Source: Amphiscolops sp. MND2022 | Lineage: Eukaryota | NCBI GenBank assembly: GCA_964187785.1 | Contig: OZ076409.1 | Span: forward strand, 75,456,001 to 75,520,000 | DNA length: 64,000 nt | Reading direction: 5' to 3' | Shown: one piece after another, positions 1 through 64,000 of the stretch | Layout of the letters: the number at the start of each line of letters is the position of its first letter | Position numbering within the stretch: position 1 is the stretch's first letter | The notes under the pieces: model-generated | What the model saw: only the letters and a program-made list of their open reading frames with translations | Database searches by the model: none | What the model was told of the DNA's origin: nothing | Made by a program: the position numbers and the translations under genes

Positions 1-949
1 CCCGTTACCCCTTGGGACCGGAAATGACCGTTATGTGGGTAAAATTGCAATTTTCATACTTTTTCAAGTGTATTTAGGTGCGGAAGGAGTGGTAATAGGT
101 GCTTGGACACTATATGAGGTAAGGGAGGACGTGAGGCGAGCATTCGGAAATAACCGTTATGTTGACCCTAAAGTCCCCCTGGTACCGTAAACGACCGGAA
201 ATGGTCAAATTTTGTGTCTATTGGGTACAAATGTTTTGTATTTTGTAGATAAAAGTATCTATTAGGTGTTTCGACGGTTTGCAGTAGTGAACATAGTCAT
301 GAAACCTTGTGGGGGGTAACGGTATATAGCACCGGAAGTCAAACCGTTGGAGACAGGATAGGTTTTTTGGTTTTAAAATGTCTTTCGGCGTAATTTTTTC
401 GACTCTTGTGGACTATTTTTAAAAATTAAAGTTTTTCCATATAGTTTCAGAGACTCCGAAACCTCAACCAACATAACCGTTACCTTATGATAGCCTTTCA
501 AGTTGGCCTGGTGTCAACTTGGAAGCGCTATCCTTCTGAAATCGTTAATCAAGAGTGTTTTTGGGTAGGTATATATTGCATTAGTACCAATTAGAGCTTC
601 ATCAACAGTGTATCAACGACAAAAACTATGCCGTCATGATTCCGTTATCAGAATCATAGTGAGCAAATTGTTGAAAAAAATGGTTTTTTCCATACAAAAT
701 GTGTCCTAAATGCCAGGAAACCTATTTACCTAACAAATGGTATTAATTGGAATGTTTGTAACAGATTTATAAAAGTTCAAATTGAATATTACATTTCATT
801 ATGGAAGCTGAAACGTCATATTTTAGTTTAATTAACGTCAACGCCACACACTTTACATCAACGCACACCGTCTGTGGGCATGCCGAGGCATGCCCTTCGA
901 CGACGTATACCAAATACATACCTAACGACGCCCGTACATCCCGGGCTAG
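1..949 (+). mobile_element. Cassette type B, 5'-partial
   Basis: GATAGCC palindrome 489-532, end hairpin 876-895, ends CCCGGGCTAG. Confidence 0.75.
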
Positions 950-982
950 GTGCGGGGGGGTAACCCCAACAAAATTTTTGGA

Positions 983-1006
983 GGATTCGGGTAGGGTCCT
1001 GAATCC
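983..1006 (+). other. Representative 5' stem-loop with TAGGGT loop
   Basis: GGATTCGGG-TAGGGT-CCTGAATCC; equivalent structure with different stems in types A-F. Confidence 0.8.
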
Positions 1007-2461
1007 GATTTTGACTCTAATAGCTATCGATAGGAAATCTTGCAAAAATTTCGGGATCTCGTGATCTAACCATAGGATTTTAAAGTTGGAGCGGCCCCCA
1101 CCAGATTTTCCGAAAATTAGCGCCCCCCACCGGGTTCCATACCCCGGAAAATTTTTTTCTGGCCACACGGGCGACCGTTAGGGGGTCATTTTAGGGGTAA
1201 AATTCATATTGGGCCACATAACTTTTTTTCTGTTGATTTAAAACTTTGGGACCCTGCTAAAAGTTTCTTGACCGTGTTGCAGTGGCTCCGGAGGTCCAAA
1301 CCAAATTTTTCTATCTTGAAGCTATCTCCAAGTACCCCCCCGCTCAAACCGTTATTTTTCCGGAAACGCAGGTTTTTGACCCGGAAGGAGTCGTCTGAGC
1401 GCGGGGTCGTTAGGTGATGTTTTGGGGACGACCTTGAGACGAAGTGGGGGACATGTAGTTTGCCAACCTCAGTTTACCCCCCGGACGGGAAATGACCGTT
1501 ATATGAGCGGCAAAAATGTCCCCCTCCACGTTTTACCGCTATTTCCGGTGTGAAGGAGTGGGAGTAGCGCGTCGGGTGCCATATATCAAAAGTAGGTTTA
1601 GACAAGGATCTATCGGAAACATGTAGTTTGGGACCCCCTGGACCAACCCGTTAGCAGGAAATGGGGCTTCCGGCCCGTTTTTTTACGGTTAAAAACGGAA
1701 AATGGGCATTGAGGGGTAAATATCTCGTGAACGCGTGGAGCTACGGTGTCCTTCACCACTACAAGGTTTCATACCCATGATATGGTGCCTTCAGGGGGGC
1801 AAACAGATTTCCGCTATCTATCACCGTTACGGACTTGGCCCCCCAGCCTAACCGCTAAGTGACCGGAAATGTCACTTTTTGAGCCCAAAGGGTCGGTCCC
1901 AGCCAGGGAACGTTAGGTAACTTATTGTAGTACTCATTGAGATGAGTTGGGGGACATAGTTTCAGTCACCCCCCGTTACCCCTTGGGACCGGAAATGACC
2001 GTTATGTGAGTAAATTTGCCATTTTTGTCCTATTTGAAGGGCATTTAGATGCGGAAGGAGTGGTAATAGGTGCTTGGACACTATATGAGGTAAGGGAGGA
2101 TATGAGGCGAGCATTCGGAAATAACCGTTATGTTGACCCCAAAGTCCCCCTGGTACCGTAAACGACCGGAAATGGTCAAATTTTGTGGCCATTGGGTACA
2201 AATGTTTGGTATTTTGTAAATAAAAGTATCTATTAGGTGTTTCGACGGTTTGCAGTAGTGAACATAGTCATGAAACCTTGTGGGGGGTAACGGGGTATAT
2301 AGCACCGGAAGTCCAAACCGTTGGACACAGGATAGGTTTTTGGTTTGAAAATGTCTTTCGGCGTACTTTTGTCGACTATTATGGACTATTATTAAATATT
2401 AAAGTTTTTCCATATAGTTTCAGAGACTCCGAAACCTCAACCAACATAACCGTTACCTTAT

Positions 2462-2505
2462 GATAGCCTTTCAAGTTGGCCTGGTGTCAACTTGGAAGGG
2501 CTATC
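2462..2505. repeat. Representative B/C/D/E-type long palindrome
   Basis: GATAGCCTTTCAAGTTGGC...GTCAACTTGGAAGGGCTATC, 44 nt. Confidence 0.9.
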
Positions 2506-2921
2506 CTTCAAAACTCGTTAATCAAGTGTGTTTTTGGGTATGTTTTTATCATTTTAGAATCAATTAAAGCTCCAAGAAAAGTTTGCCAACGACAAAAACT
2601 ATGTCGTGATGATTCCGTTATTAGAATGATGGTTAACAAAATGTTGATAAAGTTAATTTTTTACCTTTCAAATGTGTCCTAAAAGCCAGAAACTCTCTTT
2701 ACCAAAAAAATGGTTTTGATTGAATTGTATATAACAGGTAATAAAAGTTCAAATTGATTATTACGTTTCATTATTCAAGCTAAAACTTCATAACATAGTT
2801 TAATTAACGTCAACGCCACACACTTTACATCAACGCCCATCGTCTGTGGGCATGCCGAGGCATGCCCTTCGACGACATATACCAAATACATACCTAACGA
2901 CGCCCGTACATCCCGGGCTAG

Positions 2922-4207
2922 GTGCCGGGATTTCTATTCGATAAAGTATGTGGCGCGTGTGGGTAGGGTCCCTGGCGCGCTCTTGGGTATGGTGTTCACC
3001 AGCTAGGAAATAGGGGTCGATTTTTCGGGATCTCCTAAACTAGCCACACGATTTGGCTGAAATTTGGCACACGTACTCCCCTCGGCATGGTGAAGATGAT
3101 TTCCTACTGACGTTTTTCCCGCAAAATTTTTTTTGTTGTCCAAAATAACGGTTTTTGGGGTAAAATTTTGAACTTTTTTTAAATTTCATCTTATATCTCG
3201 CCACGGGTTTACGCTAGCGCTTCCAAACCCTGCTAAAGAAAGCTTGCAAACTGTCTCAGGAATGTGGTGTGAAATTTTCAGCTCAATCGGACTCAAACTC
3301 GGGGAGATATAGCGTTTTTCCGGAGCGGGGGGGTTTCATTTTTCTAACGGTCCAGCTTATCTTAGCCATTTTTTCGAAAATGTACTCGCCTAAAGACCTC
3401 CCCTGGCCGGTTTTATTCCCAACAAAACCATTTGGCCCTAAATACGGAGTTTCAGCGTTCCAGCATTCCCGGGCGAAAAGTTGTGGGACTTAGAAAAGTT
3501 CAAAAATTTTCAAAAATTTTTTTTTCCGTTTTCCGCCCTCCCCCCCTAGGGGAAAAGACCCCCCAACCAGTAATTTGAGTGAATTCATGTGGAAAGGCCA
3601 TGTTTAGAGGAGAAAAATACCGTTTAGATCGTCTTTTTATCTTGGCTCAACGTTGACTTATGACGTTTTGAAGGTGATGTTTGGAGGTGTAAAGCACGTG
3701 AATAGTAAACGTTATGAGTATTTATCTGATCTGAAAGCCATTGAGATGCAATATGGTTTGCTCAAAACGTAATTCATGGCAGTTTGGCAATCAATCAACA
3801 CCCTTTGTTGTCGTTTGACATACTTTTTTGTTGTTATAATAAAAAATTTTGTGTTTTTATTCATTTTTTTCTCATCAAATAACTTGAAACAGTTGAGTAC
3901 ATTCCATCCCCCCTTCCGGGGGAGATGAGAATGTACTCGCAAAAAGCACCGAACTACGGCCCTTACCTTCCCGAGCTACGCAGTATAAGGATTACACATT
4001 GGTTCCGACATTTTCATAGAGTTATATCTTGGTAATCTGTCTGGATATGCAGAAAAATCAGCACGTGCTTTTTTATACCAAGTTGCTCACATCGACATTT
4101 ATTTTATATCAACGCCCCCATATTTATCAACGCCCCCCGTCCGTGGGCATGCCGAGGCATGCCCTTCGACGACGTATACCAAGATATGTTCGAGCGCGTT
4201 AGCCTAG
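2922..4207 (+). mobile_element. Cassette type A1 (1286 bp)
   Basis: Starts GTGCCGGGATT, GAGTACATT palindrome 3895-3938, ends GTTAGCCTAG. Confidence 0.75.
3895..3938. repeat. Representative A-type long palindrome
   Basis: GAGTACATTCCATC...GATGAGAATGTACTC, 44 nt, in all complete A units and a variant in G. Confidence 0.9.
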
Positions 4208-4210
4208 GTG
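4109..4210 (+). other. Representative conserved end module plus junction
   Basis: TCAACGCC at 4109 and 4127; GGGCATGCC-GA-GGCATGCCC 4145-4164; TTCGACGACGTAT; CTAG|GTG 4204-4210. Confidence 0.9.
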
Positions 4211-5476
4211 GCCGTGTCTTTTCGACGTGCTTTTGCATCGAGGAGTGGGTAGGGCCCCGCGACGACCTAGAAGAATTGGATGCTCACCGAAACGTGCAGA
4301 ATTCTACGAGATCTCATAGTTTGAGCCATACGATTTTGCTGAAATTTGGCATGTGGCCTGGAATTGGTGAGTAGGTAAAACGTGTAGGAGGTGATTTTTC
4401 CCAAATTCCACTCTGAGACGAGATATGGGCAAATAACGGTCCCAAAAATGGCAAAATTGCACTTTTTTCAACTTTGTCAGCCCATATCTCGTTCCCAGGT
4501 GCCCGGAGCGGGACGCGTTAAGCTGATTATAAACTCTAGGGTGTTGAGGCGGTACGGTGAACTTTGGCCCGTTCCGATCGGACTTGTAGTCTTGGAGAAA
4601 TAACGGTATTTTTGGGAAATTTTTTCTAACGGTCCAGCTTATCTTTGCCATTTTTCGAAAATGTACTCGCCTAAAGGCCTCCCCCTGGCCGAATTTACTC
4701 CCAGCAAAACCATTTGGCCCTAAATACGGAGTTTCAGCGTTCCAGCATTCCCGGGCGAAAAGTTGTGGGACTTGGAAAAATTTCAAAAATTTTCAAAATT
4801 TTTTTTTACGTTTTCCGGGCCCCCAATGAAGGGGAAACGACCCCCCAACCCTTATTTTGAGTGAATGCATGTGGAAAGGCCATGGTTAGAGGAGAAAAAT
4901 GCCGTTTAGATTGTCTTTCTATTTTAACTTGACATTGACTTATGACGTTTTGAATGTGATGTTAGGATGTGTGAGGCATGTGAAAAGTTGATGTTTTGAG
5001 TCTTTATCTCATATGAAAGCAATTGAGATGCACGCTGTCCTGCTCAAAACGTCTTCCGTTGTAGTTTTCCAGTGCACCAGAACCCTTTGGTGTCATTTGA
5101 ACATACTTTTCTTCGGTTTATTAACATTTTTAATGTATTTATTCCAATTTTTATTATCTTATAGCTCAAAACAGTTGAGTACATTTCATCTCCCTTTCGG
5201 GGGAGATGAGAATGTACTCGCTAAAGACCTAGCGCCATGACCAAAATTTGAAGCGCACGTTTTGTATCTTCTTACAGACTTGTTTTTGTATTTTTTCGGA
5301 TTTTTCTAAAAAATAATAATATACTTGAAATACATTACTTGACTTTACTACTACATTCCACCTCCAACGTCAACGCCCCCCTGCTTGCATCAACGCCCAC
5401 CGTCCGTGGGCATGCCGAGGCATGCCCTTCGACGACGTATGCCAAATGCCCAGTGCCACGCAGTCATTTTCGCTAG
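4208..5476 (+). mobile_element. Cassette type A2 (1269 bp)
   Basis: Starts GTGGCCGTGTC, ends CATTTTCGCTAG. Confidence 0.75.
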
Positions 5477-6745
5477 GTGGCCGTGTCTTTTCGACGTGCT
5501 TTTGCATCGAGGAGTGGGTAGGGCCCCGCGACGACCTAGAAGAATTGGATGCTCACCGAAACGTGCAGAATTCTACGAGATCTCATAGTTTGAGCCATAC
5601 GATTTTGCTGAAATTTGGCATGTGGCCTGGAATTGGTGAGTAGGTAAAACGTGTAGGAGGTGATTTTTCCCAAATTCCACTCTGAGACGAGATATGGGCA
5701 AATAACGGTCCCAAAAATGGCAAAATTGCACTTTTTTCAACTTTGTCAGCCCATATCTCGTTCCCAGGTGCCCGGAGCGGGACGCGTTAAGCTGATTATA
5801 AACTCTAGGGTGTTGAGGCGGTACGGTGAACTTTGGCCCGTTCCGATCGGACTTGTAGTCTTGGAGAAATAACGGTATTTTTGGGAAATTTTTTCTAACG
5901 GTCCAGCTTATCTTTGACATTTTTCGAAAATGTACTCGCCTAAAGGCCTCCCCCTGGCCGAATTTACTCCCAGCAAAACCATTTGGCCCTAAATACGGAG
6001 TTTCAGCGTTCCAGCATTCCCGGGCGAAAAGTTGTGGGACTTGGAAAAATTTCAAAAATTTTCAAAATTTTTTTTTACGTTTTCCGGGCCCCCAATGAAG
6101 GGGAAACGACCCCCCAACCCTTATTTTGAGTGAATGCATGTGGAAAGGCCATGGTTAGAGGAGAAAAATGCCGTTTAGATTGTCTTTCTATTTTAACTTG
6201 ACATTGACTTATGACGTTTTGAATGTGATGTTAGGATGTGTGAGGCATGTGAAAAGTTGATGTTTTGAGTCTTTATCTCATATGAAAGCAATTGAGATGC
6301 ACGCTGTCCTGCTCAAAACGTCTTTCGTTGTAGTTTTCCAGTGCACCAGAACCCTTTGGTGTCATTTGAACATACTTTTCTTCGGTTTATTAACATTTTT
6401 AATGTATTTATTCCAATTTTTATTATCTTATAGCTCAAAACAGTTGAGTACATTTCATCTCCCTTTCGGGGGAGATGAGAATGTACTCGCTAAAGACCTA
6501 GCGCCATGACCAAAATTTGAAGCGCACGTTTTGTATCTTCTTACAGACTTGTTTTTGTATTTTTTCGGATTTTTCTAAAAAATAATAATATACTTGAAAT
6601 ACATTACTTGACTTTACTACTACATTCCACCTCCAACGTCAACGCCCCCCTGCTTGCATCAACGCCCACCGTCCGTGGGCATGCCGAGGCATGCCCTTCG
6701 ACGACGTATGCCAAATGCCCAGTGCCACGCAGTCATTTTCGCTAG
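5477..6745 (+). mobile_element. Cassette type A2 (1269 bp)
   Basis: Near-identical to 4208-5476. Confidence 0.75.
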
Positions 6746-8013
6746 GTGGCCGTGTCTTTTCGACGTGCTTTTGCATTGAGGAGTGGGTAGGGCCCCGCGA
6801 CGACCTAGAAGAATTGGATGCTCACCGAAACGTGCAGAATTCTACGAGATCTCATAGTTTGAGCCATACGATTTTTCTGAAATTTGGCATGTGGCCTGGA
6901 ATTGGTGAGTAGGTAAAACGTGTAGGAGGTGATTTTTCCCAAATTCCACTGTGAGACGAGATATGGGCAAATAACGGTCCCAAAAATGGCAAAAATGCAC
7001 TTTTTTCAACTTTGTCAGCCCATATCTCGTTCCCAGGTGCCCGGAGCGGGACGCGTTAAGCTGATTATAAACTCTAGGGTGTTGAGGCTGTACGGGGAAG
7101 TCAGGCCCGTTCCGATCGGACTTGTAGTCTTGGAGAAATAACGGTATTTTTGGGGAACCTTTTCTAACGGTCCAGCTTATCTTTGCCATTTTTTCGAAAA
7201 TGTACTCGCCTAAAGGCCTCCCCCTGGCCGAATTTACTCCCAGCAAAACCATTTGGCCCTAAATACGGAGTTTCAGCGTTCCAGCATTCCCGGGCGAAAA
7301 GTTGTGGGACTTGGAAAATTTTCAAAAATTTTCAAAAATTTTTTTTTCGTTTTCCGGGCCCCCAATGAAGGGGAAACGACCCCCCAACCAGTATTTTGAG
7401 TGAATTCATGTGGAAAGCCCTTGTTTTGACGAGAAAAGTACCGTTTAGAACATCTTTCTATCTTGACTCAACGTTGACTTATGACGTTTTGAATGTGATG
7501 TAAGGATGTAGGAGGCATGTGATAAGTTGATGTTTTGAGTCTTTATCTCATATGAAAGCGGTTGAGATGCAAGCTGTCCTGCTCAAAACGTCTTTCGTTG
7601 TAATTTTCCAGTGCACCAATACCCTTTGGTGTCATATAAACATACTTTTCGTCGATATATTAACAATTTTAATGTATTTATTCCAATTTTTATTATCTTT
7701 TAACTCAAAACAGTTGAGTACATTTCATCTCCCTTTCGGGGGAGATGAGAATGTACTCGCTAAAGACCTAGCGCCATGACCGAAAGTTTGAAACCCACGT
7801 TTTTTATCTTCTTACAGACTTGTTTTTGTATTTTTTCGGAATTTTTTAAAAGTTAATATACTTGAAATACATTACTTGACTTTACTACTACAATCCACCT
7901 CCAACGTCAACGCCCCCTTGCTTGCATCAACGCCCACCGTCCGTGGGCATGCCGAGGCATGCCCTTCGACGACGTATGCCAAATGCCCAGTGCCACGCAG
8001 TCATTATCGCTAG
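6746..8013 (+). mobile_element. Cassette type A2 (1268 bp)
   Basis: Starts GTGGCCGTGTC, ends CATTATCGCTAG. Confidence 0.75.
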
Positions 8014-9300
8014 GTGCCGGGATTTCTATTCGTTCGAGTATGTGGCGCGTGTGGGTAGGGCCCCTGGCGCGCTCTTGTGTTTGGGGGTTTCCTACTTCTA
8101 AATCACGTTCAGATTTCCGGGATCTCGTAAACTATCCATACGATTTGGCTGAAATTTGGCACACGTACCCCCCTCGGCACGGTGAAGATGATTTCCTTCT
8201 GACGTTTTTCCCGCTAAACATTTTTTGTTGACCAAAATAACGGTTTTTGGTGGAAAATTTTTGATTTTTTTTAAATTTTATCCTATATCTCGCCACGGGT
8301 CCACGCTAGCGCTTCCAAACCTTGCTGACGAAACCTCGCAAACTGTCTCAGGAATGCTGTGTGAAATTTTCAGCTCAATCGGACTTAAACTCGGGGAGAT
8401 ATAGCGTTTTTCCGGAGCGGGGGGGTTTCATTTTTCTAACGGTCCAGCTTATCTTTGCCATTTTTTCGAAAATGCACTCGCCTAAAGGCCTCCCCTGGCC
8501 GGTTTTACTCCCAAAAAAACCATTTTGCCCTAAATACGGAGTTTCAGCGTTCTAGCATTCCGGGGCGAAAAGTTGTGGTACTTAGTAAATTTCAAAAATT
8601 TTCAAAATTTTTTTTTTCGTTATTTGGGCCCCCAAAGTGGGGGAAAAGACCCCCCAACCAGTAATTTGAGTGAATTCATGTGGAAAGGCCATGTTTAGCG
8701 GCGAAAAATGCTTTTTAGATCGTCTTTTTATTTTAACCTGTTGTTGACTTATGTTGTTTTGAAGGTGATGTTTGGATGTGTGAAGCATGTGAAAAGGTAA
8801 TTTTTTGTGTCTTTATCTCTTCTAAAAGCCATTGAGATGCAATCTGTTTTGCTCAAAACGTAATTCAATGCAATTTGGCAGTCAATGAACACAATTTGGT
8901 GTCTTTTGTTATATTTTTCTGTTGATATAATAAAAAATTTTGTGTCTTTATTAATTTTTTTTAAATAAAATAACTTGAAACAGTTGAGTACATTCCATCC
9001 CCCCTTCCGGGGGAGATGGAAATGTACTCGCTAAAAGCCGCGAACAAGAGCCCATACCTTCCTGCGCTACGCAGTATAAAGATTGCATGTTGGTTCCGAC
9101 TTTTTGGTAGTGTTATATCTTGGTAATTTGACTGAATATGGAGAAAAATCAGCAAGTGCTCTTTTATAGCAAATTGCTGACAACGACAATTTTTTTATAT
9201 CAACGCCCCCATATTTATCAACGCCCCCCGTCCGTGGGCATGCCGAGGCATGCCCTTCGACGACGTATACCAAAATATGCGTTAGCGCGGTAGCCGCTAG
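8014..9300 (+). mobile_element. Cassette type A1 variant (1287 bp)
   Basis: Starts GTGCCGGGATT, ends GGTAGCCGCTAG. Confidence 0.75.
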
Positions 9301-10585
9301 GTGCCGGGATTTCTATTCGTTCGAGTATGTGGCGCGTGTGGGTAGGGCCCCTGGCGCGCTCTTTTATTTCGGGTACACCTACTCCAAATTCACGATGTGA
9401 TTTCGACGATCTCGTAAACTAGCCACACGATTTGGCTGAAATTTGGCACACGTACCCCCCTCGGCACGGTGAAGATGATTTCCTACTGACGTTTTTCCCG
9501 CTAAACATTTTTTGTTGACCAAAATAACGGTTTTTGGGGTAAAATTTTCAACTTTTTTTAAATTTTATCTTATATCTCGCCACGGGTACACGCTAGCGCT
9601 TCCAAACCTTGCTGACGAAAGTTTGCAAACTGTCTCAGGAATGCTGTGTGAAATTTTCAGCTCAATCGGACTTAAACTCGAGGAGATATAGCGTTTTTCC
9701 GGAGCGGGGGGGTTTCATTTTTCTAACGGTCCAGCTTATCTTTGCCATTTTTTCGAAAATGCACTCGCCTAAAGGCCTCCCCTGGCCGGTTTTATTCCCA
9801 GCAAAACCATTTGGCCCTAAATACGGAGTTTCAGCGTTCCAGCATTCCCGGGCGAAAAGTTGTGGGACTTAGAAAATTTCAAAAATTTTCAAAAATTTTT
9901 TTTCCGTTATTTGGGCCCCCAAAGTGGGGGAAAAGACCCCCCAACCAGTAAAGCAAGTGAATGCATGTGCAAAGCCCTTGTTTAGAGGAGAAAAATGCCG
10001 TTTAGAACGTCTTTTTATCTTGGCTCAACGTTGACTTATGACGTTTTGAAGGTGATGTTTGGAGGTGTAAATCACGTGAATAGTAAACGTTATGAGTATT
10101 TATCTGATCTGAAAGCCATTGAGATGCAATATGGTTTGCTCAAAACGTAATTCATGGCAGTTTGGCAATCAATCAACACCCTTTGTTGTCGTTTGACATA
10201 CTTTTTTGTTGTTATAATAAAAATTTTGTGTATTTGTTCATTTTTTTCTCATCAAATAACTTGAAACAGTTGAGTACATTCCATCCCCCCTTCCGGGGGA
10301 GATGAGAATGTACTCGCAAAAAGCAGCGAATTACGGCCCTTACCTTCCCGAGCTACGCAGTATAAGGATTACATATTGGTTCCGACATTTTCATAGAGTT
10401 AAATCTTGGTAATCTGTCTGGATATGCTGAAAAATCAGCACGTGCCTTTTAATACCAAGTTGCTCACAACGACAATTATTTTATATCAACGCCCCCATAT
10501 TTATCAACGCCCCCCGTCCGTGGGCATGCCGAGGCATGCCCTTCGACGACGTATACCAAGATATACATCGAGCGCGTTAGCCTAG
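9301..10585 (+). mobile_element. Cassette type A1 (1285 bp)
   Basis: Starts GTGCCGGGATT, ends GTTAGCCTAG. Confidence 0.75.
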
Positions 10586-11873
10586 GTGCCCGGATTTCTA
10601 TTCGATAAAGTATGTGGCGCGCCTTGGGTAGGGTCCCTTGCGCGCTTTTGGGTATGGTGTTCACCAGCTAGGAAATAGGGGTCGATTTTTCGGGATCTCC
10701 TAAACTAGCCACACGATTTGGCTGAAATTTGGCACACGTACTCCCCTCGGCACGGTGAAGATGATTTCCTACTGACGTTTTTCCCGCAAATTTTTTTTTG
10801 TTGTCCAAAATAACGGTTTTTGGGGTAAAATTTTGAATTTTTTTCAAATTTTATCTTATATCTCGCCACGGGTTTACGCTAGCGCTTCAAAACCCTGCTA
10901 AAGAAAGCTTGCAAACTGTCTCAGGAATGCGGTGTGAAATTTTCAGCTCAATCGGACTCAAACTCGGGGAGATATAGCGTTTTTCCGAAGCGGGGGGGTT
11001 TCATTTTTCTAACGGTCCACCTTATCTTTGCCATTTTTTCGAAAATGCACTCGCCTAAAGGCCTCCCCTGGCCGGTTTTATTCCCAGCAAAACCATTTGG
11101 CCCTAAATACGGAGTTTCAGCGTTCCAGCATTCCCGGGCGAAAAGTTGTGGGACTTAGAAAATTTCAAAAATTTTCAAAAAATTTTTTTTCGGTTTTCCG
11201 CCCTCCCCCCCGAGGGGAAAAGACCCCCCAACCAGTAATTTGAGTGAATTCATGTGGAAAGGCCATGTTTAGAGGAGAAAAATCCCATTTAGATCGTCTT
11301 TTTATCTTTATTCAACGTTGACTTATGACGTTTTGAAGGTGATGTTTGGAGGTGTGAAGCACGTGAAAAGTAAACGTTATGAGTATTTATCTGATCTGAA
11401 AGCCATTGAGATGCAATCTGTTTTGCTCAAAATGTAATTCATTTCTGTTTGGTAGTCAATCAACACCCTTTGTTGTCATTTGACATCTTTTTTTGTTGAT
11501 ATAAGAAAAAATTTCGTGTATTTATTCATTTTTTTCTCATCAAATAACTTGAAACAGTTGAGTACATTCCATCCCCCCTTCACGGGGGAGATGAGAATGT
11601 ACTCGCAAAAAGCCCCGAACTACGGCCCTTACCTTCCTGAGCTACGCAGTATAAAGTTTGCATATTGGTTCCGACATTTTGATAGAGTTATATCTTGGTA
11701 ATCTGTCTGGGTATGCAGAAAAACCAGCACGTGCTTTTTTATACCAAGTTGCTCACAACGACATTTATTTTATATCAACGCCCCCATATTTATCAACGCC
11801 CCCCGTCCGTGGGCATGCCGAGGCATGCCCTTCGACGACGTATACCAAGATATGTTCGAGCGCGTTAGCCTAG
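10586..11873 (+). mobile_element. Cassette type A1 (1288 bp)
   Basis: Starts GTGCCCGGATT, ends GTTAGCCTAG. Confidence 0.75.
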
Positions 11874-13843
11874 GTGCGGGGGGGAAACCCCATCCCTTAT
11901 CTTGGAGGATTCGGGTAGGGTCCTGAATCCGATCTTAGTTCGCCCAGCTCTCAGTAGAAATCTGGGAAATTTTTTGCGATCTCGTGATCTAACCATAGGA
12001 TTTTAAAGTTGGAGCGGCCCCCACCAGATTTTCCAAAGTTATTCGCCCCCCACCGGGTTCCAGCGTGATTGAAATATTTTGACGGGGTACACGGGCGACC
12101 GTTAGGGGTCATTTTGGGGGTAAAATTTATATCCGGTCGCATAACTTTTTTCCTGTTGGATTAAAACTTTGGGACCCTACTAAAAGTTTCTTGACCGTGT
12201 TGCGGGGGCTCCGGAGGTCCAAACCAAATTTTTCTATCTTGAAGCTATCTCCAAGTACCCCCCCGCCCAAAACGTTATTTTTCCGGAAACGCAGGTTTTT
12301 GACCCGGAAGGAGTCGTCGGAGCGCGGGGTCGTTAGGTGATGTATTGGGGACGGCCTTAAGACGAAGTGGGGGACATGCAGTTTGCCAACCCCAGTTTAC
12401 CCCCCGGACGGGAAATGACCGTTATATGAGCGGGAAAAATGCCCCCCTCCACGTTTTACCGCTATTTCCGGTGTGAAGGAGTGGGAGTAGCGCGTCGGGT
12501 GCCATATATCAAAAGTAGGTTTGAACAAGGAACTATCGGAAACATGTGGTTTGGGACCCCCTGGACCAACCCGTTAGCGGGAAATGGGGCTTCCGCCTCC
12601 TTTTTTTACTGCTAAAACAGTAAAATGGGCATTGAGGGGTAAATATCTCGTGAACGCGTGGAGCAATCGTGTCCATCACTACTACAAGGTTTCATACCCA
12701 TGATATGGTGCCTTCAGGGGGGCAAACAGATTTCCGCTATCTATCACCGTTACCGACTTGGCCCCCCAGCCTAACCGCTATGTGACCGGAAATGTCACTT
12801 TTTGAGCCCAAAGGGTCGGTCCCAGCCGGGGAACGTTAGGTAAATTATTGTAGTACTCAATGAGACGAGTTGGGGGATATAGTTTCAGTCACCCCCCGTT
12901 ACCCCTTGGGACCGGAAATGACCGTTATGTGGGTAAAATTGCAATTTTTATACTTTTTCAAGTGTATTTAGGTGCGGAAGGAGTGGTAATAGGTGCTTGG
13001 ACACTATATGAGGCAAGGGAGGACGTGAGGCGAGCATTCGGAAATAACCGTTATGTTGACCCTAAAGTCCCCCTGGTACCGTAAACGACCGGAAATGGTC
13101 AAATTTTGTGTCTATTGGGTACAAATGTTTAGTATTTTGTAGATAAAAGTATCTATTAGGTGTTTCGACGGTCTGCAGTAGTGAACATAGTCATGAAACC
13201 TTGTGGGGGGTAACGGTATATAGCACCGGAAGTCCAAACCGTTGGTGACAGGATAGGTTTTTTGGTTTTAAAATGTCTTTCGGCGTACCTTTGTCGACTA
13301 TTAAGGACTATTTTTAAAAATTAAAGATTTTCCATATAGTTTCAGAGACCTCGAAACCTCAACCAACATAACCGTTACCTCATGATAGCCTTTCAAGTTG
13401 GCCTGGTGTCAACTTGGAAGGGCTATCCTTCAAAAATCGTCAATCAAGTGTGTTTTTGGGTATGTTTGTATCATTTTAGAATCAATTAGAGCTTCAAGAA
13501 AAGTTTCCCAACAACAAAAACTATGTCGTGAAGATTCCGTTACTAGAATTATAGTTAGCAAATTGTTGAGAAAATTTTTTTTTCCAAATTAAATGTGTCC
13601 TAAATGCCAGGAAACCTATTTTACTAACAAATGGTATTGATTGGAATGTATGTAACAGATTTATAAAAGTTCAAATTGATTATTAGGTTTCATTATGGAA
13701 GCTGAAACGTAATATTTTAGTTTAATTAACGTCAACGCCACACACTTTACATCAACGCCCACCGTCTGTGGGCATGCCGAGGCATGCCCTTCGACGACGT
13801 ATACCAAATACATACCTAACGACGCCCGTACATGCCGGGCTAG
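11874..13843 (+). mobile_element. Cassette type B (1970 bp)
   Basis: Starts GTGCGGGGGG, GATAGCC palindrome, ends GCCGGGCTAG. Confidence 0.75.
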
Positions 13844-15815
13844 GTGCGGGGGGGAAACCCCATCCCTTATCTTGGAGGATTCGGGTAGGGTCCTGAATCC
13901 GAGTTCAGTGCCGCCAGCTCTCAGTAGAAATCTGGGAAATTTTTTGCGATCTCGTGATCTAACCATAGGATTTTAAAGTTGGAGCGGCCCCCACCAGATT
14001 TTCCAAAGTTATTCGCCCCCCACCGGGTTCCAGCGTGATTAAAATATTTTGTCGGGGTACACGGGCGACCGTTAGGGGTCATTTTAGGGGTAAAATTTAT
14101 ATCCGGTCGCATAACTTTTTTCCTGTTGGTTTAAAACTTTGGGACCCTGCTAAAAGTTTCTTGACCGAGTTGCGGTGGCTCCGGAGGTCCAAACCAAATT
14201 TTTCTATCTTGAAGCTATCTCCAAGTACCCCCCCGCCCAAACCGTTATTTTTCCGGAAACGCCGGTTTTTGACCCGGAAGGAGTCGTCTGAGCGCGGGGT
14301 CGTTAGGTGTTGTTTTGGGGACGGCCTCGAGACGAAGCGGGGGATATATAGTTTGCCGACCCCAGTTTACCCCCCGCACGGGAAATGACCGTTATATGAG
14401 CGGGAAAAATGCCCCCCTCCACGTTTTACCGCTATTTCCGGTGTGAAGGAGTGGGAGTAGCGCGTCGGGTGTTATATAACAAAAGTAGGTTTAGACAAGG
14501 ACCTATCGGAAACATGTAGTTTGGGACCCCCTGGACCAACCCGTTAGCGGGAAATGGGGCTTCCGCCTCCTTTTTTTACTGCTAAAACCGTAAAATGGGC
14601 ATTGAGGGGTAAATATCTCGTGAACGCGTGGAGCAATCGTGTCCATCACTACTACAAGGTTTCATACCCATGATATGGTGCCTTCAGGGGGGCAAACAGA
14701 TTTCCGCTATCTATCACCGTTACCGACTTGGCCCCCCAGCCTAACCGCTATGTGACCGGAATTGTCACTTTTTGAGCCCAAAGGGTCGGTCCCAGCCGGG
14801 GAACGTTAGGTAACTTATTGTAGTACTCAATGAGACGAGTTGGGGGATATAGTTTCAGTCACCCCCCGTTACCCCTTGGGACCGGAAATGACCGTTATGT
14901 GGGTAAAATTGCAATTTTTATACTTTTTCAAGTGTATTTAGGTGCGGAAGGAGTGGTAATAGGTGCTTGGACACTATATGAGGTAAGGGAGGACGTGAGG
15001 CGAGCATTCGGAAATAACCGTTATGTTGACCCTAAAGTCCCCCTGGTACCGTAAACGACCGGAAATGGTCAAATTTTGTGTCTATTGGGTACAAATGTTT
15101 AGTATTTTGTAGATAAAAGTATCTATTAGGTGTTTCGACGGTCTGCAATAGTGAACATAGTCATGAAACCTTGTGGGGGGTAACGGGGTATATAGCACCG
15201 GAAGTCCAAACCGTTGGACACAGGATAGGTTTTTGGTTTGAAAATGTCTTTCGGCGTACTTTTGTCGACTATTATGGACTATTATTAAAAATTAAAGTTT
15301 TTCCATATAGTTTCAGAGACTCCGAAACCTCAACCAACATAACCGTTACATTTTGATAGCCTTTCAAGTTGGCCTGGTGTCAACTTGGAAGCGCTATCCT
15401 TCTGAAATCGTTAATCAAGAGTGTTTTTGGGTAGGTATATATTGCATTAGTACCAATTAGAGCTTCATCAACAGTGTATCAACGACAAAAACTATGCCGT
15501 CATGATTCCGTTATCAGAATCATAGTGAGCAAATTGTTGAAAAAAATGGTTTTCTCCATACAAAATGTGTCCGAAATGCCAGGAAACCTATTTACCTAAC
15601 AAATGGTATTAATTGGAATGTATGTAACAGATTTATAAAAGTTCAAATTGAATATTACATTTCATTATGGAAGCTGAAACGTCATATTTTAGTTTAATTA
15701 ACGTCAACGCCACACACTTTACATCAACGCCCACCGTCTGTGGGCATGCCGAGGCATGCCCTTCGACGACGTATACCAAATACATACCTAACGACGCCCG
15801 TACATCCCGGGCTAG
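13844..15815 (+). mobile_element. Cassette type B (1972 bp)
   Basis: Starts GTGCGGGGGG, ends CCCGGGCTAG; its 3' part matches the partial unit at 1-949. Confidence 0.75.
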
Positions 15816-17196
15816 GTGGCGGGGGTGCCTCATGCCCCTCAAAAAATCACGAGCGCGGGTAGGGTCCTGCGCGAGTTCAAGAAGTGAAACATCGATATTT
15901 CGAAGCAACACTTTTGGAAGCTATCTTTTTATTGAACCATACGATTTGAACCATTTTTTGCATGTGGCTTTGGAATCAGGTTATAAGAACTTTTTCCTGC
16001 TGACAGTTTAACCGGAAATCATTTGGTGTTGACTTTTGGCCAAAAAACCGGTTATAACGTCGAAAATCAACGTTATATCCGAATTGTCGTCGTAACTTTT
16101 TTCCAGGGCGTCCTAGCGATTTTTGTTGCTCCTACATTGCGTTGCAGCATGTGAAAATACATCTGCTGTGAAATTTTGGTTGCAATCGGATCACCCCCCT
16201 CCGAGATTGAGGGGTACCCCCCTCCAATTTTACCCCCAAAATTTAGGAAAATGCCAATTTTGAGCATGAAGCTGTGGATTGAGCGTGTCCGCACCCTGCT
16301 GAAGGATTGTCGGGCGCATTAAGGTGAATCCGATGACATTTGTAGTTATCACGCCCAACCCCCCCTGGGACCGGAAATGACCCTTTTTTGTGTATTTTGA
16401 CAGGAAGTTGTGATTTTCAGTCGTAAGACGTTGTTTTATGTACGCTTTACAGGGTATCAAAGTTGAAACACAGCATGAGAACAACTTAGTGACCACATTG
16501 TGGCCAGTCGGGGGTAACGTAATTACCGGAAATAGGGTCGAAACCCCCCAAAATTGATGATTTTTGTCCATTATGACTCGTTTATTGATCACGTATAGGT
16601 CCGATAGGTCTCATTAACTATTGTCAAGATGAACAGCTGATCAATTAACGAAGTCTTAACGACGCTTTCAGAAACCGGAAGTTACCCCCTCGACCGGAAG
16701 TGGTCCAATTTGACCGGAAATGGTGCGAAAAATAGATCAAAAACGTCTTTTTTGTTTAATTTCTGTATACTTCGACAGATATTTTTGAAATTTTGAAGGT
16801 TGTGGTTGAAAGAAGGATTAAAAGACTGAATCGCTGCAGAATGATGATCACCTTTGTCACCCCCCGATAGCCTTCCAAGTTGACTTTGGGTCAAGCTTGA
16901 AGGCTATCTGTTATGAAAACAAAAAACAAAGCAGAACCCCCTGTCCCCGTGGTTGTTAAATTCTGCTTAGATCAGTTCAATGCAGAGAGTACTTTGGTTA
17001 AGGTAAACAAATAGCGTTACTTTTACGTTTCTTATAGTTGTTCACCCCCACCCGCCAAAATTTCATGCATCTCCCCCCTCAGTACAACGCCACATAGCGT
17101 TTCGACGCCCACGGTCTGTGGGCATACCGAGGCATGCCCTTCGACGACATATGCCAAATGAGCCTTTCCCGCACTCTGGAGTGCGGTAGCAGCTAG
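15816..17196 (+). mobile_element. Cassette type C, single copy (1381 bp)
   Basis: Starts GTGGCGGGGG, GATAGCC palindrome 16866-16908, perfect tail hairpin CCGCACTC-TG-GAGTGCGG 17169-17186, ends AGCAGCTAG; body related to type D. Confidence 0.75.
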
Positions 17197-19190
17197 GTGC
17201 GGGGGGGAAACCCCAACTTTTTTCTTGGAGGAATCGGGTAGGGTCCTGATTCCGAGTTGAGTGCCGCCAGCTATCGTTAAAAACCTATACCTTTTAAACC
17301 CGATCTCGGGAACTAACCATGCCCCTTCTTTAATTTTTTGGCCCCCACTCACTTTTTGAGAGTAGATCGCCCCCCACTGGGTTCCAAGTTGGGCAAAAAT
17401 GGAGGTCATGGGTAACGGGGACCGTTAAGAGGTAACTCAGGGGGTAAAATTTATTTTTTGCGTCATATCTTTTCCCCCCGTGGACTTAGCGCTTCCGGTC
17501 AGCAGACAAAACCTCATGTACGTAATAAGGGGCCTCCAAAGGTCCAAACAAAATTTTTCTATCATGCACCGTTACGGACTTGCCCCCCCGGCCCAACCGT
17601 TATTTTACCGGAAATTGCACTTTTTGACCGGGAAGGAGTCGTCTGAGCGCGGGGTCGTTTGGTAATGTTTTGTAGAGCTTCTGGAGACGTGTTGGGGGAC
17701 ATGTAGTTTGCCGACCCCAGTTTACCCCTCGGACGGGAAATGACCGTTATGTGAGTTTTAAAATTGCCCCCTTCAATTTTCCCCGTTATTTCCGGTGTGA
17801 AGGAGTGGGAGTAGGGTGTCGGGTGCCATATATCAAAAGTAGGTTTAGACAAGGACCAACCGGAAACTTGTGGTTTGGGACCCCCTGACCCAACCCGTTA
17901 GCCGTTATTAGGGTGATTGCCTCCTTTTTTTGCTGTCAAAACCGGAAAACGGGCATTGAGGGGTAAATATCTCGTGAACGCGTGGAGCAATCGTGTCCAT
18001 CACTACTACAAGGTTTCATACCCATGATATGGTGCCTTCAGGGGGGCAAACAGACTACCGCTATCTATCACCGTTACGGACTTGGCCCCCCAGCCCAACC
18101 GCTATGTGACCGGAAATTGCACTTTTTGAGCCCAAAGGGTCGGTCCCAGCCTGGGAACGTTAGGTAACTTATTGTAGTACTCATTGAGACGAGTTGGGGG
18201 ATATAGTTTCAGTCACCCCCCGTTACCCCTTGAGACCGGAAATGACCGTTATGTGAGTAGAATTGCAATTTTTGTCCTATTTGGAGGGCATTTAGGTGCG
18301 GAAGGAATGGTAATAGGTGCTTGGACACTATATGATGTAATGGAGGTCGTGAGGAGAGCATTCGGAAATAACCGTTATGTTGACCCCAAAGTCCCCCTGG
18401 TACCGTTAACGACCGGAGATGGCCAAATTTTGTGTTTGTAGGGTACAAATGTTTGGTATTTTATGGATAAAAGTACCTGGAAGGTGTTTTAAAGGCCTCC
18501 AGAAGTGAACATAGTCATGAAACCTTGTGGGGGGTAACGGTATTTAGCACCGGAAGTCCAAACCGTTGGTCACAGAATAGGTTTTTTGGTTTCAAAATGT
18601 CTTTAGGCGTAGTTTTGTGGGTTGAATCGTCATAATATCAACTAATACGGACTTTTTTGGGAAATAAAATTTTTCCACATTAGTTTCAGGGACCTCCAAT
18701 GCTTCAGTCAACATAACCGTAACATTTTGATAGCCTTTCAAGTTGACCTGGTGTCAACTTGGAAGGGCTATCCTTCTGAAATCGTTAATCAAGAGTGTTT
18801 TTGGGTAGGTATATGTTGCATTAGTACCAATTAGAGCTTCATCAACAGTTTGCCAACGGCAAAAACAATGTCGTGATAATTCCGTTATAAGAATAATAGT
18901 TAACAAATTGTTTACGAAGTTGATTTTTTCCATTAAAAATGTGTCCTAATGCCACCAAATTGAATAAAATAATAAATGGTAATGACTAAAACTAAATAAC
19001 ATTTAAAAAGAAGCTCAATATTTTAATAGGTCTCATTATGGAAGCTGTAATCTCACGTTTTAACTTAATTAACGTCAACGCCACATACTTCACATCAACG
19101 CCCACAGTCCGTAGGCATGCCGAGGCATGCCTTTCGACGACGTATACCAAATTCCTTTAACACAACACCCCCGAGCGCGGTAGCCGCTAG
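17197..19190 (+). mobile_element. Cassette type B, divergent (1994 bp)
   Basis: Starts GTGCGGGGGG; end hairpin variant AGGCATGCC-GA-GGCATGCCT; ends GGTAGCCGCTAG. Confidence 0.75.
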
Positions 19191-20476
19191 GTGCCGGGAT
19201 TTCTATTCGATAAAGTATGTGGCGCGCCTTGGGTAGGGTCCCTTGCGCGCTCTTGGGTATGGTGTTCACCAGCTAGGAAATAGGGGTCGATTTTTCGGGA
19301 TCTCCTAAACTAGCCACACGATTTGGCTGAAATTTGGCACACGTACTCCCCTCGGCACGGTGAAGATGATTTCCTACTGACGTTTTTCCCGCAAAATTTT
19401 TTTTGTTGTCCAAAATAACGGTTTTTGGGGTAAAATTTTGAATTTTTTTTAAATTTTATCTTATATCTCGCCACGGGTTTACGCTAGCGCTTCAACACCC
19501 TGCTAAAGAAAACTTGCAAACTGTCTCAGGAACGCGGTGTGAAATTTTCAGCTCAATCGGACTTAAACTCAGGGAGATATAGCGTTTTTCCGGAGCGGGG
19601 GGGTTTCATTTTTCTAACGGTCCAGCTTATCTTTGCCATTTTTTTCGAAAATGCACTCGCCTAAAGGCCTCCCCTGGCCGGTTTTATTCCCAGCAAAACC
19701 ATTTGGCCCTAAATACGGAGTTTCAGCGTTCCAGCATTCCCGGGCGAAAAGTTGTGGGACTTAGAAAATTTCAAAATTTTTCAAAATTTTTTTTTTCCGT
19801 TTTCCGCCCTCCCCCCCTAGGGGAAAAGACCCCCAACCAGTAATTTGAGTGAATTCATGTGGAAAGGCCATGTTTAGAGGAGAAAAATACCGTTTAGATC
19901 GTCTTTTTATTTTAACCTGTCGTTGACTTATGACGTTTTGAAGGTGATGTTTGGAGGTGTGAAGCACGTGAAAAGTAAACGTTATGAGTATTTATCTGAT
20001 CTGAAAGCCATTGAGATGCAACCTGTTTTGCTCAAAACGTAATTCATATCCGTTTGGTAGTCAATCAACACCCTTTGTTGTCATTTGACATCTTTTTTTG
20101 TTGATATAAGAAAAATTTTGTGTATTTATTCATTTTTTTCTCATCAAATTACTTGAAACAGTTGAGTACATTCCATCCCCCCTTCTCGGGGGAGATGAGA
20201 ATGTACTCGCAAAAAGCCCCGAACTACGGCCCTTACCTTCCTGAGCTACGCAGTATAAAGATTGCATATTGGTTCCGACATTTTGATAGAGTTATATCTG
20301 GGTAATCTGTCTGGGTATGCAGAAAAACCAGCACGTGCTTTTTTATACCAAGTTGCTCACAACGACATTTATTTTATATCAACGCCCCCATATTTATCAA
20401 CGCCCCCGTCCGTGGGCATGCCGAGGCATGCCCTTCGACGACGTATACCAAGATATGTTCGAGCGCGTTAGCCTAG
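19191..20476 (+). mobile_element. Cassette type A1 (1286 bp)
   Basis: Starts GTGCCGGGATT, ends GTTAGCCTAG. Confidence 0.75.
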
Positions 20477-21745
20477 GTGGCCGTGTCTTTTCGACGTGCT
20501 TTTGCATTGAGGAGTGGGTAGGGCCCCGCGACGACCTAGAAGAATTGGATGCTCACCGAAACGTGCAGAATTCTACGAGATCTCATAGTTTGAGCCATAC
20601 GATTTTGCTGAAATTTGGCATGTGGCCTGGAATTGGTGAGTAGGTAAAACGTGTAGGAGGTGATTTTTCCCAAATTCCACTGTGAGACGAGATATGGGCA
20701 AATAACGGTCGCAAAAATGGCAAAAATGCACTTTTTTCAACTTTGTCAGCCCATATCTCGTTCCCAGGTGCCCGGAGCGGGACGCGTTAAGCTGATTATA
20801 AACTCTAGGGTGTTGAGGCTGTACGGGGAAGTCAGGCCCGTTCCGATCGGACTTGTAGTCTTGGAGAAATAACGGTATTTTTGGGGAACCTTTTCTAACG
20901 GTCCAGCTTATCTTTGCCATTTTTTCGAAAATGTACTCGCCTAAAGGCCTCCCCCTGGCCGAATTTACTCCCAGCAAAACCATTTGGCCCTAAATACGGA
21001 GTTTCAGCGTTCCAGCATTCCCGGGCGAAAAGTTGTGGGACTTGGAGAATTTTCAAAAATTTTCAAAAATTTTTTTTTTCGTTTTCCGGGCCCCCAATGA
21101 AGGGGAAACGACCCCCCAACCAGTATTTTGAGTGAATTCATGTGGAAAGCCCTTGTTTTGACGAGAAATGTACCGTTTAGAACATCTTTTTATCTTGACT
21201 CAACGTTGACTTATGACGTTTTGAATGTGATGTAAGGATGTAGGAGGCATGTGATAAGTTGATGTTTTGAGTCTTTATCTCATATGAAAGCGGTTGAGAT
21301 GCAAGCTGTCCTGCTCAAAACGTCTTTCGTTGTAATTTTCCAGTGCACCAATACCCTTTGGTGTCATATAAACATACTTTTCGTCGATATATTAACAATT
21401 TTAATGTATTTATTCCAATTTTTATTATCTTTTAACTCAAAACAGTTGAGTACATTTCATCTCCCTTTCGGGGGAGATGAGAATGTACTCGCTAAAGACC
21501 TAGCGCCATGACCAAAAGTTTGAAACCCACGTTTTTTATCTTCTTACAGACTTGTTTTTGTATTTTTTCGGAATTTTTTAAAAATTAATATACTTGAAAT
21601 ACATTACTTGACTTTACTACTACAATCCACCTCCAACGTCAACGCCCCCTTGCTTGCATCAACGCCCACCGTCCGTGGGCATGCCGAGGCATGCCCTTCG
21701 ACGACGTATGCCAAATGCCCAGTGCCACGCAGTCATTATCGCTAG
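20477..21745 (+). mobile_element. Cassette type A2 (1269 bp)
   Basis: Starts GTGGCCGTGTC, ends CATTATCGCTAG. Confidence 0.75.
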
Positions 21746-23030
21746 GTGGCCGTGTCTTTTCGACGTGCTTTTGCATTGAGGAGTGGGTAGGGCCCCGCGA
21801 CGACCTAGAAGAATTGGATGCTCACCGAAACGTGCAGAATTCTACGAGATCTCATAGTTTGAGCCATACGATTTTTCTGAAATTTGGCATGTGGCCTGGA
21901 ATTGGTGAGTAGGTAAAACGTGTAGAAGGTAATTTTTCCCAAATTCCACTGTGAGAGGAGATATGGGCAAATAACGGACCCAAAAATGGCAAAAATGCAC
22001 ATTTTTCAACTTTGTCAGCCAATATCTCTTTTCCAGGTGCCCGTAGCGTTCCGCACGTGGACATCAATATTGCTCAGCGCTGTTGGAGGAGTGCGTGGAC
22101 AAATTTTGGTTTAAATCGGACTTAAACTTGACGAGAAATTAACGGTTTTTTGGGCGTTTCCGGGGTAAATTTTTTAACGGTCCAGCTTATCTTTGCCATT
22201 TTTTCGAAAATGTACATGCCTAAAGGCCTCCCCCTGGCCGAATTTACTCCCAGCAAACCCATTTGGCCCTAAATACGGAGTTTCAGCGTTCCAGCATTCC
22301 GGGGCGGAAAGTTGTGGGACTTGGAAAAATTTCAAAATTTTTTCAAAAATTTTTTTTCCCGTTTTCCGGGCCCCCAATGAAGGGGAACGACCCCCAAACC
22401 AGTATTTTGAGTGAATTCATGTGGAACGCCCATGTTTGGAGGAGAAAAATGCCGTTTAGCACATCTTTTTATCTTAACTTGACATTGACTTATGACGTTT
22501 TGAATGTGATGTTAGGATATATGAAGCATGTTAAAAGTTGAAGTTTTGAGTCTTTATCTCATCGGAAAACCATTGAGATACAAGCAGTTTTGCTAAAAAC
22601 GATTTTCATTGTAGGTTAGCAGAGTATTAGTACACTTTGATGTCATTTGAGTATTTTTTTCTTCTATATAATAACTGTTTTTATGTATTTATTCCAATTT
22701 ATCTCATCTCATTTTAACATCAAGCAGTTGAGTACATTTCATCTCCCTTTCGGGGGAGATGAGAATGTACTCGCTAAAAACCTAATGCTATGGCGCCAAT
22801 GTTTGGATGGGAAGTTTTCTATGCTTTGAAAAAAGTTATTTTTAATTACTTGATTTTTTAAAACAATAATTAACATGAAGTACATTACTTGCTCCTACTA
22901 CTACCACCATACATCTCTAACGTCAACGCCCCCTGCTTGCATCAACGCCCCATCGTCCGTGGGCATGCCGAGGCATGCCCTTCGACGACGTATGCCAAAT
23001 GCCCAGTGCCACGCAGTCTTTCCCCGCTAG
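21746..23030 (+). mobile_element. Cassette type A2 variant (1285 bp)
   Basis: A2 head, divergent interior, ends TTTCCCCGCTAG; close to 42733-44013. Confidence 0.75.
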
Positions 23031-24328
23031 GTGCCGGGATTTCTATTCGATAAAGTATGTGGCGCGTGTGGGTAGGGTCCCTGGCGCGCTCTTGGGTATG
23101 GTGTTCACCAGCTAGGAAATAGGGGTCGATTTTTCGGGATCTCCTAAACTAGCCACACGATTTGGCTGAAATTTGGCACACGTACCCCCCTCGGCACGGT
23201 GAAGATGATTTCCTACTGACGTTTTTCCCGCAAAATTTTTTTTGTTGTCCAAAATAACGGTTTTTGGGGTAAAATTTTGAATTTTTTTTAAATTTTATCT
23301 TATATCTCGCCACCGGTTTACGCTAGCGCTTCAAAACCCTGCTAAAGAAAGCTTGCAAACTGTCTCAGAAATGCGGTGTGAAATTTTCAGCTCAATCGGA
23401 CTTAAACTCGGGGAGATATAGCGTTTTTCCGGAGCGGGGGGGTTTCATTTTTCTAACGGTCCAGCTTATCTTTGCCATTTTTTCGAAAATGCACTCGCCT
23501 AAAGGCCTCCCCTGGCCGGTTTTATTCCCAGCAAAACCATTTGGCCCTAAATACGGAGTTTCAGCGTTCCAGCATTCCCGGGCGAAAAGTTGCGGGACTT
23601 AGAAAAGTTCAAAAATTTTCAAAAAATTTTTTTTCCGTTTTCCGCCCTCCCCCCCTAGGGGAAAAGACCCCCCAACCAGTAATTTGAGTGAATTCATGTG
23701 GAAAGGCCATGTTTAGAGGAGAAAAATGCCGTTTAGAACGTCTTTTTATCTTGGCTCAACGTTGACTTATGACGTTTTGAAGGTGATGTTTGGAGGTGTA
23801 AAGCACGTGAATAGTAAACGTTATGAGTATTTATCTGATCTGAAAGCCATTGAGATGAATATGGTTCGCTCAAAACGTAATTCATGGCAGTTTGGCAATC
23901 AATCAACACCCTTTGTTGTCGTTTGACATACTTTTTTGTTGTTATAATAAAAAATTTTGTGTATTTGATTGTAAAATTTGATTTTTTTTCTCATCAAATA
24001 ACTTGAAACAGTTGAGTACATTCCATCCCCCCCTTCACGGGGGAGATGAGAATGTACTCGCAAAAAGCCCCAAACTACGGCCCTTACCTTCCTTAGCTAC
24101 GCAGTATAAAGATTGCATATTGGTTCCGACATTTTGATAGAGTTATATCTTGGTAATCTGTCTGGGTATGCAGAAAAACCAGCACGTGCTTATTTATACC
24201 AAGTTGCTCACAACGACATTTATTTTATATCAACGCCCCCATATTTATCAACGCCCCCCGTCCGTGGGCATGCCGAGGCATGCCCTTCGACGACGTATAC
24301 CAAGATATGTTCGAGCGCGTTAGCCTAG
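23031..24328 (+). mobile_element. Cassette type A1 (1298 bp)
   Basis: Starts GTGCCGGGATT, small AT-rich insertion near 23970, ends GTTAGCCTAG. Confidence 0.75.
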
Positions 24329-25619
24329 GTGCCGGGATTTCTATTCGATAAGGTATGTGGCGCGTGTGGGTAGGGTCCCTGGCGCGCTCTTGGGTATGGT
24401 GTTCACCAGCTAGGAAACAGGGGTCGATTTTTCGGGATCTCCTAAACTAGCCACACGATTTGGCTGAAATTTGGCACACGTACTCCCCTCGGCACGGTGA
24501 AGATGATTTCCTACTGACGTTTTTCCCGCAAAATTTTTTTTGTTGTCCAAAATAACGGTTTTTGGGGTAAAATTTTGAATTTTTTTTAAATTTTATCCTA
24601 TATCTCGCCACGGGTTTACGCTAGCGCTTCAAAACCCTGCTAAAGAAAGCTTGCAAACTGTCTCAGGAATGCGGTGTGAAATTTTCAGCTCAATCGGACT
24701 TAAACTCGGGGAGATATAGCGTTTTTCCGGAGCGGGGGGGTTTCATTTTTCTAACGGTCCAGCTTATCTTTGCCATTTTTTCGAAAATGCACTCGCCTAA
24801 AGGCCTCCCCTGGCCGGTTTTATTCCCAGCAAAACCATTTGGCCCTAAATACGGAGTTTCAGCGTTCCAGCCTTCCGGGGCGAAAAGTTGTGGGACTTAG
24901 AAAAATTTCAAAAATTTTCGAAATTTTTTTTCCGTTTTCCGGCCCCTCCCCCGAGGGGAAAAGACCCCCCAACCAGTAATTTGAGTGAATTTATGTGGAA
25001 AGGCCATGTTTAGAGGAGAAAATACCGTTTAGATCGTCTTTTTATTTTAACCTGTCGTTCACTTATGAAGCTTTAAAGGTGATGTTTGGACGTGTGAAGC
25101 ATGTAAAAAAAGGAATTTTTTTGATTTTATTTCATCAGAAAGTCATTGAATCACACGCTGTGAAGCCCAGAGCGTGGTTTCTAATAGTTTGGTATCGTTT
25201 AAACGCATTTTGGTGTCTTTTTACTCTGTTTGAAAAACTTTTCTCCTGAAAATTAATAAATTTTGATTACTTTTCTTACTTTCCATTATTTTTTTTTCTT
25301 ATATTTTTACTTGAAACAGTTGAGTACATTCCATCTCCCTTCCCGGGGGAGATGAGAATGTACTCGCAAAAAGCCGCGAACTACGGCCCATACCTTCCCG
25401 AGATAAGCAGTATAAAGATAACATAATGGTCCAGACATTTTAATGGAGTTGTATCTTGGTAATATGTCTGGATTTGCAGAAAAATCAGCACGTGCCATTT
25501 TATACCAAGTTGCTCGCAACGACAATTAATTTAAATCAACGCCCCCCGTCCGTGGGCATGCCGAGGCATGCCCTTCGACGACGTGCACCAAAATATGCCC
25601 CGAGCGCGTTAGCAGCTAG
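24329..25619 (+). mobile_element. Cassette type A1 variant (1291 bp)
   Basis: A1 head, divergent 3' half, single TCAACGCC, ends TTAGCAGCTAG. Confidence 0.75.
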
Positions 25620-26892
25620 GTGCCGGGATTTCCATTCGATAAGGAATTCTGCGCGTGTGGGTAGGGCCCCTGGCGCGCTCCTGTGTTTTCGGTTTTCCTA
25701 CTCCTAAATAGACCCCCTGAATTCCGGGATCTCCTAAACTATCCATACGATTTGGCTGAAATTTGGCACACGTACCCCCCTCGGCACGGTGAAGATGATT
25801 TCCTACTGACGTTTTTCCCGCTAAACATTTTTTGTTGACCAAAATAACGGTTTTTGGGGTAAAATTTTGAACTTTTTTTAAATTTCATCTTATATCTCGC
25901 CACGGGTACACGCTAGCGCTTCCAAACCTTGCTGACGAAAGTTTGCAAACTGTCTCAGGAATGCTGTGTGAAATTTTCAGCTCAATCGGACTTAAACTCG
26001 AGGAGATATAGCGTTTTCCCGGAGCGGGGGGGTTTCAATTTTCTAACGGTCCAGCTTATCTTTGCCATTTTTTCGAAAATGCACTCGCCTAAAGGCCTCC
26101 CCTGGCCGGTTTTATTCCCAACAAAACCATTTGGCCCTAAATACGGAGTTTCAGCGTTCCAGCATTCCCGGGCGAAAAGTTGTGGGACTTAGAAAAGTTC
26201 AAAAATTTTCAAAAAAAATTTTTTCCGTTATTTGGGCCCTCAAAGTGGGGGAAAAGACCCCCCAACCAGTAAAGCAAGTGAATGCATGTGGAAAGCCCTT
26301 GTTTAGACGAGAAAAATGCCGTCTAGAACGTCTTTTTATCTTAACTTGACATTGACTTTTGTCGTTTTGAAGGTGACCGTTAGATACGGAAAATTGATGT
26401 TTTGAGTATTTATCCCATCTGAAAGCCATTGAGATACAACATGTTTTGCTCAAAACGTGTTTCATTGCAGTTTCGCTGTCCATTATCACCCTTTGGTGTC
26501 TTTTCACGTAATTTTCGTTTCTATAATAACAATTTTTTTGTGTATTTATTCATTTTATTCTCATCAAATAACTTGAAACAGTTGAGTACATTCCATCTCC
26601 CTTCCCGGGGGAGATGAGAATGTACTCGCTAAAGGTCAGGAACTACGGTCTATATCTTCCACAACACAAATGGGATTGCAAATGGTTTCAGTTTGTCGCA
26701 GAAAACTTCTTTTTGCCCTCTGTGACTCGACAAAATGAACGTTTCTTACTTACTTTGAAACTCAGCATACCACAACTCATCTCTAACGTCAGCGCCCCCC
26801 TACTTGCATCAACGCCCACCGTCCGTGGGCATGCCGAGGCATGCCCTTCGACGACGTATACCAAGATATACCTGGAGCGCGGTAGCCGCTAG
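25620..26892 (+). mobile_element. Cassette type A1 variant (1273 bp)
   Basis: Head GTGCCGGGATTTCC, alternative 3' half (AAGGTCAGGAACTAC), ends GGTAGCCGCTAG. Confidence 0.75.
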
Positions 26893-28166
26893 GTGCCGGT
26901 GTTTTTTTACACAATGGGGGAAGTTGCGCGTGTGGGGAGGGTCCCTGACGCGCTCCCGGGATTTCGGATTTTTTAACCTTTACGTACCCATCAAAAATTT
27001 TGGGATCTCGAAAACTAGCCGTACGATTTGGCTGAAATTTGGCACACGTACCCCCCTCGGCACGGTGAAGATGATTCCCTACTGACGTTTTGCTCGCTAA
27101 ACATTTTTTGTTGACCAAAATAACGGTTTTTGGGGTAAAATTTTCAACTTTTTTTAAATTTCATCTTATATCTCGCCACGGGTGCACGCTAGCGCTTCCA
27201 AACCTTGCTGACGAAAGGTCGCAAACTGTCTCAGGAATGCTGTGTGAAATTTTCAGCTCAATCGGACTTAAACTCGAGGAGATATAGCGTTTTTCCGCAG
27301 CGGGGGGGTTTCATTTTTCTAACGGTCCAGCTTATCTTTGCCATTTTTTCAAAAATGCACTCGCCTAAAGGCCTCCCCTGGCCGGTTTTATTCCCAGCAA
27401 AACCATTTGGCCCTAAATACGGAGTTTCAGCGTTCCAGCATTCCCGGGCGAAAAGTTGTGGGACTTAGAATTTTTCAAAAATTTTCAAAAATTTTTTTTT
27501 CCGTTATTTGGGCCCCCAAAGTGGGGGAAAAGACCCCCCAACCAGTAAAGCAAGTGAATGCATGTGGAAAGCCCTTGTTTAGACGAGAAAAATGGCGTTT
27601 AGAACGTTTTTTTATCGTAACTTGACATTGACTTTTGTCGTTTTGAAGGTGACCGTTAGATACGGAAAATTGATGTTTTGAGTGTTTATCCCATCTGAAA
27701 GCCATTGAGATACAACATGTTTTGCTCAAAACGTGTTTCATTGCAGTTTCGCTGTCCATTAACACCCTTTGGTGTCTTTTGACGTAATTTTCTTTTCTAT
27801 AACAACAATTTCTTTGTGTATTTATTCATTTTTTTCTCATCAAATAACTTGAAACAGTTGAGTACATTCCATCTCCCTTCCCGGGGGAGATGAGAATGTA
27901 CTCGCTAAAGGTCAGGAACTACGGTCTATATCTTCCACAACACAAAAGAGATTGCAAATTGTTTCAGTTTGTTGCAGAAAACTTCTTTTTGCACTCTGTG
28001 ACTCGACAAAGTGAACGTTTCTTACTTACTTTGAATCTCACCATACCACAACTCATCTCTAACGTCAACGCCCCCCACACACATCAACGCCCCCCGTCCG
28101 TGGGCATGCCGAGGCATGCCCTTCGACGACGTATAGCAAAATATATTCGAACGCGGTAGCGGCTAG
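26893..28166 (+). mobile_element. Cassette type A1 variant (1274 bp)
   Basis: Head GTGCCGGTGT, alternative 3' half, ends GGTAGCGGCTAG. Confidence 0.75.
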
Positions 28167-29455
28167 GTGCCGGTGTCTTTTTACACAATGGGGGAAGTTG
28201 CGCGGTTGGGGAGGGTCCCTGACGCGCTTCCGTGAGATCAGGTTTTTCAACTAGTGAAATCGACAAAGAAAATTGAGATCTCGTAAACTAGCCATACGAT
28301 TTGGCTGAAATTTGGCACACGTACCCCCCTCGGCACGGTGAAGATGATTTCCTACTGACGTTTTTCCCGCTAAACATTTTTTGTTGACCAAAATAACGGT
28401 TTTTGGGGTAAAATTTTCAACTTTTTTTAAATTTCATCTCATATCTCGCCACGGATGCACGCTAGCGCTTCCAAACCTTGCTGATGAAAGTTTGCAAACT
28501 GTCTCAGGAATGCTGTGTGAAAATTTCAGCTCAATCGGACTTAAACTCGAGGAGATATAGCGTTTTTCCGGAGCGGGGGGGTTTCATTTTTCTAACGGTC
28601 CAGCTTATCTTTGCCATTTTTTCGAAAATGCACTCGCCTAAAGGCCTCCCCTGGCCGGTTTTATTCCCAGCAAAACCATTTGGCCCTAAATACGGAGTTT
28701 CAGCGTTCCAGCATTCTCGGGCGAAAAGTTGTGGGACTTAGAAAATTTCAAAAATTTTCAAAAAAATTTTTTTCCGTTATTTGGGCCCCCAAAGTGGGGG
28801 AAAAGACCCCCCAACCAGTAAATCAAGTGAATGCATGTGGAAAGGCCATGTTTAGAGGAGAAAAATGCCGTTTAGAACGTCTTTTTATCTTGGCTCAACG
28901 TTGACTTATGACGTTTTGAAGGTGATGTTTGGAGGTGTAAAGCAAGTGAATAGTAAACGTTATGAGTATTTATCTGATCTGAAAGCCATTGAGATGCAAT
29001 ATGATTGCTCAAAACGTAATTCATTGCAGTTTGGCAATCAATCAACACCCTTTGTTGTCGTTTGACATACTTTTTTGTTGTTAAAATAAAAAATTTTGTG
29101 TATTTATTCATTTTTTTCTCATCAAATAACTTGGAACAGTTGAGTACATTCCATCCCCCCCTTCCGGGGGAGATGAGAATGTACTCGCAAAAAGCACCGA
29201 ACTACGACCCTTACCTTCCCGAGCTACGCAGTATAAGGATTACATATTGGTTCCGACATTTTCATAGAGTTATATCTTGGTAATCTGTCTGGATATGCCG
29301 AAAAATCAGCACGTGCCTTTTAATACCAAGTTGCTTACAACGACAATTATTTTATATCAACGCCCCCATATTTATCAACGCCCCCCGTCCGTGGGCATGC
29401 CGAGGCATGCCCTTCGACGACGTATACCAAGATATGCGTTAACGCGTTAGCCTAG
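28167..29455 (+). mobile_element. Cassette type A1 variant (1289 bp)
   Basis: Head GTGCCGGTGT with the standard A1 3' half, ends GTTAGCCTAG. Confidence 0.75.
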
Positions 29456-30727
29456 GTGCCGGGATTACTATTCGTTCGAGTATGTGGCGCGTGTGGGTAG
29501 GGCCCCTGGCGCGCTCTTTTATTTCGGGTACACCTACTCCAAATTCACGATGTGATTTCGACGATCTCGTAAACTAGCCACACGATTTGGCTGAAATTTG
29601 GCACACGTACCCCCCTCGGCACGGTGAAGATGATTCCCTACTGACGTTTTTCCCGCTAAACATTTTTTGTTGACCAAAATAACGGTTTTTGGGGTAAAAT
29701 TTTCAACTTTTTTTAAATTTTATCTTATATCTCGCCACGGGTACACGCTAGCGCTTCCAAACTTTGCTGACGAAAGTTTGCAAACTGTCTCAGGAATGCT
29801 GTGTGAAATTTTCAGCTCAATCGGACTTCAACTCGAGGAGATATAGCGTTTTTCCGGAGCGGGGGGGTTTCATTTTTCTAACGGTCCAGCTTATCTTTGC
29901 CATTTTTTCAAAAATGCACTCGCCTAAAGGCCTCCCCTGGCCGGTTTTATTCCCAGCAAAACCATTTGGCCCTAAATACGGAGTTTCAGCGTTCCAGCAT
30001 TCCTGGGCGAAAAGTTGTGGGACTTAGAAAAGTTCAAAAATTTTCAAAAAAATTTTTTTCCGTTATTTGGGCCCTCAAAGTGGGGGAAAAGACCCCCCAA
30101 CCAGTAAAGCAAGTGAATGCATGTGGAAAGCCCTTGTTTAGACGAGAAAAATGCCGTTTAGAACGTCTTTTTATCTTAACTTGACATTGACTTTTGTCGC
30201 TTTGAAGGTGACCGTTAGATACGGAAAATTGATGTTTTGAGTATTTATCCCATCTGAAAGCCATTGAGATACAACATGTTTTGCTCAAAACGTGTTTCAT
30301 TGCAGTTTCGCTGTCCATTATCACCCTTTGGTGTCTTTTCACGTAATTTTCGTTTCTATAATAACAATTTTTTTGTGTATTTATTCATTTTTTTCTCATC
30401 AAATAACTTGAAACAGTTGAGTACATTCCATCTCCCTTCCCGGGGGAGATGAGAATGTACTCGCTAAAGGTCAGGAACTACGGACTATATCTTCCACAAC
30501 ACAAAAGGGATTGCAAATGGTTTCAGTTTGTCGCAGAAAACTTCTTTTTGCCCTCTGTGACTCGACAAAATGAACGTTTCTTACTTACTTTGAAACTCAG
30601 CATACCACAACTCATCTCTAACGTCAGCGCCCCCCTACTTGCATCAACGCCCACCGTCCGTGGGCATGCCGAGGCATGCCCTTCGACGACGTATACCAAG
30701 ATATACCTGGAGCGCGGTAGCCGCTAG
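29456..30727 (+). mobile_element. Cassette type A1 variant (1272 bp)
   Basis: Head like the unit at 9301, 3' half like the unit at 25620. Confidence 0.75.
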
Positions 30728-32013
30728 GTGCCGGGATTTCTATTCGATAAGGAATTCTGCGCGTGTGGGTAGGGCCCCTGGCGCGCTCCTGTGTTTTCGG
30801 TTTTCCTACTCCAAATTCACACCCCAGTTATCTCCGATCTCGTAAACTATCCATACGATTTGGCTGAAATTTGGCACACGTACCCCCCTCGGCACGGTGA
30901 AGATGATTTCCTACTGACGTTTTTCCCGCTAAACATTTTTTGTTGACCAAAATAACGGTTTTTGGGGTAAAATTTTCAACTTTTTTTAAATTTTATCTTA
31001 TATCTCGCCACGGGTACACGCTAGCGCTTCCAAACCTTGCTGACGAAAGTTTGCAAACTGTCTCAGGAATGCTGTGTGAAATTTTCAGCTCAATCGGACT
31101 TAAACTCGAGGAGATATAGCGTTTTTCCGGAGCGGGGGGGTTTCATTTTTCTAACGGTCCAGCTTATCTTTGCCATTTTTTCGAAAATGCACTCGCCTAA
31201 AGGCCTCCCCTGGCCGGTTTTATTCCCAGCAAAACCATTTGGCCCTAAATACGGAGTTTCAGCGTTCCAGCATTCCCGGGCGAAAAGTTGTGGGACTTAG
31301 AAAATTTCAAAAATTTTCAAAAATTTTTTTTCCGTTATTTGGGCCCCCAAAGTGGGGGAAAAGACCCCCCAACCAGTAAAGCAAGTGAATGCATGTGCAA
31401 AGCCCTTGTTTAGAGGAGAAAAATGCCGTTTAGAACGTCTTTTTATCTTGGCTCAACGTTGACTTATGACGTTTTGAAGGTGATGTTTGGAGGTGTAAAT
31501 CACGTGAATAGTAAACGTTATGAGTATTTATCTGATCTGAAAGCCATTGAGATGCAATATGGTTTGCTCAAAACGTAATTCATGGCAGTTTGGCAATCAA
31601 TCAACACCCTTTGTTGTCGTTTGACATACTTTTTTGTTGTTATAATAAAAATTTTGTGTATTTGTTCATTTTTTTCTCATCAAATAACTTGAAACAGTTG
31701 AGTACATTCCATCCCCCCTTCCGGGGGAGATGAGAATGTACTCGCAAAAAGCAGCGAATTACGGCCCTTACCTTCCCGAGCTACGCAGTATAAGGATTAC
31801 ATATTGGTTCCGACATTTTCATAGAGTTAAATCTTGGTAATCTGTCTGGATATGCAGAAAAATCAGCACGTGCCTTTTAATACCAAGTTGCTCACAACGA
31901 CAATTATTTTATATCAACGCCCCCATATTTATCAACGCCCCCCGTCCGTGGGCATGCCGAGGCATGCCCTTCGACGACGTATACCAAGATATACATCGAG
32001 CGCGTTAGCCTAG
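30728..32013 (+). mobile_element. Cassette type A1 (1286 bp)
   Basis: Starts GTGCCGGGATT, ends GTTAGCCTAG. Confidence 0.75.
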
Positions 32014-33300
32014 GTGCCGGGATTTCCATTCGATAAGGAATTCTGCGCGTGTGGGTAGGGCCCCTGGCGCGCTCCTGTGTTTTCGGTTTTCCTACTCCTA
32101 AATAGACCCCCTGAATTCCGGGATCTCGTAAACTAGCCATACGATTTGGCTGAAATTTGGCACACGTACCCCCCTCGGCACGGTGAAGATGATTTCCTAC
32201 TGACGTTTTTCCCGCTAAACATTTTTTGTTGACCAAAATAACGGTTTTTGGGGTAAAATTTTGAACTTTTTTAAAATTTTATCTTATATCTCGCCACGGG
32301 TACACGCTAGCGCTTCCAAACCTTGCTGACGAAAGTTTGCAAACTGTCGCAGGAATGCTGTGTGAAATTCTCAGCTCAATCGGACTTAAACTCGAGGAGA
32401 TATAGCGTTTTTCCGGAGCGGGGGGGTTTCATTTTTCTAACGGTCCAGCTTATCTTAGCCATTTTTTCGAAAATGTACTCGCCTAAAGGCCTCCCCTGGC
32501 CGGTTTTATTCCCAGCAAAACCATTTGGCCCTAAATACGGAGTTTCAGCGTTCCAGCATTCTCGGGCGAAAAGTTGTGGGACTTAGAAAATTTCAAAAAT
32601 TTTCAAAATTTTTTTTTCCGTGATTTGGGCCCCCAAAGTGGGGGAAAAGACCCCCCAACCATTAAAGCAAGTGAATGCATGTGCAAAGCCCTTGTTTGGA
32701 CGAGAAAAATGCCGTTTAGAACGTCTTTTTATCTTGGCTCAACGTTGACTTATGACGTTTTGAAGGTGATGTTTGGAGGTGTAAAGCACGTGAATAGTAA
32801 ACGTTATGAGTATTTATCTGATCTGAAAGCCATTCATATGCAATATGGTTTGCTCAAAACGTAATTCATGGCAGTTTGACAATCAATCAACACCCTTTGT
32901 TGTCGTTTGACATACTTTTTTGTTGTTATAATAAAAAATTTTGTGTATTTATTCATTTTTTTCTCATCAAATAACTTGAAACAGTTGAGTACATTCCATC
33001 CCCCCCTTCCGGGGGAGATGAGAATGTACTCGCAAAAAGCACCGAACTACGGCCCTTACCTTCCCGAGCTACGCAGTATAAGGATTACATATTGGTTCCG
33101 ACATTTTCATAGAGTTAAATCTTGGTAATCTGTCTGGATATGCAGAAAAATCAGCACGTGCCTTTTAATACCAAGTTGCTTACAACGACAATTGTTTTAT
33201 ATCAACGCCCCCAAATTTATCAACGCCCCCCGTCCGTGGGCATGCCGAGGCATGCCCTTCGACGACGTATACCAAGATATGCGTTAACGCGTTAGCCTAG
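32014..33300 (+). mobile_element. Cassette type A1 (1287 bp)
   Basis: Head like the unit at 25620 with the standard A1 3' half. Confidence 0.75.
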
Positions 33301-34588
33301 GTGGCCGGAAATTTTTTTTTTCATCAAAATCTTTGCCATTGGGGGAGGGGCCCCGGATGGCCAGTAGTACGGGATAGCTTCCTACCAAATCCAGATGGAA
33401 AAAACGTGATTTTGGAAACTAGCCGTCAGAATTTGCTCAAATTTTGCATACGGCTTCCTATGACAATCCTAAGAACTAATCCCTACTGGCATTTTGCCCA
33501 AAAAACGCAAAAAGTTGGTCAAAATCTTAGTTTTTTGGTCAAAAAATGGCGTTTTTTCGAAAAAAAAATTTTTCAGAGACAATTACTCGTAACTGGTTCA
33601 CCCAGCGCAAAAACACCTAGCTGATTTATTGTTGGGCACTTCATGAGGAGTGCGTATACAAATTTTCGTCCAGATCGGAAAAAAAATGACTAAGTATTAG
33701 CCGGAATTCGGACGCATTTTTTCGCAAATTTTTGAAAACCTAGTCTATCTCTGCCGTTTTTTGCCCAGATTTTTTTCCAGGTCCTCTCCTAAAGGCCTCC
33801 CCTGGCCGGTTTACTTCCCAGAAAAACCAATTGGCCCTAAATACGGAGTTTCAGCATTCTAGCATTCCCGGGCGAAAAGATGTGGGACTTAGAAAAAATT
33901 CAAAATTTTTCAAAAAATTTTTTTTTCGTTTTCCGGCCCCCCAATGAAGGGGAACGACCCCCCAACGAGGATTTTTGGTGAATTCACGTGGAAAGGCCTT
34001 GTTTTGTGGAGCAAATTGCCGTTTAGAGCAACTTTTTATCTTAACTTGACGTTGACCTCTGTCGTTTTGAATTTGATATTAGTATGTGTTGAGCATGTGA
34101 AAAGTTGATGATTTCAGTTGTTCTCTCGTGTTCAAGCCATTGAGATACAAGCGGTAGTGATCAAAATGTGATTTATCGCAATTTGATGGTGCTTTTGGTG
34201 TATTTTGATTCTTTTAAATAAAAAGTTGTTCTTTATATATTTGGTGTATTGATTCAAATGAACAAGAAACAGTTGAGTACATTTCATCTCCCCCCTTGTG
34301 GGGGAGATGAGGATGTACCCGCTAAATGACACGCACAATGGCCTAATTTTACTTTTATGCGACATTTTCTAGGCTTTTGCGCAAGCCCACTAAAATTTAG
34401 ACTGGTTTCCTTTTCTTTTACTCCAAAATTTTCCGTACTAACCACCTTACGCACCACCAGCTCAACGTAACATCTGTAACGTCAACGCCACACACTCTCA
34501 CTAACGCCCACCGTCCGTGGGCATGCCGAGGCATGCCCTTCGACGACGTATGCCAAATAGCGCCACAGGGCGCAAACATTCCCGCTAG
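33301..34588 (+). mobile_element. Cassette type A3 (1288 bp)
   Basis: Starts GTGGCCGGAAATTT, GAGTACATT palindrome, tail GCGCCACAGGGCGC...CTAG. Confidence 0.75.
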
Positions 34589-35976
34589 GTGGTTGGGGCG
34601 GTCCCCAGAACGCACAAGGAGGCGCGGGGAGGGTCCTGCGCCGACGTAGAATAATTTCATATAATACTAGTATCCTACATGGGTGTTTTAGAAGCGATTT
34701 TGGAATCTAACCGTAGGATTTGGATAATTTTTTGCATGCGGCCATAACTCGAAATTCTAAGAACTTTTTCCTACTGTCATTTTCCCCGCAAATTGTTTTT
34801 TGTTGACTTATGGCCGAAAAACCGGAAATAACGTCCTTTTTAGACGTTATATCCGAAGTGTCGTCATAACTTTTTTCCAGGGCATGCTAGCCTTCTCGTT
34901 CACTTTTACACTTAGTTGCAGCATCTCAAAATACAACTGGTGGAAAATTTTGATTGCATTCGGATCACCCCCCACCGAGATAGAAGGGTTCCCCCCTCCA
35001 GTTTTACCCCCCAAATTTGCGAAAAAGCCAATTTTGAGCATGAAGCCGAGGATTTAGCGTACCCGAACCCTCCTGATGTTTTGTTGTACGTATTGGGGTC
35101 AATCGGACGACATGTGTGGTTTTCACCCCCAACCCCCCCTGGGACCGGAAATGACATTTTTTTGTGTTTTTTGGCAGAAATTAGCCTTTTTCATTATTTG
35201 GCAGTCGTTTTAGGGACTCCTAGCAGGATATCGAAATTGAAATACAACCTGATCACAACCCAGTGACAACATGTTGGCCACTTGGAGGTACCATCATGAC
35301 CGGAAGTGGGGTCAACCCCCCTTTTTGTGACCGCTTTTTGACCTTGTGAACCAAAATGCCAACAACTTGGGGCCTAATGACGCATTCAAATCTGTACAAA
35401 GATAGAATGTTAGACAACCAAAGTCCCGGAAGATCTTTAGCATATACCGGAAGTTACCCCCCAAGACCGGAAGTTACCCATTGTGACCGGAAATGGTCCA
35501 AAAATTAATGTAAAATTGAATTTTTCACTATTTCAAGACCACTTCATTGAACATTTTCATTCCCAAAACTAGCGTACTGGCTTGTTTTGCTGAATTTATG
35601 GAAATTGATGAGCTCTATCACCCCCGATAGCCTTCGAAGTTGACCTTGCGTCAACTTTGGAGGCTATCGATACTGAAAATGAACAACAAAGTACATTGTT
35701 GCTCTCGGTTTTTTCCCGTTGTTTTTCCTCAAACATTCTTGAGACATATACATGGCAGTTAGTTAAAATCAATATTTAGCCCATGTTATAGCTGGAGCAG
35801 CGAAACGTTACACAGACTAGTGTGGTTTTGAAATTACATTATTTAAATTAACAACTTACCGTCTTAGTCAACTCCACACATTCATACCAACGCCCACCGT
35901 CTGTGGGCATGCCGAGGCATGCCCTTCGACGACGTATGACGAATCCACTCCAACGACACCCGCAGTCCTCAGCTAG
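34589..35976 (+). mobile_element. Cassette type D (1388 bp)
   Basis: Starts GTGGTTGGGGCG, GATAGCC palindrome 35626-35668, ends GTCCTCAGCTAG. Confidence 0.75.
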
Positions 35977-37366
35977 GTGGTCGGGGCGGTCCCCAGAACG
36001 CACATGGAGGCGCGGGGAGGGTCCTGCGCCGACGTAGAATAATTTCATAAAATACTATTATCCTACATGGGTGTTTTGGAAGCGATTTTGGAACCTACCC
36101 GTCAGATTTGGATAATTTTTTGCATGCAGCCATAACTCGAAATTCTAAGAACTTTTTCTTTCTGTCATTTTCCCCGCAAATTGTTTTTTGTTGACTTATG
36201 GCCGAAAAACCGGAAATAACGTCCTTTTTAGACGTTATATCCGAAGTGTCGTCATAACTTTTTTCCAGGGCATGCTAGCGTTCTCCTTCACTTTTACACT
36301 TTGTTTTAGCATCTCAAAATACAACTGGTGGAAAATTTTGGTTGCATTCGGATCACCCCCCACCGAGATAGAAGGGTTCCCCTATCCAGTTTTACCCCCC
36401 AAAATTGAGAAAATACCAATTTTGAGCATGAAGCCGTGGATTTAGCGAATCCTCACCCCCCTGATGTTTTGTCGGACATGTTAGGGTCAATCTGGTGACA
36501 TGTGTGGTTTTCACCCCCAACCCCCCCTGGGACCGGAAATGACACTTTTTTGTGTTTTTTGACAAAAATGAGCCTTTTCGATTAGTAGGGAGTCGTTTTT
36601 GGGCCTCCTAGCAGGATATCGAAGTTGAAATACAACTTGATCACAACCCAGTGACAACATGTTGGCCAGTTGCAGGTACCATCATGACCGGAAGTGGGGT
36701 CAAACCCCCCTTTTTGTGACCGCTTTTTGAACTTGTGCACCAAAATGCCAACAACTTGAGGCCTAATGACGCATTCAAATCTGTACAAAGATAGAACGTT
36801 AGACAACGGAAGTCCCGCAAGCTCTTTAGCATATACCGGACGTCACCCCCCATGACCGGAAGTTGTCCAATATGACCGGAAATGGTCCAAAAATTCATGT
36901 AAAATTAACTTTTTCACTTATCGAAGACCACTTCGTTGAACATTTTCAATCCCAAAACTAGCGTACTAGCTGGTGGCGTTGAATTTATGGAAATTGAGGA
37001 GCTTTATCACCCCCGATAGCCTTCGAAGTTGACCTTGCGTCAACTTTGAAGGCTATCGATTCTGAAAATGAACAACAAAGTACTTTGTTGCTCTCGTTTT
37101 TTTTCCGTTTTTTTCCTCAAATATTGTTGAGACATACACATGGCCGTTAGTTAAAATCAATATTTTAGCCCATGTTATAGCGTGAGTAGCGAAGCGTTAC
37201 ACAGGCTGGTGTGGTTTTGAACTGTAATTATTTTAAAATAAAAAAAGACCCTCTTAGTCAACTCCACACATTCATCCCAACGCCCACCGTCTGTGGGCAT
37301 GCCGAGGCATGCCCTTCGACGACGTATGACGAATCCATTCCAACGACACCCGCAGTCCTCAGCTAG
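35977..37366 (+). mobile_element. Cassette type D (1390 bp)
   Basis: Starts GTGGTCGGGGCG, ends GTCCTCAGCTAG. Confidence 0.75.
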
Positions 37367-38649
37367 GTGGCCGGAAATTTTTTTTTTCAGCAAAATCTTT
37401 GCCATTGGGGGAGGGGCCCCGGATGGCCAGTAGTACGGCATAGCTCCCTACGGAATCCAGGCGGAAAAAACGTGATTTTGGAAACTAGCCGTCAGAATTT
37501 GCTCAAATTTTGCATACGGCTTCCTATAACAATCCTAAGAACTAATCCCTACTGGCATTTTGCCCAAAAAACGCAAAAAGTTGGTCAAAATCTTAGTTTT
37601 TTGGTCAAAAAATGGCGTTTTTTCGAAAAAAATTTTTTTCAGAGACAATTACTCGTAACTGGTTCACCCAGCGCAAAAACGCCTAGCTGATTTATTGTTG
37701 GGCACTTCATGAGGAGTGCGTATACAAACTTTCGTCCAAATCGGATGAAAGTTGATTGAGAAATAACAGAAAATTTGAGGCATTTTTTTGGAAATTTTTG
37801 AAATCCCAGTCTATCTCTGCCGTTTTTTGCCCAGATTTTTTTCCAGACACTCTCCTAAAGACCTCCCCTGGCCGGTTTACCTCCCAGCAAAACCATTTGG
37901 CCCTAAATACGGAGTTTCAGCGTTCTAGCATTCCCGGGCGAAAAGTTGTGGGACTTAGAAAAAATTTTTGGAAACGCAAAATGTGTAAAGTCAACTTCAG
38001 GCCTCCCAAAGTCAAGAAACTTCCACACAACTAGTATTGCAAGTGAATGCATGTAGAAAGTACTCGAATAGACAAGGAAAATGGGCTATAGAACGACTCT
38101 GTAGCTTAACTTGACGTTGACTTATGACATTTTGAGTGTGAGCGTCCTATAGGATTTTAATGTCAAAAATGAGATTTTGTAAGTCATGAGTCATCAAAAA
38201 CTCATCGGAATACGTTCAATCATCCCCATAGCTGTTCAATCACCGTTGCTTAGTAGAGCAACGCCATTATATGTCTTTGGACCCATTTTAAAAATTTTCC
38301 TTACCGTCTTATTCGTCCGATATCACGAAACAGTTGAGTACATTCCATCTTCCCCCTTGTGGGGGAGATGAGAATGTACTCGCCAAAGACCTGATACAAT
38401 GACCCATATTGGTTTTTATTTGACTTTTCTCACAATATTGCACACGGATAGCTGTGTTTGGTAAAAGTTTTCCTTTGCACCATGTCTCCAGAAGCAAAAC
38501 CACTTCTTTAGCTTACTACTTCTACTCAAACATCACTAACGTCAACGCCACATACTGGCATCAACGCCCACCGTCTGTGGGCATGCCGAGGCATGCCCTT
38601 CGACGACGTATGCCAAATAGCGCCGCAGGGCGCCCCCAATTTCCGCTAG
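37367..38649 (+). mobile_element. Cassette type A3 variant (1283 bp)
   Basis: A3 head, distinct 3' half; near-identical to 59632-60914. Confidence 0.75.
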
Positions 38650-40037
38650 GTGGTCGGGGCGGTCCCCAGAACGCACATGGAGGCGCGGGGAGGGTCCTGC
38701 GCCGACGTAGAATAATTTCATAAAATACTATTATCCTACATGGGTGTTTTTGAAGCGATTTTGGAACCTACCCGTCAGATTTCGATAATTTTTTGCATGC
38801 GGCCAAAACTCAAAATTCTAAGAACTTTTTCCTTCTGTCATTTTCCCCGCAAATTGTTTTTTGTTGACTTATGGCCGAAAAACCGGAAATAACGTTCTTT
38901 TTAGACGTTATATCCGAAGTGTCGTCATAACTTTTTTCCAGGGCATGCTAGCGTTCTTGTTCACTTTTACACTTAGTTGCAGCATCTCAAAATACAACTG
39001 GTGGAAAATTTTGGTTGCATTCGGATCACCCCCCACCGAGATAGAAGGGTTCACCCCTCCAGTTTTACCCCCCAAATTTGCGAAAAAGCCAATTTCGAGC
39101 ATGAAGCCGAGGATTTAGCGTACCCGCACCCTTCTGATGTTTTGTCGTACAAATTGGGGTCAATCGGATGACATGTGTGATTTTCACCCCCAACCCCCCT
39201 GGGACCGGAAATGACGTTTTTTTGTGTTTTTTGGCAGAAATAGCCTTTTTCATTATAAGGCAGTCGTTTTAGGGACTCCTAGTAGGATATCGAAATTGAA
39301 ATACAACCTGATCACAACCCAGTGACAACATGTTGGCCATTTGGAGGTACCATCAAGACCGGAAGTGGGGTCAACCCCCCTTTTTGTGACCGCTTTTTGA
39401 CCTTGTGCACCAAAATGCCAACAACTTGAGGCCTAATGACGCATTCAAATCTGTACAAAGATTGAATGTTAGACAACCAAAGTCCCGGAAGATCTTTAGC
39501 ATATACCGGAAGTTACCCCCCATGACCGGAAGGTACCCAATGTGACCGGAAATGGTCCAAAAAGTAATGTAAAGTTGAATTTTTAACTATTTCCAGACCA
39601 CTTCATTGAACATTTTCAATCCCAAAACTAGCGTACTGGCTTGTTTTGCTGAAGTTATGGAAATTGATGAGCTCTATCACCCCCGATAGCCTTCGAAGTT
39701 GACCTTGCGTCAACTTTGGAGGCTATCGATTCTGAAAATTAACAACAGAGTTCATTGTTGCTCTCGTTTTTTTTCCGTTGTTTTTCCTCAAACATTCTTG
39801 AGACATATACATGGCAGTTAGTTAAAATCAATTTTTTAGCCCATGTTATAGCGGGAGTAGCAAAGCGTTACACGGGCTAGTGTGGTTTTGAACTTACATT
39901 CTTTTAAAATAAAAAAAGACCGTCTTAGTCAACGCCACACTTTCATAGCAACGCCCACCGTCTGTGGGCATGCCGAGGCATGCCCTTCGACGACGTATGA
40001 CGAATCCACTTCCACGACGCCCGCAGTCCTCAGCTAG
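38650..40037 (+). mobile_element. Cassette type D (1388 bp)
   Basis: Starts GTGGTCGGGGCG, ends GTCCTCAGCTAG. Confidence 0.75.
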
Positions 40038-41455
40038 GTGGTCGGGTATTTTTTTTACTCGTATATGACGTTTGCGAGGCTTTGGGGAGGGCCCCGTGCC
40101 GAGCCTGTACCGAAATTGGCCACATGTAGAAATCTGGCACTAAAATGCGAGATCTCAAAAAGTAGCCGTTAAAAATGTCTGAAAATTTGCATGTGGCTCT
40201 GAATCAATGAGTAATGAAAAAGTGTAGAAGTGACCATCTCTGAAAAAATGGTCCTTGTTGCACTTTTTGCGCAATTTTTGTCGCATTGTTGCGTTTTTTA
40301 TGTCATTTTCGACTTTGGAGGCAAAAAACTCATAGATGCTTTGTTCCTAGCGTACCAAGTGTGGAGCACGAAAAGTTGCAGCATCTTCAATTACGTATGC
40401 TGAGAAAATTTGGTTGCCCTCTGGTTACCCCCCACAGAGATAGAGGGGTGCTTCCGGTTACTTTTGACCCGCTAAGTTTGGGAAACTGCTAATTTTCGTA
40501 AAGAAGCCGTAGATTTAGCGTGTCCACCCCCTGCTGAAGTATTGTTAGTCATTTTAAGATAGATCCGATGACATGCGTTCAGTTCACCCCCATCACCCCC
40601 TGGACCGGAAATGCACTTATTTGTGTACTTTCAGACCGGAAGTCTCCATTTTCACCGGTATTAGGTCCTTGTATGAGCAACTAGCAGGACATCAAAGTTA
40701 AAGTACAAACTGGGGTTAACTTAGTGACCACGTGCTGTCCAGTCATGGGTTCCGCTATTACCGGAAATGGGTTCAAAACCCCCCTTTTGGTCTGTTTTTC
40801 ATCAATTTGACTAGTGTTTGGTCCACATTCAAGTCGCGCAAGGCAGTTGCAACAGTTTGAGCTCAAACTGCATGTTAACTGCGTAGATGTAACTGACAAT
40901 GTCAGATACCGGAAGTAACCCCCTGTGACCGGAAGTTGTCATTTTTGAGCGGAAGTGGTCCAAAAAGTAGAGTAAATGCAGTTTTTCACTGCTTTTTAAG
41001 GCAAAGTTATTACTTTTTTCTATTAAAGTTATTACCTTTTTCTATCTTATTGTTTTTTCCTACTCACAAAACTCACATTGTAGCTTGTTTGGGTAAATTC
41101 TGGAAAATCATTACCTTTATCACCCCAGATAGCCTTCCAAGTTGACCTTGGGTCAATCTTGAAGGCTATCTGTTCTGAAAACGAAAAATAGTGGAAATTG
41201 GGTTTCTCGTTTCTCGTTGTTATTTTTTCCATAAAGTTAATTTGTTAAATAAGGCTTTTGTTCAATTGAGTGATCTGAAATTTGTCCAGAGGTGTCACAC
41301 AGACGAATACCATTTCAAGTTGAAGTAAACATATGATGGTAATATTAGACAACATCACACACACTTACCAACGCCCACCGTCCGTGGGCATGCCGAGGCA
41401 TGCCCTTCGACGACGTATGCCAAATAGCGCCACAGGGCGCCCACACTTTTGCTAG
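40038..41455 (+). mobile_element. Cassette type E (1418 bp)
   Basis: Starts GTGGTCGGGTATTT, GATAGCC palindrome 41128-41170, tail GCGCCACAGGGCGC...CTAG. Confidence 0.75.
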
Positions 41456-42732
41456 GTGGCCGGAAATTTTTTTTTCATCAAAATCTTTGCCATTGGGGGA
41501 GGGGCCCCGGATGGCCAGTAGTTCGGCTTGGCTACCTGCAAAATCAGGTACAAAAAAAACACGATCTCAAAATTGGCCCGTCAGAATTCGCTCATTTTTT
41601 GCATGCGGCCCTAGAATCAATATATAAGAACAAAGTCCTGCTGACGTTTTGCCGAAAAAACATTTTTTGTTGACCAAAAATAACATTTTTCATGCCAAAA
41701 TGACCGTTTTTTCACATTTTTCAACTTTGAGAGCTCATATCTCGTTCCCAGGTACCCGGAGCGGTTCGCACGTGAACGGCAATATTGCTCAGCGTTGTTA
41801 ACGGAGTGCGTGGACAAATTTTGGTCCAAATTGGACTTAAACTCGGGGAGATATAAGCGGATTTTTGGGGGTTTCCGGGGTAAATTTTTTAACGGTCCAG
41901 CTTATCTTTGCCATTTTTTGGAAAATGTACTCGCCTAAAGGCCTCCCCCTGGCCGAATTTACTCCCAGCAAAACCATTTGGCCCTAAATACGGAGTTTCA
42001 GCGTTCTAGCATTTCCGGGCGAAAAGTTGTGGGACTTAGAAAAAATTCAAAATTTTTCAAAAATTTTTTTTTCGTTTTCCGGCCCCCCAATGAAGGGGAA
42101 CGACCCCCCAACTAGGATTTTTGGTGAATCCATGCGAAAAGGTCTTGTTTAGTGGAGAAAAATGCCGTTTAGAGCGACTTTTTATCTTAACTTGACGTTG
42201 ACTTATGTCGTTTTGAATTTGATATTAGTATGTGTTGAGCATGTGAAAAGTTGAACATTTCAGTTGTTCTTTCGTGTTAGCCATTGAGATACAAGCTGTA
42301 GTGATCAAATTGTGATTTTTTGCAGTTTCGTGGTGCTTTTGGTGTATTTTGATTCTTTTGATAAAAAGTTGTTCTTTATATATTGACAATTTTGGTGTAT
42401 TGATTCAAATGAACATGAAACAGTTGAGTACATTTCATCTCCCTCTTGGGGGAGATGAGAATGTACTCGCTAAAGTCCTAGTACTATGACCCATTTTTGT
42501 TTTTATCAGACGCAGATACTGCCAACGGATACTTTTTGCTGGTGCAACTTTCCTGTGCACAATGTCTTTAGAAGCTAGAAAACTCTATGTCTCTAGCTTA
42601 CTTCTCCTACAAATTCGTCACCAACGTCAACGCCACACACTCTCACTAACGCCCACCGTCTGTGGGCATGCCGAGGCATGCCCTTCGACGACGTATGCCA
42701 AATAGCGCCACAGGGCGCCCAATTTTGTCTAG
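41456..42732 (+). mobile_element. Cassette type A3, mosaic (1277 bp)
   Basis: A3 head, A2-variant-like middle, ends TTTTGTCTAG. Confidence 0.75.
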
Positions 42733-44013
42733 GTGGCCGTGTCTTTTCGACGTGCTTTTGCATCGAGGAGTGGGTAGGGCCCCGCGACGACCTAGAAGAA
42801 TTGGATGCTCACCGAAACGTGCAGAATTCTACGAGATCTCATAGTTTGAGCCATACGATTTTTCTGAAACTTGGCATGTGGCCTGGAATTGGTGAGTAGG
42901 TAAAACGTGTAGGAGGTAATTTTTCCCAAATTCCATTGTGAGAGGAGATATGGGCAAATAACGGACCCAAAAATGGGGAAAATGCACTTTTTTCAAGTTT
43001 GTCAGCCAATATCTCATTTCCACGTGCCCGTAGCGTTCCGCACGTGGACATCAATATTGCTCAGCGCTGTTGGAGGAGTGCGTGGACAAATTTTGGTTTA
43101 AATCGGACTTAAACTTGACGAGAAATTAACGGTTTTTTGGGCGTTTCCGGGGTAAATTTTTTAACGGTCCAGCTTATCTTTGCCATTTTTTCGAAAATGT
43201 ACATGCCTAAAGGCCTCCCCCTGGCCGAATTTACTCCCAGCAAACCCATTTGGCCCTAAATACGGAGTTTCAGCGTTCCAGCATTCCGGGGCGGAAAGTT
43301 GTGGGACTTGGAAAAATTTCAAAATTTTTTCAAAATTTTTTTTCCCGTTTTCCGGGCCCCCAATGAAGGGGAACGACCCCCCAACCAGTATTTTGAGTGA
43401 ATTCATGTGGAACGCCCATGTTTGGAGGAGAAAAATGCCGTTTAGCACATCTTTTTATCTTAACTTGACATTGACTTATGACGTTTTGAATGTGATGTTA
43501 GGATATATGAAGCATGTTAAAAGTTGAAGTTTTGAGTCTTTATCTCATCGGAAAACCATTGAGATACAAGCAGTTTTGCTAAAAACGATTTTCATTGTAG
43601 GTTAGCACAGTATTAGTACACTTTGATGTCATTTGAGTATTTTTTTCTTCTATATAATAACTGTTTTTATGTATTTATTCCAATTTATCTCATCTTTTAA
43701 CATCAAGCAGTTGAGTACATTTCATCTCCCTTTCGGGGGAGATGAGAATGTACTCGCTAAAAACCTAATGCTATGGCGCCAATGTTTGGATGGGAAGTTT
43801 TCTATGCTTTGAAAAAAGTTATTTTTAATTACTTGATTTTTTAAAACAATAATTAACATGAAGTACATTACTTGCTCCTACTACTACCACCATACATCTC
43901 TAACGTCAACGCCCCCTGCTTGCATCAACGCCCCATCGTCCGTGGGCATGCCGAGGCATGCCCTTCGACGACGTATGCCAAATGCCCAGTGCCACGCAGT
44001 CTTTCCCCGCTAG
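42733..44013 (+). mobile_element. Cassette type A2 variant (1281 bp)
   Basis: Close to 21746-23030; ends TTTCCCCGCTAG. Confidence 0.75.
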
Positions 44014-45281
44014 GTGGCCGTGTCTTTTCGACCTGCTTTTGCCTTGAGGAGTGGGTAGGGCCCCGCGACGACCTAGAAGAATTGGATGCTCACCGAAACG
44101 TGCAGAATTCTACGAGATCTCATAGTTTGAGCCATACGATTTTGCTGAAATTTGGCATGTGGCCTGGAATTGGTGAGTAGGTAAAACGTGTAGGAGGTGA
44201 TTTTTCCCAAATTCCACTGTGAGACGAGATATGGGCAAATAACGGTCCCAAAAATGGCAAAAATGCACTTTTTTCAACTTTGTCAGCCCATATCTCGTTC
44301 CCAGGTGCCCGGAGCGGGACGCGTTAAGCTGATTATAAACTCTAGGGTGTTGAGGCTGTACGGGGAAGTCAGGCCCGTTCCGATCGGACTTGTAGTCTTG
44401 GAGAAATAACGGTATTTTTGAGGAACCTTTTCTAACGGTCCAGCTTATCTTTGCCATTTTTTCGAAAATGTACTCACCTAAAGGCCTCCCCTGGCCGAAT
44501 TTACTCCCAGCAAAACCATTTGGCCCTAAATACGGAGTTTCAGCGTTCCAGCATTCCCGGGCGAAAAGTTGTGGGACTTGGAAAATTTTCAAAAATTTTC
44601 AAAAAAATTTTTTTTCGTTTTCCGGGCCCCCAATGAAGGGGAAACGACCCCCCAACCAGTAATTTGAGTGAATTCACGTGGAAAGCCCTTGTTTTGACGA
44701 GAAAAATACCGTTTAGAACATCTTTTTATCTTGACTCAACGTTGACTTATGACGTTTTGAATGTGATGTAAGGATGTAGGAGGCATGTGATAAGTTGATG
44801 TTTTGAGTCTTTATCTCATATGAAAGCGGTTGAGATGCAAGCTGTCCTGCTCAAAACGTCTCTCGTTGTAATTTTCCAGTGCACCAATACCCTTTGGTGT
44901 CATATAAACATACTTTTTGTCGATATATTAACAATTTTAATGTATTTATTCCAATTTTTATTATCTTATAACTCAAAACAGTTGAGTACATTTCATCTCC
45001 CTTTCGGGGGAGATGAGAATGTACTCGCTAAAGACCTAGCGCCATGACCAAAAGTTTGAAACCCACGTTTTTTATCTTCTTACAGACTTGTTTTTGTATT
45101 TTTTCGGAATTTTTTAAAAATTAATATACTTGAAATACATTACTTGACTTTACTACTACAACCCACCTCCAACGACAACGCCCCCCTGCTTGCATCAACG
45201 CCCACCGTCCGTGGGCATGCCGAGGCATGCCCTTCGACGACGTATGCCAAATGCCCAGTGCCACGCAGTCATTATCGCTAG
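44014..45281 (+). mobile_element. Cassette type A2 (1268 bp)
   Basis: Starts GTGGCCGTGTC, ends CATTATCGCTAG. Confidence 0.75.
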
Positions 45282-46550
45282 GTGGCCGTGTCTTTTCGAC
45301 GTGCTTTTGCATTGAGGAGTGGGTAGGGCCCCGCGACGACCTAGAAGAATTGGATGCTCACCGAAACGTGCAGAATTCTACGAGATCTCATAGTTTGAGC
45401 CATACGATTTTTCTGAAATTTGGCATGTGGCCTGGAATTGGTGAGTAGGTAAAACGTGTAGGAGGTGATTTTTCCCAAATTCCACTGTGAGACGAGATAT
45501 GGGCAAATAACGGTCCCAAAAATGGCAAAAATGCACTTTTTTCAACTTTGTCAGCCCATATCTCGTTCCCAGGTGCCCGGAGCGGGACGCGTTAAGCTGA
45601 TTATAAACTCTAGGGTGTTGAGGCTGTACGGTGAACTTGGGCCCGTTCCGATCGGACTTGTAGTCTTGGAGAAATAACGGTATTTTTGGGGAACCTTTTC
45701 TAACGGTCCAGCTTATCTTTGCCATTTTTTCGAAAATGTACTCGCCTAAAGGCCTCCCCCTGGCCGAATTTACTCCCAGCAAAACCATTTGGCCCTAAAT
45801 ACGGAGTTTCAGCGTTCCAGCATTCCCGGGCGAAAAGTTCTGGGACTTGGAAAATTTTCAAAAATTTTCAAAAATTTTTTTTTTCGTTTTCCGGGCCCCC
45901 AATGAAGGGGAAACGACCCCCCAACCAGTATTTTGAGTTAATTCATGTGGAAAGCCCTTGTTTTGACGAGAAAAATACCGTTTAGAACATCTTTTTATCT
46001 TGACTCAACGTTGACTTATGACGTTTTGAATGTGATGTAAGGATGTAGGAGGCATGTGATAAGTTGATGTTTTGAGTCTTTATCTCATATGAAAGCGGTT
46101 GAGATGCAAGCTGTCCTGCTCAAAACGTCTTTCGTTGTAATTTTCCAGTGCACCAATACCCTTTGGTGTCATATAAACATACTTTTTGTCGATATATTAA
46201 CAATTTTAATGTATTTATTCCAATTTTTATTATCTTATAACTCAAAACAGTTGAGTACATTTCATCTCCCTTTCGGGGGAGATGAGAATGTACTCGCTAA
46301 AGACCTAGCGCCATGACCAAAAGTTTGAAACCCACGTTTTTTATCTTCTTACAGACTTGTTTTTGTATTTTTTCGGAATTTTTTAAAAATTAATATACTT
46401 GAAATACATTACTTGACTTTACTACTACAACCCACCTCCAACGACAACGCCCCCCTGCTTGCATCAACGCCCACCGTCCGTGGGCATGCCGAGGCATGCC
46501 CTTCGACGACGTATGCCAAATGCCCAGTGCCACGCAGTCATTATCGCTAG
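45282..46550 (+). mobile_element. Cassette type A2 (1269 bp)
   Basis: Starts GTGGCCGTGTC, ends CATTATCGCTAG. Confidence 0.75.
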
Positions 46551-47818
46551 GTGGCCGTGTCTTTTCGACGTGCTTTTGCATTGAGGAGTGGGTAGGGCCC
46601 CGCGACGACCTAGAAGAATTGGATGCTCACCGAAACGTGCAGAATTCTACGAGATCTCATAGTTTGAGCCATACGATTTTGCTGAAATTTGGCATGTGGC
46701 CTGGAATTGGTGAGTAGGTAAAACGTGTAGGAGGTGATTTTTCCCAAATTCCACTGTGAGACGAGATATGGGCAAATAACGGTCCCAAAAATGGCAAAAA
46801 TGCACTTTTTTCAACTTTGTCAGCCCATATCTCTTTTCCAGGTGCCCGGAGCGGGACGCGTTAAGCTGATTATAAACTCTAGGGTGTTGAGGCTGTACGG
46901 GGAAGTCAGGCCCGTTCCGATCGGACTTGTAGTCTTGGAGAAATAACGGTATTTTTGGGGAACCTTTTCTAACGGTCCAGCTTATCTTTGCCATTTTTTC
47001 GAAAATGTACTCGCCTAAAGGCCTCCCCCTGGCCGAATTTACTCCCAGCAAAACCATTTGGCCCTAAATACGGAGTTTCAGCGTTCCAGCATTCCCGGGC
47101 GAAAAGTTGTGGGACTTGGAAAAATTCAAAAATTTTCAAAAATTTTTTTTTTCGTTTTCCGGGCCCCCAATGAAGGGGAAACGACCCCCCAACCAGTATT
47201 TTGAGTGAATTCATGTGGAAAGCCCTTGTTTTGACGAGAAAAATACCGTTTAGAACATCTTTTTATCTTGACTCAACGTTGACTTATGACGTTTTGAATG
47301 TGATTGAAGGATGTAGGAGGCATGTGATAAGTTGATGTTTTGAGTCTTTATCTCATATGAAAGCGGTTGAGATGCAAGCTGTCCTGCTCAAAACGTCTTT
47401 CGTTGTAATTTTCCAGTGCACCAATACCCTTTGGTGTCATATAAACATACTTTTTGTCGATATATTAACAATTTTAATGTATTTATTCCAATTTTTATTA
47501 TCTTATAACTCAAAACAGTTGAGTACATTTCATCTCCCTTTCGGGGGAGATGAGAATGTACTCGCTAAAGACCTAGCGCCATGACCAAAAGTTTGAAACC
47601 CACGTTTTTTATCTTCTTACAGACTTGTTTTTGTATTTTTTCGGAATTTTTTAAAAATTAATATACTTGAAATACATTACTTGACTTTACTACTACAACC
47701 CACCTCCAACGACAACGCCCCCCTGCTTGCATCAACGCCCACCGTCCGTGGGCATGCCGAGGCATGCCCTTCGACGACGTATGCCAAATGCCCAGTGCCA
47801 CGCAGTCATTATCGCTAG
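46551..47818 (+). mobile_element. Cassette type A2 (1268 bp)
   Basis: Starts GTGGCCGTGTC, ends CATTATCGCTAG. Confidence 0.75.
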
Positions 47819-49104
47819 GTGCCGGGATTTTCTATTCGACAAGTTTGCGCGCCTTGGGGAGGGTCCCTTTGCGCGCTTTAAGATCCAGGTGTTTCCAACT
47901 CCTAAACGGGCATGTGATTTCGACGATCTCCTAAACTAGCCATACGATTTGGCTGAAATTTGGCACACGTACCCCCCTCGGCACGGTGAAGATGATTCCC
48001 TACTGACGTTTTGCTCGCTAAACATTTTTTGTTGACCAAAATAACGGTTTTTGGGGTAAAATTTTCAACTTTTTTTAAATTTCATCCTATATCTCGTCAC
48101 GGGTTTACGCTAGCGCTTCCAAATCTTGCTGACGAAAGTTTGCAAACTGTCTCAGGAATGCGGTGTGAAATTTTCAGCTCAATCGGACTCAAACTCGGGG
48201 AGATATAGCGTTTTTCCGGAGCGGGGGGGTTTCATTTTTCTAACGGTCCAGCTTATCTTTGCCATTTTTTCGAAAATGCACTCGCCTAAAGGCCTCCCCT
48301 GGCCGGTTTTATTCCCAGCAAAACCATTTGGCCCTAAATACGGAGTTTCAGCGTTCCAGCATTCCCGGGCGAAAAGTTGTGGGACTTAGAAAATTTCAAA
48401 AATTTTCAAAAATTTTTTTCAGTTGTTTGGGCCCCCAAAGTGGGGGAAAAGACCCCCCAACCAGTAAAGCAAGTGAATGCATGTGCAAAGCCCTTGTTTA
48501 GAGGAGAAAAATGCCGTTTAGAACGTCTTTTTATCTTGGCTCAACGTTGACTTATGACGTTTTGAAGGTGATGTTTGGAGGTGTAAAGCACGTGAATAGT
48601 AAACGTTATGAGTATTTATCTGATCTGAAAGCCATTGAGATGCAATATGGTTTGCTCAAAACGTAATTCATTGCAGTTTGGCAATCAATCAACACCCTTT
48701 GTTGTCGTTTGACATACTTTTTTGTTGTTATAACAAAAAATTTTGTGTATTTATTCATTTTTTTCTCTTCAAATAGCTTGAAACAGTTGAGTACATTCCA
48801 TCCCCCCCTTCCGGGGGAGATGAGAATGTACTCGCAAAAAGCACCGAACTACGGCCCTTACCTTCCCGAGCTACGCAGTATAAGGATTACATATTGGTTC
48901 CGACATTTTCATAGAGTTAAATCTTGGTAATCTGTCTGGATATGCAGAAAAATCAGCACGTGCCTTTCAATACCAAGTTGCTTACAACGACAATTATTTT
49001 ATATCAACGCCCCCATATTTATCAACGCCCCCCGTCCGTGGGCATGCCGAGGCATGCCCTTCGACGACGTATACCAAGATATACATAAGCGCGGTAGCCG
49101 CTAG
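47819..49104 (+). mobile_element. Cassette type A1 variant (1286 bp)
   Basis: Starts GTGCCGGGATT, ends GGTAGCCGCTAG. Confidence 0.75.
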
Positions 49105-50390
49105 GTGCCGGGATTTCTATTCGATAAAGTATGTGGCGCGTGTGGGTAGGGTCCCTGGCGCGCTCTTGGGTATGGTGTTCACCAGCTAGGAAATAGGGGT
49201 CGATTTTTCGGGATCTCCTAAATTAGCCACACGATTTGGCTGAAATTTGGCACACGTACCCCCCTCGGCACGGTGAAGATGATTTCCTACTGACGTTTTT
49301 CCCGCAAAATTTTTTTTGTTGTCCAAAATAACGGTTTTTGGGGTAAAATTTTGAATTTTTTTTAAATTTCATCTTATATCTCGCCACGGGTTTACGCTAG
49401 CGCTTCAAAACCCTGCTAAAGAAAGCTTGCAAACTGTCTCAGGAATGCGGTGTGAAATTTTCAGCTCCATCGGACTCAAACTCAGGGAGATATAGCGTTT
49501 TTCCGGAGCGGGGGGGTTTCATTTTTCTAACGGTCCAGCTTATCTTAGTCATTTTTTCGAAAATGTAATCGCCTAAAGGCCTCCCCTGGCCGGTTTTATT
49601 CCCAGCAAAACCATTTGGCCCTAAATACGGAGTTTCAGCGTTCTAGCATTCCCGGGCGAAAAGTTGTGGGACTTAGAAAATTTCAAAAATTTTCAAAAAA
49701 TTTTTTTCCGTTTTCCGCCCTCCCCCCCTAGGGGAAAAGACCCCCCAACCAGTAATTTGAGTGAATTCATGTGGAAAGGCCATGTTTAGAGGAGAAAAAT
49801 TTCGTTTAAATCGTCTTTTTATCTTTATTCAACGTTGACTTATGACGTTTTGAAGGTGATGTTTGGAGGTGTGAAGCACGTGAAAAGTAAACGTTATGAG
49901 TATTTATCTGATCTGAAAGCCATTGAGATGCAACCTGTTTTGCTCAAAACGTAATTCATATCAGTTTGGTAGTCAATCAACACCCTTTGTTGTCATTTGA
50001 CATCTTTTTTTGTTGATATAAGAAAAAATTTCGTGTATTTATTCATTTTTTTCTCATCAAATAACTTGAAACAGTTGAGTACATTCCATCCCCCCTTCAC
50101 GGGGGAGATGAGAATGTACTCGCAAAAAGCTCCGAACTACGGCCCTTACCTTCCTGAGCTACGCAGTATAAAGATTGCATATTGGTTCCGACATTTTGAT
50201 AGAGTTATATCTTGGTAATCTGTCTGGGTATGCAGAAAAACCAGCACGTGCTTTTTTATACCAAGTTGCTCACAACGACATTTATTTTATATCAACGCCC
50301 CCATATTTATCAACGCCCCCCGTCCGTGGGCATGCCGAGGCATGCCCTTCGACGACGTATACCAAAATATGTTCGAGCGCGTTAGCCTAG
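49105..50390 (+). mobile_element. Cassette type A1 (1286 bp)
   Basis: Starts GTGCCGGGATT, ends GTTAGCCTAG. Confidence 0.75.
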
Positions 50391-51678
50391 GTGCCGGGAT
50401 TTCTATTCGATAAAGTATGTGGCGCGCCTTGGGTAGGGTCCCTTGCGCGCTCTTGGGTATGGTGTTCACCAGCTAGGAAACAGGGGTCGATTTTTCGGGA
50501 TCTCCTAAACTAGCCACACGATTTGGCTGAAATTTGGCACACGTACTCCCCTCGGCACGGTGAAGATGATTTCCTACTGACGTTTTTCCCGCAAAATTTT
50601 TTTTGTTGTCCAAAATAACGGTTTTTGGGGTAAAATTTTCAACTTTTTTAAAATTTCATCTTATATCTCGCCACGGGTTTACGCTAGCGCTTCAAAACCC
50701 TGCTAAAGAAAGCTTGCAAACTGTCTCAGGAATGCGGTGTGAAATTTTCAGCTCAATCGGACTTAAACTCAGGGAGATATAGCGTTTTTCCGGAGCGGGG
50801 GGGTTTCATTTTTCTAACGGTCCAGCTTATCTTAGCCATTTTTTCGAAAATGTACTCGCCTAAAGACCTCCCCTGGCTGGTTTTATTCCCAGCAAAACCA
50901 TTTGGCCCTAAATACGGAGTTTCAGCGTTCCAGCATTCCCGGGCGAAAAGTTGTGGGACTTAGAAAATTTCAAAAATTTTCAAAAATTTTTTTTTCGGTT
51001 TTCCGCCCTCCCCCCCGAGGGGAAAAGACCCCCCAACCAGTAATTTGAGTGAATTCATGTGGAAAGGCCATGTTTAGAGGAGAAAAATCCCGTTTAAATC
51101 GTCTTTTTATCTTTATTCAACGTTGACTTATGACGTTTTGAAGGTGATGTTTGGAGGTGTAAAGCACGTGAAAAGTAAACGTTATGAGTATTTATCTGAT
51201 CTGAAAGCCATTGAGATGCAACCTGTTTTGCTCAAAACGTAATTCATATCAGTTTGGTAGTCAATCAACACCCTTTGTTGTCATTTGACATCTTTTTTTG
51301 TTGATATAAGAAAAAATTTCGTGTATTTATTCATTTTTTTCTCATCAAATAACTTGAAACAGTTGAGTACATTCCATCCCCCCTTCACGGGGGAGATGAG
51401 AATGTACTCGCAAAAAGCCCCGAACTACGGCCCTTACCTTCCTGAGCTACGCAGTATAAAGATTGCATATTGGTTCCGACATTTTGATAGAGTTATATCT
51501 TGGTAATCTGTCTGGGTATGCAGAAAAACCAGCACGTGCTTTTTTATACCAAGTTGCTCACAACGACATTTATTTTATATCAACGCCCCCATATTTATCA
51601 ACGCCCCCCGTCCGTGGGCATGCCGAGGCATGCCCTTCGACGACGTATACCAAGATATGTTCGAGCGCGTTAGCCTAG
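50391..51678 (+). mobile_element. Cassette type A1 (1288 bp)
   Basis: Starts GTGCCGGGATT, ends GTTAGCCTAG. Confidence 0.75.
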
Positions 51679-54600
51679 GTGGTCAGTGCTGTTGCGTTCA
51701 TTTTTTTCCGGCCGTGGGGGAGGGCCCCTCTGAGGCCGGTCATTTTTCAGGTAACAGCTTTCTTATACAAAAAAGCGGGAAAAAACCTCAGTGCTCAAAT
51801 CCCAACCGTCAGAATGAGCTGAAATTTGGCATGTAGCTAGTGCATTGCAAATGATTAGGATGGGTTATAACGCTATGTTTGGCAAAATTGGTTTTGTTGC
51901 ATTTTTTTTGTCATATAGGGCCAAAAATGGCCTTTTTTGCGTATTTTTTGCTTGACTAGCTAATAACTCGCGTTGGGTTGGTACTAGCGATACGGGTGTG
52001 GGGTATGGAATTGAAAGATTACCAAGTACCTTGCTGATGACGTTATTTGATTTCCGCTCACATCACCCCCCACGCCGGAAATGCCCAATTTGTCACTTCC
52101 GGTCGCAATTTTTGACTTTTTTGGATGGAGTTAAAACCCATTTCCGGTGTGAAGGAGTGGGTTGAGCGCTTCGACCCCAATATACTAAAAGTAGGTTTGG
52201 ACAAAGTCCTATTAGGAAGAAAGTAATGTAAGCCCGTACCTATCACCCCCTCACCGGAAATAGGGGTCACGCCTCCTTTTTCTGTGTTGCAAAAGTGACA
52301 TGTGCACATTTGTCCAACTCCGAAGCCCCGGAGCACCGTGGGACCCTTATACTTTCTAAACACCTATCCCACACGCTACCGGAAGTGACCGGAAGTTTCA
52401 CCGGAAATGACATCCTTGGACCGGAAATGGTCAAAAAAGGACTTTTTCAATAAAAAAAGACACTTTTGGTGCAATTTTTAGGCAAAAAGCATAATTCGTG
52501 ATACGCTTGTTGCAGTTGAAAGGGCCATTGTTCAGCAAGAATGCATACAGCATTACGTAGCACATCAAGTGGTTGATAATTTTTCGTCCATATTATCCAT
52601 AGGACCGGAAATGGCCATTTTTGAATCGGAAATTTCTTCAGCTTGATTTTTAACAAGTTTTTCTACAATATTAGTGTAGGAATTGCTCGTCGGATGCTTT
52701 AGCTCTATTTTAAAACTAGCTGACTGCTTCTTAGAAATGTATTTCAGAAATCCCAACCAATTCGAGATTACCGGAAATGGGAGTAATTGCCTCCTTCATG
52801 ACCTTTGAATGATAAATTGTTAAAATCCGCAATTTATTTTATTCCACAACTGTTGCTCAGGTTATATCTAAGCAATAACATCTGCTTGTTTTGAAGTGCT
52901 GTATTGTGGGAGATACAAATATTGCTTTTTAATAGTAATACATACGTGATATTCGCCGCAATAAAGATTTTTCAAATCAACCATTTTGAAGTCCTACTGG
53001 TGTTCCGCACACCCGAAATAATTTAAGTTTCTAGTTTCGATTTTCAGCCTTCCGCGACTATTGAGTTGAGATGATAGTTTTCACGTTCTCTGCAAAACGG
53101 GCATTTCATTGTGTATGTGACATTTATTGGGTTGTTTCACATGGTAATTCAAAACTAATTGATCATACAATTTAGAACAATTGAAAATTTTCAATTGAAC
53201 AATAAATGTTTTAATAATTTCTCTTTCGTTAAAGATACTCTTTTGTGGCCATTAGAACAGGTTGAATTGGTTGAATAAGTAACCAGTGCGATACATCGTT
53301 TAATACATACCGTTTGACATCGTTTTCTTGCGAACAAAGACAAGCATGATTTGTTGGAAGTTTTTACCATATCGCTTCAAATCGATCGTGACAAACAATG
53401 AATTTCTCGTTTTAATTGCTACTTCGAAAGCAGCCTGAAAACGCAAATCGATCTATTGAGTTATGGAGATGCAACTAAGCATTTCAAGTCTGGGTTTCAA
53501 TTTAATTCTATCACTCCGGACTATTTTTATGTCGCAAAAGTGATAAAGGGTGTTAGCAAGGTTAAAAACATCGAACAATTTTAAAAATAATGCCTTCGGA
53601 AAGGGAAGAAAAATGAGTTTTCCTGTCAAAACAATGATAACCACGTACGAAACATCAAGTATTTGTATTGTTCAATAGTCCAAAACATGAATGAAGTTTT
53701 TAAATATCCAAGAGTTTCCAATCAAGCATGCGTTTCAAATGTCTCACAGGGCAGCATCGTTTTCAAAAAACAGTGCTTTCAATGTGGTTTCATACCAGCA
53801 AAACGAACGCAGGCACAACCACATTCTCAAAATTCTTGCACAACAACCAATTTCTTTGAAAATCCTATTTGATTCCTCAAGGTATATGGTGAGAACCCTG
53901 TTGGGTTCCAAAGTTGATGTGCTGTTTCCTTGGGTTTGCGAGATAAGTTACAACGGAAATCTGAAAGCAGGTCGTCTCAATAAAATACCTGTTGCTCTTT
54001 AAACGATTGGACTTAAGTAGTCGAAATTTATTCTCAGACACTTTCGATCAGAGAATGTTTGAGTCCTAACGTTCGAATCAGGTTGGTTTCAGGTGGCTCG
54101 AAGTGCCAGCTGAACCAACCTTTCAAATAAAGAAAAACCCCACATCTCCCTTCATGCCACGCTACCCCGTATAGCGTTTCAACTTGACAGAAATTGGAAC
54201 GTTTGATTTTGGCGTCGCTTGGGATTGACACACCAGTGTTGATACTAAATTTGGCAAAGAGGAATCGCAGAAATGATTGTTTCTGTTTTTTCCTTTGATT
54301 TAGTGTGTCGAGCGTACAAAGCAGTTTGGGAAACTAACTTGCATTTCCACTGAACGAAAAGCAAAAGTAGTAACATTGAAAACTTCCGGAATAAATTTAA
54401 TCAGGTTTCCGTATTTGTGAGATCAGCTGCCACTCAGTTATCAGTTACATCTTTCAAATTTTTAAGAACAACTAATCAAACTTTGCTCGACTCTCTTGGA
54501 TAAGGCAACAATAGTTTACTAATCTGTACTCGTGGAAAAAAGTCAACTGCCGTGTCAAAAACAATCTGTATGTAACTTTTCTCTCGTGCAAAGTTATTTT

Positions 54601-54749
54601 TTACCCCCTCTGACTCAACTATAGCATGTACGTAATGAAACCAATAACACCTTCAACTGTTAATCAACGCCCACCGTCCGTAGGCATGCCGAGGCATGCC
54701 TTTCGACGACGCGCGCCGGAAACAATCTATCGGCGCCACCCGCTTCTGG
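51679..54749 (+). mobile_element. Cassette type F, single copy with unique cargo (3071 bp)
   Basis: Starts GTGGTCAG, 5' stem-loop 51708-51739, B-like block near 52141, end hairpin 54682-54701, ends CTGG. Confidence 0.7.
52790..54620. other. Non-repetitive AT-rich cargo inside cassette F, possibly decayed coding sequence
   Basis: No similarity seen to other units; lacks the ACCGGAA/poly-C/poly-G texture of the array; only short interrupted frames; boundaries approximate. Confidence 0.55.
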
Positions 54750-56151
54750 GTGGTCGGGTATTTTTTTTACTCGTATATGACGTTTGCGAGGCTTTGGGGA
54801 GGGCCCCGTGCCGAGCCTGTTCCGATAATCGCCACATGTAGAAATCTGGCACTAAAATGCGAGATCTCAAAAAGTAGCCGTTAGAAATTTCTGAAATTTT
54901 GCATGTGGCTCAGAATTAATGAGTAATGAAAAAGTGTAGGAGTGAAGGTTGCTGAAAAAATGGTCCTTGTTGCACTTTTTGCGCAATTTTTGTCTGATTG
55001 TTGCGTTTTTTATGTCATTTTCGACTTTTCAAGCGAAAAACTCATGGATGCTTCGTTCCTAGCGCATCAAGTGTGGAGCACGAAAAGTTGCAGCATCTCC
55101 AAGTGCGTATGCTGAGAAAATTTGGTTGCCGTCGGGTTACCCCCCACAGACCTAGAGGGGTACTTCCGGTTATTTTTGACCCCCTAAATTAGGTAAACTG
55201 CTAATTTTTGTAATGAAGCCGTAGATTTAGCGTGTCCGCACCCTGCTGAAGTTTTGTTAAACATTTTGAGAGAGACCCAATGACATGTGTTCAGTTCACC
55301 CCCCATCACCCCCTTGACCGGAAATGAACGTTTTTGTGCACTTTCAGACCGGATGTCTCCTTTTTCACCGGTAAGGAGGCCTTGTACGACCAACTAGCAG
55401 GATATCAAAATTGAAGTATAACCCAGGGTCAACTTAATGACCACGTGTTGTCCAGTCATGGGTTTCACTATGACCGGAAATGGGCTCAAAACCCCACTTT
55501 TAGTAGTTTTTTATCAATTTGAATAGTGTTTGGTTCACATTCAGGTGGCGTAAGTCACTTGCACCAGTGTGAGTATTAACTGCATGTTCCCTGCGTAGAC
55601 GTAACTGACACTGTCAGATACCGGAAGTAACCCCATGTGACCGGAAGTGGTCAATTTTGACCGGAAATGGTCCAAAAAGTAGCGTAAAAGCAGTTTTTCA
55701 CTACTTTTTAGGGACAATTTTTTACTTTTTTTCAATCTGAATGCCTCCTTTATACTACCAAAGCTAACATCGTTGCCTGTTTTGCTAAAGATTTGGCAAT
55801 TGATTACCTTTATCAACCCCGATAGCCTTCCAAGTTGACCTTGGGTCAATCTTGAAGGCTATCTATACTTAAAACGAAAAATCGAGATAAGTTGTTTTCT
55901 CCATTACGTTGATAATTTTTCCTTGATGTCAAAGTGTTAAGCAAAGACTTTTAAGCAAATTAATGATCTGAATCTTGTTCAGAGGTCTCACCCTGAGGAA
56001 GATTATTTGAGATTGAAGTAAACTGAGAATGAGGTTAGTATTTGTCAACATCAGAGAATCTTATCAACGCCCACCGTCTGTGGGCATGCCGAGGCATGCC
56101 CTTCGACGACGTATGCCAAATAGCGCCACAGGGCGCCCACACTTTTGCTAG
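54750..56151 (+). mobile_element. Cassette type E (1402 bp)
   Basis: Starts GTGGTCGGGTATTT; diverged relative of 40038-41455 with the same tail. Confidence 0.75.
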
Positions 56152-57440
56152 GTGCCGGGATTTCTATTCGATAAAGTATGTGGCGCGTGTGGGTAGGGTC
56201 CCTGGCGCGCTCTTGGGTATGGTGTTCACCAGCTAGGAAATAGGGGTCGATTTTTCGGGATCTCCTAAACTAGCCACACGATTTGGCTGAAATTTGGCAC
56301 ACGTACTCCCCTCGGCAAGGTGAAGATGATTCCCTACTAGCGTTTTGCTCGCAAAATTTTTTTTGTTGTCCAAAATAACGGTTTTTGGTGGAAAATTTTG
56401 AACTTTTTTTAAATTTCATCTTATATCTCACCACGGGTTTACGCTAGCGCTTCAAAACCCTGCTAAAGAAAGCTTGCAAACTGTCTCAGGAATGCGGTGT
56501 GAAATTTTCAGCTCAATCGGACTTAAACTCAGGGAGATATAGCGTTTTTCCGGAGCGGGGGGGTTTCATTTTTCTAACGGTCCAGCTTATCTTAGCCATT
56601 TTTTCGAAAATGTACTCGCCTAAAGACCTCCCCTGGCCGGTTTTATTCCCAGCAAAACCATTTGGCCCTAAATACGGAGTTTCAGCGTTCCAGCATTCCC
56701 GGGCGAAAAGTTGTGGGACTTAGAAAATTTCAAAAATTTTCAAAAAATTTTTTTTTCGGTTTTCCGCCCTCCCCCCCGAGGGGAAAAGACCCCCCAACCA
56801 GTAATTTGAGTGAATTCATGTGGAAAGGCCATGTTTAGAGGAGAAAAATCCCGTTTAAATCATCTTTTTATCTTTATTCAACGTTGACTTATGACGTTTT
56901 GAAGGTGATGTTTGGAGGTGTGAAGCACGTGAAAAGTAAACGTTATGAGTATTTATCTGATCTGAAAGCCATTGAGATGCAACCTGTTTTGCTCAAAACG
57001 TAATTCATATCCGTTTGGTAGTCAATCAACACCCTTTGTTGTCATTTGACATCTTTTTTTTGTTGATATAAGAAAAAATTTTGTGTATTTATTCATTTTT
57101 TTCTCATCAAATAACTTGAAACAGTTGAGTACATTCCATCCCCCCTTCACGGGGGAGATGAGAATGTACTCGCAAAAAGCCCCAAACTACGGCCCTTACC
57201 TTCCCGAGCTACGCAGTATAAGGATTACATATTGGTTCCGACATTTTCATAGAGTTATATCTTGGTAATCTGTCTGGATATGCAGAAAAACCAGCACGTG
57301 CTTTTTTATACCAAGTTGCTCACAACGACAATTATTTTATATCAACGCCCCCATATTTATCAACGCTCCCCGTCCGTGGGCATGCCGAGGCATGCCCTTC
57401 GACGACGTATACCAAGATATGCGTTAACGCGTTAGCCTAG
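56152..57440 (+). mobile_element. Cassette type A1 (1289 bp)
   Basis: Starts GTGCCGGGATT, ends GTTAGCCTAG. Confidence 0.75.
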
Positions 57441-59631
57441 GTGGAGGTTATTTTATAATAATTAAAGTGTTTTTTTCCGGAGTTTGTGGCTTTGGAAAAA
57501 ACAAAAGGCGAGAAATTGGGCACTCCGGGCTGAACCGTATACACTCAAAATTCGCCCAATATTTATACGATCTCGAAACCCAGCCGTACGATTTGGCTGA
57601 AAATTTGCATGCGGCTAAAAAATCAGATTCTAAGAACTATTTCCTGCTGACATTTTTTTGAAATTTTTGTGTACGTTTCCCCCCCGCCCCCTAAAGGGGT
57701 CAATTTTCCCCAATTTTGCACTTATGAGTCAAATTCTCAAAACTGGTGGATCTGAGCGTATTCCCAGCGGAGACAACTTTTAACGAGCGCTCTTCAGTAG
57801 ACCTTTTTGACTTTTTACTTTGGTGGTAGGTTCACCCCCCAAGGAGGAAATGGCTTTTTTGTGACTTCCGGTCGAGACTTTTTTCACCCAAAAAATAGAA
57901 ATAAGCCAGTTTTGAGCAGGAAGGAGTGGATTTGAAGTGTCTGTACCCTTCTAAAAATTTGTTGGGCTTGTAGCGATATATCTCATACCAAGTCTGGTTT
58001 TCACCCCCAAACCCCCCTTGGGACCAAAATTCACCCAAACTTTTTTACCTCTGTTTGTAGTTTTTTTTGCAAATTGTCGTCATTTCCATGGGTAAAGAGT
58101 TGAATTAGGGGCTCCTAATAGGGTACCAATGTTCAAGTACACTTGCAGTGCAACTGAGTGACCCTTGTTGGGCCTCTCGTGTGCTCGGCAAGGACCGGAA
58201 GTGGTGTAAACCCCCCTTTTTTGACGTTTGTTGACCTTGAGTCTCGCGCTTAGATGACGTTTATGTCGCGCAAGTCCTACAAACCAGTATTCGGATGACA
58301 CGCTAGCCAACTAGAGAGCAATACGGGAAACCATAACATACCGGAAGTAACCCTCCGTGACCGGAAGTTGTCATTTTTGGCCGGAAATGGTCCAAAACCT
58401 AGCGTAAAAGCAGTTTTTCTTTGCTTTTAAAGTCAACTTATTACAATTTTCAATCTGCGCGAGCTTGTCCTAAGGTTCGTTCTGTTGCCAGTGCACACTT
58501 TAACAAATATACATCTGTAAAATTTTCGCTATAATATCGTCGGAGAGAGAAATAACGGGTTTATGGGACTTTTTTCAAAAACGATAGTCTGTATCTGTCT
58601 TTTTTACCCAACGTTTTTCAACAGTAGAACCACAGGGGTTAGTCTCTGCCCAAATATATGCCTAACAAAACCAGTTCACCCATTGGTTGCAATTTGAGCG
58701 TTCTAGCTTTGCCAGGTCACAAGTTATGAGACTTGAAAAGTTTCCAAAATTTTTTCCGAAAATTTGTTTCTAAACTTCATGTCTCCCAAAGTTAAGAATC
58801 TTCCGCACAACTAGGATTGCAAGTGAATGCATGTGGTAGAACCTTTAAATGGAGAGAAAATATCCGTATAGAACGTCTCTTTATCGTATTTTGACGTCGA
58901 GAGATGTTGCTTTGAATGCCAGCTTGATAAGACGTCGAGTAGTAACAGTGTGTAAATGGAACATATGTCTCAACAAATACTCATCGGAATACATGCGATG
59001 AAACCCAATTACCCTCAATTTCAGTTGCCTAGTACAACAACGTCTTCCAAGGAACTTTTAATCTTTTTGAGAAGTGTTGAAGTCATCATTAAATTCAGTT
59101 AGCAAGAAACAATTGAGTACATTCTCATCTCTCCCCATCGGGTGAGATGAGAATGTTCTTGCTAAAAGCCAGGTACTACTGCCCAATTTTGTTTTATTGC
59201 GACGCATTCGGTGCTTTAGCACATAGATACTTTTATTCCGTCTCACGTTTTGTATACACTCTGATTTGTTGTTATAAATTTCTCGTCATTACTTTACATA
59301 AACTAACTACAATCGTGAACTTCAACGTCATAGCCAAATTCATTTAGACGCCCACCTTTCCGTGGGTATGCCGAGGTATGCCTTTCGAAGACGTATGTCA
59401 AAACGCAAATGCGATAAAAAAAGGTGCTGATATTCGGAAACAGTGACAAACAAATTGACTATTTGATATTTGGTAGGTTTTTATATGGAACTTACACATC
59501 ACTGACATTTCAAAACATTCCAGCTGACGGCCACATACAAACATCAACGCCCACCGTCCGTGGGCATGCCGAGGCATGCCCTTCGACGACGTATGGCAAA
59601 TACCTTCATCGACGCCTCCACATTCCCCTAG
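57441..59631 (+). mobile_element. Cassette type G, single chimeric copy with doubled end module (2191 bp)
   Basis: Starts GTGGAGG; D/E-like 5' half, A3-like 3' half; degenerate end hairpin 59364-59383 and intact one 59562-59581; ends CCCCTAG. Confidence 0.7.
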
Positions 59632-60914
59632 GTGGCCGGAAATTTTTTTTTTCAGCAAAATCTTTGCCATTGGGGGAGGGGCCCCGGATGGCCAGTAGTA
59701 CGGCATAGCTCCCTACGGAATCCAGGCGGAAAAAACGTGATTTTGGAAACTAGCCGTCAGAATTTGCTCAAATTTTGCATACGGCTTCCTATAACAATCC
59801 TAAGAACTAATCCCTACTGGTATTTTGCCCAAAAAACGCAAAAAGTTGGTCAAAATCTTAGTTTTTTGGTCAAAAAATGGCGTTTTTTCGAAAAAAATTT
59901 TTTTCAGAGACAATTACTCGTAACTGGTTCACCCAGCGCAAAAACGCCTAGCTGATTTATTGTTGGGCACTTCATGAGAAGTGCGTATACAAACTTTCGT
60001 CCAAATCGGATGAAAGTTGATTGAGAAATAACAGAAAATTTGAGGCATTTTTTTGGAAATTTTTGAAATCCCAGTCTATCTCTGCCGTTTTTTGCCCAGA
60101 TTTTTTTCCAGACACTCTCCTAAAGACCTCCCCTGGCCGGTTTACCTCCCAGCAAAACCATTTGGCCCTAAATACGGAGTTTCAGCGTTCTAGCATTCCC
60201 GGGCGAAAAGTTGTGGGACTTAGAAAAAATTTTTGGAAACGCAAAATGTGTAAAGTCAACTTCAGGCCTCCCAAAGTCAAGAAACTTCCACACAACTAGT
60301 ATTGCAAGTGAATGCATGTAGAAAGTACTCGAATAGACAAGGAAAATGGGCTATAGAACGACTCTGTAGCTTAACTTGACGTTGACTTATGACATTTTGA
60401 GTGTGAGCGTCCTATAGGATTTTAATGTCAAAAATGAGATTTTGTAAGTCATGAGTCATCAAAAACTCATCGGAATACGTTCAATCATCCCCATAGCTGT
60501 TCAATCACCGTTGCTTAGTAGAGCAACGCCATTATATGTCTTTGGACCCATTTTAAAAATTTTCCTTACCGTCTTATTCGTCCGATATCACGAAACAGTT
60601 GAGTACATTCCATCTTCCCCCTTGTGGGGGAGATGAGAATGTACTCGCCAAAGACCTGATACAATGACCCATATTGGTTTTTATTTGACTTTTCTCACAA
60701 TATTGCACACGGATAGCTGTGTTTGGTAAAAGTTTTCCTTTGCACCATGTCTCCAGAAGCAAAACCACTTCTTTAGCTTACTACTTCTACTCAAACATCA
60801 CTAACGTCAACGCCACATACTGGCATCAACGCCCACCGTCTGTGGGCATGCCGAGGCATGCCCTTCGACGACGTATGCCAAATAGCGCCGCAGGGCGCCC
60901 CCAATTTCCGCTAG
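59632..60914 (+). mobile_element. Cassette type A3 variant (1283 bp)
   Basis: Near-identical to 37367-38649. Confidence 0.75.
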
Positions 60915-62202
60915 GTGCCGGGATTTTCTATTCGTTCGAGGAAGTGGCGCGTGTGGGTAGGGCCCCTGGCGCGCTCCTGTGTTTTCGGTTTTCCTACTCC
61001 AAATTCACACCCCAGTTATCTCCGATCTCGTAAACTAGCCATACGATTTGGCTGAAATTTGGCACACGTACCCCCCTCGGCACGGTGAAGATGATTCCCT
61101 ACTGACGTTTTGCCCGCTAAACATTTTTTGTTGACCAAAATAACGGTTTTTGGTGGAAAATTTTTGATTTTTTTTAAATTTCATCTTATATCTCGCCACG
61201 GGTTTACGCTAGCGCTTCAAAACCTTGCTGACGAAAGTTTGCAAACTGTCTCAGGAAAACGGTGTGAAATTTTCAGCTCAATCGGACTCAAACTCGGGGA
61301 GATATAGCGTTTTTCCGGAGCGGGGGGGTTTCATTTTTCTAACGGTCCAGCTTATCTTTGCCATTTTTTCGAAAATGCACTCGCCTAAAGGCCTCCCCTG
61401 GCCGGTTTTATTCCCAGCAAAACCATTTGGCCCTAAATACGGAGTTTCAGCGTTCCAGCATTCCCGGGCGAAAAGTTGTGGGACTTAGAAAAGTTCAAAA
61501 ATTTTCGAAAAATTTTTTTCCGTTATTTAGGCCCCCAAAGTGGGGGAAAAGACCCCCCAACCAGTAAAGCAAGTGAATGCATGTGCAAAGCCCTTGTTTA
61601 GAGGAGAAAAATGCCGTTTAGAACGTCTTTTTATCTTGGCTCAACGTTGACTTATGACGTTTTGAAGGTGATGATTGGAGGTGTAAAGCACGTGAATAGT
61701 AAACGTTATGAGTATACATCTGATCTGAAAGCCATTGAGATGCAATATGGTTTGCTCAAAACGTAATTCATGGCAGTTTGGCAATCAATCAACACCCTTT
61801 GTTGTCGTTTGACATACTTTTTTGTTGTTATAATAAAAAATTTTGTGTATTTATTCCTTTTTTTCACATCAAATAACTTGAAACAGTTGAGTACATTCCA
61901 TCCCCCCCTTCCGGGGGAGATGAGAATGTACTCGCAAAAAGCACCGAACTACGGCCCTTACCTTCCTGAGCTACGCAGTATAAAGATTGCATATTGGTTC
62001 CGACATTTTCATAGAGTTAAATCTTGGTAATCTGTCTGGATATGCAGAAAAACCAGTACGTGCTTTTTTATACCAAGTTGCTTACAACGACAATTATTTT
62101 ATATCAACGCCCCCATATTTATCAACGCCCCCCGTCCGTGGGCATGCCGAGGCATGCCCTTCGACGACGTATACCAAAATATGTTCGAGCGCGTTAGCCT
62201 AG
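60915..62202 (+). mobile_element. Cassette type A1 (1288 bp)
   Basis: Starts GTGCCGGGATT, ends GTTAGCCTAG. Confidence 0.75.
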
Positions 62203-63490
62203 GTGCCGGGACTTCTATTCGATAAAGTATGTGGCGCGCCTTGGGTAGGGTCCCTTGCGCGCTCTTGGGTATGGTGTTCACCAGCTAGGAAACAGGGGTC
62301 GATTTTTCGGGATCTCCTAAACTAGCCACACGATTTGGCTGAAATTTGGCACACGTACCCCCCTCGGCACGGTGAAGATGATTTCCTACTGACGTTTTTC
62401 CCGCAAAATTTTTTTTGTTGTCCAAAATAACGGTTTTTGGGGTAAAATTTCGAATTTTTTTTAAATTTTATCTTATATCTCGCCACGGGTTTACGCTAGC
62501 GCTTCAAAACCCTGCTAAAGAAAGCTCGCAAACTGTCTCAGGAATGCGGTGTGAAATTTTCAGCTCAATCGGACTCAAACTCAGGGAGATATAGCGTTTT
62601 TCCGGAGCGGGGGGGTTTCATTTTTCTAACGGTCCAGCTTATCTTAGCCATTTTTTCGAAAATGTACTCGCCTAAAGACCTCCCCTGGCCGGTTTTATTC
62701 CCAGCAAAACCATTTGGCCCTAAATACGGAGTTTCAGCGTTCCAGCATTCCCGGGCGAAAAGTTGTGGGACTTAGAAAATTTCAAAAATTTTCAAAATTT
62801 TTTTTTTCCGTTTTCCGCCCTCCCCCCCTAGGGGAAAAGACCCCCCAACCAGTAATTTGAGTGATTTCATGTGGAAAGGCCATGTTTAGAGGAGAAAAAA
62901 GCCGTTTAGAACGTCTTTTTATCTTGGCTCAACGTTGACTTATGACGTTTTGAAGGTGATGTTTGGAGGTGTAAAGCACGTGAATAGTAAACGTTATGAG
63001 TATTTATCTGATCTGAAAGCCATTGAGATGCAACCTGTTTTGCTCAAAACGTAATTCATTGCAGTTTGGCAGTCAATCATCACCCTTTGTTGTCGTTTGA
63101 CATACTTTTTTGTTGTTATAATAAAAAATTTTGTGTATTAATTCATTTTTTTCTCATCAAATAACTTGAAACAGTTGAGTACATTCCATCCCCCCTTCAC
63201 GGGGGAGATGAGAATGTACTCGCAAAAAGCCCCGAACTACGGCCCTTACCTTCCTGAGCTACGCAGTATAAAGATTGCATATTGGTTCCGACATTTTGAT
63301 AGAGTTATATCTTGGTAATCTGTCTGGGTATGCAGAAAAACCAGCACGTGCTTTTTTATACCAAGTTGCTCACAACGACATTTATTTTATATCAACGCCC
63401 CCATATTTATCAACGCCCCCCGTCCGTGGGCATGCCGAGGCATGCCCTTCGACGACGTATACCAAAATATGTTCGAGCGCGTTAGCCTAG
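62203..63490 (+). mobile_element. Cassette type A1 (1288 bp)
   Basis: Starts GTGCCGGGACT, ends GTTAGCCTAG. Confidence 0.75.
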
Positions 63491-64000
63491 GTGCCGGGAT
63501 TTCCATTCGATAAGGAATTCTGCGCGTGTGGGTAGGGCCCCTGGCGCGCTCCTGTGTTTTCGGTTTTCCTACTCCTAAATAGGCCCCCTGAATTCCGGGA
63601 TCTCGTAAACTAGCCATACGATTTGGCTGAAATTTGGCACACGTACCCCCCTCGGCACGGTGAAGATGATTCCCTACTGACGTTTTGCCCGCTAAACATT
63701 TTTTGTTGACCAAAATAACGGTTTTTGGTGGAAAATTTTTGATTTTTTTTAAATTTCATCTTATATCTCGCCACGGGTTTACGCTAGCGCTTCAAAACCT
63801 TGCTGACGAAAGTTTGCAAACTGTCTCAGGAATGCGGTGTGAAATTTTCAGCTCAATCGGACATAAACTCGAGGAGATATCGCGTTTTTCCGGAGCGGGG
63901 GGGTTTCATTTTTCTAACGGTCCAGCTTATCTTTGCCATTTTTTCGAAAATGCACTCGCCTAAAGGCCTCCCCTGGCCGGTTTTACTCCCAAAAAAACCA
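63491..64000 (+). mobile_element. Cassette type A1, 3'-partial
   Basis: Starts GTGCCGGGATTTCC; truncated by the window end. Confidence 0.75.

Follow-up and report, generated by a model that had tools for sequence, protein, structure and literature searches.

Organisation of the array

How units of unrelated types came to be joined end to end, in one orientation and at one short junction, is the question raised by the DNA stretch analysed here (the window, 64,000 nucleotides; 1..64000, + strand). This 64-kb slice belongs to a head-to-tail array of non-autonomous Helitron-like units, ~6 Mb in size, that covers at least 70.5–76.49 Mb of C1. The window contains 46 co-oriented units, 44 of them complete, separated by 45 CT[AG]GGTG junctions (CTRG|GTG). 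This heptamer occurs 45 times on the + strand, and its four matches on the – strand are unrelated; in a self-BLAST of the window, 2,221 of 2,221 matches were same-strand. Cutting at the junctions and clustering the products reproduced the units and the order given in a preliminary description of the locus: a partial B and a B (1..2921), A1 (2922..4207), three A2 (4208..8013), the first two 99.8% identical, three A1 (8014..11873), two B (11874..15815), C (15816..17196), B (17197..19190), A1 and two A2 (19191..23030), eight A1 (23031..33300), several of which have reassorted 5′- and 3′-halves, A3, D, D, A3, D, E and A3 (33301..42732), four A2 and three A1 (42733..51678), F (51679..54749; 3′-terminus CTGG), E and A1 (54750..57440), G (57441..59631), and A3 followed by three A1, the last partial (59632..64000), all on the + strand. 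Unit lengths are 1,268–1,298 bp for A, 1,970–1,994 bp for B, 1,381 bp for C, 1,388–1,390 bp for D, 1,402–1,418 bp for E, 3,071 bp for F and 2,191 bp for G. The last had been listed as a plain unit type; it is composite: an internal 3′-end, now decayed, lies near 59,360, and a second 3′-end follows it. Unrelated types have just 1–6% of their length in common, confined to the termini, in agreement with the earlier claim of terminal modules common to divergent bodies. No ORF in the window exceeds 162 aa, so the window has no coding capacity and, as had been stated, encodes no enzyme. Tandem Repeats Finder returned only 10 short arrays, because the units are longer than its period limit.

Written as 5′-GTG…CTRG-3′, the element carries a conserved hairpin module at its 5′-end. 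GTG forms the start at 45/45 window junctions, as at 946..952 (+ strand), where CTAG|GTG joins the 3′-end of one unit to the start of the next. The motif GGG(T/G)AGGGNCC, found 37–46 nt past the start in 43 of the 44 complete units, is the conserved apex of a hairpin with a family-specific, co-varying stem (example at 983..1006, + strand). Native arms paired better than swapped ones in 32 of 37 end types, and three distant relatives with 24–33% identity carry this apex upstream of their ORF (0.32 occurrences expected in 101 kb). This hairpin is a candidate transposase-binding origin. A 3′-subterminal hairpin lies 62–77 nt before the end of all 44 complete units (for example GGGCATGC-CGAG-GCATGCCC at 876..895, + strand); a variant with a compensated G:C to A:T change is present in F and others, and several families found in other parts of the arrays lack the hairpin.

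Arrays across the genome

Scanning the genome for the termini, as had been proposed, returned 4,293 exact 3′-hairpins (control, 0) and 4,528 matches to the junction plus 5′-motif (control, 1). Nine pattern matches were obtained in viral contigs, none of them confirmed. At least eight separate arrays, distributed over several chromosomes, showed this same structure, some of them having host flanks that are unique and empty sites that match. This bears on the idea that the array is an assembly artefact, the structure being known here from the assembly alone. Such an artefact is extremely unlikely, given the recurrence of the structure in separate flanked arrays, the 0–25% divergence between units of one family, and the intact 7-kb ORFs, evidently under selection, embedded in the arrays.

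Long units encode a Rep–helicase transposase

Units of 12–14 kb were fetched from these arrays, and 6/6 had the GTG start, the 5′-motif and the CTRG end. Inspection of these longer, same-ended units revealed in each of the six a single ORF of 2,350–2,545 aa, on the same strand as the array units, encoding Rep(HUH, Y2)-Pif1, in most cases followed by an SLX1-like GIY-YIG domain at the C-terminus. The HxH and YxxxY motifs are present. When three of these ORFs were scanned with Pfam, Helitron_like_N as well as PIF1 scored above cut-off in 3/3; GIY-YIG was below cut-off in two of the three and was not detected in the g743 ORF, and its per-sequence match was weak (SLX1, E 0.04). The Rep model matched Helraiser (PDB 7LCC) with a Foldseek E of 3e-8 (Z 16.7, rmsd 3.7, 327 aligned). 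By this modelled fold, the enzyme is a Helitron-type RepHel. The trans-acting HUH/rolling-circle enzyme that had been postulated was thus found in the arrays themselves, and the system is not of the unnamed kind first supposed. The C1 array retains intact transposases, in the form of at least 10 ORFs longer than 2,300 aa; differences between transposase ORFs amount to 0.46–0.56 at third positions against 0.10–0.18 at second positions, which indicates purifying selection. Several lineages only ~30% identical co-occur in the arrays. A simple motif search placed GIY-YIG in 57 of 96 long homologues, so that the domain is widespread in the clade, and RepHel-GIY-YIG relatives form 325 clusters at E ≤ 1e-30, some relatives carrying OTU. 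The autonomous units also bear a second ORF of 335–389 aa, which matched no Pfam family; its atlas neighbours are OB-fold proteins (0.88–0.90, low recognition), a lead only.

These long units were compared with the short ones. Among the window types only F has a direct autonomous partner: the 14,083-bp unit at C1:71601601-71615683, which encodes a 2,545-aa RepHel-GIY-YIG, matches it over the first 906 bp (96.6%) and the last 86 bp (96.5%). The A types have 600–800 bp of 5′-sequence in common with autonomous units (70–86%), and B, C, D and E just short modules. Four of six autonomous 5′-ends matched short units at 70/70, and five of six 3′-ends at only 37–52 of 70; both ends are thus common to autonomous and non-autonomous copies in F, and in the others the 5′-ends, with the 3′-ends only partly so. 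A canonical HLE1 copy (C8:51.74 Mb) and an HLE2 copy (C1:34.71 Mb) were ruled out as partners, since they do not have these termini.

The enzyme bears directly on the integron-like alternative, in which a tyrosine or serine recombinase would swap cassettes at a CTAG core. The single precise site, the co-orientation and the short core common to both sides of an insertion would suit it, but the long units that have such ends code for RepHel, the scanned ORFs of autonomous units match no recombinase family, and the logic of a tetramer target is already known for HUH elements (IS91). We consider this alternative very unlikely, and the tyrosine-recombinase option of the preliminary description was not supported. 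The array is a variant of Helitron-like elements, not an integron.

Insertion sites resemble the junction

Insertions into host DNA follow the consensus CTNG^DT. A CTNG preceded the intact start at 13 of 17 host boundaries, the remaining 4/17 5′-boundaries not being CTNG. Where a terminal CTAG was not followed by G, the next two bases were AT in 24 cases, TT in 9 and others in 3 (n = 36). Two empty-site comparisons showed no target-site duplication: in an LTR element, 5/5 readable copies lacked the insertion, as did all copies of a SINE-like repeat read in seven other loci. (In four loci, an ARAGORN search of the SINE-like target returned no tRNA.) At locus L090 the left-hand tetramer is CTTG and the right-hand one CTAG, which means that the tetramer is not a target-site duplication; a 4-bp CTAG duplication is ruled out by this locus, by the family-specific end tetramer and by the empty sites. 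An apparent 3′-transduction at L059/L078 proved to be a segmental duplication. As in IS91, the host target looks like the head-to-tail junction at the level of sequence. These data also bear on arrays of the retro type, HeT-A/TART-like or Penelope-like, built by target-primed reverse transcription. Co-orientation, the many 5′-truncated copies among dispersed ones and the GIY-YIG domain would be expected of them, but no reverse transcriptase occurs in the scanned autonomous ORFs, poly(A) tails and target-site duplications are lacking, and the 5′-ends within arrays are precise; such an origin is most improbable.

Units appear to move mostly one at a time

Among 73 units, 45 non-adjacent pairs were at least 97% identical, and in 0/45 was there a matching neighbour (shuffle mean, 1.5). 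The A3 units at 37367 and 59632, for instance, are 99.8% identical and have unrelated neighbours. The units thus appear to change position mostly singly, in line with the single-unit mobility first proposed. Of the 40 copies of one subfamily, 36 lie immediately after a known element end, in many arrays and on many chromosomes. Internal same-strand CTNGDT hexamers number 138 in the 73 units, yet unit lengths are uniform. From these patterns we infer that resident junctions are preferentially targeted; both the order statistics and the empty sites fit the earlier proposal of insertion at the end of a resident unit. Part of the enrichment in arrays might be due to selection acting against solo insertions. 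Local amplification also contributes, as shown by the excess of same-family neighbours (30/72 versus 16.8 expected) and of adjacent near-identical pairs (5 versus 1.4). The block duplication and homogenisation of neighbours typical of classical satellites with higher-order repeats were not seen: 0/45 distant near-identical pairs lay in blocks, and the neighbour excess was modest. The claim that type changes fall only at the junction held for the types, which the 45 junctions delimit, but not for the related A subtypes, which are mosaic within their bodies: in 32 related A-type units the 5′- and 3′-halves are reassorted, with all four combinations found and 4 of 36 window pairs incompatible, which indicates some exchange inside bodies.

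Taken together, it is quite probable that the units belong, as non-autonomous members, to a distinct clade of Helitron-like elements and that the array was built by junction-targeted insertion of single units. The same transposons might have produced it without junction targeting, as rolling-circle concatemers whose units were then mixed through their common terminal modules, by gene conversion or by homologous recombination, with solo insertions purged by selection. Tandem Helitron arrays have been ascribed to such concatemers (PMC5876387, PMC5148889, as far as their available text goes), and both the above-chance runs of same-family and near-identical neighbours and the A-type mosaics would follow. 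Against this, duplicated multi-unit blocks are absent (0/45), and families with unrelated 3′-ends that lack the common hairpin join equally precisely, leaving ~7 common bases for recombination. Further, an 8-unit and a 6-unit array, each between host flanks, already mix at least four types, and in the 6-unit array (C10) a 16-nt spacer separates two CTRG^ sites. We therefore regard this route as improbable. The spacer can be read as a near-miss insertion. As to which end guides targeting, the signs differ: in one complete 8-unit array the 5′-most unit looked older (95.0% versus 98.8%), and the C10 array points weakly the other way.

Relation to known elements

The elements have the features of the Helitron-like superfamily, a HUH Rep with two tyrosines fused to Pif1 and no target-site duplication; by sequence, the clade matches neither HLE1 nor HLE2 in termini or targets. 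With HLE1, the canonical Helitrons (Helraiser, PDB 7LCC), it has in common the Rep(HUH,Y2)-Pif1 fusion and its fold, the lack of target-site duplication, a CTRR-like 3′-end (here CTAG/CTGG) and, in many families, a subterminal hairpin; head-to-tail circles and tandem arrays are also reported for Helitrons (in the available text of PMC11417382 and PMC5876387). It differs in its 5′ GTG instead of TC, in targeting CTNG^DT instead of A^T, in a 3′-hairpin 62–77 nt from the end or absent, in the conserved 5′-hairpin and in the C-terminal GIY-YIG. HLE2 (Helitron2/Helentron) likewise has a 5′-hairpin and a large ORF, and the OTU of some relatives of the present clade, but inserts at T^T with a 5′ T, neither of which is seen here. 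HLE2-type asymmetric terminal inverted repeats were not evident in the end listings, and DUF6570 and AP endonuclease were unmatched in the family proteins, DUF6570 being matched in the genome's own HLE2 control. Transposase profiles are closer to HLE2 (E 2.6e-37) than to HLE1 (E 6.7e-11). In a tree from which 6 candidate rows without a motif were skipped and 9 near-duplicates dropped, the clade lies on a separate branch from HLE1 (3–5 references, all from this genome) and is split from 4 HLE2 references by a 100%-supported branch, the tree being unrooted and subject to a long-branch warning. The parts of PMC11417382 consulted report GIY-YIG in one Sphagnum HLE2 family (HelenSM92), whereas it is widespread in the present clade, and proto-Helentron ends of CTAG.

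Telomere-targeting Helitrons of Paramecium, a third HLE clade according to the available text of PMC13085455, likewise show sequence-targeted, strictly oriented insertion, and their non-autonomous copies build a chromosomal compartment; as described there, they are set apart by a host telomeric repeat as target and CCAA ends, that text describing no end-to-end mixed arrays. IS91 elements, as covered in the portion of PMC13181058 at hand, are HUH-Y2 rolling-circle elements without target-site duplication, with reported circular intermediates and a tetranucleotide target beside the origin (CTTG, GTTC, GTCC, CTCG) that resembles the terminal cleavage tetramer; they are bacterial and small, without a helicase, and communal arrays are not described in that portion. 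Long Helitron-derived arrays, sometimes with autonomous copies, occur in plant centromeres (Xiong 2016; Wang 2022) and in Helitron-rich regions of Meloidogyne and Hydractinia; the accessible accounts describe truncated tandem insertions, Helitrons between satellite arrays or a single-family repeat, and not the base-precise, full-length, multi-family joining found here. Replitrons, which are HUH transposons of eukaryotes, carry short direct repeats at their ends, but the available text of PMC10288648 gives them a Y1 Rep without helicase, unlike the present enzyme, and target-site duplications.

In the literature searched, which left most subscription papers, Repbase and Dfam outside, neither the clade nor base-precise mixed Helitron arrays were found described, and the transposase lineage is apparently undescribed; the unclassified HLEs of HELIANO may include it. 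In bacteria, CTX phage and IMEX arrays at dif, and integron cassette arrays, are mixed and co-oriented since integration by tyrosine recombinases regenerates the target. The likeness to the present arrays is one of analogy only.

A model for array growth and its implications

In the mechanism proposed, CTRG|GTG would be the nick, join and target site. The transposase would bind the 5′-hairpin and nick at CTRG^GTG, and the helicase would peel off one strand up to the next CTRG; the circle would then close and reinsert. The head-to-tail junction, a tetramer plus a downstream 5′-hairpin, would have the same structure as the circle joint, so that every resident junction would act as origin, as terminator and as preferred target. 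The target would be restored with each insertion, and hence any family with these ends could join the same growing co-oriented array. Rare use of host CTNG^DT sites would seed new arrays, short runs of identical units would stem from occasional dimers, and the mosaics from recombination between related bodies. Trimming of branched intermediates is the probable, though speculative, role of the SLX1-like GIY-YIG. More tentatively, and at somewhat less than even chances, RepHel-GIY-YIG elements may form a separate, widespread eukaryotic rolling-circle group in which the junction is origin, terminator and preferred target, and in which ~30%-identical lineages using one terminal code build megabase communal arrays together as a safe haven.

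Target choice by eukaryotic Helitrons is usually of a dinucleotide; if the present reading is true, Helitron biology would gain a strategy of targeting elements and a tetramer rule like that of IS91. The intact transposases and defined ends make Helitron target selection testable in Helraiser-type assays, and ordered stacking of DNA cassettes could be achieved with an enzyme that restores the site at which it lands. For annotation, the conserved 5′-hairpin offers a handle, as scanners based on TC/CTRR or TT would mis-bound the clade. On the more tentative view, the arrays would be the eukaryotic HUH equivalent of integrative systems that regenerate their target, and transposases would drive the formation of complex satellite DNA. 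A multi-megabase satellite-like domain would, if the present reading holds, be a product of repeated site-specific transposition and not of unequal crossover.

Structure and extent of the arrays

When the window was cut at CTRG|GTG, where the 3′ end of one unit meets the start of the next, 46 units were obtained in exactly the order given in the preliminary description; types that are otherwise unrelated have just terminal modules in common. The entire stretch is made of co-oriented units: the + strand has 45 occurrences of CT[AG]GGTG, and self-BLAST gave 2,221 matches, every one of them same-strand. No ORF in the window exceeds 162 aa, in agreement with the earlier statement that no enzyme is encoded there. 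The genome scan for unit termini proposed in the same description, performed on the 1.07-Gb eukaryotic assembly, rendered thousands of matches: exact copies of the 3′ hairpin number 4,293, and the junction together with the 5′ motif is matched 4,528 times, versus 1 for the control. On C1 (OZ076409.1), where the window spans 75,456,001-75,520,000, 3-kb samples taken from 70.5 to 76.05 Mb consisted of array DNA in 11 of 11 cases (68–100% covered), versus none of nine outside. This mega-array reaches on to 76.49 Mb and is for the most part in + orientation, with an inverted stretch at 76.05 Mb. After C1:76.005 Mb it is interrupted by at least 8 kb of non-array DNA that includes a LINE specifying an endonuclease and RT (fetched stretch L103:1762-5108). 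Smaller arrays lie at C1:3.5, 24, 29.5 and 38 Mb, and also on C2, C3, C6 and C10. Orientation switches inside arrays were seen in stretches L009 (C1:23.978 Mb) and L126 (C1:76.05 Mb); that at C1:23.978 Mb falls on a gap of 200 N and may stem from scaffolding.

Some units encode a Rep-helicase transposase

A Helitron_like_N search gave 17 weak matches in 71.6–76.5 Mb; every match is on the + strand, most of them in ORFs >2,200 aa. Sequence was retrieved for six loci of this kind, five in the C1 mega-array and one in the 24-Mb array, and all six were 12.0–14.4-kb units bordered by the same junctions, each bearing one 2,350–2,545-aa ORF on the unit's strand. Inspection of longer units with the same termini, as had been suggested, therefore did reveal a Helitron-type Rep-helicase ORF. 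Protein P0001 matches Helitron_like_N and PIF1 (GIY-YIG only below the cut-off), and EFQ..HxH, YxxxY and Walker A motifs were found. The Rep region was modelled with a pLDDT of 79.5, and the only significant structural match of the predicted fold was Helraiser (7LCC; E 3e-8; Z 16.7), while the C-terminal domain best matched SLX1 in the PDB, weakly (E 0.038). Divergence by codon position indicates purifying selection on the transposase ORFs.

The 3,071-bp unit F matches the 14,083-bp autonomous unit at C1:71601601-71615683 over 906 bp at its start and 86 bp at its end (∼96.5%). The A types share 600–800 bp of 5′ DNA with autonomous units (70–86%), and B, C, D and E share short modules only, so that the direct partners of these four are not among the units found. 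The array transposases g24, g743 and g716 show ∼30% pairwise identity, and additional lineages occur on C2, C3, C1:3.6 Mb and C5; junctions adjoin the C2:102.77 and C3 copies, the other three stretches holding little besides the ORF. More clusters of family transposases and junctions, of other lineages (2,464–2,747 aa), lie near chromosome ends at C2:102.4-103.9 Mb and C3:2.4-3.9 Mb. Several autonomous units bear a second ORF (335–389 aa) 3′ of the transposase (L029:6525-7670, +; L021:5223-6389, -; L026:8203-9207, +). It has no Pfam match; its atlas neighbours are OB-fold ssDNA-binding proteins, which is a lead only. Some relatives (P0039, P0065, P0084) have an added N-terminal OTU domain.

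Relationship to other Helitrons

The family comprises 325 clusters at E≤1e-30, and 57 of 96 long homologues have a GIY-YIG-like motif at the C-terminus. The nearest atlas cluster contains PIF1 in 98% and GIY-YIG in 88%; the second-nearest includes a few diatom records. By profile similarity the family is closer to HLE2 (Helitron2/Helentron) of the same genome (E 2.6e-37) than to HLE1, the canonical Helitrons (E 6.7e-11). In trees whose references, all taken from this genome, were 3–5 HLE1 and 4 HLE2 sequences, a branch with 100% support separates the clade from them; the trees are unrooted and carry a long-branch warning. Judged by the descriptions in the available text of PMC11417382 and PMC3627910, array elements differ from HLE1 in lacking a 5′ TC start and A^T insertion, and from HLE2 in lacking T^T insertion and DUF6570; the latter was not matched in family members although an HLE2 control matched. 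The accessible part of PMC11417382 reports one HLE2 family, from Sphagnum, that bears GIY-YIG, and leaves some HLE clusters unclassified. Adjacent HLE2-type Rep matches (C1:7350624 and 7354000; C13:44257676 and 44265565) suggest tandem ordinary HLE2 copies. A metagenome relative (L151:80-233; 33% protein identity) has ∼150 bp of subterminal 5′ DNA ∼75% like the units of this genome. A polymorphism, the presence (L166:12973-13733, L168:15326-16121) or absence (L167) of ∼760–800 bp 3′ of a relative's ORF, is apparently a different small element.

Termini and target sites

Among 224 junctions, collected with a pattern demanding CTNG, the tetramer before GTG was CTAG in 207, CTGG in 15 and CTTG in 2. 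It is family-specific; CTGG ends F regardless of the preceding unit. The GGCATGCC 3′ hairpin is confined to certain lineages, and the sole module present in every family is the 5′ end, with two hairpins, the second having the apex GGG(T/G)AGGGNCC. For 32 of 37 end types, pairing is better between native arms than between swapped ones. On a stem 5′ of the ORF, this apex was also found in 3 of 25 metagenome loci (L151, L155, L168; 24–33% protein identity) versus 0.32 expected, the 5′ end being missing from most loci without it. Many dispersed copies, ascertained through a 3′ pattern, have a precise 3′ CTAG end with most of the 5′ part gone (L062, L063, L064, L065, L073, L075, L086, L087).

A solo copy inside an LTR retrotransposon has CTTG|GTG as its left boundary and |GT as its right one. 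Seven other copies of that retrotransposon were compared; the five that were readable at the anchor were all empty, with no duplication. Comparison of a solo copy in a SINE-like repeat with seven other loci likewise gave an empty site and no duplication. An abundant tRNA-like SINE-type repeat (L189–L196), which ARAGORN does not recognise, contains CTAGCTAG, an element being present in one copy. Terminal CTAGs without a following G (n = 36, including two duplicate pairs and a few that do not mark an element end) were followed by AT in 24, TT in 9 and others in 3. CTNG precedes 13 of 17 intact starts at host boundaries, the four exceptions being a GTCC, a rearranged copy and two that are old. 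From these flanks and the empty sites, the target CTNG^DT resembles the junction CTRG^GT. According to the available text of PMC13181058, IS91 targets CTTG, GTTC, GTCC and CTCG, and its own terminus is cleaved at CTCG. CTNGDT hexamers are scarce inside 23 family representatives (unit strand, 50 versus 103 expected; other strand, 74 versus 104), for which selection against termination or insertion within units, or else a general avoidance of CTAG, may account.

Origin of the unit order

Order was analysed in 73 units (the window plus 20 kb on either side). In none of the 45 non-adjacent pairs ≥97% identical did a pair of neighbours match as well (shuffle mean 1.5), and higher-order blocks are therefore absent. 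Two non-adjacent units of a complete 8-unit array are 100% identical, and their neighbours differ. Adjacent near-identical pairs (5 versus 1.4) and same-family neighbours (30/72 versus 16.8) were enriched, and thus local duplication occurs too. The A1, A2 and A3 subtypes (window 8014-33300 and other A units) have in common a conserved internal block, at which 5′ and 3′ halves have been reshuffled; such mosaic bodies, and the composite unit G, count against a purely junctional model. Concatemer formation with recombination and selection, the main rival explanation, is considered unlikely. In one subfamily, whose patterns miss ∼1/4 of copies, a known element end lies directly 5′ of 36 of 40 listed copies, in arrays on several chromosomes. 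In the 6-unit C10 array a 16-nt spacer separates a CTAG^AT site from a CTGG^ site; the likeliest reading is that a second element inserted next to one already resident. Unit lengths are uniform within each family despite 138 internal same-strand CTNGDT hexamers, so targeting is not explained by the hexamer alone.

Precedents and proposed mechanism

Helitron tandem arrays are already known in plants and bats, as are oriented Helitrons targeting telomeres in Paramecium, and as are Helitron-rich regions at centromeric or subtelomeric positions (PMC13404089, PMC11934779), as far as the accessible text of these reports goes. That of PMC10288648, PMC6431247, PMC13565253, PMC13286980 and a centromere atlas preprint contains no match to the array system; in the literature searched (Repbase, Dfam and Xiong 2016 lying outside it), neither base-precise mixed arrays nor this clade are described. 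The arrays are real. Their elements have defined ends and a defined target, leave no TSD, have a RepHel partner, are shuffled as single units and lie strongly next to resident ends. They behave as Helitrons whose choice of target follows the logic of IS91, and the arrays are explained as a Helitron-like system. Mixed co-oriented arrays have an analogy in those of CTX/IMEX, integrative systems that regenerate their target. Self-targeting rolling-circle transposition is probably what built the arrays. By analogy with Helraiser and IS91, the transposase would nick at CTRG^GTG, the helicase would peel off the strand, and a circle would close and then reinsert. The transposase would also recognise the resident 5′ hairpin; each junction would then be origin, terminator and target at once, renewed by every insertion.

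Follow-up and report, generated by a model that had tools for sequence, protein, structure and literature searches.

Probable rolling-circle elements with GTG starts and CTRG ends, arranged head to tail in a six-megabase array of Amphiscolops sp.

The genome of Amphiscolops sp. MND2022 (1.07-Gb) contains an array of 6.03 Mb, built on one strand from many families (G000:C1:70,454,838-76,487,313), that includes the stretch analysed here, referred to as the window (64,000 nucleotides of contig OZ076409.1). Very probably the elements of the window are rolling-circle partners of Rep-helicase elements, with a GTG start, a CTRG end, CTNG host sites and no duplication, the target being likely recreated at each insertion. 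The array spans at least one assembly gap, and its two flanks stem from different host sites. Judging from their sequence, the units of the window appear to be gene-less, non-autonomous partners of 14-kb elements. The window holds no open reading frame of note, its 16 stop-to-stop frames measuring 120-162 amino acids; TRF detected no long tandem repeats in it, and Rfam gave no match within its first 20 kb.

Units, junctions and hairpins of the window

1..64000, + strand: array slice of head-to-tail, putatively non-autonomous rolling-circle elements, 44 complete units of 9 types
946..63493, + strand: 45 CTRG/GTG junctions (first 946-952, last 63487-63493), each the last four bases of one unit and the first three of the next
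54746..54752, + strand: the CTGG/GTG junction, CTGG being the invariant 3' terminus of type F
983..1006, + strand: 5' (origin-like) hairpin, example, with a fixed GGG[GT]AGGGNCC box
4145..4164, + strand: 3' palindromic hairpin core, example, followed by a 30-45 nt spacer and CTRG
950..2921, + strand: type B, ~1.97 kb; also 11874-13843, 13844-15815 and 17197-19190; partial at 1-949
2922..4207, + strand: type A1, ~1.29 kb, 19 complete copies; also 8014-11873 (3), 19191-20476, 23031-33300 (8), 47819-51678 (3), 56152-57440 and 60915-63490 (2); partial at 63491-64000
4208..8013, + strand: type A2 (3 units); also 20477-23030 (2) and 42733-47818 (4)
15816..17196, + strand: type C, single unit
33301..34588, + strand: type A3; also 37367-38649, 41456-42732 and 59632-60914
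34589..37366, + strand: type E (2 units); also 38650-40037
40038..41455, + strand: type D; also 54750-56151
51679..54749, + strand: type F, with ends that match coding elements
57441..59631, + strand: type G, chimeric, without the head box

A sequence-only reading had counted 44 CTAGGTG junctions and one CTGGGTG, with no spacer, and our count agrees: all + strand matches to these 7-mers fall on unit borders (45/45), and a spacer is absent from every border of the window. On the - strand there are four such matches, every one within A3 units. The base 3' of GTG is G or C in all 45 junctions. The tail GTTAGC-CTAG, which occurs 13 times in the window, is followed, as that reading had also stated, by A2 (4208), A1 (10586), B (11874), A3 (33301), F (51679) and G (57441). 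Genome-wide, exact copies of one A1 head have CTAG directly 5' in 506 of 518 cases, and 236/236 head contexts start with GTG after the correction of 13 register shifts in G runs. Tails are fixed by family: those of type F end in CTGG (100/100 among those listed) and those of the P0001-type coding elements in CTAG (25/25), while CTTG and CTCG tails are rare and located outside the window.

Hairpins lie near both ends of the units. The head box is 35-48 nt downstream of the start in 44 of the 45 heads, the exception being type G, where a further tail hairpin, degenerate in sequence, lies near 59345-59400. The main 3' hairpin, a motif with 4,919 exact genome copies, stands 30-45 nt upstream of the end, the distance being specific to each type, and some types have small second stems. 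The P0001-type elements have no large tail palindrome and fold weakly there; near 15 dispersed tails of coding type, the head box was present in 3 of the stretches.

Host sites and the order of units

From solo copies, the ends of arrays and empty sites, the element is seen to start with GTG and to end with CTRG, and the host target to be CTNG, then mostly DT. The left host flank read CTNG in 15/15 cases, plus one CTCG and one GTAG, in a set found partly by a pattern that favours CTNG; the base 5' of the element was G in 17/17 host flanks. To the right, position +2 was T in 30 of 32 flanks and +1 was never C. The left and right tetranucleotides were unequal in nine of the 14 insertions with both ends read (four of the five true solos), the left one belonging to the host and the right one to the element. 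Empty sites carry a single copy of the target word, as seen in 11 further copies of a Gypsy-like repeat, in adjacent monomers of a repeat of 170 bp and, on the left side of the big array, in copies of a LINE-like repeat. Target-site duplication is absent. For two further informative insertions the search for empty sites met one unique flank and another that matched only away from the site. The host flanks are retroelements, the 170-bp repeat and unique DNA, and not telomeric repeats. The comparison of filled and empty sites had been proposed as a way to place the cut, a core on both sides being taken to indicate a recombinase; such a reading would mislead here, since a core-like word does stand on both sides of solo copies, the host supplying the left tetranucleotide and the element the right one.

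Two rival explanations bear on these sites. One takes the units for cut-and-paste DNA transposons with a 4-bp duplication of the CTAG type, nesting in each other's duplications. One solo does lie between two CTTG words, with a single CTTG in its empty site, and the tetranucleotides are equal in five of the 14 insertions; however, the nine unequal cases speak against it, and the fixation of the right word by family refutes it. Terminal inverted repeats were found in none of the nine types (first 60 against last 100 bases, no better than shuffles). We consider this explanation extremely improbable. Solo copies with inverted repeats plus duplications, which the sequence-only reading had set against its own account, were not seen. 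The other sees in the 7-mer the core at which a tyrosine recombinase crosses over, and in the array an integron- or Crypton-like stack of cassettes. It would fit the core-like word on both sides of solo copies without duplication, and the single orientation shared by mixed cassettes. Tyrosine recombinases cross over within a 6-8 bp core that matches in both partners, whereas here the donor junction and the inferred host site mismatch at up to three of seven positions (L032, L126/L125). In addition, inverted arms flanking the core were not found, the coding members encode an HUH-helicase and match no recombinase family, and a genome search with PF00589 gave four weak matches, all of them outside the C1 array. 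The recombinase core, which had been put forward as an equal alternative, thus becomes very improbable, if a little less so than cut-and-paste movement.

Free pairing of heads and tails had been claimed, and pairing is indeed broad (22 ordered type pairs across the 43 junctions between complete units), but it is not random or fully free, because runs of the same type are enriched: 20/43 neighbours are of the same type against 10.1 in shuffles, a figure reached in 0/20,000 of them. This excess indicates that concatemers or local duplication also contribute. A third rival goes further and holds that the elements are the same but arrays grow mainly by insertion of concatemers, end bypass and unequal exchange, with no preference for junctions and with loss of dispersed copies. 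Several of the same-type neighbours are 98-99.8% identical, long same-type runs exist elsewhere, some units are chimeric, host DNA adjoins 15 of the 25 P0001-type tails, and tandem Helitron copies are described in bat, fly, rice and maize in the available text of PMC5148889. Against it, the remaining 23 of the 43 neighbours are of different types and joined base-exactly. Among 17 non-adjacent pairs of units at >=97% identity none has a common neighbour at 97%, which argues that units move singly. Families whose tails are alike only in the tetranucleotide are members of the same arrays, and two-unit arrays of different types occupy a single host site (L135/L136). We regard growth mainly by concatemers as improbable.

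The terminal spacer is tied to the unit that carries it (2.19 of 2.49 bits) more closely than to the head that follows (1.13, against 0.78 in shuffles), so the exchange takes place at the junction and not in the common hairpin; on the strength of this linkage, we reject the idea that circles recombine at the tail hairpin that units have in common. A short target does not explain the clustering, because millions of host sites exist (about 190,000 CTRGGTG and 4 million CTDG-DT, estimated roughly from 52 kb of DNA outside the arrays), yet most type F tails abut heads (94/100 of those listed are followed by another head). For P0001-type tails the corresponding number is 10/25. No direction of growth stands out, the 5'-most unit being closer to its nearest relative in five of nine arrays and the 3'-most in four. 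An assembly artefact is excluded by the diverged units, the many chromosomes involved and the intact diverged genes. A general role in centromeres is unsupported, since among the matches listed arrays this large occur on C1 only.

Coding partners and proposed mechanism

The coding partners are 14-kb elements that encode a protein combining an HUH Rep, a PIF1 helicase and GIY-YIG. In P0001 the Helitron_like_N and PIF1 domains score above the cut-off and GIY-YIG just below it (E 4e-4); PF14214 and PF05970 are above the cut-off in P0001, L148, L150 and L153. The first 901 and last 86 bases of type F are 96.5-98.3% identical to the ends of two coding elements, to which its middle, a filler, is unrelated:

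C4:77165457-77151376, - strand: coding element of 14.08 kb
C1:71601601-71615683, + strand: coding element of 14.08 kb

Over its bases 108-772, type A3 matches the 5' untranslated region of a coding element at 77% identity, and type C has a full-length copy on C5 (98.8%); for most window types no coding parent matched at both ends. Coding copies have the CTRG/GTG end in all 14 cases with the 3' side read and the GTG start in all eight with the head read. Of 28 pairs, 12 were unsaturated, and in these dN/dS lies between 0.05 and 0.18.

That the CTRG end is Helitron-like, as first proposed, is borne out by these Rep-helicase partners. The misfit of the GTG start and of self-targeting with canonical Helitrons, also pointed out then, agrees with a clade of its own whose target rule resembles that of IS91. 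The HUH motif and both catalytic tyrosines align with Helraiser, with a weak sequence score for Rep (E 0.11); between Helraiser and P0001 the match is confined to the helicase (E 2e-6), whereas a canonical copy from the Amphiscolops genome matches Helraiser at E 9e-193. In trees the proteins of the clade group apart from HLE1-like and HLE2-like Helitrons, the Rep trees using Helraiser-like rows of the same genome as stand-ins for HLE1 in place of a curated reference set, and the helicase tree being made with FastTree. DUF6570 was found in 6/6 HLE2-like proteins of this genome that were scanned, against 0/6 clade proteins from loci and 0/19 homologs. The coding proteins gave no match to AP endonuclease. 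Relatives at E<1e-30 number 194, one of them named as hagfish, and 34 pattern matches in viral contigs included no relative. A remote relative, which shares 24% identity with the query P0017, is present in two copies at different loci; the host word there is CTGG or CTCG, and the element has the same box hairpin at its 5' end and terminates in CTGG. The structural model of Rep is of low confidence (pLDDT 48.8); with it Foldseek gave no match, and VIA aligned 141 residues of 7LCC (Z 5.2, rmsd 4.7), with unrelated folds at similar Z.

By analogy with HUH biochemistry, IS91 and Helraiser, the protein would bind the 5' hairpin and nick at CTNG^GTG, the PIF1 helicase would displace one strand, a second cut would follow the terminal CTRG, and the strand or circle would be joined into another CTNG^DT site. 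TnpA of IS91 is not known to have a fused helicase. The cut may fall after base 3 or base 4 of the tetranucleotide, a choice that G4, common to donor and target, leaves unassignable. Because the target is the element's own 3' end, each insertion would recreate it, and the elements likely keep inserting beside one another, piling up into a mixed stack of six million bases. Resident junctions may be favoured, the junction and the downstream 5' hairpin being the normal nicking substrate of the enzyme, although we would rate this slightly below an even chance; local re-insertion or the loss of dispersed copies could yield the same bias.

A literature search found no description of this rolling-circle group, which is apparently undescribed. 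With similar reserve, we suggest that it may be a widespread fourth eukaryotic rolling-circle lineage (Rep, PIF1 and GIY-YIG, with an RPA-like accessory gene) that follows the end rule of bacterial IS91, lands preferentially at resident origins, dozens of families and intact coding parents together building and sharing a self-perpetuating megabase safe-harbour locus. An end that equals the target restores it at every insertion. Such a rule offers a direct path from transposition to DNA of satellite scale, and here it is found together with a 6-Mb stack of many families on a single strand. The rule also links eukaryotic Helitron-like elements to the target rule of IS91. Target choice in Helitrons becomes testable because the ends, the target and intact enzymes are now available. 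Tools that seek TC...CTRR or inverted repeats would miss the clade. If active, its members would be of interest for gene delivery, as a sequence-specific, scar-free rolling-circle integrase moving 14 kb.

Comparison with known rolling-circle systems

The elements share with HLE1 (Helraiser, PDB 7LCC), as presented in the available text of PMC11417382 and PMC13286980, the fusion of an HUH-Y2 Rep with PIF1, the absence of duplication, a CTRR-like 3' end (45/45 window ends) and many non-autonomous partners with common ends. However, HLE1 starts with TC and inserts at A/T, whereas the array elements start with GTG and insert at CTNG-DT, add a 5' hairpin with a fixed box and a C-terminal GIY-YIG, and form a separate clade. 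The HLE1 hairpin lies 10-15 nt from the 3' end; here the main hairpin is 30-45 nt upstream, some types add small second stems, and P0001-type tails have none. HLE2 (Helitron2/Helentron), in the accessible parts of PMC11417382 and PMC5148889, also has a Rep-helicase, hairpins near both ends and non-autonomous partners, and one HLE2 family is reported with a captured GIY-YIG. Its asymmetric inverted repeats and T/T target are both absent from the termini examined here, and its DUF6570 and AP endonuclease had no match in the proteins of our clade, which is separate.

IS91 uses CTTG or CTCG beside the origin as target and CTCG as terminal cleavage site, without duplication (PMC13181058, available text). 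The likeness is thus in the end rule, a target tetranucleotide at the origin end that resembles the terminal cleavage tetranucleotide, together with subterminal palindromes, lack of duplication and fixed orientation. IS91 is bacterial and small, while the array clade is eukaryotic with a fused PIF1 helicase and builds megabase mixed arrays, which that text does not mention for IS91. The third Helitron clade of Paramecium (PMC13085455), compared by its description in the accessible text, also falls outside HLE1 and HLE2, with strict orientation, local accumulation and an end that resembles the target (CCAA, with apparent insertion into the C4A2 repeat). It targets a telomeric repeat instead of an element junction, and the same text makes no mention of GIY, present in our clade.

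Replitrons, in the part of PMC10288648 available, are likewise eukaryotic and of the HUH type, and their ends carry short direct repeats that may partly be target sequence. They have no helicase, unlike the array clade, in which the apparent repeat is a host word plus an element word. Large local amplification is also known from Helitron-derived satellites, in Hydractinia (PMC11934779) and as tandem Helitrons of plant centromeres (PMC5148889). In the portions of those sources at hand they consist of single families or truncated copies, whereas the array described here interleaves many full-length families and intact coding copies through base-exact junctions.

Junctions, unit order and extent of the array

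The window is a continuous head-to-tail array without breaks, containing 44 complete units of 1.27–3.07 kb that belong to nine types (clustering at 75% gave ten clusters, two of which were merged as A3). A previous sequence-only reading had described an invariant CTRG|GTG junction, i.e., the last four bases of one unit followed by the first three of the next, and this array of junctions is a real feature: the + strand carries 44 CTAGGTG and one CTGGGTG, each at a unit border, and the − strand has four matches. No notable reading frame was found in the window units. In 44 of the 45 heads (5' ends) there is a hairpin with a fixed GGG[GT]AGGGNCC box, located 35–48 nt from the unit start, while a 3' palindrome sits 30–45 nt before the unit end. 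The sequence of the 5' stem varies by type with the pairing kept (31 of 50 distinct heads had a folding z below −1.5 versus flank shuffles), and both sides of the base pair closing the box were changed in 13 of 37 sequences. By eye, a second internal palindrome of ca. 40 bases was detected at 3900–3945 of the window and at equivalent places in A and G units, being conserved in the A-type units.

It had also been claimed that heads and tails (3' ends) pair freely. The six different followers named for the GTTAGC tail were all correct, but same-type neighbours were found in 20 of 43 cases versus 10.1 expected, so that the pairing is free only in part. None of the 17 non-adjacent unit pairs with at least 97% identity had a common neighbour at 97%, and two A3 copies that are 99.8% identical have different flanking types on both sides. 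Furthermore, the terminal spacer goes with its own unit and not with the next head. These neighbour and spacer data fit the entry of single units at junctions.

The tail motif occurs 4,919 times as an exact match over the whole genome (1.07 Gb), and its reversed control does not occur. The window (C1:75,456,001–75,520,000) lies within the following feature of chromosome C1:

70,454,838–76,487,313, junctions on one strand in 4-kb samples, array of 6.03 Mb

In all six 4-kb samples inside this region, units made up at least 97% of the sequence, with all junctions on one strand, and the 14 samples outside were without cover. The array contains at least one gap, and its left and right flanks are different host sequences, which suggests an exchange between arrays, a deletion between them, or an effect of scaffolding. 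At its left end (locus L197:839) the array adjoins a stretch of LINE-like reverse transcriptase sequence, of which the flank at the right end (L202:3314) is not the continuation. Solos (single copies inserted outside arrays) and smaller arrays were found on many chromosomes. At L039:4801–9217 (C1:23.98 Mb) a gap of 200 N separates two array segments that point towards each other, which may be an inversion or an assembly effect. A repeat of ca. 170 bp with a target-like word is located next to the ends of several arrays and contains at least one inserted array (L138:4600–9340, L140, L037, L042), and may seed arrays. Four solos (L032, L033, L034 and L036) were 76–97% identical to the nearest relative compared and array-end units 95–99.8%; the higher divergence of the solos may reflect age or sampling.

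Element ends and host target

All 15 host flanks to the left of a first unit had CTNG as their last four bases (CTGG 6, CTTG 5, CTAG 3, CTCG 1), a word expected at ca. 1% per site by composition, part of these flanks coming from a search pattern that favoured CTNG. Unconditioned checks agreed with this: of 518 copies of one head, 506 were located directly after CTAG, all 236 head contexts were preceded by CTAG, CTGG or CTTG, and two further host left flanks read CTCG and GTAG, the latter being an exception. At the right side, the first host base was G in 18 cases, A in 10, T in 4 and C in none, and the second was T in 30 of 32. The last four bases of the element are fixed by family: F tails end in CTGG (100 of 100 among the matches listed, with 134 found), and the tails of elements of the type coding for the Rep-helicase protein P0001 end in CTAG (25 of 25). 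The left and right words were unlike in 9 of the 14 insertions with both ends read (five of the 14 are multi-unit arrays, in which the two ends were paired by means of position lists). Empty sites had the word once: this applied to a Gypsy-like repeat, of which 11 further copies were compared (10 with CTTG, 1 with ATTG), to two neighbouring monomers of the 170-bp repeat and to copies of the LINE-like repeat at the left end of the big array. Taken together, the host flanks, the family-fixed right word, the unequal words and the single word at empty sites indicate that the left word is the host's and the right one the element's. The comparison of filled and empty sites had been suggested as a way of placing the cut within CTAGGTG; it established that CTRG ends the element and that there is no target duplication, but located the cut only to after base 3 or 4 of the word. 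A terminal inverted repeat was sought in the nine unit types and was not found in any of them. One F copy (L031:4410–7175; C1:436,400–439,170) is missing 340 bases at its start; its 3' joint is precise, and it is bordered on both sides by a near-perfect 19-bp host repeat, which suggests an aberrant insertion finished by repair.

F tails were followed by another head in 94 of 100 cases among the matches listed, but P0001-type tails in only 10 of 25. The short target does not explain this clustering, since by a rough estimate it is common in host DNA.

Coding partners and their clade

P0001 is encoded by a 13.7-kb array member and has 2,377 codons stop to stop, with Helitron_like_N and PIF1 domains over cut-off and a C-terminal GIY-YIG at E 4e-4. 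The HUH motif and two tyrosines of the coding protein line up with Helraiser, with a weak score. With 150 of 252 candidates scored, the C1 array had at least 17 Rep matches; each of these is on the + strand, and 14 lie in frames of at least 2,200 codons. The CTRG|GTG end was present in each of the 14 coding copies with the 3' side read, and the eight heads read start with GTG. Unit F of the window matches two 14.08-kb coding elements over 901 bases at its start and 86 at its end (96.5–98.3%), and A-type units are 72–78% identical to the 5' untranslated part of P0001-type elements. Eight P0001-type proteins were 68–93% identical, with dN/dS of 0.05–0.18 where estimable (12 of 28 pairs). A second gene of ca. 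340 codons is predicted to code for an RPA-like OB-fold protein (model pLDDT 73.5; Foldseek E 4e-5, TM-score ca. 0.2), and the similarity to SGNH hydrolases of a third frame, present in one coding copy, is a lead only. At L047:5750–7450, the coding element has two internal minisatellites (units of ca. 60–70 bp), with the Rep-helicase gene on one side of them and the accessory genes on the other.

In midpoint-rooted trees, the array proteins and their homologs formed one side of a long branch (Rep IQ-TREE 98/97; Rep FastTree 98, 144 rows; helicase 100), apart from HLE1 (canonical Helitrons) and HLE2 (Helitron2/Helentron), represented by stand-ins from the same genome rather than curated references and assigned by a Helraiser match (E 9e-193) and by DUF6570 (six of six scanned), respectively. 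The genome also carries intact HLE1-like and HLE2-like copies, and thus three Rep-helicase lineages coexist in it. With a profile, 194 homologous clusters were retrieved at an E limit of 1e-30, and 542 when the limit was 1e-10; GIY-YIG matched in 14 of the 19 long clusters scanned, and one of ten looked up was named as hagfish. Some members have an OTU-like N-terminal domain (homologs P0025 and P0083; locus L150 by eye only), and the GIY-YIG of L150 appears degenerate. A distant member, 24% identical to the query P0017, is present as copies in two metagenome contigs; the copies have 11.9 kb in common and different flanks. Both copies are solos that begin with TTAG after a host CTGG or CTCG, have the box hairpin of the array units and end in CTGG with T as the next base; in a third contig the box hairpin precedes the gene by 1.3 kb. 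Hence, the end rule is not peculiar to the Amphiscolops genome, while the GTG start is. On chromosome C3 (2,083,091–2,085,292) three weak phage-integrase matches, 993 bases apart, lie in one 1,055-codon frame.

Proposed mechanism and comparison with known systems

To the ends, target, partners, extent and single-unit shuffling observed here, a mechanism can be added by analogy with HUH enzymes. With the 5' hairpin as guide, nicking would take place at CTNG^GTG, the helicase would displace the strand, and a second cut after CTRG would be followed by joining into another CTNG site, by which the target would be recreated at both ends. We are least sure that resident junctions would be preferred because a junction plus hairpin is the normal substrate, and it is a guess that GIY-YIG might nick the second target strand.

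In the literature that could be searched, mostly open-access papers, neither this clade nor mixed arrays of this kind were found described. Tandem Helitrons are already known, as far as the available text of the sources goes (PMC5148889, PMC11934779, PMC13286980, 10.64898/2026.09.17.752431). In the accessible part of PMC11417382, HLE1 is given a TC start, a CTRR end and AT as its insertion site, HLE2 carries inverted repeats and uses TT, and unclassified elements appear in 19 genomes. A third clade from Paramecium ends in CCAA and is found in telomeric repeats (PMC13085455, in part); this clade or the unclassified HELIANO set may overlap with the present one. The elements described here are members of the Rep-helicase group in the broad sense but do not qualify as HLE1 or HLE2. 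Replitrons are described as being without helicase (PMC10288648, in the text available), whereas the coding partners here have PIF1. IS91 targets CTTG and CTCG, and the logic by which target equals end (PMC13181058, in part) is the same as in these units, which work like a rolling-circle transposon with IS91-type ends.

Follow-up and report, generated by a model that had tools for sequence, protein, structure and literature searches.

The window, by which we mean the whole 64,000-nucleotide stretch of DNA analysed here, is filled with Helitron-like units (GTG...CTAG) that are non-autonomous and derive from HUH-Rep/Pif1 rolling-circle transposons, and it belongs to an array region seen from ~70.4 to 76.5 Mb of contig C1 (Table 1). 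No reading frame longer than 162 aa was found in the window, and the 14.1-kb autonomous partner of its 3,071-bp unit encodes a 2,545-aa Rep-Pif1-GIY-YIG protein. One sequencing run contained family-B variants.

Table 1. Features of the window, with positions counted from its first nucleotide
Feature	Position	Strand	Description
Array of mixed non-autonomous Helitron-like units, arranged head to tail	1..64000	+	44 complete units, 9 clusters
3' subterminal hairpin of upstream unit	876..895	+	GGGCATGCC-GA-GGCATGCCC; ~55 nt before unit end; in most families, not all
Unit junction CTAG|GTGC	946..953	+	3' end of one element at 946-949, 5' end of the next at 950; fits CTNG^DT
Family B unit, non-autonomous	950..2921	+	1,972 bp
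First small 5' hairpin	956..967	+	variable loop, weaker; most families have one
5' stem-loop, family B	983..1006	+	outer stem GGATTC/GAATCC, loop TAGGGT
5' stem-loop, GTGCCGGG family	2953..2980	+	bulged GCGCG/CGCGC stem; unit 2922-4207
5' stem-loop, GTGGCCGTGTC family	4240..4268	+	weak outer stem around an intact inner stem and loop; unit 4208-5476
5' stem-loop, family C	15853..15872	+	unit 15816-17196
5' stem-loop, family B variant	17230..17253	+	compensatory A-T/T-A swap
5' stem-loop, 7-nt loop variant	33335..33361	+	GCCAT/ATGGC stem; unit 33301-34588
5' stem-loop	34621..34642	+	GGCGC/GCGCC stem; unit 34589-35976
5' stem-loop, offset 46	40077..40105	+	AGGCT/AGCCT stem; unit 40038-41455
3,071-bp unit	51679..54749	+	~900 bp at its start and 86 bp at its end shared (96-98%) with the 14.1-kb autonomous element
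5' stem-loop	51708..51739	+	CCGGCC/GGCCGG stem
Family G long hairpin without the constant loop	57468..57503	+	unit 57441-59631

Under a junction rule that required CT[AGC]G, we collected 326 junctions, at which the upstream element ended in CTAG (309), CTGG (15) or CTCG (2), that is, in CTRG at 324 of 326. The second arm of the main 3' hairpin begins 52-66 nt short of the element end, and 31 of 314 units have no such hairpin; the bipartite site that the first-pass annotation had envisaged, with this hairpin and the 5' stem-loop bracketing the junction, is thus not obligatory. Subterminal inverted repeats of 12 nt with one mismatch were reached by none of the 118 end pairs, as in cross-family pairs. 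Short complementarity between 5' and 3' ends was weak.

Insertion occurs mostly at CTNG^DT, 3' of CTNG and before DT. A tRNA-derived repeat provided an empty site and revealed insertion at CTAG^AT without duplication (one filled versus empty site), while for the element L161 two filled copies were found and no empty site. In other insertions the tetramer of the 5' flank differs from CTAG; outside arrays, 9 of 12 5' flanks were CTNG, and 3' flanks carried T at +2 in 28 of 30 cases and C at +1 in none of 35. The 30 genomic 3' flanks examined all lack a KAGGG motif 25-70 nt downstream; insertion thus does not depend on a hairpin in the target. Since insertion between CTNG and DT proceeds without duplication, every end-to-start junction recreates the target, and the joint of a circle would be identical in sequence to an array junction. 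Formation of the stem-loop on a circularised monomer would be consistent with the circular intermediate described for Helraiser (PMC4778049).

The start of nearly every unit is marked by the sequence GGG-KAGGG(G)Y-CC, present at 44 of the 45 CTRG|GTG junctions of the window, always on the + strand. As annotated in the first pass, it begins 37-46 nt past the junction; the offset is 39 nt in 25 of the 44. The motif GGGKAGGGYCC alone has 40 matches in the window, all on the + strand (0.06 expected), together with four further + copies of a GGGG loop variant; in 264 kb around the window, the loop was found 187 times on the + strand and never on the - strand. The constant core is a GGG/CCY inner stem closing a loop of 6-7 nt, with bulges common in the outer stem. 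A further hairpin, weaker than this start hairpin, is located between it and the junction in most families. In the GTGGCCGTGTC family (37 of 314 hairpins), the outer stem is almost absent (-2 to -3 kcal/mol, z +0.9), and family G has, in place of the constant loop, another long hairpin with a different loop. The G unit at 57441 is indeed the only one in the window that lacks the loop. The first-pass annotation held that many mobile units without the loop would speak against a selected structure; family G, comprising several subfamilies, does lie scattered through the arrays, at 10 of 326 junctions, which counts in part against it. Given family G without the loop and one abundant family with a weak outer stem, neither the loop nor a long stem is strictly needed for copying. 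A role of the loop as a base-pairing guide for the end tetramer was rejected, as CTGG-ending families show both T and G loops, and the loop therefore does not covary with the end tetramer.

The stems reported earlier at 983-1006, 17230-17253, 34621-34642, 33335-33361 and 51708-51739 were recovered and fold as quoted, each being more stable on the + than on the - strand, and among 65 start-hairpin variants the + strand folds better in 55. That stems change while pairing is kept was borne out by comparisons uncorrected for relatedness among the families. When arms were exchanged among 18 stem types, native hairpins folded at -8.6 and chimeric ones at -5.8 kcal/mol (0 of 20,000 permutations); in an ungapped 19-row alignment, 76.6% of cells were paired versus 62.3+/-2.9 when shuffled, and 30 changes were two-sided versus 15.6 (0 of 500 shuffles). 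Slid registers of the same alignment gave 33-55% pairing. RNAalifold found only four inner pairs in the ungapped alignment, because bulges shift the outer stem. The same loop was identified on new stems in three metagenome relatives (L088/L089, L090 and L095) with 25-33% protein identity, where it lies on the Rep strand outside the ORF (four matches versus 0.17 expected; none of 300 shuffles reached three); in L095, CTGG|GTGG is located 28 nt upstream of the loop. No loop match was found in about eight metagenome loci with 1.4-10 kb of upstream sequence, among them L102/L103 with >5 kb. Two scans of viral contigs found no relatives. The matches of a separate search included no Paramecium sequences. 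Transposase families that share only ~30% identity retain the hairpin. That the stems persist as a neutral legacy of shared ancestry is barely credible: although the families are related and the shuffles leave this relatedness uncorrected, the outer stems have been replaced wholesale with pairing kept, and the loop recurs at 25-33% protein identity.

Autonomous elements of 13.4-14.5 kb reside inside the same arrays, with the same junctions and mostly the same start hairpin, and several window families share 5' segments with them, within the first ~770 bp. An open Rep-Pif1 frame of 2,350-2,603 aa was present in all ten autonomous loci fetched. The HUH, Y-x3-Y and helicase motifs are intact (a Y2 HUH Rep fused to a Pif1 helicase), an SLX1-like GIY-YIG domain lies at the C-terminus in most, and an OB-fold protein is usually encoded alongside. 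Pfam detected Helitron_like_N and PIF1 in all proteins scanned and GIY-YIG in two of three in one scan, and the best PDB matches of the Rep-Pif1 protein were Helraiser, Pif1 and SLX1. Five autonomous elements encoding ~2,375 aa have no large 3' hairpin and keep the 5' loop. A tyrosine recombinase (Crypton) partner was considered and rejected, PF00589 giving four weak matches, none of them within the arrays seen.

The Rep frame begins 1-3.4 kb downstream of the start hairpin and is encoded on the hairpin strand. An RNA structure in the left-end transcript (a leader element, protein-binding site or ribozyme) would fit this strand, and its G-T/U pairs and flanking GA steps would suit RNA and DNA alike. 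We nevertheless regard it as very unlikely: ORF-less elements, whose only requirement is for DNA cis-signals, have retained the hairpin; the hairpin is far from the Rep frame; and the Rfam search proposed in the first-pass annotation matched it to no family at gathering thresholds. The analysis gave no sign of self-cleavage. A selected single-stranded structure of the + strand is supported, and its context favours ssDNA over RNA, because the units derive from HUH-Rep/Pif1 rolling-circle transposons, a class described as transposing only the + strand (PMC6431247).

In our tree, the Rep-Pif1-GIY-YIG clade was placed apart from the HLE1-like and HLE2-like elements of the same genome (100/100), where two elements from this genome, assigned as HLE1-like on their Pfam score and lack of DUF6570, served as the HLE1 references; the tree left out L214 (a near copy of L209), L211, L213, L216, L219 and eight P rows. 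The clade resembles HLE1, as described for Helraiser (PDB 7LCC; PMC4778049), in its fused Y2 HUH Rep and Pif1 helicase, a 3' CTRR, an ORF pointing to the CTRR end, the lack of target duplication and a hairpin whose loop outweighs its stem. However, HLE1 starts with TC, targets A^T and has its hairpin ~11 nt before the 3' end, whereas here the start is GTG, the target CTNG^DT and the 3' hairpin ~50-60 nt from the end or absent; unlike HLE1, the window elements also have a constant-loop hairpin at the 5' end, a C-terminal GIY-YIG and a clade of their own, and stack strongly at their own junctions. With HLE2 (Helentron, Helitron2, HINE/DINE-1 and proto-Helentron), as characterised in PMC11417382, PMC4067079 and PMC5148889, the clade shares a large transposase, hairpins near both ends, a fused endonuclease, OB/RPA-like and OTU passengers, and abundant non-autonomous derivatives, but none of the 11-18 nt inverted repeats, DUF6570, AP endonuclease or T^T target. 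Neither DUF6570 nor AP endonuclease matched the clade proteins scanned, while DUF6570 was found in nine of nine HLE2-like controls. HELIANO reports one captured GIY-YIG in a Sphagnum HLE2, whereas here GIY-YIG runs through the clade. The third Helitron clade of Paramecium (PMC13085455) likewise falls outside HLE1/HLE2, with oriented site-specific insertion at a target like its own 3' end, but it ends in CCAA, inserts into telomeric repeats and is presented in the main text without GIY-YIG. IS91 and IS200/IS605, according to PMC10288648, also combine HUH enzymes, insertion beside a tetranucleotide without duplication and imperfect subterminal hairpins of one strand. These are, however, prokaryotic and have no fused helicase. 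Megabase mixed arrays are not known from them. Replitrons, with a Y1 Rep, no helicase and terminal direct repeats, do not match the Y2 Rep with Pif1 seen here. In the literature covered, which excluded Repbase reports and subscription papers, no GIY-YIG Helitron clade, such loop or such mixed arrays were described.

The arrays are mixed, run head to tail with their units stacked in one orientation and reach megabases in length. In one family, 38 of 44 copies lie directly behind another element's end, where ~0.4% would be expected; the genome holds ~1.3 million CTAG^DT sites (1,225 per Mb) versus 4,865 end motifs. Purifying selection against dispersed copies might inflate this share. The order of units is near random at the subfamily level (6 of 191 neighbours alike versus 3.6 expected), repeated doublets number 6 versus 3.1 expected, and at the family level 51 of 191 neighbours are alike versus 32 by chance. 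As to which side of a junction attracts insertions, four copies came last in an array versus one first, which is not significant. The hairpin could be a real cis-signal in arrays that nonetheless arose without targeting, with concatemers and unequal exchange building them and dispersed copies being lost, which would rival the targeting step only. We consider this unlikely: tandem Helitrons are indeed reported (PMC5148889), neighbours are somewhat alike at the family level and solitary copies exist, but most neighbours belong to other subfamilies or families, blocks are hardly duplicated, junctions are precise, and rolling-circle concatemers would yield identical repeats.

Taken together, we propose as the probable explanation that the stem-loop inside the left end is a + strand DNA hairpin, the loop of which is read by an element protein, positioning the Rep nick ~39 nt upstream at CTNG^GTG and also marking the target. 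In this proposal, the fixed loop would be recognised by an element-encoded protein, which may be Rep-Hel or the OB-fold protein; Rep-Hel would nick, peel off the + strand and close a circle whose joint carries CTAG|GTG plus the hairpin, and would strongly prefer a chromosomal copy of this joint to a bare CTNG^DT, directing new copies of any family to existing junctions. Speculatively, a branched intermediate may be cut or resolved by the SLX1-like GIY-YIG domain. HUH transposons are described as being generally recognised through hairpins at their ends (PMC10288648), and in the 3' hairpin of Helraiser a stem swap with the loop kept reportedly preserved ~90% of activity, while a loop change did not (PMC4778049). 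The same source places the Helraiser cleavage determinants within the terminal 40 bp, whereas the loop in the window begins at ~+40, which counts against our proposal.

That Helraiser hairpin is described as a loop-dependent terminator (PMC4778049), and the start hairpin might similarly act as a stop or pause, at which the helicase, having passed CTAG after one round of a circle or at the end of the upstream unit, would stall with Rep closing the nick behind it. The fixed distance to CTAG would suit a trailing nuclease, as would the ~2,375-aa elements without a large 3' hairpin of their own; still, this seems rather improbable, as most families possess a separate strong 3' hairpin and solitary copies have no hairpin downstream of the 3' end, including a family with five solitary copies that looks young.

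The one Helitron tested has no defined 5' structure and inserts at A^T. Here, natural variation offers dozens of stems around one fixed loop, a fixed cut distance and intact young transposases, so that left-end recognition and the choice of targets in Helitrons could be tested directly. If true, insertion of a DNA transposon chiefly at junctions of its own making would add a way in which satellite-like arrays can grow to megabases, and would make the element a candidate for site-preferring ssDNA integration. The elements represent a further Helitron lineage, distinct in ends, target and endonuclease; tools that rely on TC/CTRR or inverted repeats would probably overlook it. More tentatively, it is possible, if doubtful, that this is a widespread undescribed Helitron clade (Rep-Pif1-SLX1-like GIY-YIG plus OB-fold protein) in which the end-to-start junction, with an ancient telomere-like (T/G)AGGG(T/C) stem-loop, serves as both origin and preferred integration site; ~30%-identical families would then share one address, at which they build up megabase arrays of cassettes, as in integrons, and leave host genes untouched, while the loop would be read by the OB-fold protein.

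The hairpin might alternatively be where second-strand synthesis starts once the element has been excised as a single-stranded circle, with primase brought in by host factors or by the OB-fold protein. Rolling-circle plasmids have comparable single-strand origins, among which ssoA has a conserved 6-nt loop. The idea accords with a hairpin that, from folding, works on the + strand only and with the double-stranded circle through which Helitrons are described to pass (PMC6431247), yet it is improbable, since priming needs no fixed distance of 37-46 nt from the end and the junction preference would go unexplained. Several of the proteins that the second ORF resembles act with Pol alpha-primase: its predicted structure is similar to MCM10, RPA, CST and telomere OB domains. 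A PDB sequence search with this ORF returned nothing, and the Atlas top match was POT1 at 0.93 with low recognition. In the alignment-based structure prediction (pLDDT 66), MCM10, RPA and TEBP tied at Z 7-9, and the best Foldseek match was an archaeal RPA.

The window is a run of 1.3–3.1-kb units joined at CTRG|GTG (45 junctions, nine clusters) in a host genome of 1.07 Gb, and it contains no long reading frame. The loop motif GGGKAGGGYCC occurs in it 40 times, always on the + strand, against an expectation of 0.06; four further copies carry one extra G, and the motif lies 37–46 nt downstream of 44 of the 45 junctions. The changing stems with a constant loop that the first-pass annotation had described were recovered at the coordinates it gave, and in folding the + strand was the stabler. 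The 5' stem-loop is a real feature. We collected 326 junctions from the window, 200 kb of neighbouring DNA and nine other array loci, accepting a junction only with a loop, a G-type start or an upstream hairpin (units having none of the three are missed); 314 carried the loop, ten belonged to family G, one was mutated and one was cut off. Among 65 distinct hairpins, the + strand was stabler in 55 and the − strand in four. Across 18 stem types, own arms folded at −8.6 versus −5.8 kcal/mol for swapped arms (0 of 20,000 permutations), while a fixed nine-pair register of 19 rows gave 76.6% paired cells versus 62.3% shuffled and 30 two-sided changes versus 15.6 (0 of 500 shuffles), both tests being uncorrected for the families' relatedness. 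Two observations count against a strict need: the outer stem is almost absent in one abundant family (37 of the 314 hairpins), and in family G a different long hairpin occupies the same place. Most families also possess a smaller first hairpin between junction and loop (37 types, −2.0 versus −1.0 in mononucleotide shuffles, a lenient test). In several families GA steps flank the 5' stem on both sides (e.g. CGAG/CGAG), where tandem G-A pairs are possible. A search of the window against Rfam, a check proposed earlier, gave no match.

The element is GTG...CTAG and its target CTNG^DT. In 35 array 3' flanks, a set that excluded G, the base after the terminal CTAG was A in 23, T in 12 and never C; T stood at +2 in 28 of 30 array 3' flanks inspected, some possibly fragments, and three more array ends stop before GT. 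The 5' flanks outside arrays were CTAG (five), CTTG (two), CTGG and CTCG, plus three exceptions, and an empty site from a tRNA-derived repeat revealed insertion at CTAG^AT with nothing duplicated. Every junction is therefore itself a target. The repeat (L227–L238, at least 45 copies) holds the CTAG^AT site and was used as a target once. The site of one small array (L061) looks like an intron by eye.

One 2-kb family has 44 exact copies, of which 34 are internal to arrays, four last, one first and five solitary. Thus 38 of the 44 sit behind another element, against a rough random expectation of 0.4% derived from 4,865 end motifs and 1,225 CTAG^DT per Mb (measured in 56 kb outside arrays), a bias to which the loss of dispersed copies may contribute. 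The order of 192 consecutive units was near random by subfamily, with like neighbours in modest excess by family, and one-by-one insertion fits this order better than block duplication. Unit lengths across all arrays cluster at about 1.3 kb (226 of 314, several families), with other peaks at 1.4, 2.0 and 1.1 kb, and a size preference is possible. A family G unit bears a second, degenerate 3' hairpin about 200 bp ahead of the current hairpin, as though a former end had been bypassed and another acquired. ACCGGAA(A/G)T, repeated many times within units, resembles an ETS-factor site.

Positions of individual features (C1 is the contig holding the window)
Feature	Sequence	Position
Unit matching an autonomous element	window	51679
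Degenerate second 3' hairpin, family G	window	59348–59402
ACCGGAA(A/G)T repeats (examples)	window	1–60, 1470–1500, 52370–52440
Helitron_like_N matches, array strand	C1	71.6–76.5 Mb
Opposite-orientation arrays meeting (L063/L064); last CTAG abuts an inverted unit's 5'-end fragment	C1	about 23.977 Mb
Small array beginning at CTGG, beside an exon of the opposite strand encoding an RNA-recognition motif (L061)	C1	about 24.02 Mb
SGNH-like frame	L029	4003–4719
SGNH-like frame	L042	4359–5015

A Helitron_like_N search returned a cluster of low-scoring hits within frames some 2,375 aa long; each of the ten loci of this kind examined belonged to an array and had an open frame of 2,350–2,603 aa. Seven had clear bounds from GTG to CTRG (13.4–14.5 kb), and for two more the detected junctions lay 12.0 and 17.0 kb apart. 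Their proteins combine Rep motifs and PIF1, in most with a C-terminal GIY-YIG, and among solved structures they most closely resemble Helraiser, Pif1 helicases and SLX1. One window unit matches an autonomous element at 96–98% over the first 900 and last 86 bp; three further window families share 5' segments with such elements (first ~770 bp, about 70–80%). Transposase families just 29–30% identical share these arrays and the same kind of start. Most autonomous elements carry a second frame of 277–389 aa after the Rep frame, whose protein model matches OB-fold single-stranded DNA binders (MCM10, Z 8.8; RPA, 7.4; telomere end-binding protein, 7.2); 10 metagenome loci encode homologues of this protein next to Rep. 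A frame of 220–240 aa that precedes or follows Rep resembles an SGNH hydrolase, its sole support being a weak, sub-threshold DUF459 match in the L029 frame.

The elements work in a Helitron-like manner and belong to the Helitron superfamily. They do not fit the ends, target and marker that define HLE1 (canonical Helitrons) and HLE2 (the Helentron/Helitron2 group) (PMC11417382, PMC4067079, PMC5148889). The third clade of Paramecium (PMC13085455) shares site-specific insertion but, unlike these elements, ends in CCAA within telomeric repeats. In the literature searched, with Repbase reports outside its scope, neither this clade nor the loop or the type of array was described.

In Helraiser, a circle with a precise CTAG-to-start joint is closed after the transposase has nicked the left end and peeled off the strand, and in the 3' hairpin the stem can be exchanged whereas the loop cannot (PMC4778049); Helitron transposition moves the + strand only (PMC6431247), with which stem G-T pairs that work on + alone are consistent. 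The loop is probably a protein-read signal that places the nick some 39 nt upstream. Junction plus hairpin is probably also a better substrate than bare CTNG^DT, a preference that would yield mixed arrays. The hairpin is not required in the target, since none of 30 genomic 3' flanks has one downstream of it. The upstream unit's 3' hairpin, which the first-pass annotation coupled with the 5' stem-loop as a bipartite site, is absent from 31 of 314 units. As rivals to a nick-setting signal, the 5' hairpin could instead be a pause signal, a priming site or an RNA element. TAGGGT resembles the telomeric repeat and the elements encode an OB protein, which together offer no more than a lead; the sequence is GAGGGY in many loops, and the modelled OB fold does not appear specifically POT1-like.

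Intact-looking HLE1-like and DUF6570-bearing HLE2-like Helitrons also reside in this genome (L205–L222), with no loop within the 10 kb examined. In 47 metagenome loci the strict loop occurred four times, in three independent elements (L088/L089, L090 and L095), always with a new stem, on the strand that encodes Rep and not within its frame (0.17 expected; three reached in 0 of 300 shuffles). The covariance-model search envisaged in the first-pass annotation picked these four loops and nothing else in 463 kb, which includes 18 HLE1/HLE2-like control loci that may not extend to the element ends. The Rep proteins concerned are 25–33% identical to P0001. About eight metagenome loci with 1.4–10 kb of upstream sequence gave no loop match; either the loop is non-universal or the element ends lie outside those contigs. 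A Rep-region search yielded 69 proteins with identities as low as 24% and GIY-YIG in many of them, and a Rep plus helicase tree, with references all from this genome and long branches flagged by the program, placed 18 of them opposite two HLE1-like and five DUF6570-bearing elements (branch 100/100). The 69 include a protein labelled as coming from the tunicate Styela clava. In that species the OTU-domain clade member P0060 is listed as an uncharacterised gene of the host, but it is likely a transposase.

Follow-up and report, generated by a model that had tools for sequence, protein, structure and literature searches.

The question raised by this locus is what role is played by the short palindrome that recurs at the ends of its repeat units, which palindrome a sequence-only reading had taken for an iteron-flanked stem-loop origin of rolling-circle replication. 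The stretch of DNA analysed, hereafter the window (64 kb; 1..64000), is, according to unit clustering, a mixed head-to-tail array on the + strand containing 44 complete units, which fall into 11 families when clustered at 80% identity. The coordinates given below are mainly those of a non-autonomous unit of 1286 bp (2922..4207, + strand, by unit segmentation) that carries the palindrome and ends at the element junction CTAG|GTGG (4204..4211, + strand, established from empty sites), where the 3' end of one unit meets the 5' start of the next. A sequencing run of small share mapped to parts of the window only, no RNA run being among those listed. Since the longest ORF in the window measures 162 aa from stop to stop, we assign no coding role to these units; units of 4.76 kb (L001, L002) and of 3.07 kb (window 51679-54749) were also observed, large and likewise without long ORFs.

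Upon scanning the window for GGCATGCC-NN-GGCATGCC with up to three mismatches, we found 46 matches, all on the + strand, where 0.14 were expected, and none of 100 shuffled sequences attained that number. All but one of the 46 are terminal, lying 44–59 nt upstream of a junction that reads CTAG|GTG in 44 instances and CTGG|GTG in one, so that the earlier statement of a palindrome at 45 unit ends was accurate, and its position 40–60 nt from the junction was correct as a range. The remaining match (59364..59383, +, window scan) is an internal, degenerate module with C changed to T in both arms; no junction follows it, and a full module stands 198 nt further on. In the 1286-bp unit the core palindrome, GGGCATGCC-GA-GGCATGCCC (4145..4164, +, from the window scan and the fold as single-stranded DNA), is predicted to form a stem of 8 bp closed by a 4-nt loop, and the extension of that stem by CGTC and GACG, which tetranucleotides had been pointed out before and do flank the core upstream and downstream in 43 of the 46 modules, appears in the best fold and only partly in the centroid.

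Conservation is not confined to this 20-mer, continuing for about 17 nt on its upstream side and about 13 nt on its downstream side, and the entire conserved 3' module, as delimited by column conservation, comprises about 52 nt from the proximal TCAACGCC to TTCGACGACGTAT (4127..4178, +). Over 100 context clusters its columns are mostly 80–100% conserved (90–100% in the core) versus 30–50% in the spacer behind, which contrast between module and spacer speaks for a function of the module; the conservation above the flanking sequence that the sequence-only reading implied is present. Its further claim that this was the best-conserved sequence of the window also stood, in that the 18-mers common to all 11 families lie exclusively within the module, though the types across which the claim was made number 11 at 80% identity and not nine. 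The two repeats said to precede the palindrome fared less well: the distal copy of TCAACGCC (4109..4116, +, context alignment) is variable, and of the 46 modules 27 have an exact pair, 14 a single exact copy and five no exact copy, with a start-to-start spacing of 18–20 nt wherever there is a pair. Motifs of the form AYGCC recur in approximate helical phase, at −35, −16, +3, +13, and +30. As a separate observation, most of the 1.3-kb units contain a second long inverted repeat (window 3895-3950), the matching arms of which are separated by a short loop, situated about 260–310 nt before the unit end.

The window is part of an array in G000:C1 with limits near 70.455 Mb and 76.487 Mb, a span of about 6 Mb in one orientation that may be continuous, given that 9/11 samples of 3 kb and 4/4 of 10 kb taken between those limits bore units. 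Block duplication and rolling-circle concatemers were considered as the main builders of such arrays and rejected: at an identity of at least 98% we counted 4 of 117 adjacent pairs, and of 84 non-adjacent pairs only one had the same next neighbor (null, 1.2%). Because near-identical units are scattered, the arrays are likely to grow one insertion at a time; at the same time, adjacent units of the same family (40/105 versus a null of 27, in a count that missed some junctions) point to some local copying within the array. The last units, moreover, were 72–82% like their best match in four of six arrays and the first units 93–99% in six of six, which values hint at a growth of the arrays in front of older founders.

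All 203 junctions examined start with GTG, a triplet that the search pattern required and that the empty sites confirm, while the 3' ends read CT[A/G/T/C]G, with CTAG or CTGG in most units and CTTG and CTCG occurring as well. A solo copy within a Gypsy element is a precise insertion of 1256 bp without duplication, the empty site of which, CTTG|GTCC, was found in all nine of the other Gypsy copies read; and at another locus (L331) one unit had been interrupted by separate insertions at two places, behind CTTG and behind CTGG, the homolog of that doubly hit unit in the window retaining the unbroken site (4021..4050, +, alignment to L331). Among 817 starts of one abundant type, 798 follow CTAG, 16 follow CTGG, CTTG, or CTCG, and three are not preceded by G, two of which three are not elements; the first 100 of the 798 CTAG-preceded starts listed are all within two arrays. 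At 15 ends without a downstream element the next bases were GT (10), TT (3), AT (1), and GA (1). The target is therefore CTNG|[G/T]T, which sequence is rebuilt at each junction without target-site duplication. Inasmuch as the genome should by expectation offer about 3.7 million sites of this kind, whereas 261 of 277 module contexts, sampled mainly from arrays, have another unit next, the insertion is likely to be steered by more than those four bases, or else the solo copies are purged.

At the opposite end, every one of 179 units contains a hairpin with the loop [G/T]AGGG[T/C/G] about 31–62 nt from its GTG start, exemplified by that of the 1286-bp unit (2953..2980, +, fold) and by that of a 2-kb unit with the same loop and another stem (983..1006, +, fold). 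The stems vary among families yet pair: in 26 distinct arm sets, uncorrected for kinship, the arms folded with their own partners at −7.7 kcal/mol versus −5.4 kcal/mol when swapped (0/20000 permutations). The fold is weak (−2.2 kcal/mol) in one abundant family.

The enzyme to which these ends belong was recognized in a 13.7-kb unit of another array, whose ORF of 2373 aa matches in Pfam Helitron_like_N, PIF1, and, weakly, GIY-YIG (hereafter RepHel). Its predicted Rep domain (pLDDT 87.5) had Helraiser (7lcc) as the sole Foldseek match (E 3e-6), with a Z of 16.5, an rmsd of 3.5, and 16% identity over 247 aligned residues; the motifs FxTxTxN, HxH, YxxxY, and Walker A are present, and motif 2 reads EFQ..GN.xHxH where the genome's other Helitrons have RG. 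With a 300-aa query we obtained 136 matches in the genome after scoring 131 of 400 candidates, and the breadth of the lineage shows in 405 representatives with E values no higher than 0.001. At least 34 matches, 30–89% identical to the query, lie in C1 between 70.5 and 76.5 Mb, all on the strand of the window, and 27 of them have open frames of at least 2200 aa. Eight of ten RepHel units from that array end in the module followed by CTAG|GTG and two lack the module, while seven of nine checked upstream start at CTAG|GTG with the 5' hairpin, the two other starts being beyond the sequence read. The RepHel leader is 78–98.5% identical to window units, in one instance 98.5% over 741 nt; the module is also found in RepHel elements that are only 30–41% identical to the query, and is situated downstream of the RepHel gene, on the CTAG side. 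The non-autonomous units thus share both ends with the RepHel elements, and their Helitron-like identity is a near certainty. Accordingly, the part of the sequence-only reading that made the module a cis site of a rolling-circle (HUH/Rep) enzyme was upheld by this sharing of array, ends, and 5' leader, although the origin role was not.

Some further features of the RepHel elements were recorded. A second ORF of about 280–440 aa is present downstream in several of them (L022:5224-6390 on the − strand, L057-L058, L071-L072, and others), and the one that was scanned had no Pfam match. In two families RepHel is split at the same place, just inside the helicase, one ORF having about 1690 aa and the other about 592 (L055:2706-9583, L065:2770-9608), with frames of 1682 and 1694 aa recurring in several copies. 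In L021 a tandem repeat of about 76 nt immediately follows the gene, about 8200–8780 from the unit start. Additional RepHel clusters occur at G000:C2:102.0-103.9 Mb, C3:2.4-3.9 Mb, and C9:3.4 Mb; the samples from C2 and C9 have the same junctions, with both orientations being represented across the C2 cluster.

Whether the module acts as a single-stranded hairpin was approached through its variants. In the genome (eukaryotic, 1.07 Gb) the 18-nt core occurs without mismatch 4998 times, distributed over many arrays and some solo copies. The form in which the outer G-C pair is replaced by A-T, which had been reported at two positions of the window and was confirmed at both by the window scan (19113..19132, and 54682..54701 in a 3071-bp unit ending CTGG; both +), accounts for 686 of those copies and for all eight of the module-bearing RepHel elements seen. 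It was thus correctly described as a pair replacement, though it is not a rare one: an A in the outer pair is accompanied by T in 686 copies and by another base in two. This almost perfect coupling, however, involves bases only 19 nt apart that are co-inherited as one linked haplotype and may go back to a single event, and since such bases travel together the swap is weak proof of pairing. Two other compensatory variants, at the pairs 4:17 and 5:16, were both in internal, non-terminal copies. Mismatches of the outer pair comprised 13 G..T versus one A..C, and the changes leaving G.T on the + strand outnumbered their mirror images 58 to 15 genome-wide, background changes being strand-symmetric; but 35 of the 58 copies carry C14T, 33 of these from two amplified families, and once they are removed the bias (23 versus 15) is not significant, for which reason we dropped it as strong proof of a hairpin. 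The covariation that the sequence-only reading led one to expect was recovered in the coupled outer pair, there as one haplotype, and in the 4:17 and 5:16 variants. What these variants provide is modest support for a role of the + strand module as a hairpin in single-stranded DNA.

The module, moreover, is probably dispensable. Described earlier as universal, which it is within the window, it is lacking in 18 of 179 array units drawn from the window and other loci, those 18 having several end types and including an intact 13.7-kb RepHel element; 3 of the 11 RepHel elements examined are without it. No 3' hairpin takes its place, the best 30-nt window folding at −0.4 to −4.1 kcal/mol versus about −10 kcal/mol, and the module-less units nonetheless have precise ends. 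Relic modules are located 230–650 nt inside the present end of some elements. A search for such relics in the module-less units gave 36 hits, of which the two in such units were one missed junction and one partial end. In other organisms, a degenerate form of the 20-mer was sought in about one third of the metagenome contigs and returned 121 loci, none with the module context. One metagenome contig (L163) contains three GC-rich core-like palindromes paired with GTA(C/G)-led hairpins and without Helitron context, which palindromes resemble bacterial REP sequences.

We consider it probable that the module is the conserved subterminal 3' palindrome of non-autonomous elements in a divergent Helitron-like lineage, and that it signals rolling-circle copying to stop. 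The junction sequences by themselves leave the moved strand unfixed, so that for placing the module on the stop side, with the GTG end as the start, we reason by analogy from Helraiser and IS91. In Helraiser, according to the available part of PMC4778049, activity requires the left end, while the 3' hairpin acts as a terminator that can be dispensed with, about 9% of the activity remaining once it is lost; in IS91, as far as the available text of PMC13181058 describes, insertion takes place beside CTTG at the origin end oriIS, without duplication, and a palindrome stands beside the terIS cut, CTCG. Under that polarity RepHel would nick CTNG^GTG adjoining the 5' hairpin and peel off the + strand, the module hairpin would slow the enzyme, and a cut at the next CTNG would free a circle. 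Each junction would recreate CTAG|GTG beside a resident 5' hairpin, and new copies would land singly at existing junctions, thereby giving rise to mixed arrays of one orientation. The start of the next unit in an array could likewise end the copying, which possibility would explain how some families manage without the module. Against the stop signal speak the self-palindromic arms and the 10-bp repeat, features that a terminator does not need, the precise ends of the units that have no 3' hairpin, and the distance of the module from the end, 44–59 nt versus 10–12 nt for HLE1 hairpins.

Those same arms are what would be expected if the 20-mer were instead a double-stranded site for a host protein, namely, a p53-family response element, which alternative, judged from the sequence, we regard as unlikely. 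Being placed about 50 bp before the start of the next element in arrays or circles, such a site could switch on RepHel, or set the time of its expression, once DNA has been damaged, or else attract the transposase. A 10-bp period and arms that are themselves palindromic are typical of p53 sites, the variable outer bases correspond to the R and Y of the consensus, and the genome has a gene with a p53 domain (E 6.6e-38); when compared with the consensus RRRCWWGYYY as given in the available part of PMC7498329, both main forms match it twice in 19 of 20 positions with no spacer. The consensus would nevertheless accommodate G..T and A..C equally, yet the former outnumbers the latter 13 to 1, and the conserved sequence overruns the 20-mer on both sides, by the lengths given above. 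In addition, one RepHel family has C changed to T in the core of the second half-site of its terminal module (two of nine copies were checked as terminal), and the spread of that family to nine copies makes a p53 requirement less likely; among the papers listed by a literature search there was no Helitron case. A tandem repeat of p53 fragments (G000:C2:2332300-2360600; L318-L321) proved unrelated to the Helitron units; it is homogeneous, with periods of 1.24 and 1.89 kb that are 92–98% identical and contain broken p53-domain fragments.

The reading from which the question arose, that the module is a Rep-binding origin composed of iterons and a stem-loop from which copying would proceed on the − strand starting at the CTAG end, is in our estimation less probable still. 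It can claim that the module is the best-conserved sequence in the window and persists in RepHel elements of 30–41% identity to the query, that the AYGCC motifs are roughly in phase, that direct repeats beside a hairpin make up the pMV158 origin (PMC10288648, available part), and that some HLE2 elements have reversed layouts (PMC11417382, available part). An origin, however, must be present, and the module is absent from the 18 units and the three RepHel elements mentioned; between it and the junction lies an unconserved stretch whose length differs by up to 15 nt, no more than 27 of 46 modules have an exact distal repeat, and it is the other end that has the ever-present covarying hairpin, within about 750 nt common to the RepHel elements. 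With the module on the CTAG side, at a varying distance, dispensable, and often devoid of the upstream TCAACGCC, the iteron-plus-stem-loop origin was not borne out, and the 5' hairpin is likely the better candidate. Least probable of all, in our view, is that the module has no present function and was spread by the swapping or capture of 3' ends among array elements. The self-repair of palindromes can yield symmetric changes in the absence of selection, and the module-less families do transpose, the bypass of an end being known in Helitrons (PMC4778049, available part); captured ends, though, would carry the spacer along, and the spacer is 30–50% conserved as against 90–100% for the module core.

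Returning to the stop signal, we join it to the remaining results in a broader account that we put forward tentatively, as a possibility rather than as a probability: that these elements constitute a third Helitron-like lineage with an IS91-style target, for which the starts of relatives serve as landing pads, so that megabase arrays accumulate before their founders, and in which the 3' palindrome is a terminator and perhaps also a p53 site. If that were true, a third lineage would be widespread, with a GN-type Rep motif and often a C-terminal GIY-YIG; dozens of enzymes 30–40% alike would use one junction and build integron-like arrays of one orientation; and the start of a neighbor could take the place of a terminator, while the terminator hairpin might also serve the host's p53 as a site. 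The self-targeting would represent a route from a transposon to a satellite-like chromosome domain, which domain might be a safe harbor. The ends and the target fit neither of the described Helitron classes, and for that reason search tools based on TC..CTRR or on inverted repeats would miss the element. With RepHel genes that are intact, ends that are defined, and a target of four bases, the origin, the termination, and the choice of target can be put to direct test, those being open points for all Helitrons save Helraiser, and an enzyme that inserts precisely before a defined landing site has a potential use in site-directed integration.

Within the genome itself, a quick unrooted tree of 49 rows, which has long branches and no curated references and from which 11 picked rows were dropped, separated 10 array and 29 database proteins from 10 RG-type Helitrons of this genome with a support of 94, and so suggests that the RepHel of the units lies outside the genome's HLE1- and HLE2-type Helitrons; these latter (L295-L305), including the DUF6570-bearing HLE2 type, have long open frames and are dispersed. 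In the literature covered, to which few subscription journals and neither Repbase nor Dfam belonged, we found no account of such ends and arrays. The comparison with described systems, which follows the available portions of the papers cited, reveals that the units resemble HLE1 elements and Helraiser in having a Y2 Rep and a Pif1 helicase in one ORF (PMC4778049, PMC11417382, PDB 7lcc), in most units a 3' CTAG or CTGG, a dispensable upstream palindrome, no target duplication, and a head-to-tail junction. HLE1 elements, however, start with TC, insert between A and T, and end in CTRR with a hairpin about 10–12 nt upstream (PMC5148889), whereas the array units start with GTG at all 203 junctions, insert after CTNG, have their 3' hairpin at 44–59 nt or none, and possess a second hairpin at their 5' end; and their RepHel replaces the Q.RG.xHxH of HLE1 motif 2 with EFQ..GN.xHxH and in many members carries a C-terminal GIY-YIG, unlike HLE1.

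With HLE2 elements, or Helentrons, the units have in common the hairpins at one or both ends and the 5' stem-loop (PMC11417382, PMC5148889), as well as, in some database relatives, an OTU domain, and proto-Helentrons, as described in the same two papers, also end in CTAG. HLE2 elements are nevertheless defined there by a terminal inverted repeat that is asymmetric and 11–18 nt long, by DUF6570, and by a T|T or T|C target. Such a repeat was present in none of 179 units when the first 60 nt were compared with the last 150 (control, 7), Pfam found DUF6570 in 0 of 17 array RepHel proteins versus 6 of 8 other Helitrons of this genome, and the units insert at CTNG|[G/T]T and not between T and T or C.

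The target finds its nearest counterpart in IS91, which in the available text of PMC13181058 has the tetranucleotide CTTG at its starting end and the related CTCG at its own end, with palindromes at both ends and no duplication, the origin end of our units being assigned by analogy. IS91 is prokaryotic and free of helicase, while the array RepHel is eukaryotic, fused to PIF1, and about 2350 aa long, and the part of that paper available mentions no multi-megabase self-stacking. Replitrons (PMC10288648, available part) are likewise HUH transposons, and one short sequence recurs at their two boundaries, but they have a Y1 Rep and no helicase where the array RepHel combines a Y2 Rep with a Pif1 helicase, and the boundary tetranucleotides of our units, unlike theirs, often differ. 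The third clade of Helitrons from Paramecium, compared by description only from the accessible text of PMC13085455, also falls outside HLE1 and HLE2, inserts with a site bias and in one orientation, and has many non-autonomous copies and several alternative right ends, although its members end in CCAA and insert in telomeric repeats. Finally, exact side-by-side insertion is recorded for head-to-tail pairs of unlike Helitrons in maize and for tandem Helitrons in the centromeres of bats and plants (PMC2267711, PMC5148889, available parts); whereas those cases consist of one pair or of a series of like copies, the present genome has about 5000 units with the module, which belong to many families and are placed nearly all at junctions.
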